DNA from: a virus
IMG/VR virus record: IMGVR_UViG_3300021594_000641
Span: 96,001-160,000 of that record
Reading direction: 5' to 3' (one strand)
Length of the DNA: 64,000 bases
Shown here: positions 1-64,000 of the stretch, piece after piece
How positions within the stretch are numbered: position 1 is the first letter of the stretch
How the letters are laid out: every line of letters begins with the position of its first letter
Position numbers and translations under genes: made by a program
The notes under the pieces: model-generated
The model's database searches: none
What the model was told of the DNA's origin: nothing
What the model saw: the letters and a program-made list of their open reading frames with translations, nothing else

Positions 1-120
1 AAGACCGGCGTCTCCTGGAGCTCCTAGAGTAGATTTAAGTTTTACTGCTTCATTTTTATCTGCAGATAATTTAACTGCAGCTTTTTTAACTTGTTCAATA
101 GCCTTGTAGTTGAAAGCCAT
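1..120 (-). CDS. 5' part of hypothetical protein (runs off left edge); N-terminus paralogous to 244..714
   Basis: Manual translation from ATG at 120: MAFNYKAIEQVKKAAVKLSADKNEAVKLKSTLGAPGDAGL, open to window edge; matches MPFNYKAISMVKEALAK of the upstream ORF. Confidence 0.7.
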   Translation of the reverse strand, partial: MAFNYKAIEQVKKAAVKLSADKNEAVKLKSTLGAPGDAGL

Positions 121-243
121 CTTAGTATTCCTAACTTTAAAACTGCGTTGGCTACGGAAGTAAAACGTATCTAGAAGTATAAACTGCTTTATAGCTTACA
201 GCAATCAGCCTTTTACTAACAATTTTTACCTTGGCTTTTACCA

Positions 244-714
244 TTAATACCCGTAGTTAACTTTACCTGTGCCAAGACTTGGCAAACCTACGCCTTTTAG
301 AAAAGCTTGCCTATGCAAATTGTTGAATGGAGTTTTTGACAATTCTGTCGGTAACGTTTGATAAGTAGGGTATGGAACAATTTGACGATAGTTTTCTGAT
401 CCAGGCATGGAGTATTGATACGGGTTTACGGGTTTATTTAGCGCCTCTGTACTGGCTGCGTGTCGCGTTTCTGGAAGATTTCTAGAGCCTTCCAACATTT
501 TTTGTTTTCTTTCTGTTTCAGAAAGCCACTTTATGCCAGGCTCAGGCGCTTTTTGATAAGTAGGAAGACCTATAGCGTCTCCTCCGTAACCTGGAGGAAT
601 AATTTGCGGTTTAGTCGCACTGCTGGCAGTAGGTTTTAAAGTAGCCGCAGATTCAGCAGCCCTTTTTGCCAGAGCTTCTTTAACCATTGAAATAGCTTTG
701 TAATTAAAAGGCAT
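244..714 (-). CDS. Hypothetical protein, Pro/Ala-rich, putative virion-internal protein
   Basis: 156-aa ORF with gccATG start directly downstream of the RNAP; shared N-terminal motif with next gene. Confidence 0.7.
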   Translation of the reverse strand: MPFNYKAISMVKEALAKRAAESAATLKPTASSATKPQIIPPGYGGDAIGLPTYQKAPEPGIKWLSETERKQKMLEGSRNLPETRHAASTEALNKPVNPYQYSMPGSENYRQIVPYPTYQTLPTELSKTPFNNLHRQAFLKGVGLPSLGTGKVNYGY

Positions 715-719
715 GGCTT

Positions 720-763
720 CACCCTAGTTTACACCCTAGTTTTCACCCTAGTTTTCACCCTAG
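720..763 (-). repeat. 12-bp tandem repeat (about 3.7 copies) of AAACTAGGGTG(A/T) spanning RNAP stop to next start
   Basis: Plus strand caccctagttta caccctagtttt caccctagtttt caccctag; minus strand reads AGC TAG GGT GAA AAC TAG GGT GAA AAC TAG GGT GTA AAC TAG GGT GAA GCC ATG. Confidence 0.95.
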
Positions 764-3700
764 CTGTTTAGAATTACCACTTTCTGATCAGGCCCAATTT
801 CTCCTGACTTATAAGCCCTGATTGCGTCGGCTTTTGTGGCAAAATACCGTTCTGGTTTATTAGACACGAAGGCCGTTGCCTGATAAAGACCGCCTTGATA
901 CTCGTTCTTTGGCAGCTGGTGAACTTTAAACGTTTTAGTTGATAGCAAATTCTTGCTAGGCAACATCTTTTCAAGAGCGTCTTTGACAGCTCCATCAGAC
1001 ACAGGAACGTGGTAGTTCATGGTGTCGCCATCAAAGTCGGCACCAAATCCCGTAACCACAGCTGGGCATAACTGCATTGTTTCGTTGTCTACAAGTATTG
1101 GCTTGAAGGCCATAACGCCATACCTGTGAAGAACTGGAGCTCTGTTGATAATCACAGGCCTGTCGTTCATCTCTTGCTGCATAGCTGTCAGAGCTAACTT
1201 GTCTTTGTTCTGCACAAGTTCTGCTGCCCTAATCGGAGAAACTCCTTGTCTGGCCAGTCTTCTTACAATAAATGGTTTATATATTTCCCAAGCTTTGTTG
1301 ATAGGAATGCCTACTTGATCTAAATCCAGATTGGCGTTTGGAGAGATAACGCCTCTGCCAACAACGTCTACTGTCGTGCTTAGCAACTTGCGCTGCATAA
1401 CAGAGAACTTAGGATTATCGCCAAACACGTATTTGAGAACGCCTTTGACTCCGCGCTCTTGGTTCTTGGGACTTATTGGATCACCAAGTCCCGTGACTGC
1501 TTTGAATGACCTATATAGAGCTAAGCGCTCATCTCCAACTTCGTTGGATATTCTTCTGGTTTCTTTCAAAGCCTGGTTAGCTTCAAAAGCTTCCTTATAC
1601 AGGTAATTAGGATCAGCCACCAAAGGTCTGTCGCCAGATCCCATAACAGCCACAGGGCGGAATATTGGTGGAAGGACTGGAATCTTGTCCATCATCCAAT
1701 CTTTTGGATGCATCTTCAGCCTTTGGGTGTGTTTCAGAATCGCCCAGCGCTTTAGAGCTGCATCTTTCGATGACTTCTTCGAGTTTCTCCATTCTGTTTC
1801 TGCTCTCTTTGTTGCCTCGTTGATGTCAATTCTTTCCAAAGACTTCTTTATAGCCTCTGGACCGGACATTTCATTGAACGTCTCTTTTCCAGAAAGTATG
1901 GCGTTGAACCTGTTTTGAGTCAGGCCGAGTATTCTGCGAATAGGCTCTTCCATGACAGGATTGGGCAAAGGCTCAGCTAACTTTATGTAGCTCCATCTAT
2001 TTCCTCCATGTCCTCCTGTTGTTGATTCGTCAAACAATCCTCCCTTTATGGGCTTCAAGCCTTCCTTCCAGTCCACAGTTTCAGGAGAAGTTATTTCCCT
2101 TCCTGCAGCTAATTGGTCTATATCCTTGTTGGTCAAGGCCATGATCTGAATTCTTGGCCCAGTTCTTATTGGGTTTATGCCTGCAGACCTGAGTTGTTCA
2201 AAGAACTTATGGTATACGAGAGGAATTCTTGGCTCAGGAGGAGTTCTACCGGACATGAATGCTGCCCAGTAGTCTTGATTTTTTTGTCCTCTAATAGCTC
2301 CGGCATCGGTAAGAACATCCAAAGCTCCATGGGAAAGAAGGGCGTTGTTGTCAGCAAGGCTTACGCGCTTGCTTCCCATTGGACCGCCTTTAGCTGGAGA
2401 TTCCTCAGAGGTGTAAGAACCCAAACCACGACCAGAGCCTTTGCTCTCAGCCATGTGGTGCAACTTCATGAAGAAGCGATTTCCTGTGAATACGTCCCTT
2501 ATTTTTGTGCTGTCTATTGGATCCAGTATGTCTTCCCTGTCAGACATGTTGTGCTTGGATAGTTCTTTTTTGGCGAACTCTATCATGTCTTCTATGTCAG
2601 AAAAGTCTTTTACGGCGTATCTCTTACCGTGCTTTTCAGCTATTTTTCCCAGAACCGCTTCTACCATCTGACCAGGATTTGTTCTGGAAATAATGCCCAA
2701 GGGGTTTACCAGAACCTCAAAAGGTCTTCCGTCGCTATCTACAGGCATGTGGTTGTCTGGAACTATCTCAGAAATTACTCCCTTGTCTCCATACCTTCCA
2801 GAAAGCTTGTCGCCAACCTGCATTTGGGAGTAGCTCTTTACTGTTACGACTACGCCTTTCCTGGTTTTCTCTACGTCTGTAACCACTCCTTTGTCGTGAT
2901 GATCCCAAGTTACAGTGCTGTCTGAAAAAGTAGGAGCCTTGCCTCTGGTTATTTGATTGTGCGCCAGCTCTTTCTGCTTAACCTGAAGAATAAGAGGAGT
3001 ATCGGCATTTACTATTGAGCCCTTCTTGATTACTCCGTCCTCATCCATGTTGTCCAGGATGGCTTTGTCGTAAGTGCCTGGGAACATGGATATAAAAGTT
3101 TTCTTTCCGTATTTGGCGTTATCCTCAAACTCCACGTCGTTTTGATACATGTGTTCTGAGGAAAGACGCTTGGCAGCTGCCTCAGATATAACTATGGCGT
3201 CTTCAAAGTTCTGACCTTTATAGGGAATGTAGGCAGTACGCATGTTCAGACCCAAAGCCGTAGCGCCTTTGGCGTCTGTAAAGTTAGACCTGGCAATAAG
3301 AGTATTCTTCTTTACCATGTCTCCAGGCATAACTACAGGCGTGTTATGAAGATAAGTCTTTCTGTTGTAAGGAAGGTTGTCATGTATTTCTTTAACATGC
3401 ACCTTGCCATCAGATCCCTTTATGTGAATCTCTTCTGGAGTAACCTTAACAACTTGTCCTTCTACGTCGGAATGTACCGCGCCCATGTACTTGCCGTATC
3501 TTTCCTCATACGACTCGTCATCAGGACCTGGAACACCTGACTGAACAAACGGGGATTCGGCGTTTGCAATAGGCAAAGCCTGTGTAAGCATTCTCGCGCC
3601 CATCATCACGCGCTGGCCTTTGATGGTGGATTTGAGAGGAATCATGTTTACCAGAGGATTGAACGAGTCTTCCATGTGTGGAAGAACGTATTCAACCTGG

Positions 3701-5196
3701 TTCTTTGGAACATATTTGATTTTGCCGCTAACCAAAGCAGCCACTACGTTTGAATTCTTGTTTTCAAGCTCTTTGGGGAAAGCTATTACAGAGTCAGCAA
3801 TATCCTGAGGAGTTTTCCATACAGGTTTATTTCCATTCTTTACGTCAAGAAACTTGGCATAGACCTTTCCATCCTTACCTTTCATGGAAGATTGAGCCAA
3901 ACGGCTATCAACACCTACCTTTAGAGATTCAGGAGTGAGTAGAGGATCGACATAACCAAAGTGAGAAGGCTGAACCGACCTGGCTTCGTCTGGAACAGCG
4001 TCCAGAGAAGGAATACCGCCTTCGCCAAGACGACTCATTCTGGTCAGCTGGCCAAGAATCTCAGCGTTGTTCACTTCTTCAGAAGGCTGTCCAAGTCCAG
4101 AACTTGTAATTGCAGCATTCAAATGCTTGCCAAGGAAGTTAGTTCCCAGAGGACTGAGATTATTTTTGAATGTGGCTTTCCACAGTAAAGGCCTCATGAC
4201 CTTGTAGGCTGAGCGCATCTTCTCAGAAAACAGATCCTCAGGACCCATGATCATCTGATAGGCCATGGCATCGCGGTCGTCTGGATCTGCTTCTCTCTTG
4301 TTTATGGCCACGATCTTCTTTGTGGCATCAATAATGGCATCTACTGACAAGTTTTTATACGGTTTGCCTAGTGTTCTTGACGTTACAACACCATCTAAAT
4401 GCATGTTCTCAAAGAAGTTACGAAGCTTTTGATACTTGCTTTCCTTGTCTCCTTCCTGATCAGCCTTCCTAAGAGTTCTTTGGATTAGCTTTTCCAGAAC
4501 CTGCGGGTCGTTTTGCCTGGCGTTTACTTCGTACAGCTCGTTTCCCCAAGAGTCTCTAAGCTGTTTGTCTGTTGCACCCATGGCTTTGAGCAGGGGAAAC
4601 AGAGGCATGGACGCTTGGCCCATGGAAACTTTGAATACGCCGCGAGCTGGATCTAGAGAATATCTGTGAGAAACACCTTTACCAGGAAGTACGTTAACGT
4701 GAGATTCTATTTCACCGTTCTGCTTTTCTCTCGTATATATCCCTGGGCGCAATCTGGCTTGGTTGGCAAGTGTGTATTCAACACCATTAAGTACGAAAGT
4801 GCCGCCATTTGTCATCTTGGGAATACGAGCCATGGTTATGGCTTTTTCATCAACGATGTTTCCCTGCGTGTCCTGAAGCTGCCATATGCCCTGAAGCCTT
4901 CTTTCAAGGCTTTCTTTTCTAAGAATGGCTTTCTTTCGTTCTTTTATGGAAGGAACTGGGCTATCTAGATAGCTAGCGCTGACTAGCTTTAGCTTATACC
5001 TATTGTTTTCAAATACAGGAATTTCTTTCGTAGCGTTTAAAACACCGTCGTATATGGAGTTACGAGTCTTATCTATGTCAGAAAAAGACCGCATCTCTTC
5101 CTGAGGTTTATTTAAAATAGGCGCGGCCAGATTGCCAAGAACTCCTGCAGGCTTGTTTGGTCCCGCAGGAGTTCCACCGTCTAGGACAGAAGCCAT
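760..5196 (-). CDS. DNA-directed RNA polymerase, beta fused to N-terminal (catalytic) half of beta-prime
   Basis: Beta motifs GTFVLNGVEY..Q.R.PG, RSVQPSHFGYVDPLLTPE, GDKLSGRYGDKG, NPLGIISRTNPGQ, FMKLHHM; beta-prime motifs GGLFD, IPVLPPIFRP, VDVVGRGVI, NRAPVLH, GADFDGD. Confidence 0.95.
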   Translation of the reverse strand: MASVLDGGTPAGPNKPAGVLGNLAAPILNKPQEEMRSFSDIDKTRNSIYDGVLNATKEIPVFENNRYKLKLVSASYLDSPVPSIKERKKAILRKESLERRLQGIWQLQDTQGNIVDEKAITMARIPKMTNGGTFVLNGVEYTLANQARLRPGIYTREKQNGEIESHVNVLPGKGVSHRYSLDPARGVFKVSMGQASMPLFPLLKAMGATDKQLRDSWGNELYEVNARQNDPQVLEKLIQRTLRKADQEGDKESKYQKLRNFFENMHLDGVVTSRTLGKPYKNLSVDAIIDATKKIVAINKREADPDDRDAMAYQMIMGPEDLFSEKMRSAYKVMRPLLWKATFKNNLSPLGTNFLGKHLNAAITSSGLGQPSEEVNNAEILGQLTRMSRLGEGGIPSLDAVPDEARSVQPSHFGYVDPLLTPESLKVGVDSRLAQSSMKGKDGKVYAKFLDVKNGNKPVWKTPQDIADSVIAFPKELENKNSNVVAALVSGKIKYVPKNQVEYVLPHMEDSFNPLVNMIPLKSTIKGQRVMMGARMLTQALPIANAESPFVQSGVPGPDDESYEERYGKYMGAVHSDVEGQVVKVTPEEIHIKGSDGKVHVKEIHDNLPYNRKTYLHNTPVVMPGDMVKKNTLIARSNFTDAKGATALGLNMRTAYIPYKGQNFEDAIVISEAAAKRLSSEHMYQNDVEFEDNAKYGKKTFISMFPGTYDKAILDNMDEDGVIKKGSIVNADTPLILQVKQKELAHNQITRGKAPTFSDSTVTWDHHDKGVVTDVEKTRKGVVVTVKSYSQMQVGDKLSGRYGDKGVISEIVPDNHMPVDSDGRPFEVLVNPLGIISRTNPGQMVEAVLGKIAEKHGKRYAVKDFSDIEDMIEFAKKELSKHNMSDREDILDPIDSTKIRDVFTGNRFFMKLHHMAESKGSGRGLGSYTSEESPAKGGPMGSKRVSLADNNALLSHGALDVLTDAGAIRGQKNQDYWAAFMSGRTPPEPRIPLVYHKFFEQLRSAGINPIRTGPRIQIMALTNKDIDQLAAGREITSPETVDWKEGLKPIKGGLFDESTTGGHGGNRWSYIKLAEPLPNPVMEEPIRRILGLTQNRFNAILSGKETFNEMSGPEAIKKSLERIDINEATKRAETEWRNSKKSSKDAALKRWAILKHTQRLKMHPKDWMMDKIPVLPPIFRPVAVMGSGDRPLVADPNYLYKEAFEANQALKETRRISNEVGDERLALYRSFKAVTGLGDPISPKNQERGVKGVLKYVFGDNPKFSVMQRKLLSTTVDVVGRGVISPNANLDLDQVGIPINKAWEIYKPFIVRRLARQGVSPIRAAELVQNKDKLALTAMQQEMNDRPVIINRAPVLHRYGVMAFKPILVDNETMQLCPAVVTGFGADFDGDTMNYHVPVSDGAVKDALEKMLPSKNLLSTKTFKVHQLPKNEYQGGLYQATAFVSNKPERYFATKADAIRAYKSGEIGPDQKVVILNS

Positions 5197-5199
5197 GGC

Positions 5200-6216
5200 T
5201 TATTCCTCGTTATCTTCTTCCTGGTCTTCAGACTCTTCTACTTTTTTCTTCTTTTCATGAATTGGAAGAGCCATAAGCTTTGGAGGAGAAGCAGCCTGCC
5301 TTGCAGCAGCTCTTTCTCTGGCTATTTCGCCAAGGAGCTTGGAAGGATCTCTCTTGCTGAAGTATTCGTATCCAAGGGTTGTTCCAAGAACAGGCAAACC
5401 AGCCAAAGCTGTAAGCCCCAAACCTCCAATTATGTTACCGGCGGATTCTAAAGAAGCTCTTGCCGCATTAGGGTCAATGCCTGCTTGCTCATAAATAGGG
5501 TCTGTAATCATTCTGCTAGTAGGTATAAGATCACCGCTAGCCTCAACTTTATAAGGAGGATATTTGCCAGATATCTTAAGAATGTACGCTAGCTTTTCCA
5601 GGTTGTACCGCAGCTCTTTGGCTACAGCCTTATCCCCAGAACCGGCTTTTTGCATCTTTAGTTTATCTTCGTCATAAGACTCCATTAGAGCCTTGTTGAA
5701 CTCTTCCGCCTCATCAGAAACATCTTCTTGAATCTGCTTGGCTCGTCTTGAGTTGAGAATGGCGTTGGTCAGCTTGTAGCCGCCATACATAGTTCCCAAG
5801 CCGCCAAGAATACTGAGAGGCCAGAAAATTGGCGCTTCTGCAGGGCTTTGAGCTTCGTGGCCGTGAAGCCAGCTAGCTTGTTCATATGGTTTTCTGTAAG
5901 CGCCTAAGGCCTTGGCTATAAGGTTGCTTTGCGTTGGCTTTTCAGAAGATGCCTTTATAGCTTCTTCTACAATCTGCTCTTTTACGTCCTCTTCAGGATC
6001 TTCCGTATAGTTTGGATGGGGAAGAGGAAGTATTGATGGGGTTCTAGACCTGAACTTGGCTTTATTCTTTTTGAAGACGCCAGGAATTTCCTGAGCCGCT
6101 CTGGCTCCAGCTCCAAGCATGGCCGAACCTAGAAGAACTTGGCTCAGCAGTCCGTAAGTTTTATTTACCGCTCTGTTTGAATCATCAATTTCATCTGCTT
6201 TCTTTTCTTGAGACAT
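5200..6216 (-). CDS. Hypothetical protein with Gly-rich hydrophobic segments (putative virion/ejection protein)
   Basis: Start moved to ATG 6216 (MSQEKKADE), just after upstream stop; three GxxxG-rich hydrophobic stretches. Confidence 0.65.
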   Translation of the reverse strand: MSQEKKADEIDDSNRAVNKTYGLLSQVLLGSAMLGAGARAAQEIPGVFKKNKAKFRSRTPSILPLPHPNYTEDPEEDVKEQIVEEAIKASSEKPTQSNLIAKALGAYRKPYEQASWLHGHEAQSPAEAPIFWPLSILGGLGTMYGGYKLTNAILNSRRAKQIQEDVSDEAEEFNKALMESYDEDKLKMQKAGSGDKAVAKELRYNLEKLAYILKISGKYPPYKVEASGDLIPTSRMITDPIYEQAGIDPNAARASLESAGNIIGGLGLTALAGLPVLGTTLGYEYFSKRDPSKLLGEIARERAAARQAASPPKLMALPIHEKKKKVEESEDQEEDNEE

Positions 6217-6218
6217 GG

Positions 6219-6563
6219 TCACAGTCTCCTCTGTACGTTCTTTGGAATGATGCCGACTACTTCGCCCCATTCCAGATGGATTCTTATCTCTTTACCGTCT
6301 TCAGATATGAGCTTAGTCCTATCTATTAGACGGAATAACCCGTTGACTATCTTATCCAGTATCTGTGTATATTCTTCTAAATCTGAAGAATTACCAAGAT
6401 CAAATACCTTCACATTCGCATTAACGCCGTGAGGTATATTGTCGTACTCTTCCTGAGTTAGATTTGGCGTGGCGTTTCCCATTAAGGGAAAGCCTTGCGA
6501 AGTTACAGCTCTTGAATCAGCGCGATACTTAGCCCCAACACCAAACTGATTCAGTATCTTCAT
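6219..6563 (-). CDS. Hypothetical protein
   Basis: 114-aa ORF, ATGA-coupled to upstream gene. Confidence 0.7.
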   Translation of the reverse strand: MKILNQFGVGAKYRADSRAVTSQGFPLMGNATPNLTQEEYDNIPHGVNANVKVFDLGNSSDLEEYTQILDKIVNGLFRLIDRTKLISEDGKEIRIHLEWGEVVGIIPKNVQRRL

Positions 6564-7024
6564 ATACCGCCGCTTTCTTTAAGCCTTCTAAGTTTGTTCT
6601 TCATCCTGATCTTAGCCTTCTGAATAGCTAAGTCGTTTATTACTTCCTCGGCTTTTGCTTCTTGCTCGGCCAAAGGATCTGAGCGCATGTCAGCCAAGGC
6701 TTTACCAGCCAGAATACCAGAACCTGTGGCTGCTATGCCTGTAGCTGCCAGTATCTTTGGAGCGTTATTGAGTATCCAGTCAGAGTATCCAGTAGCAGCC
6801 AAAGCCGCACCTGCGTTCTGAACTGGAGTAGAAGCTCCAAGAGTGTTTAAAGTTATGCCTGTGCCAAGACCTTTAGCTAGCCTTGACCCAAGAGTTTCGT
6901 TGTCAGCTTGTTTCTCAAGCTTATGAATGGCAGTCTTAACTCGCTCGTTCATCTGAGCAAGAGTTAGACCTTCGTCCAGACATCTACTTATAAAAGCTAA
7001 CTTGAAACTGGTCAGAGGATCCAT
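6560..7024 (-). CDS. Hypothetical protein with Gly/Ala-rich hydrophobic segments and C-terminal coiled coil
   Basis: 154-aa ORF in tight operon; EKQA motif, GLGTGITL and ATGIAATGSGILAG. Confidence 0.7.
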   Translation of the reverse strand: MDPLTSFKLAFISRCLDEGLTLAQMNERVKTAIHKLEKQADNETLGSRLAKGLGTGITLNTLGASTPVQNAGAALAATGYSDWILNNAPKILAATGIAATGSGILAGKALADMRSDPLAEQEAKAEEVINDLAIQKAKIRMKNKLRRLKESGGI

Positions 7025-7027
7025 GAA

Positions 7028-7390
7028 TCACCTCTTTGGAATATTCAGGCCTGACAGTGAGACATAAACTCTCTTTCGTTCTTCAGCTTGTTGTCTGCGA
7101 ATGTCAGGGTCCATTGGATTTCCCTGATCTTCAGCAGCCTTTATAACTTCCATAAGATTTTTAGCTGCTTGCAATAGTTCGCGGCGTTCGTCAACGTAGT
7201 GACCACCACGATCTCTCATGTGCTCAGCTTCTCTTGCAAATGAAACTGCTCTATATCTCATAGTCATTGGGGCTTCATATTTGATATCACCTGCTTTCTC
7301 ATCAATAATCGCAACCATTCCGTCCTGAGCCCAATACCTCAGGTCTCTGAAAGAAAACACTTTGCTGTTTTTTACAATGTCTTCAGCCAT
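7028..7390 (-). CDS. Hypothetical protein
   Basis: 120-aa ORF, SD AAGGG, tight operon spacing. Confidence 0.7.
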   Translation of the reverse strand: MAEDIVKNSKVFSFRDLRYWAQDGMVAIIDEKAGDIKYEAPMTMRYRAVSFAREAEHMRDRGGHYVDERRELLQAAKNLMEVIKAAEDQGNPMDPDIRRQQAEERKRVYVSLSGLNIPKR

Positions 7391-7407
7391 GATAGCCCTT
7401 TCTATAC

Positions 7408-8397
7408 TTAATCTAGCTTAAGCACTCTGTCTAAAACCCTGAAGTCGTTTACCGACTTACACGTCTCATCCCTTCTATCAGTATCGTCTGAACTCTGGCT
7501 AGACAACATCAGTGTATCACGCCCTCGAACCACAAGCACTCTCAAACTAAGTATCGTATCTCCGTTCTCAGAGTGAACGTCATAAGCTGTTACAGGTAAT
7601 TTTCTATCATTTAAAAAAATATCATTTGAGCCATTCTTTCCTAAACTTATTACCCATCTGTTTGATTCAGGATTTGACGTGTCAGCTCTTGTTAGTTGAA
7701 CCAGAGAACTTTCAGGCAATGGCTCTTGAGGATAATAGATCTCATCCTCATACATCTCCGAGTATCCATACCATGGGTTGTACATGGTTGTTCCTGGAAT
7801 CTCTCTATCAGGAACATCTACTTGTTCTATTCTTTCTCTTTCTTCCATTACTCCCGACATATCCAATAACTGATTTATCAAAGCATTCCTTTCTCTTAGA
7901 ACTTCTCCTCTTTCCAATACTAACCTTGAATACAGTCCTTGGTTTCTTAGAGGAGCAGCTATTCTTGCCATTAGGGCTAATTCTTGGTCTATCTTATTCT
8001 GTAGCAAGTCTAACCATGCTTTTCTGTTTCTGTTGTTTAAATACCTTACTGAAGAGCGTCTATTTGATATCGAGCCTTCTGGTCTTTCCATATAGTCTTT
8101 TATTGCTTCTTGAGATAGTTCTATCATTGCGGCTATATATTGTCTGACTGCTGTGCCTAGAGTTGGATTTATTTCATCTAACTGAGCATATGTTGCAATA
8201 TAACTTTCTCTAAGAAGCTTTAATTGTTCTTCCATGAATTCTTGAACTGTATATACGCTTTCTTCTAAATCGAATGATCTTGCTGAAATAGAAAAGCCGA
8301 ATGGAAGTATGTACGAATGCTGCCTTATATCTTCTGAGGCGTTTTCGTTCACTTCTCTTTCCATTCTTATTGCTTCTTCGTGAGAAGATTCATACAT
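7408..8397 (-). CDS. Hypothetical acidic helical protein
   Basis: 329-aa ORF, strong SD GGAGGAAGG before ATG. Confidence 0.75.
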   Translation of the reverse strand: MYESSHEEAIRMEREVNENASEDIRQHSYILPFGFSISARSFDLEESVYTVQEFMEEQLKLLRESYIATYAQLDEINPTLGTAVRQYIAAMIELSQEAIKDYMERPEGSISNRRSSVRYLNNRNRKAWLDLLQNKIDQELALMARIAAPLRNQGLYSRLVLERGEVLRERNALINQLLDMSGVMEERERIEQVDVPDREIPGTTMYNPWYGYSEMYEDEIYYPQEPLPESSLVQLTRADTSNPESNRWVISLGKNGSNDIFLNDRKLPVTAYDVHSENGDTILSLRVLVVRGRDTLMLSSQSSDDTDRRDETCKSVNDFRVLDRVLKLD

Positions 8398-8416
8398 GGA
8401 TCCTTCCTCCTATACC

Positions 8417-9499
8417 TTATTGACCAAACAATCCTGGTATTACTGCCTTTAGTGCTCCAGCGAACATTCCTGTATTCTGTAATGTTCTTTGGGCTGTTGG
8501 TGTCAGACCAGCTAATGCTCCAAGCACCTTTCCGCCTATATATGCCTGGGATAATCCAGCGCCCATTCCAAGTCCTACTCTTGAAATGTCGAATGGAGAT
8601 ATGATTCCCATGTTTCCTTTTGATTGGTTTGCTGCTTCTGTTAGTCCGACTGTTGCTGTTCTTAGTGGTATTGAGGCAAAAGGATCCATCATTACTGATC
8701 TGTTGAATGCGTCGACAGGAATGGTTGGAAGGTTTTCTATGCCTGATTGGGATAGAGATTGCTTTTGCATATAGTCATCTAGCATTTGTTCTGATTCTTT
8801 GTTTGGGTGTATATCTTTTATTCCTTCAAATGCTCTATTGATTGCTTCTGAGATTTTTTCTTGAGGTTTTTCTTCTGGCTGAGAACCCCAGAACACATTT
8901 GGCTTTACCCAGGCATTCCACTTACTCTTATCCTTGTCGTCCCAATTCCTCATTCCTACAACTCCTAGATATGCTGGAATTGCTGCTCCGCCCAAAGCTC
9001 CAATGACTCCAAGAGTCTTGTTGAGCCTGTCTCTTTTTACAAACCTTTCTGGAAATAGTCTTTCTAGCAGACTTCCTGTCAAATATCCCGCGCCGCCTCC
9101 TAAAGCTCCGCTAGTTAACATTGAGAATAAAGGGCTTGTTCCAAACTCTCCGAAGTTTTGATTGAAGGAGTTTGGAGCCAAGTTCATTAGCTTGGGAATC
9201 GTTGAAAGAGTATCTTTTGCTTTCAATGGCTCTGCTGCTCTCTTTACGAATATCCATCTCTTGTTTTCAGGCAGCTTTGTTTCCCTATGACCTATTTCAA
9301 ATCCTTTCTTCTGCATGTTCTCTACTGTTGATAGGCAATCTGTAGTTAGTAATCCTGGATTGTCTGCATCGAACCAGACAACTGAATTGTCTTCAAGGGC
9401 GCTAGAAACCTTTTCGTGAAATGGCTTAAGAGACTTAATTGCTTCCTTGACCATTTCTGGAAGGAGCAAGTATTCCATCTTTAGAAGAGTGTCGGTCAT
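8417..9499 (-). CDS. Hypothetical protein with multiple glycine-zipper hydrophobic segments
   Basis: 360-aa ORF; GALGGGAGYLTGSLL, GVIGALGGAAIPAYLG, GLGMGAGLSQAYIGGKVLGALAG. Confidence 0.75.
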   Translation of the reverse strand: MTDTLLKMEYLLLPEMVKEAIKSLKPFHEKVSSALEDNSVVWFDADNPGLLTTDCLSTVENMQKKGFEIGHRETKLPENKRWIFVKRAAEPLKAKDTLSTIPKLMNLAPNSFNQNFGEFGTSPLFSMLTSGALGGGAGYLTGSLLERLFPERFVKRDRLNKTLGVIGALGGAAIPAYLGVVGMRNWDDKDKSKWNAWVKPNVFWGSQPEEKPQEKISEAINRAFEGIKDIHPNKESEQMLDDYMQKQSLSQSGIENLPTIPVDAFNRSVMMDPFASIPLRTATVGLTEAANQSKGNMGIISPFDISRVGLGMGAGLSQAYIGGKVLGALAGLTPTAQRTLQNTGMFAGALKAVIPGLFGQ

Positions 9500-9500
9500 C

Positions 9501-10085
9501 TTAGTTTCTCGAATAGAAGGCTGAAGGCATGTGTGATTGAAGCATGTGTATTCTGAAGTTTGTGGGTTTGTGCGTTAATCCCACAATACCGTTCTTTGGT
9601 TCGTCGCTTATGTCGAATTCGTCTGGAGCTGCTGATACAAGTGCTCTAAGTATTATATTCTTCCTTATATATTGTTTCTTGTCTGATAGCTCTTTGGCTG
9701 TTATCAGGCTTTTTAGTGTTTCGCTCTTTGCTGCATACTTTAGGGCTGAAGGCTCTTCTTCTAGTCCAGCCAACACGGACAGTTTGTTTGCAAGATAGTT
9801 TGAGCCTAAGGCTCCAAGTATTGCTCCCAAGGCTTTTCCTGGAGTTACAGAACTATCTGTTGATCCTGACAAAGCTCCTCCTACGCCATAACCTCCTATT
9901 GCTCCTGTTCCTGTTGCCAGTCCTTTCATGCCTCCTCGAATAAGGTCTAGTAGCCTTGTGTATTTGTTCTTGCCTTTTCCGCCTGTTGGTTCAGCTAGGG
10001 CTGATCCGGCTATTGTGGTAAGTCCAAGCAAGCCCGCAGCTGGACTAACTGGAAAAATATTTGCGGGTTTTGACTCTTTGCTCAT
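9501..10085 (-). CDS. Hypothetical protein, glycine-zipper N-half plus small globular C-domain
   Basis: 194-aa ORF; GLATGTGAIGGYGVGG, GAILGALG. Confidence 0.7.
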   Translation of the reverse strand: MSKESKPANIFPVSPAAGLLGLTTIAGSALAEPTGGKGKNKYTRLLDLIRGGMKGLATGTGAIGGYGVGGALSGSTDSSVTPGKALGAILGALGSNYLANKLSVLAGLEEEPSALKYAAKSETLKSLITAKELSDKKQYIRKNIILRALVSAAPDEFDISDEPKNGIVGLTHKPTNFRIHMLQSHMPSAFYSRN

Positions 10086-10143
10086 GTTACCGCTTCCATT
10101 AAACCAGTGTGGCTTTGTACTTATGTCTAATTATTAAATCCGT

Positions 10144-10172
10144 TTGCTTGCTTTTTGCTTCCTTTCTACAAT
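10144..10172 (+). promoter_or_regulatory. Sigma70-type promoter for RNR (TTGCTT-17-TACAAT)
   Basis: ttgctt 10144-10149, 17-nt spacer, tacaat 10167-10172, 55 nt before RNR ATG. Confidence 0.6.
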
Positions 10173-10178
10173 CCTCTT

Positions 10179-10205
10179 ACCGCCGCATTTGGCGGTTCTT
10201 TTTTT
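10179..10205 (+). terminator. Intrinsic-terminator-like hairpin in RNR leader
   Basis: accgcc-gcattt-ggcggt followed by tc and T7. Confidence 0.5.
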
Positions 10206-10227
10206 GTTGAGTTGAAAGGGTAGAAAG

Positions 10228-13200
10228 ATGAGTCCTGCAAACAAGTCTAAGGACATTGTCAAGAAAATTGAGTCTAAATTCAAGGTCCAAAAGAGAGGTG
10301 GTGGATCAGAAGACTTCAAGGTCAGCAAGGTTCATAGCGCAATCAAGCGAGCTTTGGTGAATGGAGGTGGTTGGAATCCTGACGAAGCTGAGAAGGAAGC
10401 TGAGAATATCACTAACGCCGTTATCAGTCTTATCGTCAAGACTTTGACTAGTCCTGTTAATGTTGAAAGCATTCAGAATTTGGTAATCCAGCAGCTATGG
10501 GCTTTCAATCGCGACACTGAAGCTACTCATTACACCGTTTACAAGGAAGAAAGGAAGAAGTCGCGTGAGCTTGTTCCTGTGGATGAGAAGATCAAGGCGA
10601 TGATTGCTGATGACGCCAAGAACTTTGATGAGCCTATTCAGTACTTTCAGCTTATTACCAAGTTTGCACGATGGAATGAAAAAGCCAATAGGCGTGAAAC
10701 TTGGCAAGAAGTGTGTGATCGTGTGATTGGCTGGTTTCAAAAGCAGCCAAGACTTAAGAATGTTGAAGAAAGCCAATGGAATGAGTTGTTCAGCTATCTA
10801 TATAACTTGAAAGCAAGCCCTGCTATGCGGGTTGTTCAGATGGCTGGAGCTCCTTTGGACCGATGCAACGTTGGTGTTTTCAACTGCTCTTACTTGCCTA
10901 TCGTTGATTTGTTCTCCTTTGTCGAGCTTCTCTACATTCTTATGCAAGGCACAGGTGCTGGCTTCTCCGTTGAGTCTGCCAACATCGAGCATCTTCCTCG
11001 CATCAAGAGGCAAAAGCTTGCAGAGAAGACCAAGCACATTATTGAAGACTCCACAGAAGGTTGGTGCGATGCCTTACATATGGGGTTGAAGGCTTGGTTT
11101 GAGGGAGATGACATTGATTTTGACTTCAGCAGGATTAGACCTGCTGGGGCAAAGCTCAAGACCAAGGGCGGTAGAAGCTGCGGGCCTGAGCCTCTAAAGG
11201 ATCTTCTGAAGTTTGCCCGCGATTTGATTCTCAAGCGCCAAGGCAAATACCTTACTGAGCTTGATTGCCACGACCTTGCTTGCATGGTTGGCAAGATTGT
11301 TCAGGTTGGAGGCGTAAGGCGTGCAGCTTTGATCTCTCTTTCTGACCTTAGCAGTTCAGAAATGCGTGAAGCCAAGAGTGGAGCATGGTGGCAAAACCAC
11401 GTTCACCGTTCCATGGCCAACAACTCTGCCGTGTATGACAGCAAACCAAGCGATGTTGCCTTCATGGACGAGTGGCTCAGCCTGGCAAAGTCTGGTTCTG
11501 GAGAGCGAGGTATCTTCAATCGCGATGGTGTTTTGAAGATGTTGCCCAAACGACGCAAGAAAGCCAAGTTTGGAACCAACCCTTGCTTTCATCCAGACAC
11601 AAGAATCTTCTGTAGCGAAGGTCTGATGCGCATTGTTGACCTTTACGAGCTAGGCATGGAGGTGAACGTAACTGTTGACAACCGTGAAAAGCCTGGAGAG
11701 ATCGTTGTCGGTGTGGATTTGAAGGCAGCTAGCCAAGTTGAGCTGACTCAAACCCAGGCCAAGGTCTTCAGGCTGACAACGGAGCACGGTCATGAGATCG
11801 TTTGCACCGAAAATCATGAGTTTCCAACCGCCAAGGGGCGTAAGCAACTTAAAGATTTGAAGGCTGGAGACACTCTGTGCCTTCAATCTGACGAGGGTTT
11901 CTTCGGTCCTTACGGCGATTACAAGACAGGAGTGCTTCTTGGAGTGGTTGCCGGTGCTGGAAAGGTAGAAACCAACGACAGAAGGCTTAAAACCTTGTCC
12001 ATAGAGGACTTCCTGTCTGACATGGACAACATGGACATGGTTGATGACTGCCTTACAGCCGTCGGAAAGCGCGGGAACAAGCACAAGACCGCAAATGTGC
12101 GCACCCAGCCCAAGATGTCTGGCATGGTTTTCACCAACAGAGTGGCGGAGATGGCTTATTTGAGCGATACGTCCGAGATGAAGACGTCAATTCCTGAAAC
12201 TGTAATGCGCGGAAAGCGTTCTATGGTCGCAGGTTACTTGTCGGCTGTCATGTCCAGCGCTTCCAGGGTCATTTCCACCCGTGAAAATGACGCTCAGAGC
12301 TTCATGATGCAGATTGACAGCCCGTCAAAGAGCTTCCTTCTTGGTTTGCAGATGCTTTTTGCCAACTTTGGCGTTGTTGCCAGGGTTGCAAAGAGGTCTG
12401 GCAAGACAAATAACATAGGAATGCTTCGTGACGTCAATCCAAGCAATGACGATAAGGTCAGTTTGATCCTAAACAGGACAAATTGCGCCATCGCCTATGA
12501 GAGGATTGGCGTTTCTGGTCTTCCTGGCTCCATCCTTAGTGATTTTCTTGGCAACACCAAGACCTGGATGGCTGACAGAGACGAGAAATACGTCACGAAG
12601 GTCAAGGAAATCCGTCCTGACGGCTTCTCTGACGTATATTGCCTCAACCAACCAGAGACTCACAACGTTATAGCCAACGGTGTGGTCGCTGGAAACTGCG
12701 CTGAGATCATTTTGAGGCCACACGAGTTCTGCAATCTCACAATTGTTATTGCAAGACCCAACGATACGGCTGAAACTCTTAAAGAGAAGATCCGCATTGC
12801 CACTATTTTCGGCACCATGCAAGCCAGCTGCACAAACTTCAAGTACATTCGCAATGAATGGCACAAGAACTGTGAAGAAGAGGCGTTGCTTGGCGTCGAT
12901 ATCACTGGACAGATGGACTGTCCTCTTCTTAGACCTGACGCTGAAGGCCGTGAAAAGCTTCTTGAGGAGCTTAAGGGCGTGGTCGCCAAGACTAACGAGG
13001 AGTGGGCTAAGAAAATCGGCATCAACAGGGCTGCAGCCGACACTTGCGTCAAGCCTAGTGGCGATAGCAGCCAGTTCTACAACTGTGGTTCAGGCATACA
13101 CGCCTGGTTTGGTAAGTTCTTCGTCAGAAGGGTTCGCGAACGTCGCGATAGCCCTGTGGCGAGAATGCTAATGGACCAGGGAGTGCCTTGGATGGTAGCT

Positions 13201-13611
13201 CCTGAAGACCCATCCTTGGTTTGTTTTGAGTTCCCACGTAAAGCGCCGGAAGGAGCGTTGACACGCCATGATCAAACCGCGATCGACCAACTGGAGAATT
13301 GGCTTGTATGGAAGAAGCATTTTGCGGAGCACTCAGTGTCAGCCACTATATATGTGGAAGACGGAGAGTGGCTCGAAGCTGGTCTCTGGGTCCACAAGCA
13401 TTTCGATGAAGTTAGCGGCGTCAGCTTTCTGCCTAGGGATAACGGTACTTACACTGGTACTCCCTATGAGGAGATCACCGAAGAAGAGTACAACAAGAGA
13501 CTGGCTGCGCTGCCTGAGATCGATTGGTCCAAGCTGGTACGGTATGAAACCGAAGACATGACTGTGGGTTCTCAAACCTACGCATGTACTGCCGGCGGTT
13601 GTGATTTCTGA
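10228..13611 (+). CDS. nrdJ: Class II (adenosylcobalamin-dependent, monomeric RTPR-like) ribonucleotide reductase with ATP-cone and intein
   Basis: N-terminal ATP-cone (VQKR.G..EDF), PAMR, FNCS, GGVRRAA, split NP/CAEI, VKPSG, HSVSAT, C-terminal CxxxxC (CTAGGCDF). Confidence 0.93.
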   Translation: MSPANKSKDIVKKIESKFKVQKRGGGSEDFKVSKVHSAIKRALVNGGGWNPDEAEKEAENITNAVISLIVKTLTSPVNVESIQNLVIQQLWAFNRDTEATHYTVYKEERKKSRELVPVDEKIKAMIADDAKNFDEPIQYFQLITKFARWNEKANRRETWQEVCDRVIGWFQKQPRLKNVEESQWNELFSYLYNLKASPAMRVVQMAGAPLDRCNVGVFNCSYLPIVDLFSFVELLYILMQGTGAGFSVESANIEHLPRIKRQKLAEKTKHIIEDSTEGWCDALHMGLKAWFEGDDIDFDFSRIRPAGAKLKTKGGRSCGPEPLKDLLKFARDLILKRQGKYLTELDCHDLACMVGKIVQVGGVRRAALISLSDLSSSEMREAKSGAWWQNHVHRSMANNSAVYDSKPSDVAFMDEWLSLAKSGSGERGIFNRDGVLKMLPKRRKKAKFGTNPCFHPDTRIFCSEGLMRIVDLYELGMEVNVTVDNREKPGEIVVGVDLKAASQVELTQTQAKVFRLTTEHGHEIVCTENHEFPTAKGRKQLKDLKAGDTLCLQSDEGFFGPYGDYKTGVLLGVVAGAGKVETNDRRLKTLSIEDFLSDMDNMDMVDDCLTAVGKRGNKHKTANVRTQPKMSGMVFTNRVAEMAYLSDTSEMKTSIPETVMRGKRSMVAGYLSAVMSSASRVISTRENDAQSFMMQIDSPSKSFLLGLQMLFANFGVVARVAKRSGKTNNIGMLRDVNPSNDDKVSLILNRTNCAIAYERIGVSGLPGSILSDFLGNTKTWMADRDEKYVTKVKEIRPDGFSDVYCLNQPETHNVIANGVVAGNCAEIILRPHEFCNLTIVIARPNDTAETLKEKIRIATIFGTMQASCTNFKYIRNEWHKNCEEEALLGVDITGQMDCPLLRPDAEGREKLLEELKGVVAKTNEEWAKKIGINRAAADTCVKPSGDSSQFYNCGSGIHAWFGKFFVRRVRERRDSPVARMLMDQGVPWMVAPEDPSLVCFEFPRKAPEGALTRHDQTAIDQLENWLVWKKHFAEHSVSATIYVEDGEWLEAGLWVHKHFDEVSGVSFLPRDNGTYTGTPYEEITEEEYNKRLAALPEIDWSKLVRYETEDMTVGSQTYACTAGGCDF
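11584..12696 (+). mobile_element. Intein (371 aa) inserted before the catalytic Cys of NPCxE; degenerate LAGLIDADG domain
   Basis: GTNP/CFHPDT at N-junction, block F/G VYCLNQPETHNVIANGVVAGN/CAEI at C-junction; removal restores NPCAEI. Confidence 0.92.
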
Positions 13612-13622
13612 AGTTAGCTGAT

Positions 13623-13670
13623 AGCTAAAAAAAAAGAGTGTAGCTTAAAAGCTACACTCTTTTTTTAGCT
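13623..13670. terminator. Bidirectional intrinsic terminator between convergent RNR and 13665..14027
   Basis: A9-GAGTGTAGCT-TAAA-AGCTACACTC-T7 with AGCT at both outer ends. Confidence 0.85.
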
Positions 13671-14027
13671 GTCCATGGCATCTTTAATAGCTTTTCTCCA
13701 AACGTCTTTTTTTATGTGCATGTCTTCATATAAGTTTAGCGAAAATCCTAGTTCTTCATTGGCCTCCTCTAGAAAAATAATAACAGAATCACCGTCTTTA
13801 CCGTAGCCAACATCGTTCTTAATTTCTTCTTCGTCGCCATCGATTCCAAGAACTGTTACGTTGTAACAGTGGTCTTTAACTCTACCGACTACTATCTGCG
13901 CTGCAAATTTAATCCTTTCTTCTATTGGCAATTTTAAGAGCCTGGCTCGCTCCTTCGCCAGGGAACAGATCTCCCTAAGCTCTTTAGAGCTTGTAGCCGC
14001 TATCCAATTCTTATTAGGCTGTGTCAT
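13665..14027 (-). CDS. Hypothetical protein
   Basis: 120-aa ORF, SD AGGAGAAGG. Confidence 0.75.
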   Translation of the reverse strand: MTQPNKNWIAATSSKELREICSLAKERARLLKLPIEERIKFAAQIVVGRVKDHCYNVTVLGIDGDEEEIKNDVGYGKDGDSVIIFLEEANEELGFSLNLYEDMHIKKDVWRKAIKDAMDS

Positions 14028-14063
14028 AAGATCCTTCTCCTAGGGGTTAAAAAAAGCCAGGCA

Positions 14064-14091
14064 GGGAGTGCAGTTTTTAGGCTACACTCCC
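14064..14091. repeat. Hairpin copy 2 of GAGTGTAGC..GCTACACTC family
   Basis: gggagtgcagtttttaggctacactccc, just downstream of 14100..14213. Confidence 0.75.
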
Positions 14092-14099
14092 CATTTGGT

Positions 14100-14213
14100 T
14101 TACATTTGTTTCCATGCTACCCACAGCACGACATTAGCCACCAAAAGGTATGTGACCAACGCCACTGGAATCATCACAAAAAGACAACTAGCCAAATCAA
14201 ATTTCTTAAACAT
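14100..14213 (-). CDS. 37-aa single-pass membrane miniprotein
   Basis: Not in ORF track; AGGAGG-tagtgccATG; MFKKFDLASCLFVMIPVALVTYLLVANVVLWVAWKQM. Confidence 0.75.
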   Translation of the reverse strand: MFKKFDLASCLFVMIPVALVTYLLVANVVLWVAWKQM

Positions 14214-14265
14214 GGCACTACCTCCTAACAAATCACCGACTACCGAAGTGATAGGTGGCGATCAG

Positions 14266-14300
14266 CACAGGATTATGCCGCTTATACGCGTTTACTTAAG
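14266..14300 (-). promoter_or_regulatory. Conserved promoter motif copy (TTAAGT-16-CATAAT-N4-TG)
   Basis: Minus strand TTAAGTAAACGCGTATAAGCGGCATAATCCTGTG. Confidence 0.65.
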
Positions 14301-14331
14301 TAGCTGATAGCTAAAAGAAAACCCGGAGGGT

Positions 14332-14362
14332 GGGGAGTGTAGCTTTTAGGCTACACTCCCCA
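14332..14362. terminator. Hairpin copy 3 of GAGTGTAGC family, followed on minus strand by T-tract and AGCTATCAG
   Basis: ggggagtgtagc-ttttag-gctacactcccc, 7 nt after stop of 14369 gene. Confidence 0.8.
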
Positions 14363-14368
14363 TCGGGG

Positions 14369-14959
14369 TTATAGGTTTTTAAGCGCATGATTTAACATGC
14401 GTTTCGCCTCCCCCTCCGATATGACGGCATCACCGCCGCCATCGATTTCGATATGGTAGGTGTTATCTACCGTCTCAACGATGTATATGGTGGGGGACAC
14501 TCGATATACCCTCCTGGTTGGGTGGTAGTACCCCTCCGGAGGAGGGGGCACTTGAAGCCTGGCGAAATCTTCAACCTCCAAAGCTGAAGCCCTTGCGATG
14601 AGAGCCTCGGCTTCGTTGATCATTGCGAGGTAGTCTGGGTACGCCCCAGATTCCTCGAAGGAATATGCAGGGGCCAGCGCCGATGGCCCCCAGACCTTCC
14701 TGTGGACCCATCTTTCCCGCACATAATAGGCGGCGGTCCTTAAGGCCTCAGCCTTCTTGCGAAGGCCCACGGAGGATTCGGCAAATGCCGCATCAGCTGC
14801 GGCCTTGACGACGAAGGCCCGCGCAGCCTCCAGATCCCTCAGGTTCGCCGCCGCCTGGGCTGCCGCCTCTGCCTCGCGCTGGATTTTGACGCGGTTTTCC
14901 GCGTCAATGCCAATGAGGCGGATTTTTGACTTCAGGGCCCGAAATTTAGCGTTGTTCAT
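14369..14959 (-). CDS. Hypothetical protein (Ala-rich helical N-half)
   Basis: Start moved to gccATG at 14959 (MNNAKF); GC-rich codons. Confidence 0.7.
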   Translation of the reverse strand: MNNAKFRALKSKIRLIGIDAENRVKIQREAEAAAQAAANLRDLEAARAFVVKAAADAAFAESSVGLRKKAEALRTAAYYVRERWVHRKVWGPSALAPAYSFEESGAYPDYLAMINEAEALIARASALEVEDFARLQVPPPPEGYYHPTRRVYRVSPTIYIVETVDNTYHIEIDGGGDAVISEGEAKRMLNHALKNL

Positions 14960-15016
14960 GGCCTGTACCCCAATAGGCACGCCCACACATCTCAGTTGTG
15001 TGAGGGCTATACCTAT

Positions 15017-15562
15017 TCATATTAATATGACGTGTTTTTGTTGGGCAACGTTACCACCCCAGTCGTCAACGAGAGTTGAAACATCGTCTTTGAAGAGAGG
15101 CCTGAAAGCCTCTCCCAAGAACCTTGAGGGTTTTCCTGTCCCGGTATCCCAGGAAAGGCAACTCATGTGGTCATGGGCCTCCACCTGGACCCACCGCCCC
15201 TCCGTGGCCCAGCCAGTCCACCACACCCTAAGGTGAGCGCCGTCCGGTCCTCCAGTTTTGTGAGAATACACAAATCGGGCAGCCGAGGAGCCATCCCCTC
15301 GGTTTCGGTGATAGTACCAGTTCGCCTCCTGGAGGAGGTGAAAGTAGTCATTGACCACTTTCACCTCCTCCGGAACCCCGTACCAGAAAGGAGGAAGGGT
15401 CACTCCTTTCTTTTGGAGGATTATGCTGCTGAAGATCGTCAGCAGCGCCTCCATGAACTGACCCACCCGACGGCGTGCGTCGATATCAGCCGCCATAGCG
15501 CGGCAGGCGACCCAGCCATGGGCCTGGAGAAGCTGGTTGTAGCAGGCGTTGTCCATATTCAT
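15017..15562 (-). CDS. Hypothetical Trp-rich protein
   Basis: Start moved to ATG 15562 (MNMDNAC) after GGAG; the promoter motif at 15620-15633 lies upstream. Confidence 0.65.
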   Translation of the reverse strand: MNMDNACYNQLLQAHGWVACRAMAADIDARRRVGQFMEALLTIFSSIILQKKGVTLPPFWYGVPEEVKVVNDYFHLLQEANWYYHRNRGDGSSAARFVYSHKTGGPDGAHLRVWWTGWATEGRWVQVEAHDHMSCLSWDTGTGKPSRFLGEAFRPLFKDDVSTLVDDWGGNVAQQKHVILI

Positions 15563-15619
15563 GGTCAAGACTCCACTAGGCACTCTACACCTCTCAGTTG
15601 GGTAGTAGATATACCTATG

Positions 15620-15656
15620 CATCTGATTATGACTTTTATTAGTGCAGTAATTAAAC
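15620..15656 (-). promoter_or_regulatory. Conserved promoter motif copy (TTAATT-17-CATAAT-N4-TG)
   Basis: Minus strand TTAATTACTGCACTAATAAAAGTCATAATCAGATG. Confidence 0.65.
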
Positions 15657-15717
15657 ACTGGCTGATAGCTAAAAAAGGACTTACGTGATGAGCGCCTTAG
15701 CGCTCTCACTGCCTTTG

Positions 15718-15867
15718 TTAGTTGAATTCGCAGGGGCTTGTAACCTCTGCTATTCTTGCTTCCCAGTCTTCTGCCTGGCACAGGTCCAAGCAGAAAGAAA
15801 GGAAAAGCCCAAAAACAAAAGCCGCCAACAGAATGGCGGCTGGAATGAAAAGACCTTCCTTGGTCAT
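15718..15867 (-). CDS. 49-aa membrane miniprotein
   Basis: Not in ORF track; AGGAGG-cccgctATG; MTKEGLFIPAAILLAAFVFGLFLSFCLDLCQAEDWEARIAEVTSPCEFN. Confidence 0.7.
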   Translation of the reverse strand: MTKEGLFIPAAILLAAFVFGLFLSFCLDLCQAEDWEARIAEVTSPCEFN

Positions 15868-15877
15868 AGCGGGCCTC

Positions 15878-16069
15878 CTAGCCCTTAAAAAGGATACGGA
15901 AGTATCCTGCGGAAGTGGAGAAAACCACTTCCTTCAGAACTTCCGTCTTGTCTCCCAAGAGACAGTCGACCCCCTCTGGGTCGCTTCTTACCTCCTGTAG
16001 GGCCTTTACCAAAACAGACTCAAGAAGAGGAAGCGTTTCCTCTCCTGAAAGAATCCTTCCGTTTTTCAT
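15878..16069 (-). CDS. Hypothetical small protein
   Basis: Start at ATG 16069 after GAGGG; downstream of promoter motif. Confidence 0.6.
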   Translation of the reverse strand: MKNGRILSGEETLPLLESVLVKALQEVRSDPEGVDCLLGDKTEVLKEVVFSTSAGYFRILFKG

Positions 16070-16112
16070 GGTCTGACCCTCAATAGCAAAAGGCACAATG
16101 CCTATATGCTTT

Positions 16113-16147
16113 CAAGTTATTATGACAAGTATTCAGTTTGAATTAAA
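16113..16147 (-). promoter_or_regulatory. Conserved promoter motif copy (TTAATT-16-CATAAT-N4-TG)
   Basis: Minus strand TTAATTCAAACTGAATACTTGTCATAATAACTTG. Confidence 0.65.
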
Positions 16148-16162
16148 TAAAAACTGATAGCT

Positions 16163-16196
16163 AAAAAAAAGCAGCAACGGGAAATCCCGCTGCTGC
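16163..16196 (-). terminator. Intrinsic terminator after 16215..16538
   Basis: gcagcagcggga-ttt-cccgttgctgc followed by T8 then AGCTATCAG on minus strand. Confidence 0.8.
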
Positions 16197-16214
16197 CTTG
16201 AGAAGCTGGGAAAG

Positions 16215-16538
16215 CTATTCAAACTTTCCCAGCTTCTCTCCAACCTCTTCAAGAGCGTAGAGGTTGGTCCTGGCGATAAACGCCAGGCGGGTCATGTCGA
16301 CCCAGCCCTGTCGGGCTTTTGGGTCGAGCGGGTATTTCTCCCGCTGAAGACGGCGCGACCTCAGCCGCTTTTCAATTCGGCTGAGCTGGACGTAGCCATC
16401 CGTCAGGATGGACATCCAGGCCTCGCGGATGTCGTCCGCGTCTGCGCCTGGAAGGCTGTCCTTCACCCTCTTGAGGAGGGAGTCCGCCAATTTCTTGGCG
16501 GCTTCCCTCACTCGGTCCACTGTCCTTTCACTTTCCAC
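16215..16538 (-). CDS. Hypothetical helical protein
   Basis: 107-aa ORF, GTG start overlapping upstream stop. Confidence 0.6.
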   Translation of the reverse strand: MESERTVDRVREAAKKLADSLLKRVKDSLPGADADDIREAWMSILTDGYVQLSRIEKRLRSRRLQREKYPLDPKARQGWVDMTRLAFIARTNLYALEEVGEKLGKFE

Positions 16539-16767
16539 AACCGCACCTCCATCCTTGGAGAAAAACCCGCAGCTCGACAGAGCATACGGGGCATATTATC
16601 CTTGAGGCCGACGGGGCCTCGGGGTCGAGATCAATCTTGACCTCGGCCCAGCTAGGATTACCAACCGGGTCGACAGGAGGACCCTGCTCCTCCTCCTGTC
16701 TGGAAAGCTCGTCTTGAGCTTTCATCCGGGGCCAGTCGTTTCTGGCCTCTTCTTTCTTTCTGCTCAC
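16528..16767 (-). CDS. Small protein with C-terminal zinc ribbon
   Basis: GAGGAGG SD then GTG; CPVC...CGCG. Confidence 0.65.
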   Translation of the reverse strand: MSRKKEEARNDWPRMKAQDELSRQEEEQGPPVDPVGNPSWAEVKIDLDPEAPSASRIICPVCSVELRVFLQGWRCGCGK

Positions 16768-16776
16768 AGTTCCTCC

Positions 16777-16926
16777 TCACTGTGAAAGGCGAAGACGGAT
16801 TTCTCCATCGCTCGCCTTGTAAGAGAAGTCCAGCTCGACGCGAACTGGACTAGGCTGAGTTCTGGTTGCCTGACACCCAGTCAGACCAACGATAACCAGA
16901 GCCAGCAAAACACTCATCCTGAGCAT
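16777..16926 (-). CDS. 49-aa lipoprotein
   Basis: Not in ORF track; AAGGAGG SD; MLRMSVLLALVIVGLTG/CQATRTQPSPVRVELDFSYKASDGEIRLRLSQ with lipobox LTGC. Confidence 0.75.
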   Translation of the reverse strand: MLRMSVLLALVIVGLTGCQATRTQPSPVRVELDFSYKASDGEIRLRLSQ

Positions 16927-16970
16927 GGCGGTGCCCTCCTTGGCTTCCGCTATCGAGGGATAACGGACAC

Positions 16971-17004
16971 CAAAGTATTATGCCGCTTTTGCTTGTTTAA
17001 TTAA
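16971..17004 (-). promoter_or_regulatory. Conserved promoter motif copy (TTAATT-16-CATAAT-N4-TG)
   Basis: Minus strand TTAATTAAACAAGCAAAAGCGGCATAATACTTTG. Confidence 0.65.
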
Positions 17005-17687
17005 GTTTCTATCTTTTCAAGCATCTTGCTTATTATTGGATGCCTTACGATGCTTGTCGCAGGCATGTTGACAACGGCCAAACCTTCTATTCCCTGAAGC
17101 CTTTCAACCATAGGCATAAGCCCAGAGTCTCTACCTATATCAGATTGATACGGATCTCCAGTAATTATCATCTTTGTTCTTTTGCCTATTCTTGTGAGAA
17201 CAAGCTTTATCTGCTCCCATGTGCAGTTTTGAAACTCATCACATATCACAACTGAGTAAGCAAACGTTCTTCCTCTTAGATAGGCTATCGGAGAAAACTC
17301 TATGGATTCTATTACTCTCTTGTGATCAACGCCGCCTTTACCCATGCACATTTCCATGCAATCAATTATCGGCGCTAGGTAAGGGGCTATCTTTTCATCT
17401 GCCGTGCCTGGAAGAAAACCCAGGCTTTCGGTGGCTACGCACGGTCTTGTGAGAACTATCTTTCTTTGTCTTTTACCCAGTATGCTGCTTGCGGCATATG
17501 CTGAAGCTACTTGAGTTTTACCGCAACCGGCTGGACCAATTAGAAATGTTATGTCGTTCTTTTCAATAGTTTCCCAGGCCAGCTTTTGAGTTTCGTTATA
17601 GAATGTGAAGTTATATTTATTTATTGTTTTATCCACAGGAGGCTGAGGTCTTGTTTCTATTTCAACTTTGTTTTTCTTTCTTGACAT
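17001..17687 (-). CDS. phoH: PhoH family ATPase
   Basis: GPAGCGKT Walker A, TRP, LGFLPG, YLRGRTF, DEFQN, LTRIG, GDPYQSD, VRHP. Confidence 0.95.
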   Translation of the reverse strand: MSRKKNKVEIETRPQPPVDKTINKYNFTFYNETQKLAWETIEKNDITFLIGPAGCGKTQVASAYAASSILGKRQRKIVLTRPCVATESLGFLPGTADEKIAPYLAPIIDCMEMCMGKGGVDHKRVIESIEFSPIAYLRGRTFAYSVVICDEFQNCTWEQIKLVLTRIGKRTKMIITGDPYQSDIGRDSGLMPMVERLQGIEGLAVVNMPATSIVRHPIISKMLEKIET

Positions 17688-17709
17688 GTGGTGTTTGCAA
17701 CCTCCTTTC

Positions 17710-18150
17710 CTAAGCTTTCCAGGCGGTTATTCCCCATTGCCTATAAGTCGCGCCTAGCCTGTCTATGTCTTTCCAACATTCTATCCACTTCCTTTTACCC
17801 AGACTCTTTGGGCCTTCGCTTGGATCTTGGTAATGCATTCTTCTGTCTTTTATACCAGAAGCAACGACCCAATGCCCGACGTTGTTTAGCATTATCAGGC
17901 AAATGACTGGTCTTGTTTGTGTGAAGAAAGCAAGATCGTTCCAGGTCATCTCGCCTGAAAGGACATGAAGCCCTAGTTTTCTTAGCAGTGACTCTATTGC
18001 TCTTGGGTCTGTTCCATCTATCGGAGAAGTGGACAAGGCCATTAGCCTGTCAGGAGTAAGTCTTTTTCCTAAAGCTTTAAGCAGAATTTTTACAGCTACT
18101 ATGCCGCAGTCATAATCAGTTTTTTGTCTTATGTCTGATAGAGTTATCAT
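17710..18150 (-). CDS. Stand-alone C39-like cysteine peptidase
   Basis: Q-KTDYDCG (catalytic Cys), GHWVV (His), YQDP (Asp). Confidence 0.85.
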   Translation of the reverse strand: MITLSDIRQKTDYDCGIVAVKILLKALGKRLTPDRLMALSTSPIDGTDPRAIESLLRKLGLHVLSGEMTWNDLAFFTQTRPVICLIMLNNVGHWVVASGIKDRRMHYQDPSEGPKSLGKRKWIECWKDIDRLGATYRQWGITAWKA

Positions 18151-18174
18151 GGCTATACCCTCTCAGGTAGCCGT

Positions 18175-18450
18175 TTATCCTTTTCCAATCTTGGCCAAAA
18201 ACTCAAAAGCCTCTTTCCATGAAGCTTTCTTTACCTTTGGGTTTATTCCCTTGGTCTTCTGTGTTGCTTGAACCAGAGCTTCTCTTAGTCTGTGTAGTTT
18301 GTTCTGACCTTCTGGTAGTTTCTTTTCAGGCTTGGGCATGTTCTTCAAGAACGCCGCGTCTTCAGCTTCTGGCGTTATTACTTCGCTGTGCATCTCTCTG
18401 AGATGTGTCATGCCTTTCTTCAGTATTCCAAGCATTTCATCTGTGTTCAT
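18175..18450 (-). CDS. Hypothetical basic protein
   Basis: 91-aa ORF in tight operon. Confidence 0.6.
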   Translation of the reverse strand: MNTDEMLGILKKGMTHLREMHSEVITPEAEDAAFLKNMPKPEKKLPEGQNKLHRLREALVQATQKTKGINPKVKKASWKEAFEFLAKIGKG

Positions 18451-18451
18451 T

Positions 18452-19732
18452 TCAGTCCGCCTCTGATTCGTTAGACTCTGCCTTTATTGGCTTTATCTCT
18501 TTAGTCGTTATTACTTCTATTCTTGGTCGTATCTTCATTCCCATGTATTCTGTTTCTTTAAGTCCGCCGTTACTAGAAGCTTGTTCCCATCTCTTCAACG
18601 CGGACATTAGACCTTTCTGCCCAAAGCCTGTTCTTGATTTAGGTAAACCGACTACATCAAAAAAAGAACTGTCTATTATGTCTTGGGCTAGAGGAGCTTC
18701 ATGTTTTATTGATCCAGGAGTTCCGAACTGTTCTTTACCGCTTATAGTGGCGTAAAGAAAAGATTTGTTTGGATCAGCTTGAAGACCTTTTAGCCTAAGT
18801 CTCTTACGTAGCTGATCTTCCAGCTTCTTTCTTTCGTTAACATATTGTTTGGCTTTATCGGGTTGATCTTCCCATCTTCCGCTTGTTCTATCTACAACTA
18901 ACTCTTCATAGCTAAGAGGTTTTAAAACATCATGTTTGTTTCTTGAGTAATGCACCAGCATGTGCTGCAAGGCATCAGACGCCAGAGACTTCTTTTCTAT
19001 TTCTTCTACCTTCTTGTAATAGTCTTCGTCTTCAAGCATGTGATCTTTAGCAACTTCTTTTGCTATGTCTGGATTTTCAGTGTGCTCCATCTCATGTTTC
19101 TTTCCGTGCTCAAGTTTCTTCTTGTCAAAGTCTGAATCTGGAACGTTGTCGGCTTCTCCTCCTGGAAGTATATCCTTGGCTGCTACTTTCTTTATTTGAT
19201 TATGCCCAAGAACTCCTATCTTCCTCATGGCCACTACTATGTTAAATCCATGTTTGCCCGGGCTTGAGTCTAACCCATACGTCCTTCTTAGCTGAGATAG
19301 CTCAGGACTGGACACCGGCATAAACCATACTCGACTAAAGTCAAATATGTTTGCCGCTTGAGCTTCTTGTATTCCTGAAATGCTGTAGTGAAAATGCTTT
19401 CCACGCTCTGTTACTTTTTCTATTCCGCCTATTCTTTGAACTTCGTCTGGAGTGAACACAACTATGTGAGCGTTGAACTTGCCGTCTTTCTCAGGCAACG
19501 ATATGCCGTTCTCGTCTAAAGCAGCAAAAGCTCCTCTGACAAGAGCGTTAGGAACATTCAAAAGTATGGAGTCGTCGTTTGAGGCGAAGAGCTCGCCTGA
19601 CATGGCTGAAGTTTTTAAAGCAGCTTCCTTACCCATATATACGACTGCTTCACCAATATTTTCCAAAGACTGTTCATACAGCTTGGATATTTCAGCCTGC
19701 TTTTCCTTGCTTATTATCGGATTGAACAGCAT
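18452..19732 (-). CDS. Multidomain protein: degenerate 2H-phosphoesterase-like domain plus E-x-EH / DH..E..YY (DUF5661-like) domain
   Basis: NAHIVV and GFNIVVA at the 2H motif positions with SPELSQLRRTYGL between; GKKHEMEH..A.EVAKDHMLEDEDYY. Confidence 0.5.
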   Translation of the reverse strand: MLFNPIISKEKQAEISKLYEQSLENIGEAVVYMGKEAALKTSAMSGELFASNDDSILLNVPNALVRGAFAALDENGISLPEKDGKFNAHIVVFTPDEVQRIGGIEKVTERGKHFHYSISGIQEAQAANIFDFSRVWFMPVSSPELSQLRRTYGLDSSPGKHGFNIVVAMRKIGVLGHNQIKKVAAKDILPGGEADNVPDSDFDKKKLEHGKKHEMEHTENPDIAKEVAKDHMLEDEDYYKKVEEIEKKSLASDALQHMLVHYSRNKHDVLKPLSYEELVVDRTSGRWEDQPDKAKQYVNERKKLEDQLRKRLRLKGLQADPNKSFLYATISGKEQFGTPGSIKHEAPLAQDIIDSSFFDVVGLPKSRTGFGQKGLMSALKRWEQASSNGGLKETEYMGMKIRPRIEVITTKEIKPIKAESNESEAD

Positions 19733-19750
19733 GTGTTTGACCTAACTCTT

Positions 19751-20194
19751 TTATTCCCCCAAAGCTTCTGCCTCAGATTGGAGGAACTTTATTATGTTTA
19801 CTGCTTTCTTGTAGTCGCTTTCCTCATGCCTGATTGATGGCTTTAATCTTATCAGGACATTGACCGCGTCTCTAAGCATCACAGTCATTGTGTAATTATG
19901 CCTTAAAACTACCAAGTCGGCCAGCATAGCTGTTATTGTTTTCTTTGATATATTCTTACCGTCATTTATATCTTTACGTACCTTTTCTAAATCGCTTGTA
20001 GACATCTGTCCATTAATAAGCTTATCCATCATTTCGTCTAACAGCATGAAACCTCCGTTGGGCGGAGCGGTGATTGTTTCAACTGTCCCCTCAGATCCCC
20101 TACCTGAAGCCCGTGTCTGCCTTTCGCAGAAGGCGGCGGAAATAAGAACGCTTCCACGCCGCGCCACCATGATTGACGAGAAGACCTCAGACAA
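19751..20194 (-). CDS. Hypothetical protein (true start uncertain, possibly MLLDEMM)
   Basis: 147-aa ORF, helical C-half. Confidence 0.5.
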   Translation of the reverse strand: MSEVFSSIMVARRGSVLISAAFCERQTRASGRGSEGTVETITAPPNGGFMLLDEMMDKLINGQMSTSDLEKVRKDINDGKNISKKTITAMLADLVVLRHNYTMTVMLRDAVNVLIRLKPSIRHEESDYKKAVNIIKFLQSEAEALGE

Positions 20195-20335
20195 TCAAAC
20201 CTCGCTAATTAAAGCTCCTAACCAGTCGGCGTTCTCGACTAAACAGGAAGAACAATCACCGCCGTTTGTAGGCCAGTGCCCGTTAAAGACTTTTGCTTTG
20301 CTTTGACAGGCGCTGCCGTGATCTTTATCTAAGAG

Positions 20336-20488
20336 CTATTTCTTCTTGCTCTTAGGCTTGCTGTTAACTGGAGCGCAGCTGTCGTTAGAGTAGGGCTTCT
20401 TTCCTGGGACTGGTTTGTAACCTGCCCAGCAGCGCCCTGCGGCTTCTTTGGCTAGTTGTGCTATTAGTTTGCTGACTTGGCTCTGCAT
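20336..20488 (-). CDS. 50-aa basic Cys-pair miniprotein
   Basis: Not in ORF track; MQSQVSKLIAQLAKEAAGRCWAGYKPVPGKKPYSNDSCAPVNSKPKSKKK. Confidence 0.65.
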   Translation of the reverse strand: MQSQVSKLIAQLAKEAAGRCWAGYKPVPGKKPYSNDSCAPVNSKPKSKKK

Positions 20489-20555
20489 AACTAACCGCCC
20501 TCAAAGGCTCGATGCCTTATAGGATTTTATGTTCTACGCTATCTCAAAGCAATAA

Positions 20556-20759
20556 TTATTCTGTGTTGGCGTTAGCTCCTTCCTTGTCTTCTTCTCTTCC
20601 TCCTGTGAAACTTATAAACCATCTTTTAGTAACTCTTTTACCGTTCCTATACAAAACTGGAACAGACTTTTCTTCTGCCGTGTCATGCCATCTTATGGCT
20701 ATAGCAGAGTCTATAGGAGTAACAAGCCCGTCTATCCATAACCTAGAGTTTAGCTGCAT
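20556..20759 (-). CDS. Hypothetical small protein
   Basis: Start moved to ATG 20759 (MQLNSR), overlapping upstream stop. Confidence 0.5.
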   Translation of the reverse strand: MQLNSRLWIDGLVTPIDSAIAIRWHDTAEEKSVPVLYRNGKRVTKRWFISFTGGREEDKEGANANTE

Positions 20760-21094
20760 TCTGCACGCGCCAGTTCTGCTAATTCGTTTAAGTGATGCCA
20801 GCAACTAGGATTCTCTTGTTCAAAATTTTTTATTGTTCCATACCTATTCGCTTTAGCCAGATCGTCAAAAAACTTTTTTCTTTTGTCCGGGTTGGCCGGA
20901 AGTTTAGTGACTTTAAATTTTTTACCTATTACCGCTGGACCTCCGCCGAATATCTTGCTTAGCGTATATCCTGATATTACCCAAGCGGCGTGCAGCACGT
21001 TTTTCTTTTCTATGGTGTCGTCACGGCCAGATAGATACTCGGCTATGAGTTGAACAGCCTCTGAAGGATAAGTTCTTGGGTATGGGTACATCAC
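20750..21094 (-). CDS. Hypothetical protein
   Basis: 114-aa ORF, ATGA-coupled to C1 peptidase. Confidence 0.7.
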   Translation of the reverse strand: MMYPYPRTYPSEAVQLIAEYLSGRDDTIEKKNVLHAAWVISGYTLSKIFGGGPAVIGKKFKVTKLPANPDKRKKFFDDLAKANRYGTIKNFEQENPSCWHHLNELAELARAECS

Positions 21095-22002
21095 ACAAAC
21101 CAGTCGATAATGTTACGGGGTACGAAACCTTTCTGACCAGCGTAAGCAAACGAGTCCCCTTGTGCAAGCATTTTGGCTACCGTAGCTTCAGCAGCATAGA
21201 ACCCTTCAGGACCGGGGTTGCCCGGTCCTGTGGGTCCAGTGTGCGTGGTAGCTCCCCAGCTGTTGTCGATACGGAAGTAAGTATTTCCTTCAATCTTGGC
21301 GTAACCGCAAATGCACATCTGGTGAGCCCAAGAGCCTGAAGCTGCGCATATTCCGTTTGCATTACGCGTGTATTTAAAGCCATAGTCGCTAGCCACGGAT
21401 ATACCGTAACCAGCAGACAAAGCTTTCTTGGCTTCTTCAGTTGTCTTTACCAGCGTGATAGTGCTGATAGGGTATTTCTTTACTTCAGGCTCTAGGTCGT
21501 CTGGAACACCGGACATGCCGTAAGCTCGGCACCTTTCCTGGCTGTACTCTCTGAAGTCGTACTTGCCGTAGACTCCACGATCTAGCGAACCCCAGCGCTT
21601 GGCGAACTCAGCACTCCAAGCGCCGATGGACCCATCGCCTCTGCCTAATCTGCCTTTACCCACTTCGATACGTCCACCGCCGTAATTTATCTCGGTGCAG
21701 AGGTCTCGGAATTCTTCATTCTCTCCAGCGGCTATTTCAGCCAGCTGGGTATATTCGATGGCTCTAATGCAACCAAAAGCCACACAGCTTCCTACTTTCC
21801 CCTGGCTACGTGGTGGCAGCAGTTTACCCAATACCTTACGAGCTGCGTCCCAAAGGTACACGTTATCCGGCAAAGCAGAAGCAGTAGTAAATCTGCCAGC
21901 TTCTGTATCAGAGAATGTTTTATATGGCTGTAGGGCTACAACGCTTTCCACTTCTTGTGGATCGTTAACCCAGCCCTGTGCAAATTCAAGAGTATCGCTC
22001 AT
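21091..22002 (-). CDS. Papain-like (C1) cysteine peptidase
   Basis: QGKVGSCVAFG (Gln, Cys), WAHQMCICGY (His), RIDNSWG (Asn). Confidence 0.9.
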   Translation of the reverse strand: MSDTLEFAQGWVNDPQEVESVVALQPYKTFSDTEAGRFTTASALPDNVYLWDAARKVLGKLLPPRSQGKVGSCVAFGCIRAIEYTQLAEIAAGENEEFRDLCTEINYGGGRIEVGKGRLGRGDGSIGAWSAEFAKRWGSLDRGVYGKYDFREYSQERCRAYGMSGVPDDLEPEVKKYPISTITLVKTTEEAKKALSAGYGISVASDYGFKYTRNANGICAASGSWAHQMCICGYAKIEGNTYFRIDNSWGATTHTGPTGPGNPGPEGFYAAEATVAKMLAQGDSFAYAGQKGFVPRNIIDWFV

Positions 22003-22186
22003 CTCTTCTCATCTCCAGAATAGCGCCTATGACATTCATGTAAGCTTTTAACATAGAGAACTGCTGCAGGCTGGTAGGGTCTAGCTTACCCGATGTGTAA
22101 GACTTTGTGTCTAGCCTTATCAGTCTGTCTATCTTGTCTTCAAGCACCGATAGAGTTTTTTCACAAAACGGACTGTCGGTGCTCAT
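21986..22186 (-). CDS. Hypothetical small helical protein
   Basis: 66-aa ORF in operon. Confidence 0.55.
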   Translation of the reverse strand: MSTDSPFCEKTLSVLEDKIDRLIRLDTKSYTSGKLDPTSLQQFSMLKAYMNVIGAILEMRRDERYS

Positions 22187-22202
22187 ACTTCACCTCGTAG
22201 CT

Positions 22203-22433
22203 TTATCGGTTCTTTTTCAGAGACAGCCCTGTGAACCTTTTGTCGTCGCCACCCAGTTCTTCGATTATCTGAGCGACTTTAAAGTAAGCCTGCATCATGC
22301 CAAATTGTGTTTCAGTCAAAGGAGGAGGGCCGTTTGACATGTCAACGCCTTCAACTGGCTCCATGTCCTTTTCAGAAACTTCGTTGATCTTCTTGGCTAG
22401 ATCAAGAAGTAGTGTCTTGCAGCACTCGCTCAT
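22203..22433 (-). CDS. Hypothetical small protein
   Basis: 76-aa ORF, ATGA-coupled. Confidence 0.55.
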   Translation of the reverse strand: MSECCKTLLLDLAKKINEVSEKDMEPVEGVDMSNGPPPLTETQFGMMQAYFKVAQIIEELGGDDKRFTGLSLKKNR

Positions 22434-23215
22434 TTCAAGTTCTCCAAGATGTTGGCTATACGGCTAAACTGGCTAGACAGGTTCTTACGAACGTTAGCGT
22501 CTAGAACGATAGTAGCGTTTTTAGGTAGGGCAGAGTTTAGCTCTACACGGATGCGATCACGAATATCGTATATGTCCGTGCCTGTTAGCTCAGCTGCCCC
22601 AAGTGTATTTACGCGCTTGTACACATCTCCAACAGTGTTGAAGTAGGGCTTTCCTGTGCTTGGGTCAGTGTCTGTATTGTCAGCAGCCCTAGCGCCTTCT
22701 CTGTATATGGCTGCCAGCTTGGCTATCTTTTCTGCTGCTCCTCTCTCTTGGTCTTTCAACCCTCCATAAATGTTTTGCAAAGCACTTTCCAAGGCGTCTG
22801 GCTGAGGAGGGTTTGGGGGCATAGGCCCAGGAGGAGTAGGAGGAACAGGAGTCGGGGGTACGGGGGCTGGAGGAAGTGGAGCTGGGTTAAACGGACCAAA
22901 CGGCGCGTTGTCCGGTACGCCGCCGACATTGATGATTGTCATAGAAGGCTCTGAAGGCACATCTCCAAGAGCCGTGTAAGCCAACAAACGGTACTTGCCT
23001 TTAGGAGCTGTAACCACTGTGGCTACAGGGTTGGCGAGTAGAGCAGAAGGGAATACGTTCAGGCCTTTATCTAGGTATACGTACTTTACTGTTTTGCCGT
23101 TAGTTGTTGGCAAGATGGTAATGAAGTTACCAGGCTCTCCGGAGAAGGTGGTAGGCAGCTCTACCTTAGGAGCTGGAGCCTGGCTCATAGCAAGAACTAG
23201 CAATGCAAAAAACAT
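22430..23215 (-). CDS. Secreted protein: signal peptide, beta-rich domain, Pro-rich linker, helical domain
   Basis: Start at 23215 MFFALLVLAMSQA; PAPLPPAPVPPTPVPPTPPGPMPPNPPQP linker. Confidence 0.75.
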   Translation of the reverse strand: MFFALLVLAMSQAPAPKVELPTTFSGEPGNFITILPTTNGKTVKYVYLDKGLNVFPSALLANPVATVVTAPKGKYRLLAYTALGDVPSEPSMTIINVGGVPDNAPFGPFNPAPLPPAPVPPTPVPPTPPGPMPPNPPQPDALESALQNIYGGLKDQERGAAEKIAKLAAIYREGARAADNTDTDPSTGKPYFNTVGDVYKRVNTLGAAELTGTDIYDIRDRIRVELNSALPKNATIVLDANVRKNLSSQFSRIANILENLK

Positions 23216-23219
23216 ACTG

Positions 23220-23420
23220 TCACTCCGTTCTCTTATTAGTTTCAAACAATAAACACAATAATACACATAGCATAACCACGCAAGGGAATGTCCATCTAAC
23301 TATTTGAATAATCTCGTTGTAGTGCATGGACACTATCTTTAAGCCATTAACAAGTCCAGTGCTGCTTTTAGCACTAGAGTGGTTGATGTAAAAAATTAGT
23401 AACTCTTCTATAGCTTCCAT
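23220..23420 (-). CDS. Small membrane protein
   Basis: Start at ATG 23420 after AGGAG; hydrophobic C-terminal segment. Confidence 0.55.
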   Translation of the reverse strand: MEAIEELLIFYINHSSAKSSTGLVNGLKIVSMHYNEIIQIVRWTFPCVVMLCVLLCLLFETNKRTE

Positions 23421-23441
23421 TTTAATGCTCCTAATTAAAAA

Positions 23442-23471
23442 GCCAGGCAGCGGGTTGAACCACTGCCTGGC
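23442..23471 (-). terminator. Intrinsic terminator after Ig-like gene
   Basis: gccaggcag(c/t)gg stem, followed by T5 on minus strand. Confidence 0.7.
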
Positions 23472-23509
23472 CAAACTGGTTTTACCCGCCAAGATCCAAC
23501 CAGCTTACG

Positions 23510-24040
23510 TTAGCCAATCTCTTCAGGAGAGCCGGCGTCAATTCCAACATTTACAGCTTTACCGGCTTTAACTTCAATATCAATAACGCCAGTAATTGTC
23601 TCAACGCCCTCGCCAAGATCTGCGTCGGCTGAAACATTTACTTGGCAAACGCCAAGCTTGCCAAGAGAACTTACTACAGCGCTTAGGCCGTCCTCAGACA
23701 CTTCAAGCTTTAAATGGTCTTCACAACCAAGACTCCAGACTGGAAGTCCGTCTATAGCGGCAGGATTTCCAGCCTTAGTTACAGGCTTGATTGACAAAGA
23801 AACCTTCTGGCTATCTGTAAGAATCAACATAGCGTTATCCTCCTTAGAAGCGCGAATCCAGTCAGCCACGGGGCCTATAGCTAACTTTAGTTTGTTTTTC
23901 TTGAACCTGACCTTAGCCCCGTATCGCAAATACCACCACCAAGGCCCCAAGTATACTTCTAAAACTTGAATGTTCCTAAGTCTTCCGAGCTTAGTCTCTA
24001 GTTCTTTTTCGCAATGAGCCCAGATATCGAAAGAGTCCAT
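23510..24040 (-). CDS. Ig-like beta-sandwich protein (second strong in-frame start at 23830)
   Basis: LTDSQKVSLSIKPV..GNPAAIDG.PVW..., alternating beta pattern; AAGGAGG SD before internal ATG. Confidence 0.65.
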   Translation of the reverse strand: MDSFDIWAHCEKELETKLGRLRNIQVLEVYLGPWWWYLRYGAKVRFKKNKLKLAIGPVADWIRASKEDNAMLILTDSQKVSLSIKPVTKAGNPAAIDGLPVWSLGCEDHLKLEVSEDGLSAVVSSLGKLGVCQVNVSADADLGEGVETITGVIDIEVKAGKAVNVGIDAGSPEEIG

Positions 24041-24086
24041 GGCCTAATCTCCATAGGACATTTTTAATAATACCCTAACGTAACAA

Positions 24087-24614
24087 CTAAGGCAACATTC
24101 CAAATGAGGGGCAAAAGACAGGCTTCTTTGAAATATCTTTTATTCTTTCAGATTGAGCTAAAGAACTTTCTATAAACAAATTAAAGTTAGATATCTTGTA
24201 CAGACCTCCCTTGAACAAAGACACCTGCTCTACCCATATGTTGTCGTCTTTTTCAAAAGGCCTCATTATTAGTTTCTTGGGATCAACAGAAAGTCCGTGT
24301 TCTTCAAGCCAGTCCATAGTAACCTTACGATACTGCTCGTGTCTTCCTGTTATTATCATTGGAATTTGTGAAGTATGCGGTAGGTATAAAGGTTTAGCTG
24401 TTCTTAAAAACTTGATATATTTTTCTTTGTCGTTAGGAATACCTTTAGGGCAATCCTCGCAGATTACGCCATCAAAATCGTATGCCGCCTTTATTCCTTC
24501 GGTAAGCTCTATCTTTTCAACAAAACCTCTGCTGTCATTTATTTTGCTTATCGTTATCCAGTTTTGAGTTTCCACTTTTAGCCCCTTGTTCTTGACCCCA
24601 AAATAAATGACCAC
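24087..24614 (-). CDS. HAD-superfamily phosphatase (start uncertain)
   Basis: AYDFDGVIC (DxD), IITGR, FKGGLYK, FIESS. Confidence 0.75.
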   Translation of the reverse strand: MVIYFGVKNKGLKVETQNWITISKINDSRGFVEKIELTEGIKAAYDFDGVICEDCPKGIPNDKEKYIKFLRTAKPLYLPHTSQIPMIITGRHEQYRKVTMDWLEEHGLSVDPKKLIMRPFEKDDNIWVEQVSLFKGGLYKISNFNLFIESSLAQSERIKDISKKPVFCPSFGMLP

Positions 24615-24792
24615 AAACTAAGCCAGCCATGAATGATACCACAGGGTACTCTTTGGACATTGAATAGACTACTGTGCTTATAGTGCCTTCAAATCCAAAT
24701 CTATATACTGCGAAAAAATCGTAAACCAGTAAAAATATTATTGCCATAAGAATGGCCATACGCGTAACTGTCTTGGCGTCAACACTAGGCAT
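24535..24792 (-). CDS. Two-TM membrane protein (holin-like topology)
   Basis: Hydrophobic segments MAILMAIIFLLVYDFFAV and VVSFMAGLVCGHLFW, charged C-tail. Confidence 0.6.
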   Translation of the reverse strand: MPSVDAKTVTRMAILMAIIFLLVYDFFAVYRFGFEGTISTVVYSMSKEYPVVSFMAGLVCGHLFWGQEQGAKSGNSKLDNDKQNK

Positions 24793-24825
24793 GATTCTCT
24801 CCTAGCCTGTTTAAAAATTAAATGC

Positions 24826-25668
24826 CTACTGTTTTCTGTAAAGTTCTTCTGGTGAAATTTTACAATAATCTTTGTAGTTTATATAGTTGTTAGGCATGTG
24901 GTGAACTGTTTGTCCTTTGATATCATCTTTAAGCAACGTTCCTTTAAACATAGGTATAGCGCCAACAGCCGCAGCTTCTCTTTTGTAACCAAAGTAATAA
25001 GGACAAATGTTTAAGTCGAAATAAGCCTGGGCAGAAAACCATTCAAATTCTTCTTGGTCTAGTATCCATAGCCCGGAGTAAAAGTTATTGTCGTTTAGAT
25101 AAAATAATTCGTTATCTAAGTTTACTTCTTTGGGAAGAGGCTGACATTTACTAAACTTAGGTGAAATGTCCGTGCAATAAGCTTTATCTCTGTCATACTC
25201 TATTCTTAAAAACCCTAAGTTGTAACCGTGTCTGCTGCACAAAGAATGGTTTGAGTACCAATACTCCAGGTTATTCTGATTAAACAGAATGTCGTCTTCG
25301 ATATACATCACAGCATCGTAGTTTATGTACGTGGAAGCCATTATAGGCCTGTGCTTCCAAGAGAGCGTATGCCCGTCTTGGCCAGTCATATCATGAAAAA
25401 CTACCAGCGCGGGATAGTGTAGTTTTAATTTTAAATTGTTCGTGTGAACGAATACCTGAGTTTTACAAGACAAAGAGTTCAAACTTTTTATTAACTCGTT
25501 GACGTATTTAAATCTTTTTTCTGAGTGCCAATAAGTTACGTGAACAGCCAAAGTAAAATTACTAAGGTTATTAGGTAACTTGTAGTTAAAACAACGGTTT
25601 AGACAAGGTTTTGGAAAAGCAAATCCGCCGCTATCAAAACCTGTTGCCAAATCAAAAGGAACAGACAT
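24826..25668 (-). CDS. GT-A fold glycosyltransferase-like protein
   Basis: VMYIEDDILF (DxD-type), LGFLRIE, YSGLWIL, HHMPNNY. Confidence 0.6.
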   Translation of the reverse strand: MSVPFDLATGFDSGGFAFPKPCLNRCFNYKLPNNLSNFTLAVHVTYWHSEKRFKYVNELIKSLNSLSCKTQVFVHTNNLKLKLHYPALVVFHDMTGQDGHTLSWKHRPIMASTYINYDAVMYIEDDILFNQNNLEYWYSNHSLCSRHGYNLGFLRIEYDRDKAYCTDISPKFSKCQPLPKEVNLDNELFYLNDNNFYSGLWILDQEEFEWFSAQAYFDLNICPYYFGYKREAAAVGAIPMFKGTLLKDDIKGQTVHHMPNNYINYKDYCKISPEELYRKQ

Positions 25669-25678
25669 ATCAAGCCTT

Positions 25679-26410
25679 TCAAAAAGATTTTACTGAGCTC
25701 ATGTAGTCGTAGCTCCATCTGGGTTTTAGAACAATTTCGCCTGAAGGAATTATTTTTCTAGTGCGTTGACTTTCGACTATGGACTCAACAGCTAAGCTTA
25801 CATCAGTTTTTTGCGGACCCCAGCCAGAACCGTGATAAGAATTAACAGTTGACCACCTGTATATGTAAAACCTATCTTCTACAGGAACTTTGACAGAGTA
25901 ATGCCCTCCTACGGCTTCTCTAAATTTTTCCATTATCTTTACATCAACGTCGCATTGATCCTTTTCTGGATAACCGCCTATAGCATCAAACAAAGTTTTA
26001 GTGAAAGCGTGGGTGGCGTGGAAAACGTTTGAAGCTGGTTTTATGTTATTTACCGCGTTCTCAAAAAATCCGTCTCCAGTATGGAATATGCCGTTTTTCA
26101 TGTTAGCTAAGGTGTAAGAGATTCTATTAGGCAAATAAATGTCGTCGTCTTCCCAGCAAAACAAAACGTCTCCTGAACACATCTTTACTGTAGCGTTGAA
26201 CTTAGCTCCTAACGGTTTTATTCTATAAGGCGTGTTGTATACCTTTATATCAGGATGATCAAAACGTATAGTTTGATTTTCGTAGTCATTTAAAATGACT
26301 AACTCTTTTGGTCCCTTGTAGTCTTGCTTTAAAAAAGACTCTACGGCTTCTTCCAAACAGTGAACTCTGCCGTAAGTAGGGCAATAACAGCTAACTAAAT
26401 TAGGGGTCAT
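25679..26410 (-). CDS. GT2 family glycosyltransferase
   Basis: VSCYCPTYGR, LVILND, LGAKFN, WEDDDIYLP; start moved to MTPNL. Confidence 0.85.
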   Translation of the reverse strand: MTPNLVSCYCPTYGRVHCLEEAVESFLKQDYKGPKELVILNDYENQTIRFDHPDIKVYNTPYRIKPLGAKFNATVKMCSGDVLFCWEDDDIYLPNRISYTLANMKNGIFHTGDGFFENAVNNIKPASNVFHATHAFTKTLFDAIGGYPEKDQCDVDVKIMEKFREAVGGHYSVKVPVEDRFYIYRWSTVNSYHGSGWGPQKTDVSLAVESIVESQRTRKIIPSGEIVLKPRWSYDYMSSVKSF

Positions 26411-26424
26411 GTGTATCTTTCTTT

Positions 26425-28929
26425 TTAAGCTTCTAGCTTGTAAATCCAGCAAAGCTCTCCAGCAGACACTGCTTTAGGTAAACTATCTACTACAGCTCTT
26501 TGTACTTCAGGCCAGTTCCAGTCGTGACCTGCCAAGACTCCTCCAGGTTTAACCTTAGGCAGCCACGCGGCTATGTCTGCTTTGACATCTTCGTATTCAT
26601 GAGAAGCGTCTATAAAAATAAAGTCCACACTGTTATCTTCAAACATATTAGCCGCTTCTACAGATTTCATTCTAATAGGCTTAACTACCTCACGACCCTT
26701 GTTTACAGGAGCCATGTTAGACAAGAACAACTCGTATAGCTTGTTTTCTTTTACGTACTGATCATTTATATGCGCAGCTTCGTTAGAGCCTAACCAAGTG
26801 TCTACAGCATACACTTGTATATTTTTATTTGAGTTTACTACCTCTACGCCAAGATAAGCCGTAGACTTTCCTTTCCAACTACCTACTTCTACTATCTTAC
26901 CTCCTTCAGGACAGTCTCTTACAAAACCTGAGTACAGTCCAGGATAGCTAAACCAGTTCTCTCCAAACTGAGGCTCTCCATAGATGTGATTCATTTTAGG
27001 CTTGGTGTGATCTTGCATAATTTTAACGTAATCCTTTTTCCATTTAGGTTTAAGTACAATCTTACCTAGAGGAATCTTACCCTCTTTAACATTACTTTCA
27101 AGTTTTTTAGCTGCCAGCTGGCTTACATTCTCAGTCATTATGTCGCAGGCAGACGTGTTGTAAAACCCAGTGCTGCCGAACCTATAGACTATAAACATGT
27201 CTTCAGGCCTTACCTCCTGGTCGTAATGCCCTCCTAGCTTCTCGGCAACTTTTCGCATGAAGAGCTGGTCTACTCCTACCCAGTCTGATTCTGTAAATCC
27301 TCCTACTGAATCAAACAGTTCTCTTGTGTAGGCGTGAGTTGGATGAGCTATAGGCCACTGATTGGCCATGTCTACCTTAGGTACTTCAAAAACTCCTTCC
27401 GAGCTTTCAGTCAAAATGTTTCTAGTGTGGAAAACTCCATTCTTCATTTTCTTTACGCAATAAGAAATTCTGTGAGGTAGAAAAATATCGTCATCGTCCC
27501 AACAAAACAAAATATCTCCCTTGCAATACTTTATTGTTTCATTGAATTTTTTACCCAAAGGAACTATATGCTCTTTTACGTTTATTATTCTTACCTCAGG
27601 ATGATCAAAATATAGCTCTTGTCCCTCGTAATCGTTTAGGATCACTAACTCTTTAGGTCCTTTGTAGTCTTGCCTTAAAAACGATTCTATAGCTTCTTCA
27701 AGACAGCTGACTCTACCGTAAGCCGCGCACCAGCAACTCACCATAGGCAAGTCTGTTGTTTTAAAAGCGTCTTCTTTAGGAAAAGTAGAATCTATTAGTT
27801 TTCCATACCTGTTGTAAGGAGTCTCGCTTAGAGAGTAAAACCCGTCGCCCCAAAGTTCTAGCATCTGGTCAAAATAAGCTTCGTACTGCCACCTGACTCT
27901 GTCTATGGAAAAATTGTCTAACGCGTACTGGTGTATTTTAAATGGATCAAGCCTGTGTACATTTTTAGCCGCTTGAACGTATTCTCCTATGGTCCTACAC
28001 CTGTATCCTGTAACGCCGTGGATAACGGTTTCAGTAAAAACTCCCCAATCTGTGGTTATGACTGGTGTTCCGCACATAGCTGCTTCCGCGTGAACACCTC
28101 CAAAAGGCTCTATGTACTGAGTTGGCACAAACAGAGCTTTTGCTTTTCGCATAAGCTCATTTCTTTCTTTGACGCCTACAACTCCTACATACTCTCCGTA
28201 GTTCATTGGAGGACCTTCAGCGCCAGCTATTAAAAGCCTGGCACCGAGATGCTTGCAAACATCTGCTGGAATTTGTATTCCTTTTCTGGGAGTGAGCCTA
28301 CCTATATAAAGGTAGTAGTCGTCCTTCTCGGCGCTGAAATCAAAATCGGCTGGGTCGTATAGACTACCTATTGCGCAATCAAAATATTTACCGTCAACGT
28401 CTGACGCGTCTCCTCTTCCTCCCTGAGCTCCGTAGAGAGTGTGCATCCAAGCGTAAGAATCAAAAATTCTAAATGTGGCAAAAGTCCCGCTGTATCCAAT
28501 ACCATATTCAACAGTCAAAAGGCTTGGAAAAAAATCAGCTATCTCTTTTTGAGAAGAGCCGCCGATTATGCAAATAAAGTCTTTTTTGGACTGCCTTTTC
28601 TTTATTCCTTCTATGACTCTTTTGTTGAACAGGCTAAAGGCGGGTTTACAGCCAGGCCAAAACACGTAAGGAGTCAGAGGAACCAACTTCTCTACGCCAA
28701 GAGTTTTCTTCTGTTCCTCCTCTGTCATTACAGGAATATGCTCTGTACATTCAGCTGTGTTGTTTTCTGGTGAGTAAAGGTAAACCGTGTGTCCTAGCGA
28801 CATCATGGCTTTGCAAAAATTTATTATTCTTGCGTTAAAAGCGCAATAAACAAAATTTTTATTTGTTTGAGCGTGAGGTAAGCCAACAACGTGAAATACT
28901 TTTTTAGGACCAAACCTTTGAGGATACAC
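26425..28929 (-). CDS. GT4 + GT2 + class I SAM methyltransferase fusion
   Basis: GT-B: LYIGRL...KG, EPFGGVHAEA..CGTPVI; GT-A: VSCWCAAYGR, WDDDDIFLP; MTase: VEVGSWKGKS, FIFIDASHEY, LAGHDW. Confidence 0.9.
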   Translation of the reverse strand: MYPQRFGPKKVFHVVGLPHAQTNKNFVYCAFNARIINFCKAMMSLGHTVYLYSPENNTAECTEHIPVMTEEEQKKTLGVEKLVPLTPYVFWPGCKPAFSLFNKRVIEGIKKRQSKKDFICIIGGSSQKEIADFFPSLLTVEYGIGYSGTFATFRIFDSYAWMHTLYGAQGGRGDASDVDGKYFDCAIGSLYDPADFDFSAEKDDYYLYIGRLTPRKGIQIPADVCKHLGARLLIAGAEGPPMNYGEYVGVVGVKERNELMRKAKALFVPTQYIEPFGGVHAEAAMCGTPVITTDWGVFTETVIHGVTGYRCRTIGEYVQAAKNVHRLDPFKIHQYALDNFSIDRVRWQYEAYFDQMLELWGDGFYSLSETPYNRYGKLIDSTFPKEDAFKTTDLPMVSCWCAAYGRVSCLEEAIESFLRQDYKGPKELVILNDYEGQELYFDHPEVRIINVKEHIVPLGKKFNETIKYCKGDILFCWDDDDIFLPHRISYCVKKMKNGVFHTRNILTESSEGVFEVPKVDMANQWPIAHPTHAYTRELFDSVGGFTESDWVGVDQLFMRKVAEKLGGHYDQEVRPEDMFIVYRFGSTGFYNTSACDIMTENVSQLAAKKLESNVKEGKIPLGKIVLKPKWKKDYVKIMQDHTKPKMNHIYGEPQFGENWFSYPGLYSGFVRDCPEGGKIVEVGSWKGKSTAYLGVEVVNSNKNIQVYAVDTWLGSNEAAHINDQYVKENKLYELFLSNMAPVNKGREVVKPIRMKSVEAANMFEDNSVDFIFIDASHEYEDVKADIAAWLPKVKPGGVLAGHDWNWPEVQRAVVDSLPKAVSAGELCWIYKLEA

Positions 28930-28932
28930 GAG

Positions 28933-29070
28933 TCACTTCCCTTCAGTCTTGTCGGTAAGAAATCCCACGATTAACGTAACGCCTACAAGCACAAAAGATA
29001 CGAGAAAGAAATACATGAAAAACTCTGAGTACAACATAAACCTCAAAAAGCTATTCAGTAAATCAATCAT
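28933..29070 (-). CDS. 45-aa membrane miniprotein
   Basis: Not in ORF track; MIDLLNSFLRFMLYSEFFMYFFLVSFVLVGVTLIVGFLTDKTEGK. Confidence 0.5.
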   Translation of the reverse strand: MIDLLNSFLRFMLYSEFFMYFFLVSFVLVGVTLIVGFLTDKTEGK

Positions 29071-29105
29071 TTGGCTTTGTTTATAGGGTAAACGGAACAA
29101 AAAAG

Positions 29106-29210
29106 CTATTCATCGCACTTTGGCTTTTCGTAGGCAAAGTATACAGCTGCAAAACCAAAAGCGCAAAATAGCATAACCAAGATTGTAGCTATGCCTTCTA
29201 TGCTAGTCAT
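29106..29210 (-). CDS. 34-aa membrane miniprotein
   Basis: Not in ORF track; overlaps HNH stop; MTSIEGIATILVMLFCAFGFAAVYFAYEKPKCDE. Confidence 0.5.
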   Translation of the reverse strand: MTSIEGIATILVMLFCAFGFAAVYFAYEKPKCDE

Positions 29211-29967
29211 GTTCTTTGTGCCTTTCTGGTCTGGGTCTTCTGTTGCCTTCACTTATGTTTTTAAACGCCTCAAGAGGCCTAGTGTTAGTGTAGTGAAAAG
29301 CTACCTTTTGCTTTTCAGGGTCTGTTAAATCAAAATGGCTCAAAGGAACTATATGGTCTATGTTCCAGCGTCTAACGCCGTCAGGCCTATGGCTTCCATG
29401 ATTGTCCCAGGTCATCCAGGACTCAAATAGATTTTCTAAATAAAGCTTGTACTCTTGTACAGAGCAACCTAAAAGAGTTGCTGTTTTTGTTGTTTTAGAG
29501 ACGCTCTGTTTTTTAAGAGCTACACGCATCAAAGCAGAAACAACTTGCTTTATTTTTAAGTGAGGGTCTGATCTTCTTCTGTCAGCCTCTTTTTTACGTG
29601 ATTCTTTATACTTTTTTGGATTATTGTTAACCCAGTCTTTCTTACTTTGAGCATTTTTTTCTTTGTTGTTTTCAATCCATTTCCGCCTATAGGCTCGCAT
29701 TTTATCTGGATTTGCTTTTTGCCAATCAGAGTTTTGTTTTAATATTTTTTGTTTGTTTTTAATATAGTTAGCTCTACCCCTTTCTTTATTTTTAAGCCTG
29801 CATTCTTCTAAATTTTCTTGATAATAGCGTTTAGCGTTTAAACGCCAAACCTCTTTAAGTTTTTCCGCGTGTTTCTCTCTGTACTTTTTACTGTATTCTT
29901 TAAATTTTTCCTTATTAGCTTCTCTGTATTTTCTATTGTACTCTCTTTGTTTTTCTTTATCAGTCAT
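29203..29967 (-). mobile_element. Free-standing HNH-type homing endonuclease with repetitive basic N-terminal helices
   Basis: MTWDNHG, WNIDHIVPLS.F, FHYTNTRPL..N; start moved to MTDKEK overlapping GT2 stop. Confidence 0.75.
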
Positions 29968-30832
29968 GTACTTTGTGCCTCTTTCCAGAATCATCATCAA
30001 AATCAATGCTTGGAAATATAAGTTTAATTCCGTTCAAAACTTCTTCGCACTGATCAGCTGGTAACTTTCTTTTAAAATAATCACAACATTGTTTAATGCT
30101 CCAGCCCATCTCGTAAGAAGCTACGAGGTAATTATGAAACTTATCATTAAGGGTTAAAGCATAGGTGATTGGTTTTGACCTGTAAAACCTATGAACCCAG
30201 CCTAGGTCTAAATGAACGTAACACTTACCTCCATTATTCCTCACTTTTTGATGTAAGTAAAGCTCTTCTGCGCTAAAACCTTTAAAGTGCTTGCTAAAGT
30301 ATGGATAGTGTTCACGCTTCATAAGCGTGTAAGCAGAGCCATGTCCTTCAATCTCTTTGATCTTTATCTTTGGCAGTTCTGGGTCTGTGTGCCATACGCC
30401 AAAGAAGTCTCCGCGCCATTCTGGTAGCAGCTCAGACGCGATCATGTGACCACGCTCGTTCAGCAACGGACCTGTCCAAAGGTCTTTGCCTATTAGGTCG
30501 CTGTCGATAGCGTCGATGATGTATTGCACAGAACATGGAGCTAGCAGAACATGACTGTCTACTAGAAGAACATAGTCGCCTTTGGCGTGTTCCCACACAG
30601 AATCTTTGGCGTGTGCTGGACCTTTGTTCTTGGAGTGGTGAACGTACCTGGCTCCAGAGTTGTTGCACACGTTTTCTAGGTCTTGCTGCTTCTCAGGCAT
30701 GTCGTCTATGACAAGAAGCTCTACGTCTGTTCTTTCTGCTTTGACGTGGTACTGGCGTATGGAAGTGAGGGTCCAGAACGCGCCTTCTGGGTCATCCCAG
30801 TTAGCCATGCCGATAGTGAGCTTGGGGGACAT
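29960..30832 (-). CDS. GT2 family glycosyltransferase
   Basis: LTIGMAN, LLVIDD, GPAHAK, VLLVDSH, FKGFSAEE. Confidence 0.8.
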   Translation of the reverse strand: MSPKLTIGMANWDDPEGAFWTLTSIRQYHVKAERTDVELLVIDDMPEKQQDLENVCNNSGARYVHHSKNKGPAHAKDSVWEHAKGDYVLLVDSHVLLAPCSVQYIIDAIDSDLIGKDLWTGPLLNERGHMIASELLPEWRGDFFGVWHTDPELPKIKIKEIEGHGSAYTLMKREHYPYFSKHFKGFSAEELYLHQKVRNNGGKCYVHLDLGWVHRFYRSKPITYALTLNDKFHNYLVASYEMGWSIKQCCDYFKRKLPADQCEEVLNGIKLIFPSIDFDDDSGKRHKVHD

Positions 30833-30842
30833 GACAGCCTTT

Positions 30843-31796
30843 CTATGTCAGACCGTACCGACCTTTGAGACGATTATACAGATTGGATATGCCTGTGGAA
30901 GAGAGGGCTTTGTCGTAAACCCTTACCATATAGAATGTGGCGTTTAAAGGCTCTGCTCCGCTACCGACGTCAGCGGCCAGTCTCCAGTTCTGACCAGTTG
31001 ATATGGTAGCAGTGTTGGTAGAACTAGCATTCAATGTTCCGTTTTTATAGAGCTTTGTGTTGTTTGAAGCGTCTCTAGTAGCCGCAATTATAAACGTTGA
31101 AGCAGTTAAGTTAGTAGACCAGTTAGGCGTGTACGAGTTTAAATACAGCCCTCCAATATTGTTTAGTTGAAGAGTATTGCTAGTATAGCCGACACCGTAG
31201 TTGCCTATGATGTTGCCACCAGTGGTATTATTTAAAGTTATAGCTACAACTATAGTAAACTGCCCAGTCACTAAAGAATTATTTGCAATTTCAGCGTAGC
31301 TGCTGCTACTACCACTAAAGCTTATTCCTCCGTAGTTAGTGGTAACAAAAGTTCCGTTGTAAATAGTAGCGTTATTACCGCTTTCACTCAGATCAAACCA
31401 GGTTGAGCCTGTGCCTGGGTAGCTCTTGTAGTTCAAAGCGTCTAGGTGCAGCTTCAAGCCGTACTCGTTCTCTATGTCTGTGTTAGCCAACGTAACAGCC
31501 GCGACGTAGCTTCCATCTAGGGCTGACTGAACTCCATTGGCCGCGAGAATAATCTCAACGCTGTCGTTTGCTTCTATCGTTACGCCTGAGATGTCCAAAA
31601 CAATAGTTTGATCAGAAGCGTCTGAATCTGCTGTGTTGAGCGTTATGCCAGCTGTTATCGGCCCAGCTGTTGTAGTGGTCGTCGTAGTTGTTGTGGTTGT
31701 TGTCGTTGTGGTCGTTGTTGTAGTAGTCGTACTGGTAGAGCTTGACGAGCTAGATGTTGTGCTAGTGTCTGGAGGCGGCGATGTCATGATAGCCAT
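30843..31796 (-). CDS. Ser/Thr-tract protein with C-terminal LamG/ConA-like domain
   Basis: Long Ser/Thr run (poly-Thr) at N-terminus; LHLDA.NYKSYPGTGSTWFDLS, VRVYDKALS. Confidence 0.8.
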   Translation of the reverse strand: MAIMTSPPPDTSTTSSSSSSTSTTTTTTTTTTTTTTTTTTTTTAGPITAGITLNTADSDASDQTIVLDISGVTIEANDSVEIILAANGVQSALDGSYVAAVTLANTDIENEYGLKLHLDALNYKSYPGTGSTWFDLSESGNNATIYNGTFVTTNYGGISFSGSSSSYAEIANNSLVTGQFTIVVAITLNNTTGGNIIGNYGVGYTSNTLQLNNIGGLYLNSYTPNWSTNLTASTFIIAATRDASNNTKLYKNGTLNASSTNTATISTGQNWRLAADVGSGAEPLNATFYMVRVYDKALSSTGISNLYNRLKGRYGLT

Positions 31797-31807
31797 TTGT
31801 CGGCTCC

Positions 31808-32227
31808 TTAGAACTTTATAGATTTCTTTATTCTAGCCGTAATCTCATTAGCGTCTATCAAAGTGCCTTGGTTGGCTCCAGGGCACTTTTTTGTGATATT
31901 GTTCCAGTTTTCTTGTGAGTTTTCAATAAGTCGCATAAAAGGATAGGAGCGACATTGGTTTGGTTGAGCATCATATACTGAACAGGTTGTTCCGTTGGCT
32001 AGGAACGGGCACTCACCATTTGTCTTTCTTTGTATCTGCAAGTCTTCAAAATTATTGTTTGTATACTTGATAGCAACTTCTTGCTCAGGCATGTTCAAAT
32101 GCTTAGCCAGCACGCTAAGATCGTCACCTACCAGCCATATCGACCCTTCCCAAGACTTGCAGCAGTCACCGCACTTGGTGCATTCAAAACGCAGGCCGTC
32201 TTTGTACCAAGGCTCTTGAGTTGTCAT
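31808..32227 (-). CDS. YkgJ-family cysteine-cluster protein
   Basis: F.CTKCGDCC, CPFL, CSVY..QP.QCRSYPF, CPG. Confidence 0.85.
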   Translation of the reverse strand: MTTQEPWYKDGLRFECTKCGDCCKSWEGSIWLVGDDLSVLAKHLNMPEQEVAIKYTNNNFEDLQIQRKTNGECPFLANGTTCSVYDAQPNQCRSYPFMRLIENSQENWNNITKKCPGANQGTLIDANEITARIKKSIKF

Positions 32228-32490
32228 CCTGTGCCTTTCGTTACCTTGACAGTGATGCCTGTGGTAGCTGCCACAACAGGCTGATTGAACGACAGGATAA
32301 CCTGGTTGCCTGCTTGCGCCACTCTTGTTGGAGGTCTTCTAGGTGGTGGCGCGTATGGGTTTGTAACGCTAGCTTTGATAACGCCTGTAGAGCTAGGGTA
32401 CAGCGCTGGAGGAGAGCCTGCTCCTCCATTTGTGCAACCACCAACGCCAGAGTTCGGCCTGCGCTTGCATCGTCTGCTGATTCCAGCCAT
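32224..32490 (-). CDS. Hypothetical small protein
   Basis: 88-aa ORF, AGGAGGA SD, ATGA-coupled to next gene. Confidence 0.6.
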   Translation of the reverse strand: MAGISRRCKRRPNSGVGGCTNGGAGSPPALYPSSTGVIKASVTNPYAPPPRRPPTRVAQAGNQVILSFNQPVVAATTGITVKVTKGTG

Positions 32491-32505
32491 AGAAGTATCC
32501 TCCTA

Positions 32506-36402
<3,897 letters not shown>

Positions 36403-36453
36403 TGTTCACTCCAGCTAAAAGCCAGAAATAAAAGCTTAAAGCGCTTAATCTGG

Positions 36454-37827
36454 TCAATAAATGTTCCACTTTGTGTTAAGGTAGGCCTCTACGCGTTGTT
36501 GTTGATTCAACGTTAAAGCTGAATTATAAATGAGCATCTCGTAGAAATCACCTCTGTAAGTCTGCCCACCGCTTCTATTAAAAAAAGTTGTTGCTGATGA
36601 AGACAGGCTAGTGTTGTAGCTTGAGACTATAGTTGAACCATTTAACCTTAAACCCCCTCCTGAAGAAGCATTCACATAAGTAAACAACGTATTTGAATTT
36701 AAAACACTAGATGAAACAGTGTATGTGCTGGGGTAGTCTAATTCTATTCTTCCACTACTATCAATCCACATCATTGGCCTAGAACCAGACGTGTCATAGA
36801 TGCTGTGATAGCCTGTGCTGTTAGTTTTAAACACAGTAAAAATTGTAACGGGTTCAGGACCTATAGCAAAACTAGAAGGTTGAATGAAGTCATTGCTGCC
36901 GTCGAAGCGCAAAACACTTAAATTGTTTTGTATACCTAACTTAACAAGCGGTCTATTAGCTGATGTTGCTTGACTGGCATGATTTAAATTACCGCTTTTA
37001 TCTTTCCACAAAGCGACTGCTGTGCCGTCAGCTGAAGCCAAAGTAGTTCCGGCGGTGTCTGAGAAAAGTGTTCCAGAATCAGATGCGTCAAGCCATAACT
37101 TCATACCAGGAATGTCTGGAAGTGAAATCGGAGACCCTAGATAGCGACTACTGGTTGCACTGTAGTTTTGAGCAACTTGAGCCGCTGTCATTGCTGCGTT
37201 GTAGAAGCTTACCTCTCCTATTGATCCAGTGAAGTTATAAGAAGCGTCGTAGCGCCAACCTATTTTTATCGATTGGCCCGTGGCTAGCGAACCAGCAGCA
37301 GTATGCGTGCTGTCCAAAACACCGTTTATATACTTAGACACAGTGCCTGAGAGCCTGGATATTACCAAGTGATACCAAGTATTTGTGGTAATTTGAGTAA
37401 CGCTGTTGTTCGCCGTGTTGCCTATCCAGGTGCGAAAGTTGTATGGCGAAGCAGCCAAGTAGTAAATGATGCCGTTGCCGTTAAGATTATCGTCCAAAGA
37501 AACGGGAAGAGAATAGGGCGCGAAGCTAGATACTTTAGCCCAACACTCTAGAGTGAAGTCGCCTGTGCCGACGTTAAACAAAGACGATGTGCCTGTAGCG
37601 GTAGCCCCAGCAGTAGCTCCAGAGTATGTAAGAATACCGCTGTTCATGTAAGAAAAAACTGGACTATTGCCTATGGTGGCGTTGAGACCGTTACCTGTTA
37701 AATCAGTCCAAGTAGTACCACTACCTGGGTAACTCTTGGTGTTACCAGCGTCTAAAGAGACAACCAAACCAGAGTCTGCAATCTCAGGTCCAGCGTAAGA
37801 GCCAAGAGCTTTGAACTCAGCACTCAT
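36454..37827 (-). CDS. Tandem LamG/ConA-like domain protein
   Basis: LDAGNTKSYPGSG..W.DL.GN, WYHLV, YN.A; second WLDASD..W.DKSGN domain. Confidence 0.85.
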   Translation of the reverse strand: MSAEFKALGSYAGPEIADSGLVVSLDAGNTKSYPGSGTTWTDLTGNGLNATIGNSPVFSYMNSGILTYSGATAGATATGTSSLFNVGTGDFTLECWAKVSSFAPYSLPVSLDDNLNGNGIIYYLAASPYNFRTWIGNTANNSVTQITTNTWYHLVISRLSGTVSKYINGVLDSTHTAAGSLATGQSIKIGWRYDASYNFTGSIGEVSFYNAAMTAAQVAQNYSATSSRYLGSPISLPDIPGMKLWLDASDSGTLFSDTAGTTLASADGTAVALWKDKSGNLNHASQATSANRPLVKLGIQNNLSVLRFDGSNDFIQPSSFAIGPEPVTIFTVFKTNSTGYHSIYDTSGSRPMMWIDSSGRIELDYPSTYTVSSSVLNSNTLFTYVNASSGGGLRLNGSTIVSSYNTSLSSSATTFFNRSGGQTYRGDFYEMLIYNSALTLNQQQRVEAYLNTKWNIY

Positions 37828-39209
37828 AGCCCGAACCTCCCGCGCAGAGAGTTGAAGTTTTGCGCTATTTGGATAGGTGAAAGCGCTGCGTTATAAATTT
37901 GAACAGACGCAATGTTACCACCGAAAAAATTGTTTGCAGCGTTATGAAAAACGGCTATTCGGCAATTATAGCCCGCGCCGTTACCAAACTGTGTTGTCTG
38001 ATCCCCACTTCGAGATACGCCTGAGCTTCGCTCAACTCCGTTTACGTAGTGACGAGTTATTGTTCCAGTGTCACTATTGTTCCTAACAAAACAATAATTA
38101 CGCCAGGTGCTGTCTTGAAAATCTCCATAAGTACCACTTCTAGACAAAGCAGAATAAGGCGTGCCTCCGCTATTCCAATAGACCCACATAGTTTGACCTG
38201 TGGACCCCAAGTCAGGGTCATTCATATCAAAATGCAAAGCGTAAGAAGACGTTGATCCGTTTCCTAGCGAGAGTAAGTATTGGTAAGAAGCTGTAGACGT
38301 AGCTTTAAACCAAAAATTAAAAGTGCAATTTGTCAGTGTAGTAGTAAAAGGCAACGTGGCGTAATTAGTAGTCCTATTGAATACAAAACTACCGCCGTTA
38401 CCTGTGTCAAACGTAGGGCTGTTTACAAGCGTAGCGTTATTGCCGTTTCCACTTATATCGTTCCAAGCAGTGCCACTTCCAGAATAGCTGTTAGGATTAC
38501 CTGCGTCTAAGCTGACAAGTAAATTGCTGGTAATAGGCGGCGGAGAATAGAAATTATCAATACGACCACGGCTAGCGTTGTAATTTTGTAACGCCTCTGA
38601 GGCGGTCAACGCACGACTATAGACTAAAGTTTGACCTATGTTACCAATCCAGTAGTTGTTATCGAACCTAGTTTGACCAATTGCCAAAGTGTTTGCGTGG
38701 GTTGTGGCGGTAGTGATGCTGTTCACAGCTACGCCGTTAACGTACACGACTAAAGTGGTTCCGTCGCAGGTTATAGTTAACTGGTACCAGCTGTTAACAG
38801 CAAAAGAATAATTTATTAGCGAATAACCGTTTGAGTTGTACCACACACGCATAGAGTTAGCTGCGGCTGTTGTAGTACCAACATAACAACCGTTAAAGCT
38901 AGAAGTGCTGTAAGTAGAAAACAATCCACGGTTATGGATGTTGTAAGTAGACGTGTTGTTAAACCACATGGATATTGACCATGTGTTGCTAGGGGTAAAA
39001 GAAGAGCTTAAAGTTTGAGCGCCGCTGTAGGTTAAACTTCGACCAAAGCCGTAATTGACGTAAGGGCTGCCATTCAAAGTAAAATTATTGCCTGCTCCGC
39101 TTAAGTCGGTAATCGTAGACCCAGAGCCCGAGTAGCTTTTGATGTTGCCAGGATCAAGGCAAAGCGCCAAACCACTTTGGACAATTGATGGAGAGTGACC
39201 TAGTCCCAT
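37824..39209 (-). CDS. Tandem LamG/ConA-like domain protein
   Basis: Two LD(P/A)GN..SYSGSG...DLSG modules, IYN.AL..QN. Confidence 0.85.
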   Translation of the reverse strand: MGLGHSPSIVQSGLALCLDPGNIKSYSGSGSTITDLSGAGNNFTLNGSPYVNYGFGRSLTYSGAQTLSSSFTPSNTWSISMWFNNTSTYNIHNRGLFSTYSTSSFNGCYVGTTTAAANSMRVWYNSNGYSLINYSFAVNSWYQLTITCDGTTLVVYVNGVAVNSITTATTHANTLAIGQTRFDNNYWIGNIGQTLVYSRALTASEALQNYNASRGRIDNFYSPPPITSNLLVSLDAGNPNSYSGSGTAWNDISGNGNNATLVNSPTFDTGNGGSFVFNRTTNYATLPFTTTLTNCTFNFWFKATSTASYQYLLSLGNGSTSSYALHFDMNDPDLGSTGQTMWVYWNSGGTPYSALSRSGTYGDFQDSTWRNYCFVRNNSDTGTITRHYVNGVERSSGVSRSGDQTTQFGNGAGYNCRIAVFHNAANNFFGGNIASVQIYNAALSPIQIAQNFNSLRGRFGL

Positions 39210-39221
39210 CGCACGCCCTCC

Positions 39222-39831
39222 TTACAGGCCGAATCTGCCGCGAAGGGCGTTGTAGTTTTGTAGGATTTGATCTGATGTGAGTATTGTGTTGTAGATCAAC
39301 AAAAAAGAAATCTGACCGTTAGCTCTTTCGTTATTTTGACCGCCGATATTGAAACCGTTAGGACCGCTTACTCCAAGAGAATTCTGAACAACAAAAGTAT
39401 TGTCGTACCACATAGACCATGTGTCGGTAGAAGTGTCGCCAGTACCCGTCCAAATATGCCAACCAGACCCAGACAAGGTGTACTGGTTGTTTACCCAACC
39501 TTCGGCATAGTAGTTTGGTCCGCTTCCGCCGTGATGACCAAGCAGCCAATTGTTGTTTAAGGCAGTCAGCATTCTGCCGCCAGATATTATTCTGGTTGCA
39601 GACATGATCGTGTACTTGCTGGTGGAATAACTGCTAGTGATGGCGCTCGTTGTTCCATTTGTTTCAAACACGCCACCGTTGGCACTGCTCCAAGTAGGAG
39701 AGTTAACCAAAGTGAAGTTATTACCGTTACCAGTAAGGTCCAGCCAAGACGTACCTGAACCTGGGTAACTTTTTACGTTGGCAGCGTCCAGGTAAACCTG
39801 TAGCCCACTTGTAACTATGCTGGGGTTATAG

Positions 39832-39842
<11 letters not shown>
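39222..39842 (-). CDS. Single LamG/ConA-like domain protein
   Basis: LDAANVKSYPGSG.W.DLTGN, IYN.IL..ILQNYNA.RGRFGL. Confidence 0.85.
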
Positions 39843-48713
<8,871 letters not shown>

Positions 48714-48732
48714 CTACGCGTCCTCTATGAAA

Positions 48733-48761
48733 ACAACACGGGATTTACCGTCCCGTGTTGT
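48733..48761. terminator. Hairpin upstream of the fibre genes
   Basis: acaacacggga-tttaccg-tcccgtgttgt perfect 11-bp stem. Confidence 0.55.
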
Positions 48762-48784
48762 CTCGGGAACAACGGCTATTTGAT

Positions 48785-49093
48785 TTACAGAATGCCTTTT
48801 TCCTTACCGTAACTTTCTAAAGCATTTTGAACTGCAGCGAGGGCTGTAGCAAAGTCTTCTCTAGAAGATACTTCCGCCCAAAGGTCTGGAATAAATATAT
48901 TCTTACGGCCTTCTGGGTACAGGTCCCACGATCCGTCTTCTTTTCTGAAGCCTGGAACTAGAAAAGCTTCAGCGGCCATAGGACGAGTTATCCCGTCGCC
49001 TTCAAAAACAAGGCGTTCAGTGACCCACTTGTCGTACACTTTGGCTTCTGTAGCGGGTATTTCAATAGGGTTAGTTGCTTCTATATCTGCCAT
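48785..49093 (-). CDS. Hypothetical protein
   Basis: 102 aa, AAGGAG SD, gccATG. Confidence 0.75.
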   Translation of the reverse strand: MADIEATNPIEIPATEAKVYDKWVTERLVFEGDGITRPMAAEAFLVPGFRKEDGSWDLYPEGRKNIFIPDLWAEVSSREDFATALAAVQNALESYGKEKGIL

Positions 49094-49118
49094 GGCTTTC
49101 TCCTTATAAAAAGCTTAA

Positions 49119-49286
49119 TCAAGTGTAACCCAAAGGTTGGTCTGTAGGTAGAGCAACCACAGACTCTAGTTCAAAAGAGTTTACGGTCATAGGATGAACC
49201 CAGGCCACAAAAGTCTGAATCATCTCTTCAGGAAAATTTACTACTTCTTCAACCTTTGAAACATCGCAGCTATAATCTGATAACAT
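49119..49286 (-). CDS. 55-aa acidic hypothetical protein
   Basis: Not in ORF track; AAGGA SD; MLSDYSCDVSKVEEVVNFPEEMIQTFVAWVHPMTVNSFELESVVALPTDQPLGYT. Confidence 0.5.
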   Translation of the reverse strand: MLSDYSCDVSKVEEVVNFPEEMIQTFVAWVHPMTVNSFELESVVALPTDQPLGYT

Positions 49287-49302
49287 AACTCATTCCTTTC
49301 TG

Positions 49303-52300
49303 TTAATGAGTGATATTCAAAAGCTCTAATCCCTTGGCAATAGACTTAGTTGTAGAGTCAGCTTTTGGGCTTGCTGCCGCTGCTCTAATCTTTTCAACTG
49401 CGTCTTTAACTGAGTTTGCCTTGTGCATACTAGAAGCAAAAGGAACATACCAATAGTTTTTAGCTTCTTCATCTACTCTAGCGTTGTACGTATCTACTAT
49501 ACTGCTTCTTATTTTTTGAACCAGATCGGCTTTAACTGTCTGAGGCATGACAGAAACTATTCTTTCAATCATCTCAGGAGTTTTATTTTCAAAAGTGTAT
49601 TTGCCGCTCTTATCTTTAAAGCCCAAACCAGCTAAGTCGTTAAACTCGTCAAAAGTTTTTGCCTTAGCCAGGACTGGAGCATTACCAAGGTTATTTATCA
49701 TTTTATTGTCTTCGGCTACTCGGCTATCAAATTTAGCCATAGCCGTTGAAGCCGTCGGGTATTTGTTATTTAGAGCAGTTAGCAAAGTTCCTCTGTTCTG
49801 AGGGTCTAACGTACCTAGCAGAGTAGCTGCTTCAGCGGCGGTTGCTCCTCCAGTCATTACTTTGTCGTATAGAGGTGAGTGCTTAACCTGGTCTATACTG
49901 TACTTTCCGTAATGATTGTCTTTACGCAGTTGGTTAAGGACCCTTTCAGTTGGATTGTCTTCTTCAACGCTACCTGTCAAAAAGCTCATGAATCCTTTTG
50001 GAGTTATCAAGTCTGAAGGAGACTGACCTGAGCTAAAGTAGTTATAGCCAGCCAGGCCCAGCGCGCCCAAGCCGCCAGCTAGACCTAGGCTAGGCAACCA
50101 GTCTCCTCCGTAGCCTGTGACCAAGCTTATAGCGCCTAAAGCGGCTAAGCCCAATCCGCCATACATAAACACTTTTTCTGTAGTGGACATGTTTGAATAA
50201 ATGTTCTTAGTCATGTCCTTGGCGTATGGAGAATCTGCTCCAACTATTTTGTCTACTTCGGAAGAAACTTTGGTAGCTACTTGAGTTTTAACTTCAGGAG
50301 TGTTTATAAGGTTAGAGACAGCTCCGACAGCCTTTTGAGAATCTGTAAAAAATTGAGGGTCTATGGGCTGGCCTGACTGGAACAGGTTAGTAGCAGCAGC
50401 TACACCAGACCAGGTAGTTATGTCTTTGACATAGCCTTCAGCTTGTTTGATCGCTTGTTTTTCTTCCGCAGTTACTGTGTCCGGAGCTGTAGACATCTTT
50501 TGTCGTATGCCCGCTAGGTTTGCGGCGGAGTCTAGTAAATGTTGTTGTTTAGGAGCTATGTCGACTTTATATGAATGGTTAAGGTAGTCAGTAACAAAAG
50601 GAAGACCGTTTTTTCTAAAATCTGCATTAGCTTCATCGTACAGTTTTGTTACTCTATCCCTTTCTGACATGTTGCTTGATTGGTCAGACCTAGACGCAAA
50701 ATCGGAATATTGCTTATTAGCGTCAGCAAACCTTGAAGCCGAGTCTTTAAAACTTTTGAATCTCTCAGGAGTGCTTCCATATTGTTGAGATATGTGAGTA
50801 GAAAGAACAGCCTGATTACTTGCTATCTCTGACTTCACTTGATTTGCTTCAAGCGTGTTAGGCTGAAGGTATGAAAGCCTTTCTGACAAATTTTGAATGT
50901 TAGTTTCTGTTTGAGCTATTTCAGGCGACACGACTAGAGCGTCAGCCACTCCTACGGAAACTAATGGAGCTATATTAGAAATTCCTGGGAATTTTGTTCT
51001 CAGACTCTCAGGAGTAACCACTTCATTGCTGGAGAAACCCCTGCTCTGCTCGTCGGCTATTTGAGCGGATGCTCTTTGCTTTTCTTCTAGAGAAGGAGGA
51101 ACAACTTCTGGTCCGGACAAGTAATTAGAAACAGGCTGGAAAAATGGAATAGTGCTGGCAGCTATAGTCGTTGCGCCTTGAATAAGGTTAGGTCCTTGGA
51201 TTGCTTTTTCAGCAATGAAGGGTTTATTAGCGACGTTCTGTATTGCTCTAGTTAATATGCTAGCAGGGTCTGGATGGGTCGTTCCTAAGGGAATAGGCCC
51301 TACAAAAGAAGCCCTGTCTGATTCTAGTATTCTTTGCATTTCATCTCGTACTGCGGCTCCCTCGTTTCTTACTATGGCACCAGGGTCTTTTAGAACCCCT
51401 GTAGAAGCATAAGGATTTTTAGCCCTAACTTGTTTAATAGCGTCAGCTATTTGCTTATACCCTTGTCTCATAAACATAGGTAAAGGGCCGTAGCCGCCAG
51501 ACAGCTCACCCGCTTGAGCTGCTTGTTCTGGAGAAGCGCCAGCAAGGCCTGCGGCTATTTGAACAGGCGCGTTAAACAGAGGAGATAATCTGTAATTGTA
51601 ATCAAATATACCTTTTGACAAATTTCCGGCTACGGCTCCAGCTGTTTGTATGGGTTTTGGGATGCCCGCTGCAATTCTGGCTAAATTTGCTGAGTTAGTA
51701 GCGCCTCCTCTTTCTAAAGCCGTTCTAGCTGAGTTAAAAGCTTCAGACCAGGAAGGAACTTGCCTAGCCGAAACTGCTTGTTGGGCTTTTGAAGCAGAAG
51801 GGCCAAACAAACGAGAAAGGAAATTTTCAGTTAAAGTATTAGCGCCTGTAGCCGCCTGTTCTGCAGCCGCTCCCAGCCTTGGAGCTAAGTACCTATACGT
51901 TGCTGGAACAGTCGCCGTAGCAGACCTTATTGCAGGCATAATCGGCCTTAAAAATGGAAAAGCCATAGCAGCAACGTTAGGGGCTAAGCGAGCATAGTTG
52001 CCTAAATACGAATTATTTTCATTAACCCCTCCAGATAAAACATCAAGAGCCTGTCTGGCTATTTCAAGTTTTTTTTGGCTATCTCCTGTTCTTAAAAATT
52101 TTTCTCTGCCTAAAATATCGTTTTCGTCTATTTGCTTTGATAACTCGTAGATAGATTTAAAATGGTTTCTTGCGGCTTCTTGCTGCTCAGGTGTTCCGAC
52201 TTTTCCAGAAGCAAGCTCAAATAAGTGCCCTGCGTTTCTATCGTATTTTAAATTATCTGCGTAAAACTTTTCTAAAGCAGGCCCTTCCAGCTCTCGACCT

Positions 52301-53337
52301 TCTGCGTCTGTTGGCAAAGCCTTTCCAGTTAAGTTGGCAGTTCTAGCCCAGTCTTTCTCTATCTGTTCGTTTGTGAATGGTTTAAAATTGTATTGGTTTA
52401 CAAGATAAGGACTGCGCATATCCTCGGGTAAAACTGGAACAGCTTTGCTAATCAAGTCTAGTCTTTCAAGATTTTGAGGAGATAGCTGTGCCGCTCTAGA
52501 ACTAAATTCAGGGAAGATAGCTTTTCTAACGTCTGGCTTGCCTAAAGCGCCATAACGCCAATCGACATTAGTTTCAGGTTGAGGTTTACCAGAAAAAATA
52601 CTTCTATCAAACCAAGAAGGGTCTATGCTCTGCATCTGCCTTTTTTGAACGCTTCCTGGAATAGCCGGCTGTAAAACTTTTAGTTTTGGACCAATCCCAA
52701 AAAATCTTCTGCCTCGGTCTAAGGCTTCTTCAGGCAACTTTATGTCCGTAGCGCCTTGAGCTTTTAGCTGTAAGTTTCTTGTTTCTTTATCCCTAGCCAA
52801 CTGCTCTTCTTGAAGCTTTTTAAAAGCAGCGTCTTCTTTTGCAATTCTAGTTTCTACATGCGGCTCAGTTAAACTTTTAGGAATAACTTCTCCAGCGCTC
52901 TTACTAATATAAGAAGCTATAGCTTCTAACTTATTTAAAGAACCAGTTTTTTTAATTCTGTTAAAGCTGCTGACTAAGTTGTCTTCAGCCTTTTTAGTTG
53001 AAATGATCTTGGCTATGGCGTTAGCGCCATAACCCTGAGGTTGTACTATAGGACCAACAGCCGGGGCTACTGGAACAGCCGGTTGACCTGTGGCTGGGCC
53101 AGCTGCTCCTCCGGTGGCGCTTACATTAGGTTTAGGCAGAGCTTTGTTGTTGAAGTTAGTTAGAGCTTCTTTGACTATGGAATCGATAAGGTAGTTATCT
53201 ACAAACTCATAAGCTCGCTTTTCTTTTTTCTTTTCAGGAAGGCTTTTTATGTCCTTAGTGTGCTTAGCCCACCTTTTAGCCATTTCTGGATGGTTAGCAA
53301 ACATCCACCTTTGTTGAGCTTTGGACTGAAAAGGCAT
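49303..53337 (-). CDS. Large Ala-rich virion-like protein (MPFxSKAQ N-terminus, C-terminal hydrophobic hairpin)
   Basis: 1344 aa; MPFQSKAQQRWMFANHPEMAKRWAKHT; YGGLGLAALGAISLV and LGLAGGLGALGLAGY. Confidence 0.75.
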   Translation of the reverse strand: MPFQSKAQQRWMFANHPEMAKRWAKHTKDIKSLPEKKKEKRAYEFVDNYLIDSIVKEALTNFNNKALPKPNVSATGGAAGPATGQPAVPVAPAVGPIVQPQGYGANAIAKIISTKKAEDNLVSSFNRIKKTGSLNKLEAIASYISKSAGEVIPKSLTEPHVETRIAKEDAAFKKLQEEQLARDKETRNLQLKAQGATDIKLPEEALDRGRRFFGIGPKLKVLQPAIPGSVQKRQMQSIDPSWFDRSIFSGKPQPETNVDWRYGALGKPDVRKAIFPEFSSRAAQLSPQNLERLDLISKAVPVLPEDMRSPYLVNQYNFKPFTNEQIEKDWARTANLTGKALPTDAEGRELEGPALEKFYADNLKYDRNAGHLFELASGKVGTPEQQEAARNHFKSIYELSKQIDENDILGREKFLRTGDSQKKLEIARQALDVLSGGVNENNSYLGNYARLAPNVAAMAFPFLRPIMPAIRSATATVPATYRYLAPRLGAAAEQAATGANTLTENFLSRLFGPSASKAQQAVSARQVPSWSEAFNSARTALERGGATNSANLARIAAGIPKPIQTAGAVAGNLSKGIFDYNYRLSPLFNAPVQIAAGLAGASPEQAAQAGELSGGYGPLPMFMRQGYKQIADAIKQVRAKNPYASTGVLKDPGAIVRNEGAAVRDEMQRILESDRASFVGPIPLGTTHPDPASILTRAIQNVANKPFIAEKAIQGPNLIQGATTIAASTIPFFQPVSNYLSGPEVVPPSLEEKQRASAQIADEQSRGFSSNEVVTPESLRTKFPGISNIAPLVSVGVADALVVSPEIAQTETNIQNLSERLSYLQPNTLEANQVKSEIASNQAVLSTHISQQYGSTPERFKSFKDSASRFADANKQYSDFASRSDQSSNMSERDRVTKLYDEANADFRKNGLPFVTDYLNHSYKVDIAPKQQHLLDSAANLAGIRQKMSTAPDTVTAEEKQAIKQAEGYVKDITTWSGVAAATNLFQSGQPIDPQFFTDSQKAVGAVSNLINTPEVKTQVATKVSSEVDKIVGADSPYAKDMTKNIYSNMSTTEKVFMYGGLGLAALGAISLVTGYGGDWLPSLGLAGGLGALGLAGYNYFSSGQSPSDLITPKGFMSFLTGSVEEDNPTERVLNQLRKDNHYGKYSIDQVKHSPLYDKVMTGGATAAEAATLLGTLDPQNRGTLLTALNNKYPTASTAMAKFDSRVAEDNKMINNLGNAPVLAKAKTFDEFNDLAGLGFKDKSGKYTFENKTPEMIERIVSVMPQTVKADLVQKIRSSIVDTYNARVDEEAKNYWYVPFASSMHKANSVKDAVEKIRAAAASPKADSTTKSIAKGLELLNITH

Positions 53338-53340
53338 GGC

Positions 53341-53685
53341 TTAATCCTGCTTAGCTGATGTTTTTTTAGCATTTTCTCTCAGCTTGTTGAAATAATCAAT
53401 AGTATCATCGATATCTGAGTTAACTGTTTGCCAGTTCCATAGATGGCCAAAAACAAAATGGCAGTTCCTTCCAGGATATCGGCAAAGGGCAATTAGATTA
53501 CTTTCGTCAAGCTCCATGTCAGGATGTTCGTGAAAAGGGCGCTTGTGGTGTGCGACAAGCTTTTTGTCTATGCCGCACACCGCGCAAGTCTTACCGTAAA
53601 GAAACTTTTTGCTGAGAGCCTGCCACTTGCCACTTCTAGGTTTCCCTAGAGTAAAGAAAGAAACTAGCTTAGCTATAAACTGCAT
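53341..53685 (-). CDS. Small HNH endonuclease
   Basis: CAVC, AHHKRPFH, SNLIALC, CHFVFGH. Confidence 0.85.
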   Translation of the reverse strand: MQFIAKLVSFFTLGKPRSGKWQALSKKFLYGKTCAVCGIDKKLVAHHKRPFHEHPDMELDESNLIALCRYPGRNCHFVFGHLWNWQTVNSDIDDTIDYFNKLRENAKKTSAKQD

Positions 53686-53705
53686 AGCTACTTATTCCAA
53701 AACAA

Positions 53706-53990
53706 CTACCTGGTCAAAGACACAACCATCTCAAGGTCGTACTCTATTTCATACTCAGCAAATATCTTCATGTTTACCTTTATGGCCTTGTCTGACCTGC
53801 TAGGTAAAACATCGACGTAGAGGAAATCAGTTTCTTCAAGGGCAGCTCTTATGGCCTTCTTTACTAAATGAAAAGCTTTCTTGTAGCTAAGCTTGTTAAA
53901 TCCTGGAAGACACATGGCAGAGTTAACCCTGTCCATGATCACGTTAAAAGCCTTCTGGACTATCAACCCTTGATCTGAATTAACTTCCAT
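53706..53990 (-). CDS. Hypothetical protein
   Basis: Start moved to gccATG 53990 (MEVNSDQ). Confidence 0.6.
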   Translation of the reverse strand: MEVNSDQGLIVQKAFNVIMDRVNSAMCLPGFNKLSYKKAFHLVKKAIRAALEETDFLYVDVLPSRSDKAIKVNMKIFAEYEIEYDLEMVVSLTR

Positions 53991-53997
53991 GGCTGCT

Positions 53998-54387
53998 TTA
54001 CCCCGTGATTGGAATAGAAGTATCCACCTGTCTAAAAACAATAGGACCTCCTTGTCTAGAAGGAGCATTAATCTCAATAGAACTGGTCTTATCTTTATTA
54101 ACAGTACTCTGATCAACAAACACTACCCTCGTATAATCAGCGAACTGCAAAGCCAAGCCCTTGTCCAAATAAGTAAAAGTAGCTGGAGGGTTTTCCAAAA
54201 GCTTACTTTTTATAAAATGGACAAAAGCCTCTACCTCCTGTTTTAGCTTCTTACTGGTCGGAGTTTCTTTTTTATCTTCCTTTGACTCCAAGTACTTTTT
54301 CAGCATCAAGTCAAAAAAATCAGGGTCTTCGTTCGTATACACTTTGAAGCCGGCGTTCTTGTATGCTTCAAGTTCTTTCTTTTCCAC
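53998..54387 (-). CDS. Hypothetical protein
   Basis: 129 aa, GTG start after AAGGTGGG. Confidence 0.65.
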   Translation of the reverse strand: MEKKELEAYKNAGFKVYTNEDPDFFDLMLKKYLESKEDKKETPTSKKLKQEVEAFVHFIKSKLLENPPATFTYLDKGLALQFADYTRVVFVDQSTVNKDKTSSIEINAPSRQGGPIVFRQVDTSIPITG

Positions 54388-54446
54388 AACCCACCTTACT
54401 TTCTTTTCTAGTGTCTATACGCACTGACCCTGCGCGGTACCTCTTC

Positions 54447-54474
54447 AGTATATACGCGAACGACCAAATGTCTA
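54447..54474 (-). promoter_or_regulatory. Sigma70-like promoter (TAGACA-16-TATACT)
   Basis: Intergenic, 60 nt upstream of 53998..54387. Confidence 0.4.
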
Positions 54475-54492
54475 AGAGAATGATTTTTGCTT

Positions 54493-55560
54493 TTACTTGC
54501 TAAGCTGGGCGTCTATGACTTCGGCCCATAAAGCTGAGAATTGTTTACGCCTGGCCTCAAGTCCTACAGAAGTTGAAGCTCGCATCTTGTTCAAAATGCT
54601 TTTGTTATTAAAAACAAAACTTAATGTTTTACGTATGGAACTGTCGCTGTGAAGAGCGTAGCTTACTCCCAGGTCTGTACTGCTCGACCCACATTCCAAA
54701 AGAAATCCATTAATGGAATTGCTGACTATTTCGTTCATTGGAGGAAAGTCGTAACAAACTACCGGTGTTCCCATAGTTAATGATTCTAAAACAACTGAAC
54801 CAAAGCTTTCTATCTGGCCTGGGTATACAGTTATATCGTGTTCTCCATATATAAGCGGGGTTTCAAACCAGCCAGTAGGATCATCTATAGCGATTATAGA
54901 ACTGCCGTTTTCTTTGGCTACCGTTAAGGCTTTTAATTGATTTTTTGAAAGCTTTGCAACTTTATTGCTAAACAAAAAAGTTATTTTGATTCCTGGGTTA
55001 TCGTCCAGTACAGCTATTAAAGTTTCATACAGCTTTGTGACATCTACTCTTTTGATTTGAAAACCAGGACAAGCTACTAGCACCTTTAAAGGCTCAGAGT
55101 CGGTTCTGTCTATTTGAGAAAACGCCCAGTTGCAGTCCCAAGGAATATGCACAACGTTTTTAAGCCTCCAGTAGGACTGGAAGTATTTAGCCTGTTGAGC
55201 AGAAGGAGTTACTACAGTAGTGCCTTGTTTAAGAGAAGAAACTATATCCGCGTCTACGCTATCCCACGTTGCTACACAGGTTACTGGCGTTCCTCTTTTC
55301 TTTATGGCTTTTATTTCTTGTGCGTCTGAGTAACTAAAAAATATCAGCCTGTCTACAGAAGCGCTCCAGGTTTCAAAGCTTACTTGCTTTGAACTTTTGA
55401 CAAACTCGTCCCAGTAGTCATGCAGAGCTATTCTTGTTGTAGGCTCTAGCCTATTATATATAGTGACATCATAACCTAAATTTTCCAACACTTCAGCTGT
55501 TTTTAAAGCCGCGTAAGTGAAGTCATGCCTCGCGTAATTTAGCGATATGCCTACTTTCAT
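54493..55560 (-). CDS. GT4 (GT-B) glycosyltransferase
   Basis: ESFGSVVLESLTMGTPVV..D.PPMNEIV....NG.L. Confidence 0.85.
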   Translation of the reverse strand: MKVGISLNYARHDFTYAALKTAEVLENLGYDVTIYNRLEPTTRIALHDYWDEFVKSSKQVSFETWSASVDRLIFFSYSDAQEIKAIKKRGTPVTCVATWDSVDADIVSSLKQGTTVVTPSAQQAKYFQSYWRLKNVVHIPWDCNWAFSQIDRTDSEPLKVLVACPGFQIKRVDVTKLYETLIAVLDDNPGIKITFLFSNKVAKLSKNQLKALTVAKENGSSIIAIDDPTGWFETPLIYGEHDITVYPGQIESFGSVVLESLTMGTPVVCYDFPPMNEIVSNSINGFLLECGSSSTDLGVSYALHSDSSIRKTLSFVFNNKSILNKMRASTSVGLEARRKQFSALWAEVIDAQLSK

Positions 55561-55574
55561 TTACGTGGCCTCTA

Positions 55575-56195
55575 TCAGTTGTGAACATACAGATATCCGT
55601 CTACTTTCGATATTTTACCTTTAACAGCCAAGAACAGTTTTTTTATAAAAAACCAGTCTGCTGCGAAAGAGTAGTCTGTCCAGTTTACCAGTTTTACTAC
55701 TTCAGTAGAAGCCATCCAGCAACCTACGTCTACTTTTCCTCTAGCCATTTCTGTATTAAGTGGCTGCCAAAGTTTATGACTGTGTATCATGTTGCATATG
55801 CACATTTTGGTAGAGTCTTTTTGCATTTTATATAACATGTTTTCAAAATAATTAGGAGTATACCAACAGTCTCCATTAGTAGTACATAAGTGAGTACAGC
55901 CAAGACTGGCTAAATAGGAGAACCCAGGATAACGCATGTCGTGGCCAAATTTATTTTGTCTTTCTCTGGTTTCTATAAAAATAAATCTATCGTCTTTTCC
56001 TACTAAAACATTAACTGCCGCTTTTACTTCGGGAGTTGCGGGTCCGTCGTGAGATATGGCTATTTTAAAATTTTTCCACGTTTGAGCTTTTAAGCTAGCT
56101 AGCAAAGATTGAAGAGGTTCTATTTGATTGTATGTTACGACAACCATACCTACTAAAGGATTGTCGTTAATACTTTTAAGTTTCCAAAAACGCAT
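55575..56195 (-). CDS. GT2 family glycosyltransferase
   Basis: MVVVTYNQ, IAISHDG, TTNGDCWY, AADWFF. Confidence 0.85.
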   Translation of the reverse strand: MRFWKLKSINDNPLVGMVVVTYNQIEPLQSLLASLKAQTWKNFKIAISHDGPATPEVKAAVNVLVGKDDRFIFIETRERQNKFGHDMRYPGFSYLASLGCTHLCTTNGDCWYTPNYFENMLYKMQKDSTKMCICNMIHSHKLWQPLNTEMARGKVDVGCWMASTEVVKLVNWTDYSFAADWFFIKKLFLAVKGKISKVDGYLYVHN

Positions 56196-56196
56196 T

Positions 56197-56961
56197 TTAG
56201 CCCTTACTTTTTCGGTACCATCCTTGGTATTGCTTGCCTGTTTTTACAGCTCTGCTGACACTTCTGTAGTGCCATACAAAGCTGTAAGGGCAGTATCCTA
56301 CTTTTCTACCCATGCCTAGCCATCTACCTATGAGCTCATCTTCATTCCTCATCATTTTATTTTTTGGGTTAAAAACACAAGAAGAATCAAACGCTCCGGA
56401 CCACCAAGTATCTGTAAGTGCAGCCATGCAAAATCCGTTTATAAGCGTTTGAACAAAATCCTCGTCCTTTCTTTCCATAAGCTTTTCTTGCACTTGGTCT
56501 ATGTAATCGTCTGAATCATCAAGATTATAATCAGGAATCAAGGTCGTTATCTGCTGTTTCTGACGATGCCCCGGAGCGTTTGTTGCGGGACCTACGAGGT
56601 CTGCGCGATTTTCTCTTAGAAGTTGAAATATCTTCATCGACCAGTTCTTCGGAAACTTCAAGTCGCTGTTCGCTGGTACCGCTATCGGTATTCTCAGTTC
56701 CTTTGCCTTCTGAAGTCCCCAGTTCCAGCTCCTGGTCAGGTTCTGGTCGTTCTGAGGAAACCTGTGTATTATCAACCGGTCCTGCGGTAGGCAACTCCAG
56801 ATTGACGAATCCCACTCCGGACTCGCATCGTCTACTACCATCACAATGCTGTTTGGCGTATTCGCAAGAGCTGTCTTTGCAGATAACAGTGCATAATCCA
56901 GGTGATTGTAAGTCGGGATTATCACAGCTGCTTCCAGGTTGGCTGCAAGGCTGCTCGACAT
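56197..56961 (-). CDS. GT2 family glycosyltransferase
   Basis: VIIPTYN, MVVDDAS, NLTRSWN.G, NSD, INGFCM, EDE; start moved to ATG 56961. Confidence 0.85.
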   Translation of the reverse strand: MSSSLAANLEAAVIIPTYNHLDYALLSAKTALANTPNSIVMVVDDASPEWDSSIWSCLPQDRLIIHRFPQNDQNLTRSWNWGLQKAKELRIPIAVPANSDLKFPKNWSMKIFQLLRENRADLVGPATNAPGHRQKQQITTLIPDYNLDDSDDYIDQVQEKLMERKDEDFVQTLINGFCMAALTDTWWSGAFDSSCVFNPKNKMMRNEDELIGRWLGMGRKVGYCPYSFVWHYRSVSRAVKTGKQYQGWYRKSKG

Positions 56962-57652
56962 TTTCAACCTCTGTCTTGGGTTCTTCTTTAGGTACGACAA
57001 ATTCTGGAACAGGTACGGAATCATTAGTGTCTAGCGTGCCCGTTTTAGTTATCTTAACCATTTGAACAGACAGACCAAACTCTGGATAGGCATCTACAGG
57101 TTCAAGTATTTCTACTTTCAAACCTGACCTCTTTACAAGTTCATTTATAACTAAGAAAGCGCAACCAGAGAAATGACTACTAGCGTAATAACCGTCTACT
57201 AAAATTACAGAATCTTCTCCAGTCAGTTTTATAGCGTACTCTATATCTGACTGTACCGTAGCCAAAGACTTTCCTCCGTCTATAAAAATAACATCCATTT
57301 TTGGTAATTTTTTTACAGCTTCAGGCAATGTTTTTTTACTATCGCCTTTGAATAAGTTAATTGCTTTAACTTTAGCTTTACCTTTTAAATAATCCATGAC
57401 TTCAGAATAAGATGGAGCAAAAGGTCTACGGCAGCCTTCTACTTCGCTAACTTCATGGGTCATGTCTTCAAATAAATCAAAACCATAATACTCAATATTT
57501 TTTCTTCCATTAGCGTAGGCCCTGTTGGCCATTAGTTTTCCTTGGATGCCGTGGAAACAGCCTATTTCCATAATTTTAAAAGGCTTATGTTTCTGGCCTT
57601 TTACAGAAGTTTCATCCACGGCGGTCATAAGATGTTGATAACGCAAAGTCAT
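56531..57652 (-). CDS. Class I SAM methyltransferase with long C-terminal tail overlapping the GT2 gene
   Basis: MEIGCFHG, YYGFDLFE, LFKGDSK.TL, VIFIDGG. Confidence 0.8.
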   Translation of the reverse strand: MTLRYQHLMTAVDETSVKGQKHKPFKIMEIGCFHGIQGKLMANRAYANGRKNIEYYGFDLFEDMTHEVSEVEGCRRPFAPSYSEVMDYLKGKAKVKAINLFKGDSKKTLPEAVKKLPKMDVIFIDGGKSLATVQSDIEYAIKLTGEDSVILVDGYYASSHFSGCAFLVINELVKRSGLKVEILEPVDAYPEFGLSVQMVKITKTGTLDTNDSVPVPEFVVPKEEPKTEVENVEQPCSQPGSSCDNPDLQSPGLCTVICKDSSCEYAKQHCDGSRRCESGVGFVNLELPTAGPVDNTQVSSERPEPDQELELGTSEGKGTENTDSGTSEQRLEVSEELVDEDISTSKRKSRRPRRSRNKRSGASSETADNDLDS

Positions 57653-57675
57653 AAAGCACCCCCTTTAGATAAAGC

Positions 57676-57704
57676 AATTTACTATTAAGTTTTTAACAAA
57701 GCAA
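57676..57704 (-). promoter_or_regulatory. Sigma70-like promoter (TTGCTT-17-TAAATT) for MTase/GT operon
   Basis: Same TTGCTT -35 as the RNR promoter; GGGGTG SD follows. Confidence 0.45.
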
Positions 57705-57722
57705 CCCTAGATATGCTTATAT

Positions 57723-57755
57723 AAGTAAAGCAAGCCGGTTAAGCTTGCTTTACTT
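57723..57755. terminator. Perfect 13-bp inverted repeat
   Basis: aagtaaagcaagc-cggttaa-gcttgctttactt in AT-rich intergenic gap. Confidence 0.6.
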
Positions 57756-57784
57756 AATTTAAAAATTTTACAGGCGTATCTTAT

Positions 57785-57994
57785 TTACATTTTATTTTCT
57801 ATGAGCTTTTTATAGTGTTTTTCACAATACCAAACGTCCATAGTTTCTAAACAGTCCTGTCCTGTTTCACTCGAGGAATTAGCCGAAATACTTAAATGAT
57901 GCGTACCATTTTTATTGCACTTAGCAAAAGCGCATCTTTGCACAGCAACGCAAAAAGAGCCGCTATTGCCCGCAGCAGTTGATTTTGACGCCAT
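57785..57994 (-). CDS. Small Cys/His zinc-finger-like protein
   Basis: CxxxxxC...C...C...YCxxH. Confidence 0.5.
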   Translation of the reverse strand: MASKSTAAGNSGSFCVAVQRCAFAKCNKNGTHHLSISANSSSETGQDCLETMDVWYCEKHYKKLIENKM

Positions 57995-58175
57995 GGTATT
58001 TCCTCGAGTCGTTAACTATAAGCAAAGAAGAATCACCATCAGCTTGAGTAATCTCCAGGCTTAAATCGACAGGAGTATTCCATTCTGTAGATTGTATAGC
58101 CTCGTTCAAATTTTTCAAAATATCTAAAACAGCTTCGCTATTCTCTGCTTTTATGTTTATAGATATTTCAATCAT
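57963..58175 (-). CDS. Hypothetical small acidic protein
   Basis: 70-aa ORF after portal. Confidence 0.55.
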   Translation of the reverse strand: MIEISINIKAENSEAVLDILKNLNEAIQSTEWNTPVDLSLEITQADGDSSLLIVNDSRKYHGVKINCCGQ

Positions 58176-58195
58176 ATTATCTTTCTTAGTTAAAT

Positions 58196-60109
58196 TTATT
58201 GCCCGCCAAATTGCTGCTGCATTACCATCTGACCTCCAGCTGTTCTAGCCTGCTGCCGGATGTTTTCAATAGTTTGTTTAACCGCAGCGTGCAAAGTTGG
58301 ATCTTGCCCTTTTAGCTTTGTCATTTCTGACTGTCTTTGAGATTCAGGGACGCTAAGAAGCTGAGAAGCTATAGCCTCGGCTTTAGCCTGCAGCTCTTGA
58401 GGTGTTATTTTTTGGCCTGGCTGCGTTGGCGTAGTCAGAGACATCTGCTGAGCCGCCGCGTCCATTGGCCCTGCTGGAGGTTGGTTTGGAGGAGTTGCTC
58501 CTCCAGGTGCCGGAGCTCCGCCGGTAGCTGGGGCTGCTCCGGGTGCGGGAGGAGCCTGCGGAGGTGGCGCGGCCATCTGATCCATGATAGAAGCAGTATC
58601 CATTTCTTCTTGAAGTTTGGCCTGCTCTTCTTGTTTGAACCTCTGCTCTTCCAGAGTTTGTCTTGTTTCTTCCTTGAAATCCAAACCCATACCGCGAAGA
58701 GCTGTGGTCTGGCTGATTTGCTGAGCTTGCATTAGCTGCAGCTTTGCCATCACGTTGTTCATGTCGTCGGTCAAAGTAGGAGGCAATAGAGAAGCTCTGG
58801 CCGGTTCCCAGCCCATAGAGTCAGCTGTCCGCATGGTAACGAACGTCAAGAAGTCGTTCATGTAATGAGTTAAATAAGTCCAGCTAGACTGGAAAAGTCT
58901 AATAGCTGGAAGCATAGCTTGAAGACTTAGGGTGCCGTTGTACAGCTCTGCCGGCATGCCGAACCCGTTCAACAAAGTAGTTATGCCTTGTTGCATTAAT
59001 TCTGTAGGTGCGAGCTTGCTGGCTTCTCCGCCTAGCATTTGATACTGGATAGGATGGCTCAAGAAATGCCAAGCTGCTGGGTCTCTGCGCCTTTTACGTA
59101 GCATACTTTGTACTTGAGACGAGAACCCGCCCAAGTCCATGTTCATCAAAGGGTCTCCAGCTTCTGGGTTACTGGAACTGCTGGGAGCTGGGGTTAAAAC
59201 CCTAAAAGGCACAACGTAGTCCAAGGCTATGGCTTCGTTATATCTGTGAAGAACTTGGCAGTACCAAGCCTGACGGAAATTAACCAGAGTTCTAGATATG
59301 CCCCATCCTCTAGACCTTACACCTGCAAGAGTTGGCTCGTGCATGTGGAAAACAACGTCTTTATCAAAAAGCAAGTAGCCGTTTGACTGTATGGCTTCGA
59401 CAACTTCCCAAGGAACTGTAGGCAGTACTTGCGGATCGCCTCTTCTAACTTGCAGTCTGTAGTCTTCAGGTATTCTCCAGATATATTCTCTGAAGTCATT
59501 TATCATGTCATACCGTATTTCCATTTCATACGGAGACCAGCGTTTGATTGTTATTTGTTTTTCGTCAGTAAGACGTCTGTCTACCCTGTGCCATTTACCG
59601 GAATATCCGCATTTAGGATTGGGGCATTTAGCGACAAAATCAGGCATCTGCCATTTAAAAGAAAAAACAGGGTTTTTCATCATCTCTGTTAGAGGGACGT
59701 CAAAATAACATTTTGGGCAACTTAGATAACGTCTAAAAGGCAAAACTAAACTTGTAAAGCTATTTCCGTAGCACAAAAAGTCTAAAGCAACAGAGTGTAG
59801 AACTTGCTTTACTTTTAAAACGTTATTTAAAAATATCTCGTACTTCTGTCTTTCGTCGTCTCCTAACTTTTCTCCATCTTGAGATTCAACTTTTATGTCA
59901 GTAATGAAATAAGAAACTATGCGCCTGGCTGCTTCTCTGATCATTGAGTTTACGTGAAAAGTAAACTCACAAAACCTAAGGGCATCGCGGATATTTTCCG
60001 GCATCACCGTGGACGCGTAGTCCATGAACGGATCTGGAAAAGGCTCTTCGCCCCTGTTCAGGTTCCAGTTCTTGCCTATAGAACTTTCAAAAAGGTCGCC
60101 GGATGGCAT
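58196..60109 (-). CDS. Probable portal protein with zinc-finger insertion and Pro/Ala-rich C-terminal tail
   Basis: Size and helical pattern; FCEF..., SYFITD, DFLCYGNSF, RYNEAIALDY, FGMPAEL; CPKC..CPNPKC insert; family recognised from memory only. Confidence 0.55.
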   Translation of the reverse strand: MPSGDLFESSIGKNWNLNRGEEPFPDPFMDYASTVMPENIRDALRFCEFTFHVNSMIREAARRIVSYFITDIKVESQDGEKLGDDERQKYEIFLNNVLKVKQVLHSVALDFLCYGNSFTSLVLPFRRYLSCPKCYFDVPLTEMMKNPVFSFKWQMPDFVAKCPNPKCGYSGKWHRVDRRLTDEKQITIKRWSPYEMEIRYDMINDFREYIWRIPEDYRLQVRRGDPQVLPTVPWEVVEAIQSNGYLLFDKDVVFHMHEPTLAGVRSRGWGISRTLVNFRQAWYCQVLHRYNEAIALDYVVPFRVLTPAPSSSSNPEAGDPLMNMDLGGFSSQVQSMLRKRRRDPAAWHFLSHPIQYQMLGGEASKLAPTELMQQGITTLLNGFGMPAELYNGTLSLQAMLPAIRLFQSSWTYLTHYMNDFLTFVTMRTADSMGWEPARASLLPPTLTDDMNNVMAKLQLMQAQQISQTTALRGMGLDFKEETRQTLEEQRFKQEEQAKLQEEMDTASIMDQMAAPPPQAPPAPGAAPATGGAPAPGGATPPNQPPAGPMDAAAQQMSLTTPTQPGQKITPQELQAKAEAIASQLLSVPESQRQSEMTKLKGQDPTLHAAVKQTIENIRQQARTAGGQMVMQQQFGGQ

Positions 60110-60113
60110 TTTT

Positions 60114-60299
60114 CTAGTCTCGTTTTAAAAGCTTAGATGAAACAGCGTCGGATAAAGACTTGGTCACATGAGTCTCCAAATCAGAGAACTCCGCCGAAGC
60201 CTCCTTCAACGCTTTCGTAGTCTGGCTCTCCCGAGTCGACTCCGGAAAATTCTGGGGAGTTATCCCCTTCGCTATCACCGCTCTCTTTTCCATTTTCAA
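60114..60299 (-). CDS. Small hypothetical protein preceding portal
   Basis: MEKRAVIAKG...; fills the gap to the portal and overlaps the tail of 60181..60981. Confidence 0.45.
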   Translation of the reverse strand: MKMEKRAVIAKGITPQNFPESTRESQTTKALKEASAEFSDLETHVTKSLSDAVSSKLLKRD

Positions 60300-60981
60300 G
60301 TTCCCCTGTGGCTATGTCGACTATACCAAGCTCCTTGGCCATTTCAGAAGTAAGATTTTTAGAGCTTCCGACGGGAACTACGCAAATTTCAAAAGGATCG
60401 CATTCAAACTTTATAGGAAAATTTTTAACAGAAGGATCTAGTAAGAATAAGCTTTTAGTACCCTGCACGTAAACACCTACTGGTTTTCTTTCTTCATTAG
60501 GACGCATGTTACAATAAGGATAAAACTCAGCGGATCCTCCAAAACGTTTGTCAGTTACAAATATTAAATAATTGCTAACAACTTTAACTTCATGGTATTT
60601 AAAAGATATAGAGCCGCAGCCTGGCATATCAAAATAAACTTTTGTTTGAGGTGACGTTACAGCTGCTTTGGGCAAAACGGCTGCGGGATGCGCGTGATTA
60701 ATTTCATTGATGTTAGGTATAGCCCTTCCTACTTTAATAACGTCTCTGGGTAAATCTTCTGAAGAAGCTAGTTTGAACAAGTTACTAGCAATCTCTTCCC
60801 TGTTAACCACGTTGTTCCCCTTTTTGTCAGGTCCTGAAGTCTTACCGCTTAATCTATCAAGGCTGATAGTAAACGACTCGCCCAAATGCGCCCTGTCAGG
60901 GTCAACAACTATCTCAGTGATTTGTTTGTTGTGAAAAATAGTAGACTGAGATTTGCCCGATACTGCGGAGTCAACGCTCAT
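60181..60981 (-). CDS. Hypothetical protein
   Basis: 266 aa, AAAGGAAAgccATG. Confidence 0.75.
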   Translation of the reverse strand: MSVDSAVSGKSQSTIFHNKQITEIVVDPDRAHLGESFTISLDRLSGKTSGPDKKGNNVVNREEIASNLFKLASSEDLPRDVIKVGRAIPNINEINHAHPAAVLPKAAVTSPQTKVYFDMPGCGSISFKYHEVKVVSNYLIFVTDKRFGGSAEFYPYCNMRPNEERKPVGVYVQGTKSLFLLDPSVKNFPIKFECDPFEICVVPVGSSKNLTSEMAKELGIVDIATGELENGKESGDSEGDNSPEFSGVDSGEPDYESVEGGFGGVL

Positions 60982-61062
60982 GGCTTTCCTTTCATGTAAA
61001 TCTGTCTTATGAAAATACTATATCCAATCTTATCTTATTAACCAGACCTTTACCCAATAGCT

Positions 61063-61099
61063 AAAAAAAACCCGGCCTGACTCTAACGAGTCAAGCCGG
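61063..61099 (-). terminator. Intrinsic terminator after 61114..62022
   Basis: ccggcttgactc-gtta-gagtcaggccgg then T8 and AGCTATTG on minus strand. Confidence 0.8.
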
Positions 61100-61113
61100 A
61101 TCAGGCATCAGGT

Positions 61114-62022
61114 TCATAAGTTGGCCTTAGCCCACTCGAACCTCAAATGCCTTGCTAGGTCGGTGGGGTTAGACACCCCATCTCGAAGGGTGGTGTTGTT
61201 GACAGCCACTATCTGCGGCTGTCTGTTGAAGGGCACAAACTCGAACATGTCGAGCACAGCGCCTCCAGCCTGGATAGGCCTCCGGAGGTGGCGAGGAGCT
61301 ATCCGAATATCGAACAGCTGCACGTCGTCCTCAGAAATCATGGAGTGAGCCTCCATGGTCTCCTCGAAGATTCTCTTTAGAGTTTCTGGTGGGAGAGCCA
61401 TGAACTCTTCCTTGCTCCTAGTCTTCCTAGGAACAAGTTCAGCCACAACCGTGCCTGGCTCCGTGGCCACCCCGGGCTGTACCCATTCCAAGACTTTGGC
61501 TTCGGGAGGAAGCTCTAGCACGTCTTGGTTCTCAAATTCAATAAAGATGTTTCCATCTTTAACGATTTGAGAAATTTTCCCGCCGGTTGATACGGTGCCA
61601 GGGTGAGGCGGGCCGCGCCAACCAGGGGAAGTTGAAGCCATGGCTGTTTCAATAAGCCATGGCTGTGGGAGCGGGTTAGCCCACTCAAATTGCTTCCCGA
61701 AGGAAGCAAGAAGAATAGGTCCTCTAATCTCAGGTGCCATTTTTGGTGGCCTCTGAGAGTACAGGTATCGGAACATGACGCCCGCCACGTCTTGTTCCTC
61801 TGAGGAAAACCTACAGTTTATAGCTGTAGGGTCCTCGGCCCGCTCGTTGTAGAGAGTCAGCCCCCTGTGGTCAAAGCAGTATCGGTGTACTGCTAGGACA
61901 TGCCCATCTGGGCGAGGTCCGCCCTGCCACATGGTCATGAACCTGCCGGTTCCTACCGGCTGGAGGCCTCCCTTGAAAGGGGCTTTTGGGTGACAGGAGT
62001 AAAACACAGAAACCTTCTTCAT
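61114..62022 (-). CDS. Hypothetical protein (GC-richer, early-type)
   Basis: Start moved to ATG 62022 after GGAG; own promoter motif and terminator. Confidence 0.75.
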   Translation of the reverse strand: MKKVSVFYSCHPKAPFKGGLQPVGTGRFMTMWQGGPRPDGHVLAVHRYCFDHRGLTLYNERAEDPTAINCRFSSEEQDVAGVMFRYLYSQRPPKMAPEIRGPILLASFGKQFEWANPLPQPWLIETAMASTSPGWRGPPHPGTVSTGGKISQIVKDGNIFIEFENQDVLELPPEAKVLEWVQPGVATEPGTVVAELVPRKTRSKEEFMALPPETLKRIFEETMEAHSMISEDDVQLFDIRIAPRHLRRPIQAGGAVLDMFEFVPFNRQPQIVAVNNTTLRDGVSNPTDLARHLRFEWAKANL

Positions 62023-62067
62023 CGCTAGACTCCATTCCAGAATCACCGCTGACCAATAGATGCGGTG

Positions 62068-62103
62068 CATATGATTATGACGTTTTCCTTAACTGTTATT
62101 TAA
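62068..62103 (-). promoter_or_regulatory. Conserved promoter motif copy (TTAAAT-18-CATAAT-N4-TG)
   Basis: Minus strand TTAAATAACAGTTAAGGAAAACGTCATAATCATATG. Confidence 0.6.
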
Positions 62104-62393
62104 CTGTTCAAGTATTCGCCATCATTAACAAAAGACTCTTCTTGATTAAACAAAGGAAAGCGTGACGAGCCGTCTAAAGAAATAAGATACTTAGCCGGAC
62201 CTTTAGTTATGTTCCACTTCTCGCCGTAAAACACGCCTCCATACATTCTTTTGTTAGCCTCAAGTAAACGAGTCAAAGACTCAGCTGCCAGCTGCGCTGA
62301 GTCAAACTCTGTAATGCTAGGAGGTTCTCCTTCGTTTACAGCTAACACATAGAATTTAAAGTTGTCTGGATAGTCGCTGCTTGTGTTACTCAT
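62100..62393 (-). CDS. Hypothetical protein
   Basis: 97-aa ORF in operon. Confidence 0.65.
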   Translation of the reverse strand: MSNTSSDYPDNFKFYVLAVNEGEPPSITEFDSAQLAAESLTRLLEANKRMYGGVFYGEKWNITKGPAKYLISLDGSSRFPLFNQEESFVNDGEYLNS

Positions 62394-62652
62394 TTTCTGA
62401 AGCCTCAGGTTCTACATACAAAACTGTTACAGAAGACGTGATCATCTTTACTGTGTTTTCTTTATCCATCCATTCCATGTGTATGGATGGCGGAGATGCG
62501 TACACTAACTGGTTTGAAGTCTGCTCTACCCAATCGTTTATAAGCTTGTCTACTTCAGTAGTTTTATCTAGCAGGTCCCAGCCAGTCAGCGAGTTCTCTG
62601 AAGTTTTTCGCATAAGTATCTGACCGAAAAAAACTTTGCTCTTAGTTAACAA
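62386..62652 (-). CDS. Hypothetical protein
   Basis: 88-aa ORF in operon. Confidence 0.6.
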   Translation of the reverse strand: MLTKSKVFFGQILMRKTSENSLTGWDLLDKTTEVDKLINDWVEQTSNQLVYASPPSIHMEWMDKENTVKMITSSVTVLYVEPEASENE

Positions 62653-63334
62653 CTGGCACCATCACTTTCTGCATTTGAATAGTTTCTTGTTCAGGAGGCG
62701 CAAAAGACACGTAAGGGTAAAGGCAAGATTTAATATAAGCCAAGCGCTTTGGCCCCGACACTCCTGAAACGTGTATTTTAAATGGAGTAGGGCTTACTGG
62801 AAAAGAAAACCCTTCAAAAGACATATCTCCTTGAGCTAACCTTTCCGCGTTTTCACAGTTGATTCCCCAATCTCTTGGAGGACATGAGCACAGACTAGGA
62901 TCACTAGACCATTCGTTAGGATCAGGTATATAAGCTGTGTGCATAAAACAAGATAGAACTAGCTGTCTCACTTTACAGCAAGCTATAACCCCGTTTAGTA
63001 GATTATATATTTCAGGCCAGAATTCTATTTTGCAGCCGTACAAAGTTTTATTCCAAAAATGGTCTAACCCTTTAAACAAAGGTCTGTCGTAGATTAAAGC
63101 AAACACGGCTTCACTATTGTCTTTCTTAAGCATCCATTCTTCTACAGGGTCCGTTGTCAAATTAGCTTCAGTGAATAACAAGCCATGGTTAAAAAAAACA
63201 AACTCCGAAGAGAGTTCAGACAGCTTGTGGGCCATCTGAACTCTCTTCACTGGAGGCAGTTTCCTGATCTCTTCGGCAGAAAGAGTTTCACTTTTGTAAA
63301 AGCCTTCCTGCCTTGGAAAATCAGAATGAATCAT
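62642..63334 (-). CDS. Hypothetical protein
   Basis: 230-aa ORF in operon. Confidence 0.7.
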   Translation of the reverse strand: MIHSDFPRQEGFYKSETLSAEEIRKLPPVKRVQMAHKLSELSSEFVFFNHGLLFTEANLTTDPVEEWMLKKDNSEAVFALIYDRPLFKGLDHFWNKTLYGCKIEFWPEIYNLLNGVIACCKVRQLVLSCFMHTAYIPDPNEWSSDPSLCSCPPRDWGINCENAERLAQGDMSFEGFSFPVSPTPFKIHVSGVSGPKRLAYIKSCLYPYVSFAPPEQETIQMQKVMVPVVN

Positions 63335-63947
63335 CTCTTACTTCCGAAGATGTCATTACGTCTAAACCTGTGGCAGCGCAGAAGTCTCTAACGGCTTCAG
63401 ACTGCTTTTTAGTGTTAGACAAATCAACAGTAGACAAGTCTAAACCAAAATACTTGAATATGCCCGACAAAGAAATCCTAGACTGCTCGTCAGCAGAAGA
63501 AAGGAAAACCCTGGTCGGATCCATGAAAATATTCTTGACCGTGTGATCACCGAAAAGCCAGTAATACACAAAGTCAATACGCGCTATGTCGGCCTTTGGG
63601 CATTCTTTGATGACCTGAGCTGACACAGAACGCATAAAATTCTTGGCGTTAAAACCATAGACCCTTATACGGCTATAGTCTAAGTTGCCAATATATTTAA
63701 CGAAGTCATGAGCAGCGTTTCCACCTGAAAAGTCAAAAGTTTCTCCCATTGAACTGATCATATGTATGTCAGTTACAAGACTGGTGATTGGTTTGGAAGA
63801 AGCTGTGCTCCTAATTTCGGAATAAGCTTTTTCCAAATACTCTTCTATGACCTTTGGGTCTTTGTAGTTCTTGGGAGCTTTTGGTGCAGACACGTAGCTC
63901 TGGAACTCTGGAGCAGCAACGCTGGTGTAACCGATGTAATAAATCAT
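63321..63947 (-). CDS. RNase H-fold 3'-5' exonuclease-like protein, probably catalytically degenerate
   Basis: KAPKNYKDPKVI motif and VYGFN as in PolB-like stand-alone exonucleases; ExoI D-x-E replaced by GYT. Confidence 0.4.
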   Translation of the reverse strand: MIYYIGYTSVAAPEFQSYVSAPKAPKNYKDPKVIEEYLEKAYSEIRSTASSKPITSLVTDIHMISSMGETFDFSGGNAAHDFVKYIGNLDYSRIRVYGFNAKNFMRSVSAQVIKECPKADIARIDFVYYWLFGDHTVKNIFMDPTRVFLSSADEQSRISLSGIFKYFGLDLSTVDLSNTKKQSEAVRDFCAATGLDVMTSSEVRDDSF

Positions 63948-64000
63948 TGGATCCTTCCTTAGTCTTGAGAATCTACAAACCTAACAGACTCAAAGGGCAC

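What the first reader, a model, noticed from the sequence alone, without database searches (positions are those of the whole stretch)
760..5196. Single-chain phage RNAP: beta fused seamlessly to a beta-prime that stops just after the catalytic loop
Seen: the beta C-terminus (FEQLRSAGINPI) joins the beta-prime start (RIQIMALTNKDI...ITSPETVDW) via about 4 residues near 2150-2180; both double-psi barrels are in one chain; the protein ends about 85 aa after DFDGD. Known: bacterial RNAP needs the beta-prime bridge helix and trigger loop C-terminal of this point; Helicobacter/Wolbachia fusions keep full beta-prime; phiKZ-type enzymes are split, not fused. Inference: a distinct architecture with a separately encoded bridge-helix/trigger-loop subunit, possibly virion-packaged given its neighbours.
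Basis: partly seen in the sequence, partly recalled or inferred. Interest (0 to 1): 0.8.

Follow-up and report, generated by a model that had tools for sequence, protein, structure and literature searches.

The report
Fused-and-split two-chain phage RNA polymerase
A 190-kb uncultured lake phage builds its only RNA polymerase, a stripped-down bacterial-type enzyme, from two unusual proteins (all of beta joined to the catalytic front of beta-prime, and the back of beta-prime on its own); a large phage family including cultured Salmonella phage Arash shares this layout, and no paper I could search describes it.

Summary
Observation confirmed. ORF 760-5196(-) (1478 aa) is beta joined by RTGP to beta-prime-N and stops 87 aa after DFDGD. 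The predicted partner exists just outside the window: a 634-aa gene 3.9 kb downstream (genome 91003-92907) with bridge helix, trigger loop and the beta-prime C-terminus. The halves abut at E. coli beta-prime 551/572. So the enzyme is two-chain, not single-chain. The layout is fixed in hundreds of homologs (266/266 same C-end, 240/240 same start) and in cultured Salmonella phage Arash (gp206+gp216, both abundant in its particle proteome but annotated plainly as beta and beta-prime) and Vibrio phage D69. Distant relatives are true single-chain beta-beta-prime fusions (30 of 80 loci); two-chain forms are one clade, so fusion probably came first, then one split at a beta-turn. No alpha, omega or second polymerase found; a sigma and an SNF2 helicase homologous to Arash particle proteins are present; both zinc sites are lost here. 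Each ingredient has precedent (Helicobacter fusion, cyanobacterial/phiKZ split, yeast killer-plasmid enzyme); the combination was in no paper found. The scan reported it earlier on other genomes. Most likely a virion-packaged, host-independent polymerase; activity untested.

The parts
760..5196 (-). Large RNA polymerase chain, 1478 aa: whole beta + beta-prime N-part (to E. coli beta-prime ~551). Its partners lie outside the window (window = genome G000:C1 minus 96000): small chain, 634 aa, genome 91003-92907(-), with bridge helix 182-217 and trigger loop ~316-357; conserved 74-aa ORF 92907-93131(-); SNF2 helicase 86016-87506(-); sigma factor 53572-54441(-)
2167..5196 (-). beta portion, residues 1-1010; lacks the E. 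coli insertions around beta 228-420 and 932-1050; catalytic lysines K797, K805 (window 2779-2814)
2155..2166 (-). Four-residue junction RTGP, modelled as the turn of an ordered beta-hairpin
763..2154 (-). beta-prime N-portion, residues 1015-1478: clamp, second barrel; N-terminal zinc ribbon replaced by a 5-residue Cys-free loop
1024..1044 (-). Catalytic loop GADFDGD (residues 1385-1391); GADFDGD is the commonest form among close homologs, NADFDGD second
58196..60109 (-). Portal protein homologous to Arash gp204; one of the shared virion core genes that tie this genome to the Arash clade

Best explanation
The ORF is the large chain of a functional two-chain, bacterial-type DNA-dependent RNA polymerase. 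The large chain holds both catalytic barrels, flap and clamp; the 634-aa chain completes the core with funnel, bridge helix, trigger loop and beta-prime C-terminus, re-closing a cut beta-hairpin. The fusion probably makes the alpha/omega assembly scaffold unnecessary (inferred). The core is made late with the head proteins, packed into the head with the phage sigma and the SNF2 helicase, delivered with the DNA, and starts phage transcription without the host enzyme; as the only polymerase found, newly made enzyme probably also serves later genes (inferred). History: a streamlined ancestor fused beta to beta-prime, then one lineage split the chain once. Shown: anatomy, complementarity, conservation, family, tree position. 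Inferred: activity, assembly, packaging in this phage, sigma pairing.
For: Halves map to E. coli beta-prime up to 551 and from 572; in single-chain relatives they are joined by a 2-4 residue turn with nothing missing. Models: small chain has a 36-residue helix at 182-217 and matches bacterial beta-prime (TM ~0.7). Catalytic Lys/Asp invariant; trigger-loop Gln invariant, His in 90% or more. All top 120 and top 150 homologs fused; same ends; both genes lie within a few kb in nearly all long loci inspected. Arash gp206, gp216, gp217 and gp10 are in the particle proteome with 128, 40, 38 and 24 unique peptides and near-equal spectra per residue (2.0-2.4; capsid 4.3, portal 1.5) (PMC10585845); this genome shares terminase, portal, capsid, protease, tail-region, helicase and sigma homologs with Arash. 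No alpha, omega or second catalytic barrel in the genome, controls positive. Genes lie in the head module among proteins enriched in K-x-A sites (40 vs 17 expected, motif chosen after seeing it); 117 of 120 long small-chain homologs carry C-terminal cargo, with K-x-A in the first 90 residues in 49 of 122 vs 17 shuffled. Trees: family outside 14 bacteria and other phage enzymes (100 SH-aLRT); 42 two-chain rows form one clade (100), 29 single-chain rows outside it.
Against: No activity, expression or particle data for this phage. The Arash preparation also contained ribonucleotide reductase, primase and ligase, and its authors allow carry-over. The genome is about 91% complete, and profile searches can miss divergent alpha/omega substitutes. 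Neither core chain has a clear terminal K-x-A leader. Trees were quick/FastTree searches with long branches, no cyanobacteria, archaea or metagenomic mReC sequences; the root between single-chain and two-chain forms is unresolved, so the order rests on parsimony.
Confidence: 0.72

Rival explanations
1. Same two-chain enzyme, but non-virion: made after infection by the host polymerase and used for middle/late genes; its place among head genes and presence in Arash particles are incidental.
For: It is the only polymerase detected; Arash proteome includes obvious non-structural enzymes; YerA41 RNAP genes are expressed early (PMC7354516).
Against: gp206 had the most spectra of any Arash protein and the four components are near-equal per residue; gene sits in the head region in distant relatives; cargo fusions with K-x-A sites on the small chain.
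Confidence: 0.15
2. The two chains are not self-sufficient: they need host alpha/omega, or phage-specific small subunits such as the conserved 74-aa protein, to assemble.
For: All cellular enzymes need alpha (established knowledge); sequence is closer to bacterial enzymes (~27-30%) than phiKZ-type ones are; a 73-98-aa ORF precedes the small-chain gene in 8 distinct loci.
Against: AR9 core is active without alpha/omega (PMC7598289); the small ORF is absent at that position in one close lineage and in Arash and D69; relatives infect different hosts, which favours host independence.
Confidence: 0.1
3. A broken or mis-assembled rpoBC region, or a recently captured host fragment that is decaying.
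For: Loss of both zinc sites and non-canonical GADFDGD look like decay at first sight.
Against: Identical in contigs of four studies; hundreds of homologs with the same ends and invariant catalytic residues; long separate branch outside bacteria; protein detected in a cultured relative.
Confidence: 0.01

Closest known systems
Salmonella phage Arash gp206 (1525 aa) + gp216 (606 aa), OQ632216, PMC10585845; Vibrio phages D69/D148/D181
   Same: Same fusion, same break point, 30%/25% identity over 97-98% of each chain, same clade in trees, shared sigma, helicase, capsid, portal and terminase.
   Different: Paper and record call them beta and beta-prime and do not mention the fusion or split; no biochemistry. 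Arash/D69 keep the four Cys of the second zinc site and Arash has a second sigma; neither was found in this phage.
Yeast killer-plasmid (VLE) RNAP, pGKL2 ORF6/ORF7, PMC6211774
   Same: Two chains: beta fused to part of beta-prime plus a separate C-terminal piece; the fusion seemed essential in vivo. Best functional precedent.
   Different: Split lies between regions a15 and a16 (bridge helix in the large chain), clamp largely missing, poxvirus-like origin. Convergent.
phiKZ/AR9-type jumbo phage RNAPs, PMC7598289
   Same: beta-prime split after the catalytic barrel; no alpha/omega; virion-packaged form exists.
   Different: Four to five chains, beta also split, no fusion, two paralogous enzymes, no sigma recognisable by sequence, far more divergent.
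Cyanobacterial/plastid RpoC1 + RpoC2
   Same: beta-prime cut in the same neighbourhood.
   Different: Cut is about 20 residues further on (RpoC2 profile position 4 aligns to residue 24 of the small chain); beta separate; alpha, omega, zinc sites and large SI3 insertion present (established knowledge).
Helicobacter/Wolbachia RpoBC fusion (NF007172, NF011417)
   Same: Same kind of fusion between beta C-end and beta-prime N-end.
   Different: Full-length beta-prime (~2850 aa), alpha-dependent; scores 350 and 299 bits against cut-offs 5372 and 4632.
mReC phages (PMC7481178) and cultured phages with separate beta and beta-prime (YerA41/GN1, Carin-5, RHph_TM30, 1.031.O; IME392/RP13/Ab1 with split beta-prime)
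   Same: Deep-branching phage enzymes alignable to cellular ones.
   Different: beta not fused; N-terminal beta-prime region with cysteines kept; IME392 group cuts beta-prime near E. coli 515-535; separate branch.

Membership tests
Two-barrel multisubunit RNA polymerases, bacterial type | beta barrel with two lysines and beta-prime barrel with DxDGD | tested here: met
   K797, K805, D1387/1389/1391 invariant in 72 homologs; Foldseek top hits bacterial beta
Two-barrel multisubunit RNA polymerases, bacterial type | Bridge helix and trigger loop with His | tested here: met
   In the separate 634-aa chain
Canonical bacterial RNAP core | alpha2 and omega subunits; two beta-prime zinc sites | tested here: not met
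   No PF01193 or PF01192 in the 91%-complete genome, controls 14/14; 1 Cys in large chain, 0 in small
Two-barrel multisubunit RNA polymerases, bacterial type | DNA-dependent RNA synthesis | not testable with these tools
   Needs biochemistry
Arash-like fused RNAP clade | Same fusion and split, monophyly, shared virion core genes | tested here: met
mReC (PMC7481178) | beta and beta-prime matches of at least 800 aa, NADxDGD motif | tested here: not met
   Fused chain with GADFDGD; second chain 634 aa without the motif
mReC (PMC7481178) | Capsid PF07068 and terminase PF03237 | tested here: not met
   Capsid has no PF07068 hit (phrog_2522, NF042927 weak); terminase is PF05876 type, PF03237 E 0.14
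mReC (PMC7481178) | Placement inside the mReC RNAP clade | tested here: inconclusive
phiKZ/AR9-type RNAPs | Split beta, four to five chains, two paralogous enzymes | tested here: not met
   beta intact and fused; one catalytic barrel in the genome
Helicobacter/Wolbachia RpoBC | Complete beta-prime in the fused chain | tested here: not met
   Stop 87 aa after DFDGD; far below model cut-offs
Yeast VLE RNAP | Split between a15 and a16, clamp missing | tested here: not met
   Bridge helix is in the small chain; clamp helices modelled in the large chain
Virion-packaged RNAP | Present inside purified particles and injected | not testable with these tools
   Only indirect: Arash proteome, gene position, K-x-A context

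The most novel reading that the evidence does not exclude
A very large, undescribed phage family carries the simplest known sigma-dependent bacterial-type transcription machine: a one- or two-chain core with no alpha, omega or (in this subclade) zinc, packed with its own sigma and SNF2 motor, injected with the DNA, and using the small chain's C-terminus as a protease-released carrier for variable cargo enzymes.
Probability: 0.4. Interest if true: 0.8.

Novelty: new variant of a known kind. Interest (0 to 1): 0.62.

Why it matters
It offers a natural minimal version of the bacterial enzyme that is still alignable residue by residue to E. coli, so the roles of alpha, omega, the zinc ribbon and the second zinc site can be tested directly, with a cultured model (Arash) already in hand. 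It fills a gap between cellular enzymes and the very divergent phiKZ, crAss and YonO types, shows the post-barrel region of beta-prime as a break point used independently several times, and marks an abundant phage family that the length and motif filters of the mReC survey would probably have dropped and that annotation hides as 'beta' and 'beta-prime'. A one- or two-gene sigma-dependent polymerase could also be an orthogonal expression tool.

Tried and rejected
Fully fused forms among close homologs: none; long tails after DFDGD are inteins and long small chains are C-terminal cargo; single-chain forms appeared only at 30-36% identity. Complex prediction of the 74-aa ORF with parts of both chains: no answer, score 0.00, no evidence either way. 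ESM Atlas gave no usable identity for it. Sigma region 1.2, 2 and 4 profiles and the Arash second sigma gp196 found nothing in the genome; the one sigma was found by homology to gp10. No RNA holder listed. Sigma-70 promoter scan uninformative (8 found, 19 expected); k-mer search of intergenic DNA gave no clear phage promoter. 'Whole family is cysteine- and zinc-free' rejected: the second zinc motif is kept in 28/30 single-chain and 20/36 two-chain loci and in Arash/D69. 'Same split as cyanobacteria' rejected by about 20 residues. Bacterial outgroup came out Proteobacteria-heavy; the careful IQ-TREE search did not finish. Ten literature searches found no description of the layout; subscription papers are not covered. 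Host not determined.
Full report
Observation. The window is bases 96001-160000 of a 189,675-base virus record, about 91% complete, held mostly by lake and freshwater metagenome runs. ORF 760-5196(-) is one frame of 1478 aa. The beta C-terminal motif ends at residue 1010, the beta-prime start begins at 1015, four residues (RTGP, window 2155-2166) link them, and 87 residues follow DFDGD. Pfam finds Rpb2_3, Rpb2_6, Rpb1_1 and Rpb1_2 but no Rpb1_3-5. Contigs from four studies match the ORF without a change. An AlphaFold model of residues 290-1478 (pLDDT 86, pTM 0.76) shows an ordered hairpin at the junction and no helix over 13 residues after the catalytic loop; Foldseek's best hits are bacterial beta chains.

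The missing half. A search of the genome with RNA_pol_Rpb1_5 gave one locus, genome 91003-92907(-), 634 aa, 3.9 kb downstream on the same strand and just outside the window. It aligns to mycobacterial beta-prime 664-1185 including bridge helix and trigger loop; its model has a 36-residue helix at 182-217 and the trigger helices at 316-357 and matches bacterial beta-prime at TM about 0.7. In E. coli numbering the large chain ends near beta-prime 551 and the small chain starts near 572, either side of a variable loop. The enzyme is therefore two-chain.

What is stripped. The large E. coli beta insertions are absent, and the beta-prime zinc ribbon is replaced by a five- to seven-residue loop without cysteine in all 54 family members where it could be scored. 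The small chain here has no cysteine, so the second zinc site is gone too; Arash and D69 keep it, as do 28 of 30 single-chain and 20 of 36 two-chain loci. No alpha, omega or second catalytic barrel was found, with positive controls. One sigma-70-family gene lies at genome 53572-54441 (Sigma70_r3 over cut-off; 32% identical to Arash gp10 over 137 residues) and an SNF2 helicase at 86016-87506.

How common. The best 120 hits at 90% clustering and the best 150 at 50% clustering belong to the fused family; 266 of 266 that match the C-terminal segment end at the same point once inteins, including one class inserted right after DFDGD, are allowed for. All 240 small-chain homologs start at or just after the same TTxG motif with no N-terminal extension. 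Among cultured phages, Salmonella phage Arash and Vibrio phages D69, D148 and D181 match both chains over most of their length, and this genome shares terminase, portal (window 58196-60109), capsid, probable maturation protease, helicase and sigma homologs with Arash. The Arash paper (PMC10585845) lists gp206 as beta and gp216 as beta-prime; the word 'fused' does not occur.

Origin. Profile-seeded scans reached relatives down to 30-36% identity: of 80 loci, 45 are two-chain with the stop in the same place, 30 are single chains (about 2020-2200 aa when free of inteins), 4 are cut by contig ends and 1 is fragmented. In most single-chain forms the halves are joined by a two- to four-residue turn. 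A FastTree tree on large-chain columns puts all 42 two-chain rows, including this phage and Arash, in one clade (100) and the 29 single-chain rows outside it; with bacteria as outgroup the simplest history is one fusion then one split, although the root among family members is open. Mixture-model quick trees place the family outside 14 bacteria and apart from other cultured phage enzymes in the beta-prime tree, and as a long-branch sister to GN1(YerA41-like)/Carin-5 in the concatenated tree. I had the single-chain lead from earlier scan notes and tested it here.

Mechanism. Shown: all catalytic elements are present and conserved across the two chains. Inferred: the chains re-close the cut hairpin to form an alpha-free core, as AR9 does without alpha or omega (PMC7598289) and as the yeast plasmid enzyme does with a fusion that seemed essential (PMC6211774). 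For packaging: in Arash particles gp206 had the most spectra, and gp206, gp216, helicase and sigma gp10 gave 2.0-2.4 spectra per residue against 4.3 for capsid, while the second sigma gp196 is not in the part of the table read; the preparation also held metabolic enzymes, so this is suggestive only. Here the genes sit in the head module among proteins enriched for K-x-A (40 against 17 expected; motif chosen after inspection), and many small-chain homologs carry C-terminal cargo (Nudix, DUF5661, kinase, acylphosphatase) behind such a site (49 of 122 against 17), as expected if a head protease releases it. I put a packaged, host-independent enzyme at about 0.7.

Comparison. Fusion at this point is known from Helicobacter and Wolbachia, with full beta-prime. 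A split after the catalytic barrel is known from cyanobacteria and phiKZ/AR9 (PMC7598289); the cyanobacterial cut is about 20 residues further on, and IME392/RP13-like phages cut near 515-535 without fusing beta. GN1, Carin-5, RHph_TM30 and 1.031.O keep beta-prime whole. The yeast plasmid enzyme is the only described beta-plus-part-of-beta-prime two-chain enzyme I found, cut elsewhere and of poxvirus-like origin. The mReC survey required two matches of at least 800 aa and NADxDGD, which this phage fails, and its capsid and terminase families differ.

Verdict. Real, not an artefact, and not particular to this genome. A new variant of a known kind: a fused-then-split, apparently alpha-free bacterial-type polymerase of a large phage family, undescribed in the literature I could search, with a cultured member available for tests. 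The scan has noted the same layout on many other genomes. Interest 0.62.

Noticed in passing
window 718-765 (-): Four head-to-tail copies of a 12-base unit (AACTAGGGTGAA-like) fill the gap from the polymerase stop codon to the next start; not present at this place in six relatives; contigs of some runs break here, so copy number may vary.
   Followed up: partly
window 13621, 15665, 16157, 61057 (near-copy 14307; genome 71260): Motif ctgATAGCTAAAAA: six exact copies of the 11-mer genome-wide, five on the + strand (0-1 in shuffles), mostly just past the ends of minus-strand genes; reads as a T-run + AGCTAT on that strand, perhaps a phage terminator or terminator/promoter element.
   Followed up: partly
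L003:10908-11132 (genome 92907-93131): Conserved 73-98-aa beta-rich ORF of no known family directly before the small-chain gene in 8 distinct loci, often preceded by a conserved Pro/Gly-rich protein.
   Followed up: partly
P0330, P0451, P0473, P0483 and about 115 other homologs: The small chain often carries 300-1400 extra C-terminal residues with Nudix, DUF5661, AAA kinase, acylphosphatase or DUF4269 domains, nearly cysteine-free; some resemble window ORFs 18452-19732 and 9501-10085.
   Followed up: partly
window 1-10085 and genome 72948-96000: K-x-A motif enriched in head-module proteins, including a single site at capsid residue 26; candidate maturation-protease site (probable protease at genome 76780-78258, phrog_18299 weak).
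   Followed up: partly
P0121-P0269; L021, L192, L198: The polymerase is an intein hotspot (up to 3350 aa; one site directly after the catalytic DFDGD), and in some loci the gene is interrupted into two frames, probably by introns.
   Followed up: no
window 10228-13611 (+): Class II-like ribonucleotide reductase with an ATP-cone-like N-terminus and an apparent intein, on the opposite strand beside the structural region (read by eye).
   Followed up: no
window 18452-19732 (-): 2H-SAK phosphoesterase + DUF5661 protein, of the kind found in multi-domain phage effectors.
   Followed up: no
genome ~13800, ~29100, ~30500: A long repeat (core CCACGCACGCGTGGGTGAGA, about 8 copies) in three intergenic places; matches the small CRISPR-like arrays noted earlier by the scan.
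   Followed up: no
L125 (Vibrio phage 150E35-1): beta-prime gene is interrupted exactly inside the catalytic motif with an ORF between the halves, likely an unannotated intron; its relative 1.031.O is intact.
   Followed up: no
L156, L187, L161, L203: Family members with unusual catalytic loops (GADSDGD; GADNDGD and GADHDGD among protein hits); L161 and L203 show no standard motif, cause not examined.
   Followed up: no

Follow-up and report, generated by a model that had tools for sequence, protein, structure and literature searches.

A phage-encoded cluster of glycosyltransferases and a methyltransferase that probably O-glycosylates the adjoining Thr-rich tail fibres

Mucin-type O-glycosylation is started by polypeptide GalNAc-transferases (CAZy family GT27). 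In C. difficile, the glycosyltransferase (GT) SgtA attaches GlcNAc to BclA3 at Thr residues in its GPT collagen repeats, and the two genes adjoin (PMC7157674). BclA of Bacillus anthracis is likewise described as glycosylated (Daubenspeck 2004, as cited in PMC3368898). In the SgtA/BclA system Thr is O-glycosylated and the glycan then grows by additional sugars, which in Bacillus include methylated ones. Among viruses, chlorovirus PBCV-1 builds a capsid glycan with A064R, a GT-GT-methyltransferase (PMC9614988); the PBCV-1 enzymes are cytoplasmic, and they build and methylate a glycan of the virion. Virion glycosylation is also reported for mycobacteriophages Che8, Corndog and Myrna (Freeman et al. 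2023, as cited in PMC12619734), where phage-encoded GTs are reported to act in the cytoplasm on proteins of the phage's own virion, the targets being C-terminal tails of capsid and tail-tube subunits (PMC12619734).

A 64,000-nucleotide stretch of DNA (the window; G000:C1:96001-160000) from an uncultured freshwater phage of ~190 kb was analysed; the 189,675-bp IMG/VR record is 91% complete. Positions given below are those of the window, genes are called by their first position, and all of the features described lie on the minus strand. A first-pass annotation of this DNA had claimed eight GT domains and two SAM methyltransferases in two clusters flanking about 18 kb of fibre genes, and this inventory was confirmed. 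Seven of the GT domains and both methyltransferases, which are of the Methyltransf_24 type (one in the 26425 fusion, the other 56531), exceeded the curated Pfam cut-offs, and the eighth GT, 24826, was recognized by its GT-A fold; all eight are therefore real, 24826 at fold level only. They are co-directional with the fibre genes, whose block (30843-48713) measured 17.9 kb. The co-directional block is closed by a strong intrinsic-terminator-like hairpin at 23441-23472 (13-bp stem with nine G-C pairs, T-run), the sole strong minus-strand terminator site between 23 and 61 kb. The fibres are set apart from the portal-side cluster by some 5.7 kb of non-fibre genes (48785-54387), absent from the first-pass annotation. 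No GT or methyltransferase contained a membrane-helix-type hydrophobic segment (maximum KD19 ≤1.6).

The Gly-X-Thr collagen was also as annotated: three fibre proteins carry 486 triplets, with G-A-T and G-Q-T as the types in the window, and Thr occupies the Y position in 413 (85%). These proteins match PF01391 and PHROG tail-fibre families, and are 32506 (32506-36402; 1298 aa; 40 triplets, 31 with Thr at Y), 40934 (40934-45283; 1449 aa; PF01391 E 2.2e-77; 192 triplets, 152 with Thr at Y) and 45297 (45297-48713; 1138 aa; PF01391 E 1e-108; 254 triplets, 230 with Thr at Y). The poly-Thr tracts noted in 30843 and 40934 were counted at 21 and 25 residues. In 30843 (30843-31796) the tract (aa 23-43, nt 31668-31730) lies within an N-terminal Ser/Thr stretch, followed by a LamG/ConA-like fibre module (Laminin_G_3, E 3.4e-9); the counterpart in sister genome G015 (67% identity) has a T/S run of 34 residues. 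In 40934 it forms a linker (aa 366-390, nt 44114-44188), and Asp-box-like repeats were seen by eye in the translation only. Three further LamG/ConA-like fibre-module proteins (36454-37827, 37824-39209 and 39222-39842) gave matches to Laminin_G_3 (E 3.4e-23 and 3.6e-30) and to the virion structural protein families phrog_24074 and phrog_8510. A 317-aa fibre-associated protein (39832-40785) matched phrog_28536 and phrog_17490, whose function is not annotated, and its G015 counterpart (51% identity) bears collagen triplets. The block also encodes a CxxCxxCC (YkgJ/FliB-type) metal-binding protein (31808-32227; PF03692, E 3.5e-12; 62% identity to its G015 counterpart) with a weak NCBIfam match to flagellin lysine-N-methylase (E 0.0011).

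The 30843 gene sits 10 nt upstream of 29960 (29960-30832; PF00535, E 4.4e-11), a 290-aa GT2 with a polypeptide-GalNAc-transferase-like fold. In Foldseek searches with its AF2 model (pLDDT 95.3), the top ~47 matches were all polypeptide GalNAc-transferases (E 7.5e-14, TMq 0.65-0.72), with PDB 8v9q, 2ffu and 6s24 as the best whole-length structural matches, and VIA-align superposed 267 of the 290 residues on GalNAc-T1 with a Z of 20.7. Polysaccharide and teichoic-acid GT2s scored 2-4 units lower (K4CP 18.4, TarS 17.3, TarP 16.5). The 29960 family has an invariant D-x-H, an acidic G-x-x-E-E motif and a genetic pairing with mucin-like poly-Thr tracts, putatively GT27-like features (invariant residues D92-x-H94, E189-E190 and H214); unlike GT27 enzymes, 29960 has neither a ricin-type lectin domain nor a membrane anchor, and at 290 aa it is short. 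By sequence, the match of the family to polypeptide GalNAc-transferases was marginal (E 3e-3 to 6e-3), and the best hit of a profile search of the PDB was the phage-borne Staphylococcus TarP (E 9.5e-7). TarP and TarS (PDB 6h1j, 5tze) share the GT2 GT-A fold with 29960, but the profile match is confined to the nucleotide-binding N-terminal part (aa 3-121), and in structural comparison they fall 3-4 Z units below GalNAc-T with fewer residues aligned. We know of no link between TarP or TarS and poly-Thr proteins.

Among 31 close relatives of 29960 (IMG/VR loci with at least 47% identity), 19 have a T/S tract of 23-57 residues encoded 2-420 nt upstream on the same strand, while 11 have no poly-Thr gene within 10 kb. 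Tract density near 29960-type GT2s was 52 per Mb; 2.57 Mb of other phage DNA gave 0-0.9 per Mb. Bacterial homologues (31-38% identity; Alphaproteobacteria, Planctomycetota, Desulfobacterota and others) gave a similar picture: 13 of the 21 T/S tracts of at least 15 residues in these genomes were on the GT strand and no more than 2 kb upstream of the GT (p 6e-12), and a poly-Thr protein was encoded just upstream of the GT2 in 11 diverse loci. In otherwise unrelated phages of 31-35 kb the 29960 cassette is the sole sequence in common with G000, and in other phages 25679-type GT2 homologues come after the 29960-type gene. These neighbourhoods support a genetic tie between the 29960 family and poly-Thr tracts in both phages and bacteria. 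Judged by gene order, the feature linked to 29960 is the poly-Thr linker, not the collagen. With its modelled fold, 29960 is a candidate initiating Thr O-glycosyltransferase.

A tie to collagen came from another gene of the left cluster. This encodes an 834-aa fusion (26425-28929; 60% identity to its G015 counterpart across the full length) of GT4 (GT-B; Glycos_transf_1, aa 200-311), GT2 (GT-A; Glycos_transf_2, aa 403-497) and Methyltransf_24 (aa 680-804) domains, as assigned by Pfam. Its GT4 domain family has at least 590 IMG/VR relatives. Of the best 80 of these loci, 72 have collagen nearby, with few exceptions on the same strand (54 of them at a distance of up to 3 kb, 71 of up to 6 kb); in the other eight, the upstream flank is mostly missing. 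Thr filled at least half of the Y positions in 64 of the 72 GT4-linked collagen loci (89%), compared with 20 of 113 general phage collagen loci (18%; Fisher p 8.5e-23, kinship ignored). Sixty of the 80 loci belong to one phage group sharing at least four other ORFs, and about seven distinct lineages remain. In the baseplate/tail module of the cultured Synechococcus phage ACG-2014f, a GT gene (36-38% identical) follows at ~1 kb the gene of a collagen protein whose 129 triplets include 66 with Thr at Y. These counts support a genetic tie of the GT4 family to Thr-rich collagen far beyond G000. The closest solved relatives of the GT4 domain are tetrahydrobiopterin glucosyltransferases, which act on a small-molecule acceptor, and the methyltransferase domain has a 28% match to mycobacteriophage genes annotated as methyltransferase, O-methyltransferase or DNA methyltransferase.

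Two other GTs lie in the left cluster. The GT2 25679 (25679-26452; PF00535, E 3.7e-9) is paralogous to the fusion's middle domain (50% identity to aa 396-635). The 24826 protein (24826-25668) matched neither Pfam nor NCBIfam, and the top PDB matches of its AF2 model (pLDDT 76) were all GT-A enzymes (EXTL2, GT6; E 2e-7, TM 0.41-0.47); its DXD-type motif, E124-D125-D126, and a VHHxPNNY motif are invariant in seven homologues, and G015 has no counterpart. At the cluster end, a 175-aa ORF (24087-24614; 39% identity to the ORF at the same place in G015) is possibly a HAD-type phosphatase: there was no Pfam match, and the sole NCBIfam match, to acid phosphatase, is weak (E 0.0022). A 267-aa basic ORF (29203-30006), not mentioned in the first-pass annotation, is inserted in the cluster; an H-N-H-like C-terminus is visible in its translation, it has no Pfam match and no G015 counterpart, and in G015 the two GT genes adjoin.

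Because two enzyme families adjoin Thr-rich proteins in many phages, and one of them also in bacteria, we consider that the phage probably sugar-coats its own fibres. We favour with fair confidence the reading, drawn from gene context and models, that with the left cluster (24826-30832) the phage brings its own cytoplasmic system for O-glycosylating the Thr-rich tail-fibre proteins encoded directly upstream. Domain identities, folds, gene order and co-occurrence are established here; the evidence for fibre glycosylation is homology, fold and gene neighbourhood, with co-occurrence counts largely from related phages. In the mechanism we propose, 29960, soluble and with a D-x-H metal site, would add the first sugar to Thr residues of the poly-Thr linkers in 30843, in 40934 and perhaps in further proteins, and the GT4 domain of the fusion would work on or beside the Gly-X-Thr stretches of the collagen. 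The glycan could be lengthened by 24826 and by the two GT2 domains that are paralogues of each other, the fused Methyltransf_24 domain would O-methylate a sugar, and donors would be drawn from host nucleotide-sugar pools.

The locus would resemble SgtA/BclA3 in encoding a soluble GT beside a proline-poor collagen-like protein with Thr at Y, a likeness by description. It differs in that the collagen-tied GT belongs to the GT4 (GT-B) family, it has G-A-T and G-Q-T triplets in place of G-P-T, and the substrate would be a virion fibre instead of an exosporium or spore-coat protein. As in PBCV-1 A064R, one polypeptide joins two GT domains to a SAM methyltransferase, and a second, separate methyltransferase is present (A061L in PBCV-1); the window enzymes would, like these, work in the cytoplasm on a virion glycan. 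The domains themselves differ (GT4, GT2 and Methyltransf_24 here versus GT-A, a novel GT and a class I methyltransferase), the PDB search showed no sequence match to A064R-D1, and the PBCV-1 glycans are N-linked on the capsid protein of an algal virus, whereas a Thr O-linkage is proposed here. The mycobacteriophages offer the parallel of phage GTs acting on the phage's own virion proteins in the cytoplasm, there on subunit tails rather than on collagen and poly-Thr fibres.

The portal-side cluster consists of a GT4 (GT-B; 54493-55560; PF00534, E 8.3e-13), a 206-aa GT2 (55575-56195; PF00535, E 1.3e-11), a 275-aa GT2 (56197-57024; PF00535, E 4.5e-9) and a Methyltransf_24 methyltransferase (56531-57652; PF13578, E 1.2e-9). 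The GT4 is kept beside the portal in G001, G015, G009, G004 and G005 (28-43% identity); identities in relatives are 45-67% for 55575, whose family is nearly confined to the clade (19 IMG/VR loci), and 46-61% for 56197. In G015, both clusters accompany 592 triplets (533 of which have Thr at Y) along with poly-Thr tracts, and G001, whose record ends inside its collagen genes, has the portal-side cluster, 582 triplets (544 with Thr) and tracts of poly-Thr as well. Neither the 29960-type GT2 nor the fusion is present in subclade B genomes, which are also devoid of G-X-T collagen and long poly-Thr. Since relatives with 65% portal identity keep 54493-57652 beside the portal without G-X-T collagen or long poly-Thr, the annotated picture of one system bracketing the fibres is not supported. 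We take the portal-side cluster to be an older part of the phage clade. The proposal that the phage builds its own O-glycan on the fibres is partly supported, by comparative genomics of the two Thr-linked GT families and by the fold of 29960.

This raises the possibility, which we take seriously while leaning against it, that function is split, the left cluster serving the Thr-rich fibres and the portal-side cluster something unrelated (a protein of the head, the neck or the virion interior, or a molecule of the host), with bracketing a coincidence of gene order. The persistence of the right cluster in all clade members, the near confinement of the 55575-type GT2 and the intervening ~5.7 kb are consistent with this, as is G009, whose sole collagen is of the G-Y-Q type and lies beside baseplate genes ~105 kb away (in coordinates of a linear record, perhaps a permuted circle). 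Against it, the distant relative G013 (46% portal identity) carries collagen, GT4 and portal in a row, and shorter Ser/Thr runs are present in subclade B proteins. Maf-like and CMP-sugar genes are classic tools for Ser/Thr protein glycosylation. In sister genomes the right cluster is supplemented with such genes, which speak for the favoured reading as well: an MptE/Maf-like protein (45.7 bits) and a CTP_transf_3 cytidylyltransferase (E 1e-45) are encoded in G015, and a Maf-like/methyltransferase fusion in G009. G015 also carries a GT2-TPR ORF. A virion protein target therefore remains likely, and the portal-side cluster probably glycosylates a virion component too.

Alternatively, the GTs and methyltransferases might alter glycans of the host envelope during infection (O-antigen of LPS, capsule or teichoic acid), blocking superinfection or easing release, and adjoin the fibres solely through a shared exchangeable host-range region. 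For GTs beside fibre genes in the variable regions of aquatic phages, modification of host LPS is the usual interpretation (PMC7029224, PMC12801897), and both clusters are low in G+C (0.37-0.40) and vary in gene content between sister genomes. The prophage wall-teichoic-acid GlcNAc-transferase TarP is the best profile match of the 29960 family, TarS, TarP and RmlT reach Z 16.5-17.3 against its model, NCBIfam matches to polysaccharide GTs (WcaA, PglI) exist, all far below cut-off, and a papain-like peptidase (21091-type) and a 22430-type gene, candidates for a lysis or host-interaction module, travel with the GT cassette. We nevertheless judge this unlikely, as it leaves unexplained both the GT4 tie to Thr-rich collagen and the poly-Thr tie of the 29960 family; moreover, the enzymes closest to 29960 in fold act on peptides and match it over the whole protein, no membrane-bound step is visible, in that none of the GTs contains a hydrophobic segment, and the genome contains no Epimerase-family or NTP_transferase-family sugar-nucleotide gene. 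Glycosylation of phage DNA at hydroxymethyl-pyrimidines, evading restriction, would suit the many GT domains in the genome and the classical role of phage GTs (T-even phages; 10.1101/2023.12.21.572611), but the GT2 and GT4 families here are tied to structural genes. The first-pass annotation had advised a check for DNA sugar modification: no hydroxymethylase of the thymidylate-synthase type (PF00303; search controls positive) is encoded in the 91%-complete genome, nor was a Tet/JBP dioxygenase matched, in a search whose control was uninformative. We regard DNA as a most improbable target.

If the fibres are glycosylated as we favour, possible benefits include helix stability, protease or antibody shielding and adsorption. 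Methyl-capping, triple-helix stabilization and shielding, as first annotated, would be conjectural. A prophage collagen is stable without glycosylation (PMC3368898), so glycosylation is not required for helix stability.

The portal-side cluster also contains a dual-coding overlap absent from the first-pass annotation. The methyltransferase and GT2 ORFs share 494 nt (56531-57024), so that the first half of 56197 is also read in a second frame, as a 163-aa tail of the methyltransferase. Across the GT2 gene, this frame stays open for 123-139 codons, both in the window and in all 10 relatives with the two genes.

The source record, from an uncultured phage, is 189,675 bp long and judged 91% complete; its portal protein (58196-60109, minus strand) was 27-29% identical to the portals of Salmonella phage Arash and Vibrio phages D69, D148 and D181. 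From the portal gene down to 24087, all ORFs of at least 100 aa lay on the minus strand, once those nested in, or largely overlapped by, a longer minus-strand ORF had been set aside. The sole strong terminator-like hairpin on that strand between 23 and 61 kb was at 23441-23472. Given the shared strand and this single hairpin, the fibre genes and the two enzyme clusters, left (24826-30832) and portal-side or right (54493-57652), can be read from the sequence as one co-directional block. LamG/ConA-like domains and PHROG tail-fibre families in the block from 24087 to the portal support the presence of a fibre module.

The first-pass annotation had described eight glycosyltransferase (GT) domains and two methyltransferases around fibres rich in G-X-T, the collagen triplet with Thr at the Y position. 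This observation was confirmed. Five window ORFs passed the curated Pfam cut-off for GT2 (PF00535, GT-A): 25679, 29960, 55575 and 56197 (genes are named by start coordinate; all minus strand), and the 834-aa protein at 26425 (-). The latter is a fusion of Glycos_transf_1, Glycos_transf_2 and Methyltransf_24 domains, all above curated cut-offs. The cut-off for GT4-type Glycos_transf_1 (PF00534, GT-B) was passed by the fusion (residues 200-311, E = 1.1e-15) and by 54493 (-; E = 8.3e-13), and a second Methyltransf_24 domain above cut-off was encoded at 56531 (-). The DXD-type metal motif reads DDD in 25679 and 26425, and D-S-H in 29960. The eighth claimed GT, 24826, is supported at the level of fold: it matched no Pfam or NCBIfam family, its E-D-D motif was invariant across seven homologues, and the top PDB matches of its AF2 model (pLDDT 76) were all GT-A transferases (TM 0.41-0.47). 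Pfam and NCBIfam likewise gave no match for 24087, 23510, 22430, 29203, 48785 and 49303. The fibre proteins 32506 (E = 7e-15), 40934 (E = 2.2e-77) and 45297 (E = 1e-108) passed the collagen cut-off (PF01391) at the sequence level and together contain 486 triplets, counted in runs of at least four, with Thr at Y in 413 (85%). There are also two poly-Thr tracts, 21 and 25 residues long.

Related genomes separate the two clusters. A portal search returned 14 related IMG/VR contigs, and a search with the fusion protein returned a 192-kb sister genome (G015), whose portal was 82% identical and in which the window architecture is repeated. From its portal, the gene order is methyltransferase/GT2/GT2/GT4, then fibres with 592 triplets (533 with Thr) and poly-Thr runs, followed by a CxxCxxCC protein, a poly-Thr LamG protein, a GT2 (86% identical to 29960) and the fusion (60% identical). 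It lacks the 24826 gene and an HNH-like ORF, and carries three other inserted ORFs, one of which, a GT2-TPR ORF, was found in this genome only. An incomplete record, G001 (portal 82% identical), has the same right half, with 582 triplets, 544 of them with Thr. In more distant relatives, with portals about 65% identical (G009, G004, G005 and others), the right cluster is still beside the portal; homologues of 29960, 25679 and the fusion GT domains were absent, as were G-X-T collagen and T/S tracts of at least 20 residues. The single collagen of G009 is of the G-Y-Q type and adjoins baseplate genes. The nearest relative in culture, Salmonella phage Arash, carries no GT close to its portal. As the right cluster is kept where left-type GTs and Thr-rich fibres are both missing, the left cluster travels with the Thr-rich fibres, and the right cluster is an older feature of the clade, independent of them.

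The fibre protein of G009 (L021:1-7254) exceeds 2418 aa and runs off the record end; its 483 triplets, of the unusual G-Y-Q/G-N-Q type, alternate with many copies of a Cys-containing module of about 70 residues.

The GT4 domain of the fusion belongs to a family with at least 590 relatives in IMG/VR. Among the 80 best of these loci, a collagen gene was present at 72, with few exceptions on the same strand; the distance was at most 3 kb at 54 loci and at most 6 kb at 71. At the eight loci without a collagen gene, upstream sequence was mostly missing. Thr occupied at least 50% of Y positions at 64 of the 72 GT4-linked collagen loci, as compared with 20 of 113 phage collagen loci gathered with a composition-blind pattern (p = 8.5e-23). 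Sixty of the 80 loci fall in one group of related phages, and the pairing occurs in roughly seven separate lineages. The same pair, as GT4 homologue gp019 and collagen protein gp016, was found in the cultured Synechococcus phages ACG-2014f and S-CAM7. In ACG-2014f, a T4-like cyanophage unrelated to the window phage, the GT4 homologue is placed between baseplate and tail-fibre genes, about 1 kb past the gene of a collagen protein whose 129 triplets include 66 with Thr at Y. A 2OG-Fe(II) oxygenase (L472:10067-10660) directly follows this GT4, a pair that recalls, by analogy, collagen-acting hydroxylase/glycosyltransferase enzymes.

The density of GT2 genes was 31 per Mb near G-X-T collagen, as compared with 3.6-7.6 per Mb where the neighbouring collagen was low in Thr and 6.3 per Mb elsewhere. 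This excess is weak support for the window, because about eight of the 11 positives came from one lineage with a GT2 of about 355 aa unrelated to those of the window. Members of that family are 33-52% identical among themselves and show no similarity to the window GTs; they lie 0-4.5 kb from G-X-T collagen genes in five IMG/VR contigs of 20-42 kb (L067, L079, L111, L136 and L146), flanked by two such genes in L136. Their closest cultured homologue, at 50% identity, is in Actinomycetia phage DSL-LC01.

The GT2 at 29960 is the most conserved enzyme of the left cluster, with 499 relatives in IMG/VR. In 19 of the 31 loci at least 47% identical to it, a gene 2-420 nt upstream on the same strand encoded a T/S tract 23-57 residues long. 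T/S tract density reached 52 per Mb at 29960-type loci, whereas other phage DNA (2.57 Mb) had 0-0.9 per Mb. The partner proteins vary in size and most lack a Pfam domain; in an (ACN)x16 search of whole records, mostly fragments, the tracts were largely mixed Ser and Thr. In phages of 31-35 kb, judged complete, the 29960 cassette was the sole part in common with the window phage. A further 398 relatives, 31-38% identical, were found in bacterial genomes. There, 13 of 21 T/S tracts (at least 15 residues) lay upstream of the GT on its own strand, no more than 2 kb away (p = 6e-12), the positives comprising 11 loci from several phyla. In four of the six bacterial loci read, the upstream gene encodes a small protein that combines a conserved N-terminal motif with a poly-Thr tail.

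At L409, L428, L462, L471 and other bacterial loci, spread over several phyla, a protein of 100-165 aa is encoded just upstream of one of 620-820 aa that ends in a 29960-type GT2. Along the small protein, a conserved 'LP.KW.(K/R)PV' segment is followed by 'PAHA' and finally by a poly-Thr/Ser tail; judging from this layout, the two are a possible substrate-enzyme pair. In the unrelated 31-35 kb phages, the two GT2 genes are accompanied by counterparts of a papain-family protein (21091-22002, minus strand; Peptidase_C1, E = 1.2e-7) and of the preceding ORF (22430-23266, minus strand), 44-54% and 29-35% identical, respectively; a role in lysis or fibre maturation is possible. Outside the window, the phage encodes a 363-aa protein (36534-37625 in coordinates of the source record) near its baseplate genes with a C-terminal poly-Thr/Glu-Pro tract. 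A G009 protein (7350-8375) with a poly-Ser run is homologous to the product of the next gene of the window phage (record coordinates 38377-39393), not to this protein.

The AF2 model of 29960 (pLDDT 95.3) had the fold of a GT27 catalytic domain. Its top 47 or so Foldseek matches were all mucin-type polypeptide GalNAc-transferases (E down to 7.5e-14, TMq 0.65-0.72). An independent all-against-representatives alignment ranked GalNAc-T1 first (Z 20.7, rmsd 3.8, 267 of 290 residues aligned) and Toxoplasma GalNAc-T3 second (Z 19.8), followed by other GT2 enzymes, TarS and TarP among them, at Z 18.4-16.5. D92-S-H94, E189-E190 and H214 were invariant in 20 family members; we take this D-x-H, E-E pair and later His to resemble the metal and donor motifs of GT27. 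At the sequence level, phmmer with the C-terminal half gave only chance matches in the PDB, and the family profile matched GalNAc-T12 and GalNAc-T4 at only E = 3e-3 and 6e-3. GT27 enzymes have a ricin-type lectin domain and an N-terminal membrane anchor, whereas 29960 has neither, being a single domain of 290 aa with no hydrophobic segment. 29960 may work like a GT27 enzyme, though it is not classed as a member.

That the left cluster O-glycosylates the fibres is the best explanation of these data, and we consider it probable. The first-pass annotation had the phage glycosylating and methyl-capping its own collagen through both clusters; the ties of the left-cluster families to Thr-collagen and poly-Thr uphold this in part, whereas the right cluster proved independent of Thr-rich fibres. 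Methyl-capping and stabilization of the triple helix are steps that we infer. In aquatic phages, GTs beside tail fibres are routinely annotated as modifiers of host LPS or of DNA. Glycosylation of phage DNA is unlikely and was rejected because the genome lacks a thymidylate-synthase-type hydroxymethylase, as judged by a PF00303 search whose controls gave matches; a PF12851 search, with an uninformative control, gave no Tet/JBP match. By default, such genes are taken to remodel the host envelope (PMC7029224, PMC12801897), a view with which the similarity of 29960 to TarP and TarS agrees. However, it leaves the specific ties to Thr-collagen and poly-Thr unexplained, and none of the GTs has a hydrophobic segment. 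No sugar-nucleotide gene of the Epimerase or NTP_transferase families was found in the phage genome, so the donors must be drawn from the pools of the host.

In function, the closest precedent is SgtA, which places GlcNAc on Thr of the G-P-T collagen BclA3 and whose gene adjoins that of BclA3 (PMC7157674). Similarly, a GT gene adjoins a Thr-at-Y collagen gene in the window, as GT4 relatives do at 72 of the 80 best loci. Chlorovirus PBCV-1 A064R carries GT, GT and methyltransferase domains in one chain (PMC9614988), as the fusion does with GT4, GT2 and Methyltransf_24. A phmmer search of the PDB, which includes A064R domain 1, matched the fusion to other GTs only, with no A064R homology; the likeness appears to be one of architecture, not descent. 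Work cited in PMC12619734 has mycobacteriophages glycosylating their virions, a sign that phages can decorate their own particles, although mycobacteriophage matches to the window were confined to the methyltransferase domain, at 28% identity. None of the papers searched described a phage GT4 family linked to Thr-collagen or a ppGalNAc-T-like phage GT paired with poly-Thr proteins. We tentatively propose, as a possibility that falls somewhat short of likely, that mucin- and collagen-type protein O-glycosylation is widespread and so far undescribed in phages and some bacteria, with dedicated GT4 (G-X-T) and GT2 (poly-Thr) families. Its scope would be the GT4 family, whose phage members (at least 590) include cultured cyanomyoviruses, and the compact GT2 family with its 499 phage and 398 bacterial relatives. 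On this reading, virion fibres coated with glycans would be a common trait of aquatic phages, and the 29960 family could be a prokaryotic/viral relative of the eukaryotic GT27 mucin glycosyltransferases. Should the GTs decorate fibres, receptor binding, host range and virion stability, as well as recognition by grazers or antibodies, would hinge on a glycan layer hidden from genome annotation. Synechococcus phages ACG-2014f and S-CAM7, and bacterial poly-Thr proteins beside homologous GT2s, offer concrete test systems. The soluble enzymes of the window might also be put to use in bacteria, to glycosylate Thr-rich peptides or designer collagens.

The right cluster may serve an acceptor other than the Thr-rich fibres. 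Relatives of its GT2 at 55575 were limited to the phage's own clade and eight distant loci without informative context. In sister genomes, this cluster has gained Maf-like (PF01973) proteins and a cytidylyltransferase: G015 encodes an MptE/Maf-like protein and a CTP_transf_3 cytidylyltransferase (E = 1e-45), at L064:11091-11867 and L064:15131-15859, and G009 a Maf-like domain fused to the methyltransferase (L026:11850-13763). These genes hint at protein Ser/Thr glycosylation by the right cluster, and their presence points to sugars of the nonulosonic-acid or Kdo type in some members of the clade. Neither MptE/Maf-like PF01973 nor cytidylyltransferase PF02348, the pair expected for Maf/CMP-nonulosonate O-glycosylation, was found in the window phage.

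Within the right cluster, the methyltransferase ORF enters the conserved part of the next GT2 gene by 123-139 codons in the +1 frame (56531-57024 in the window, minus strand), an overlap also present in L007, L009-L016 and L064. The +1 frame over the GT2 was free of stops in the window and in all 10 relatives with both genes, despite GT2 identity down to 46%, and the motifs of the methyltransferase tail (Cys-rich, 'EERQEPD', poly-Arg) were kept. This region is either dual-coding (overprinted) or a programmed-frameshift site that would fuse the methyltransferase and the GT2. Between the fibres and the right cluster, 49303-53337 (-) encodes a 1344-aa protein with no Pfam or PHROG match, whose conservation in G001 and G015 is limited to the first 40 or so residues. 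A small HNH ORF (53341-53685, PF01844) lies beside the right cluster. In the left cluster, a Lys/Arg-rich ORF of 267 aa with an HNH-like C-terminus (29203-30006, minus strand) lies between two GT genes; it shares 47 nt with the end of 29960, the GT2 beside the poly-Thr LamG gene 30843. As G015 has no such gene at the equivalent position, this ORF appears to be a homing-type endonuclease that was inserted recently.
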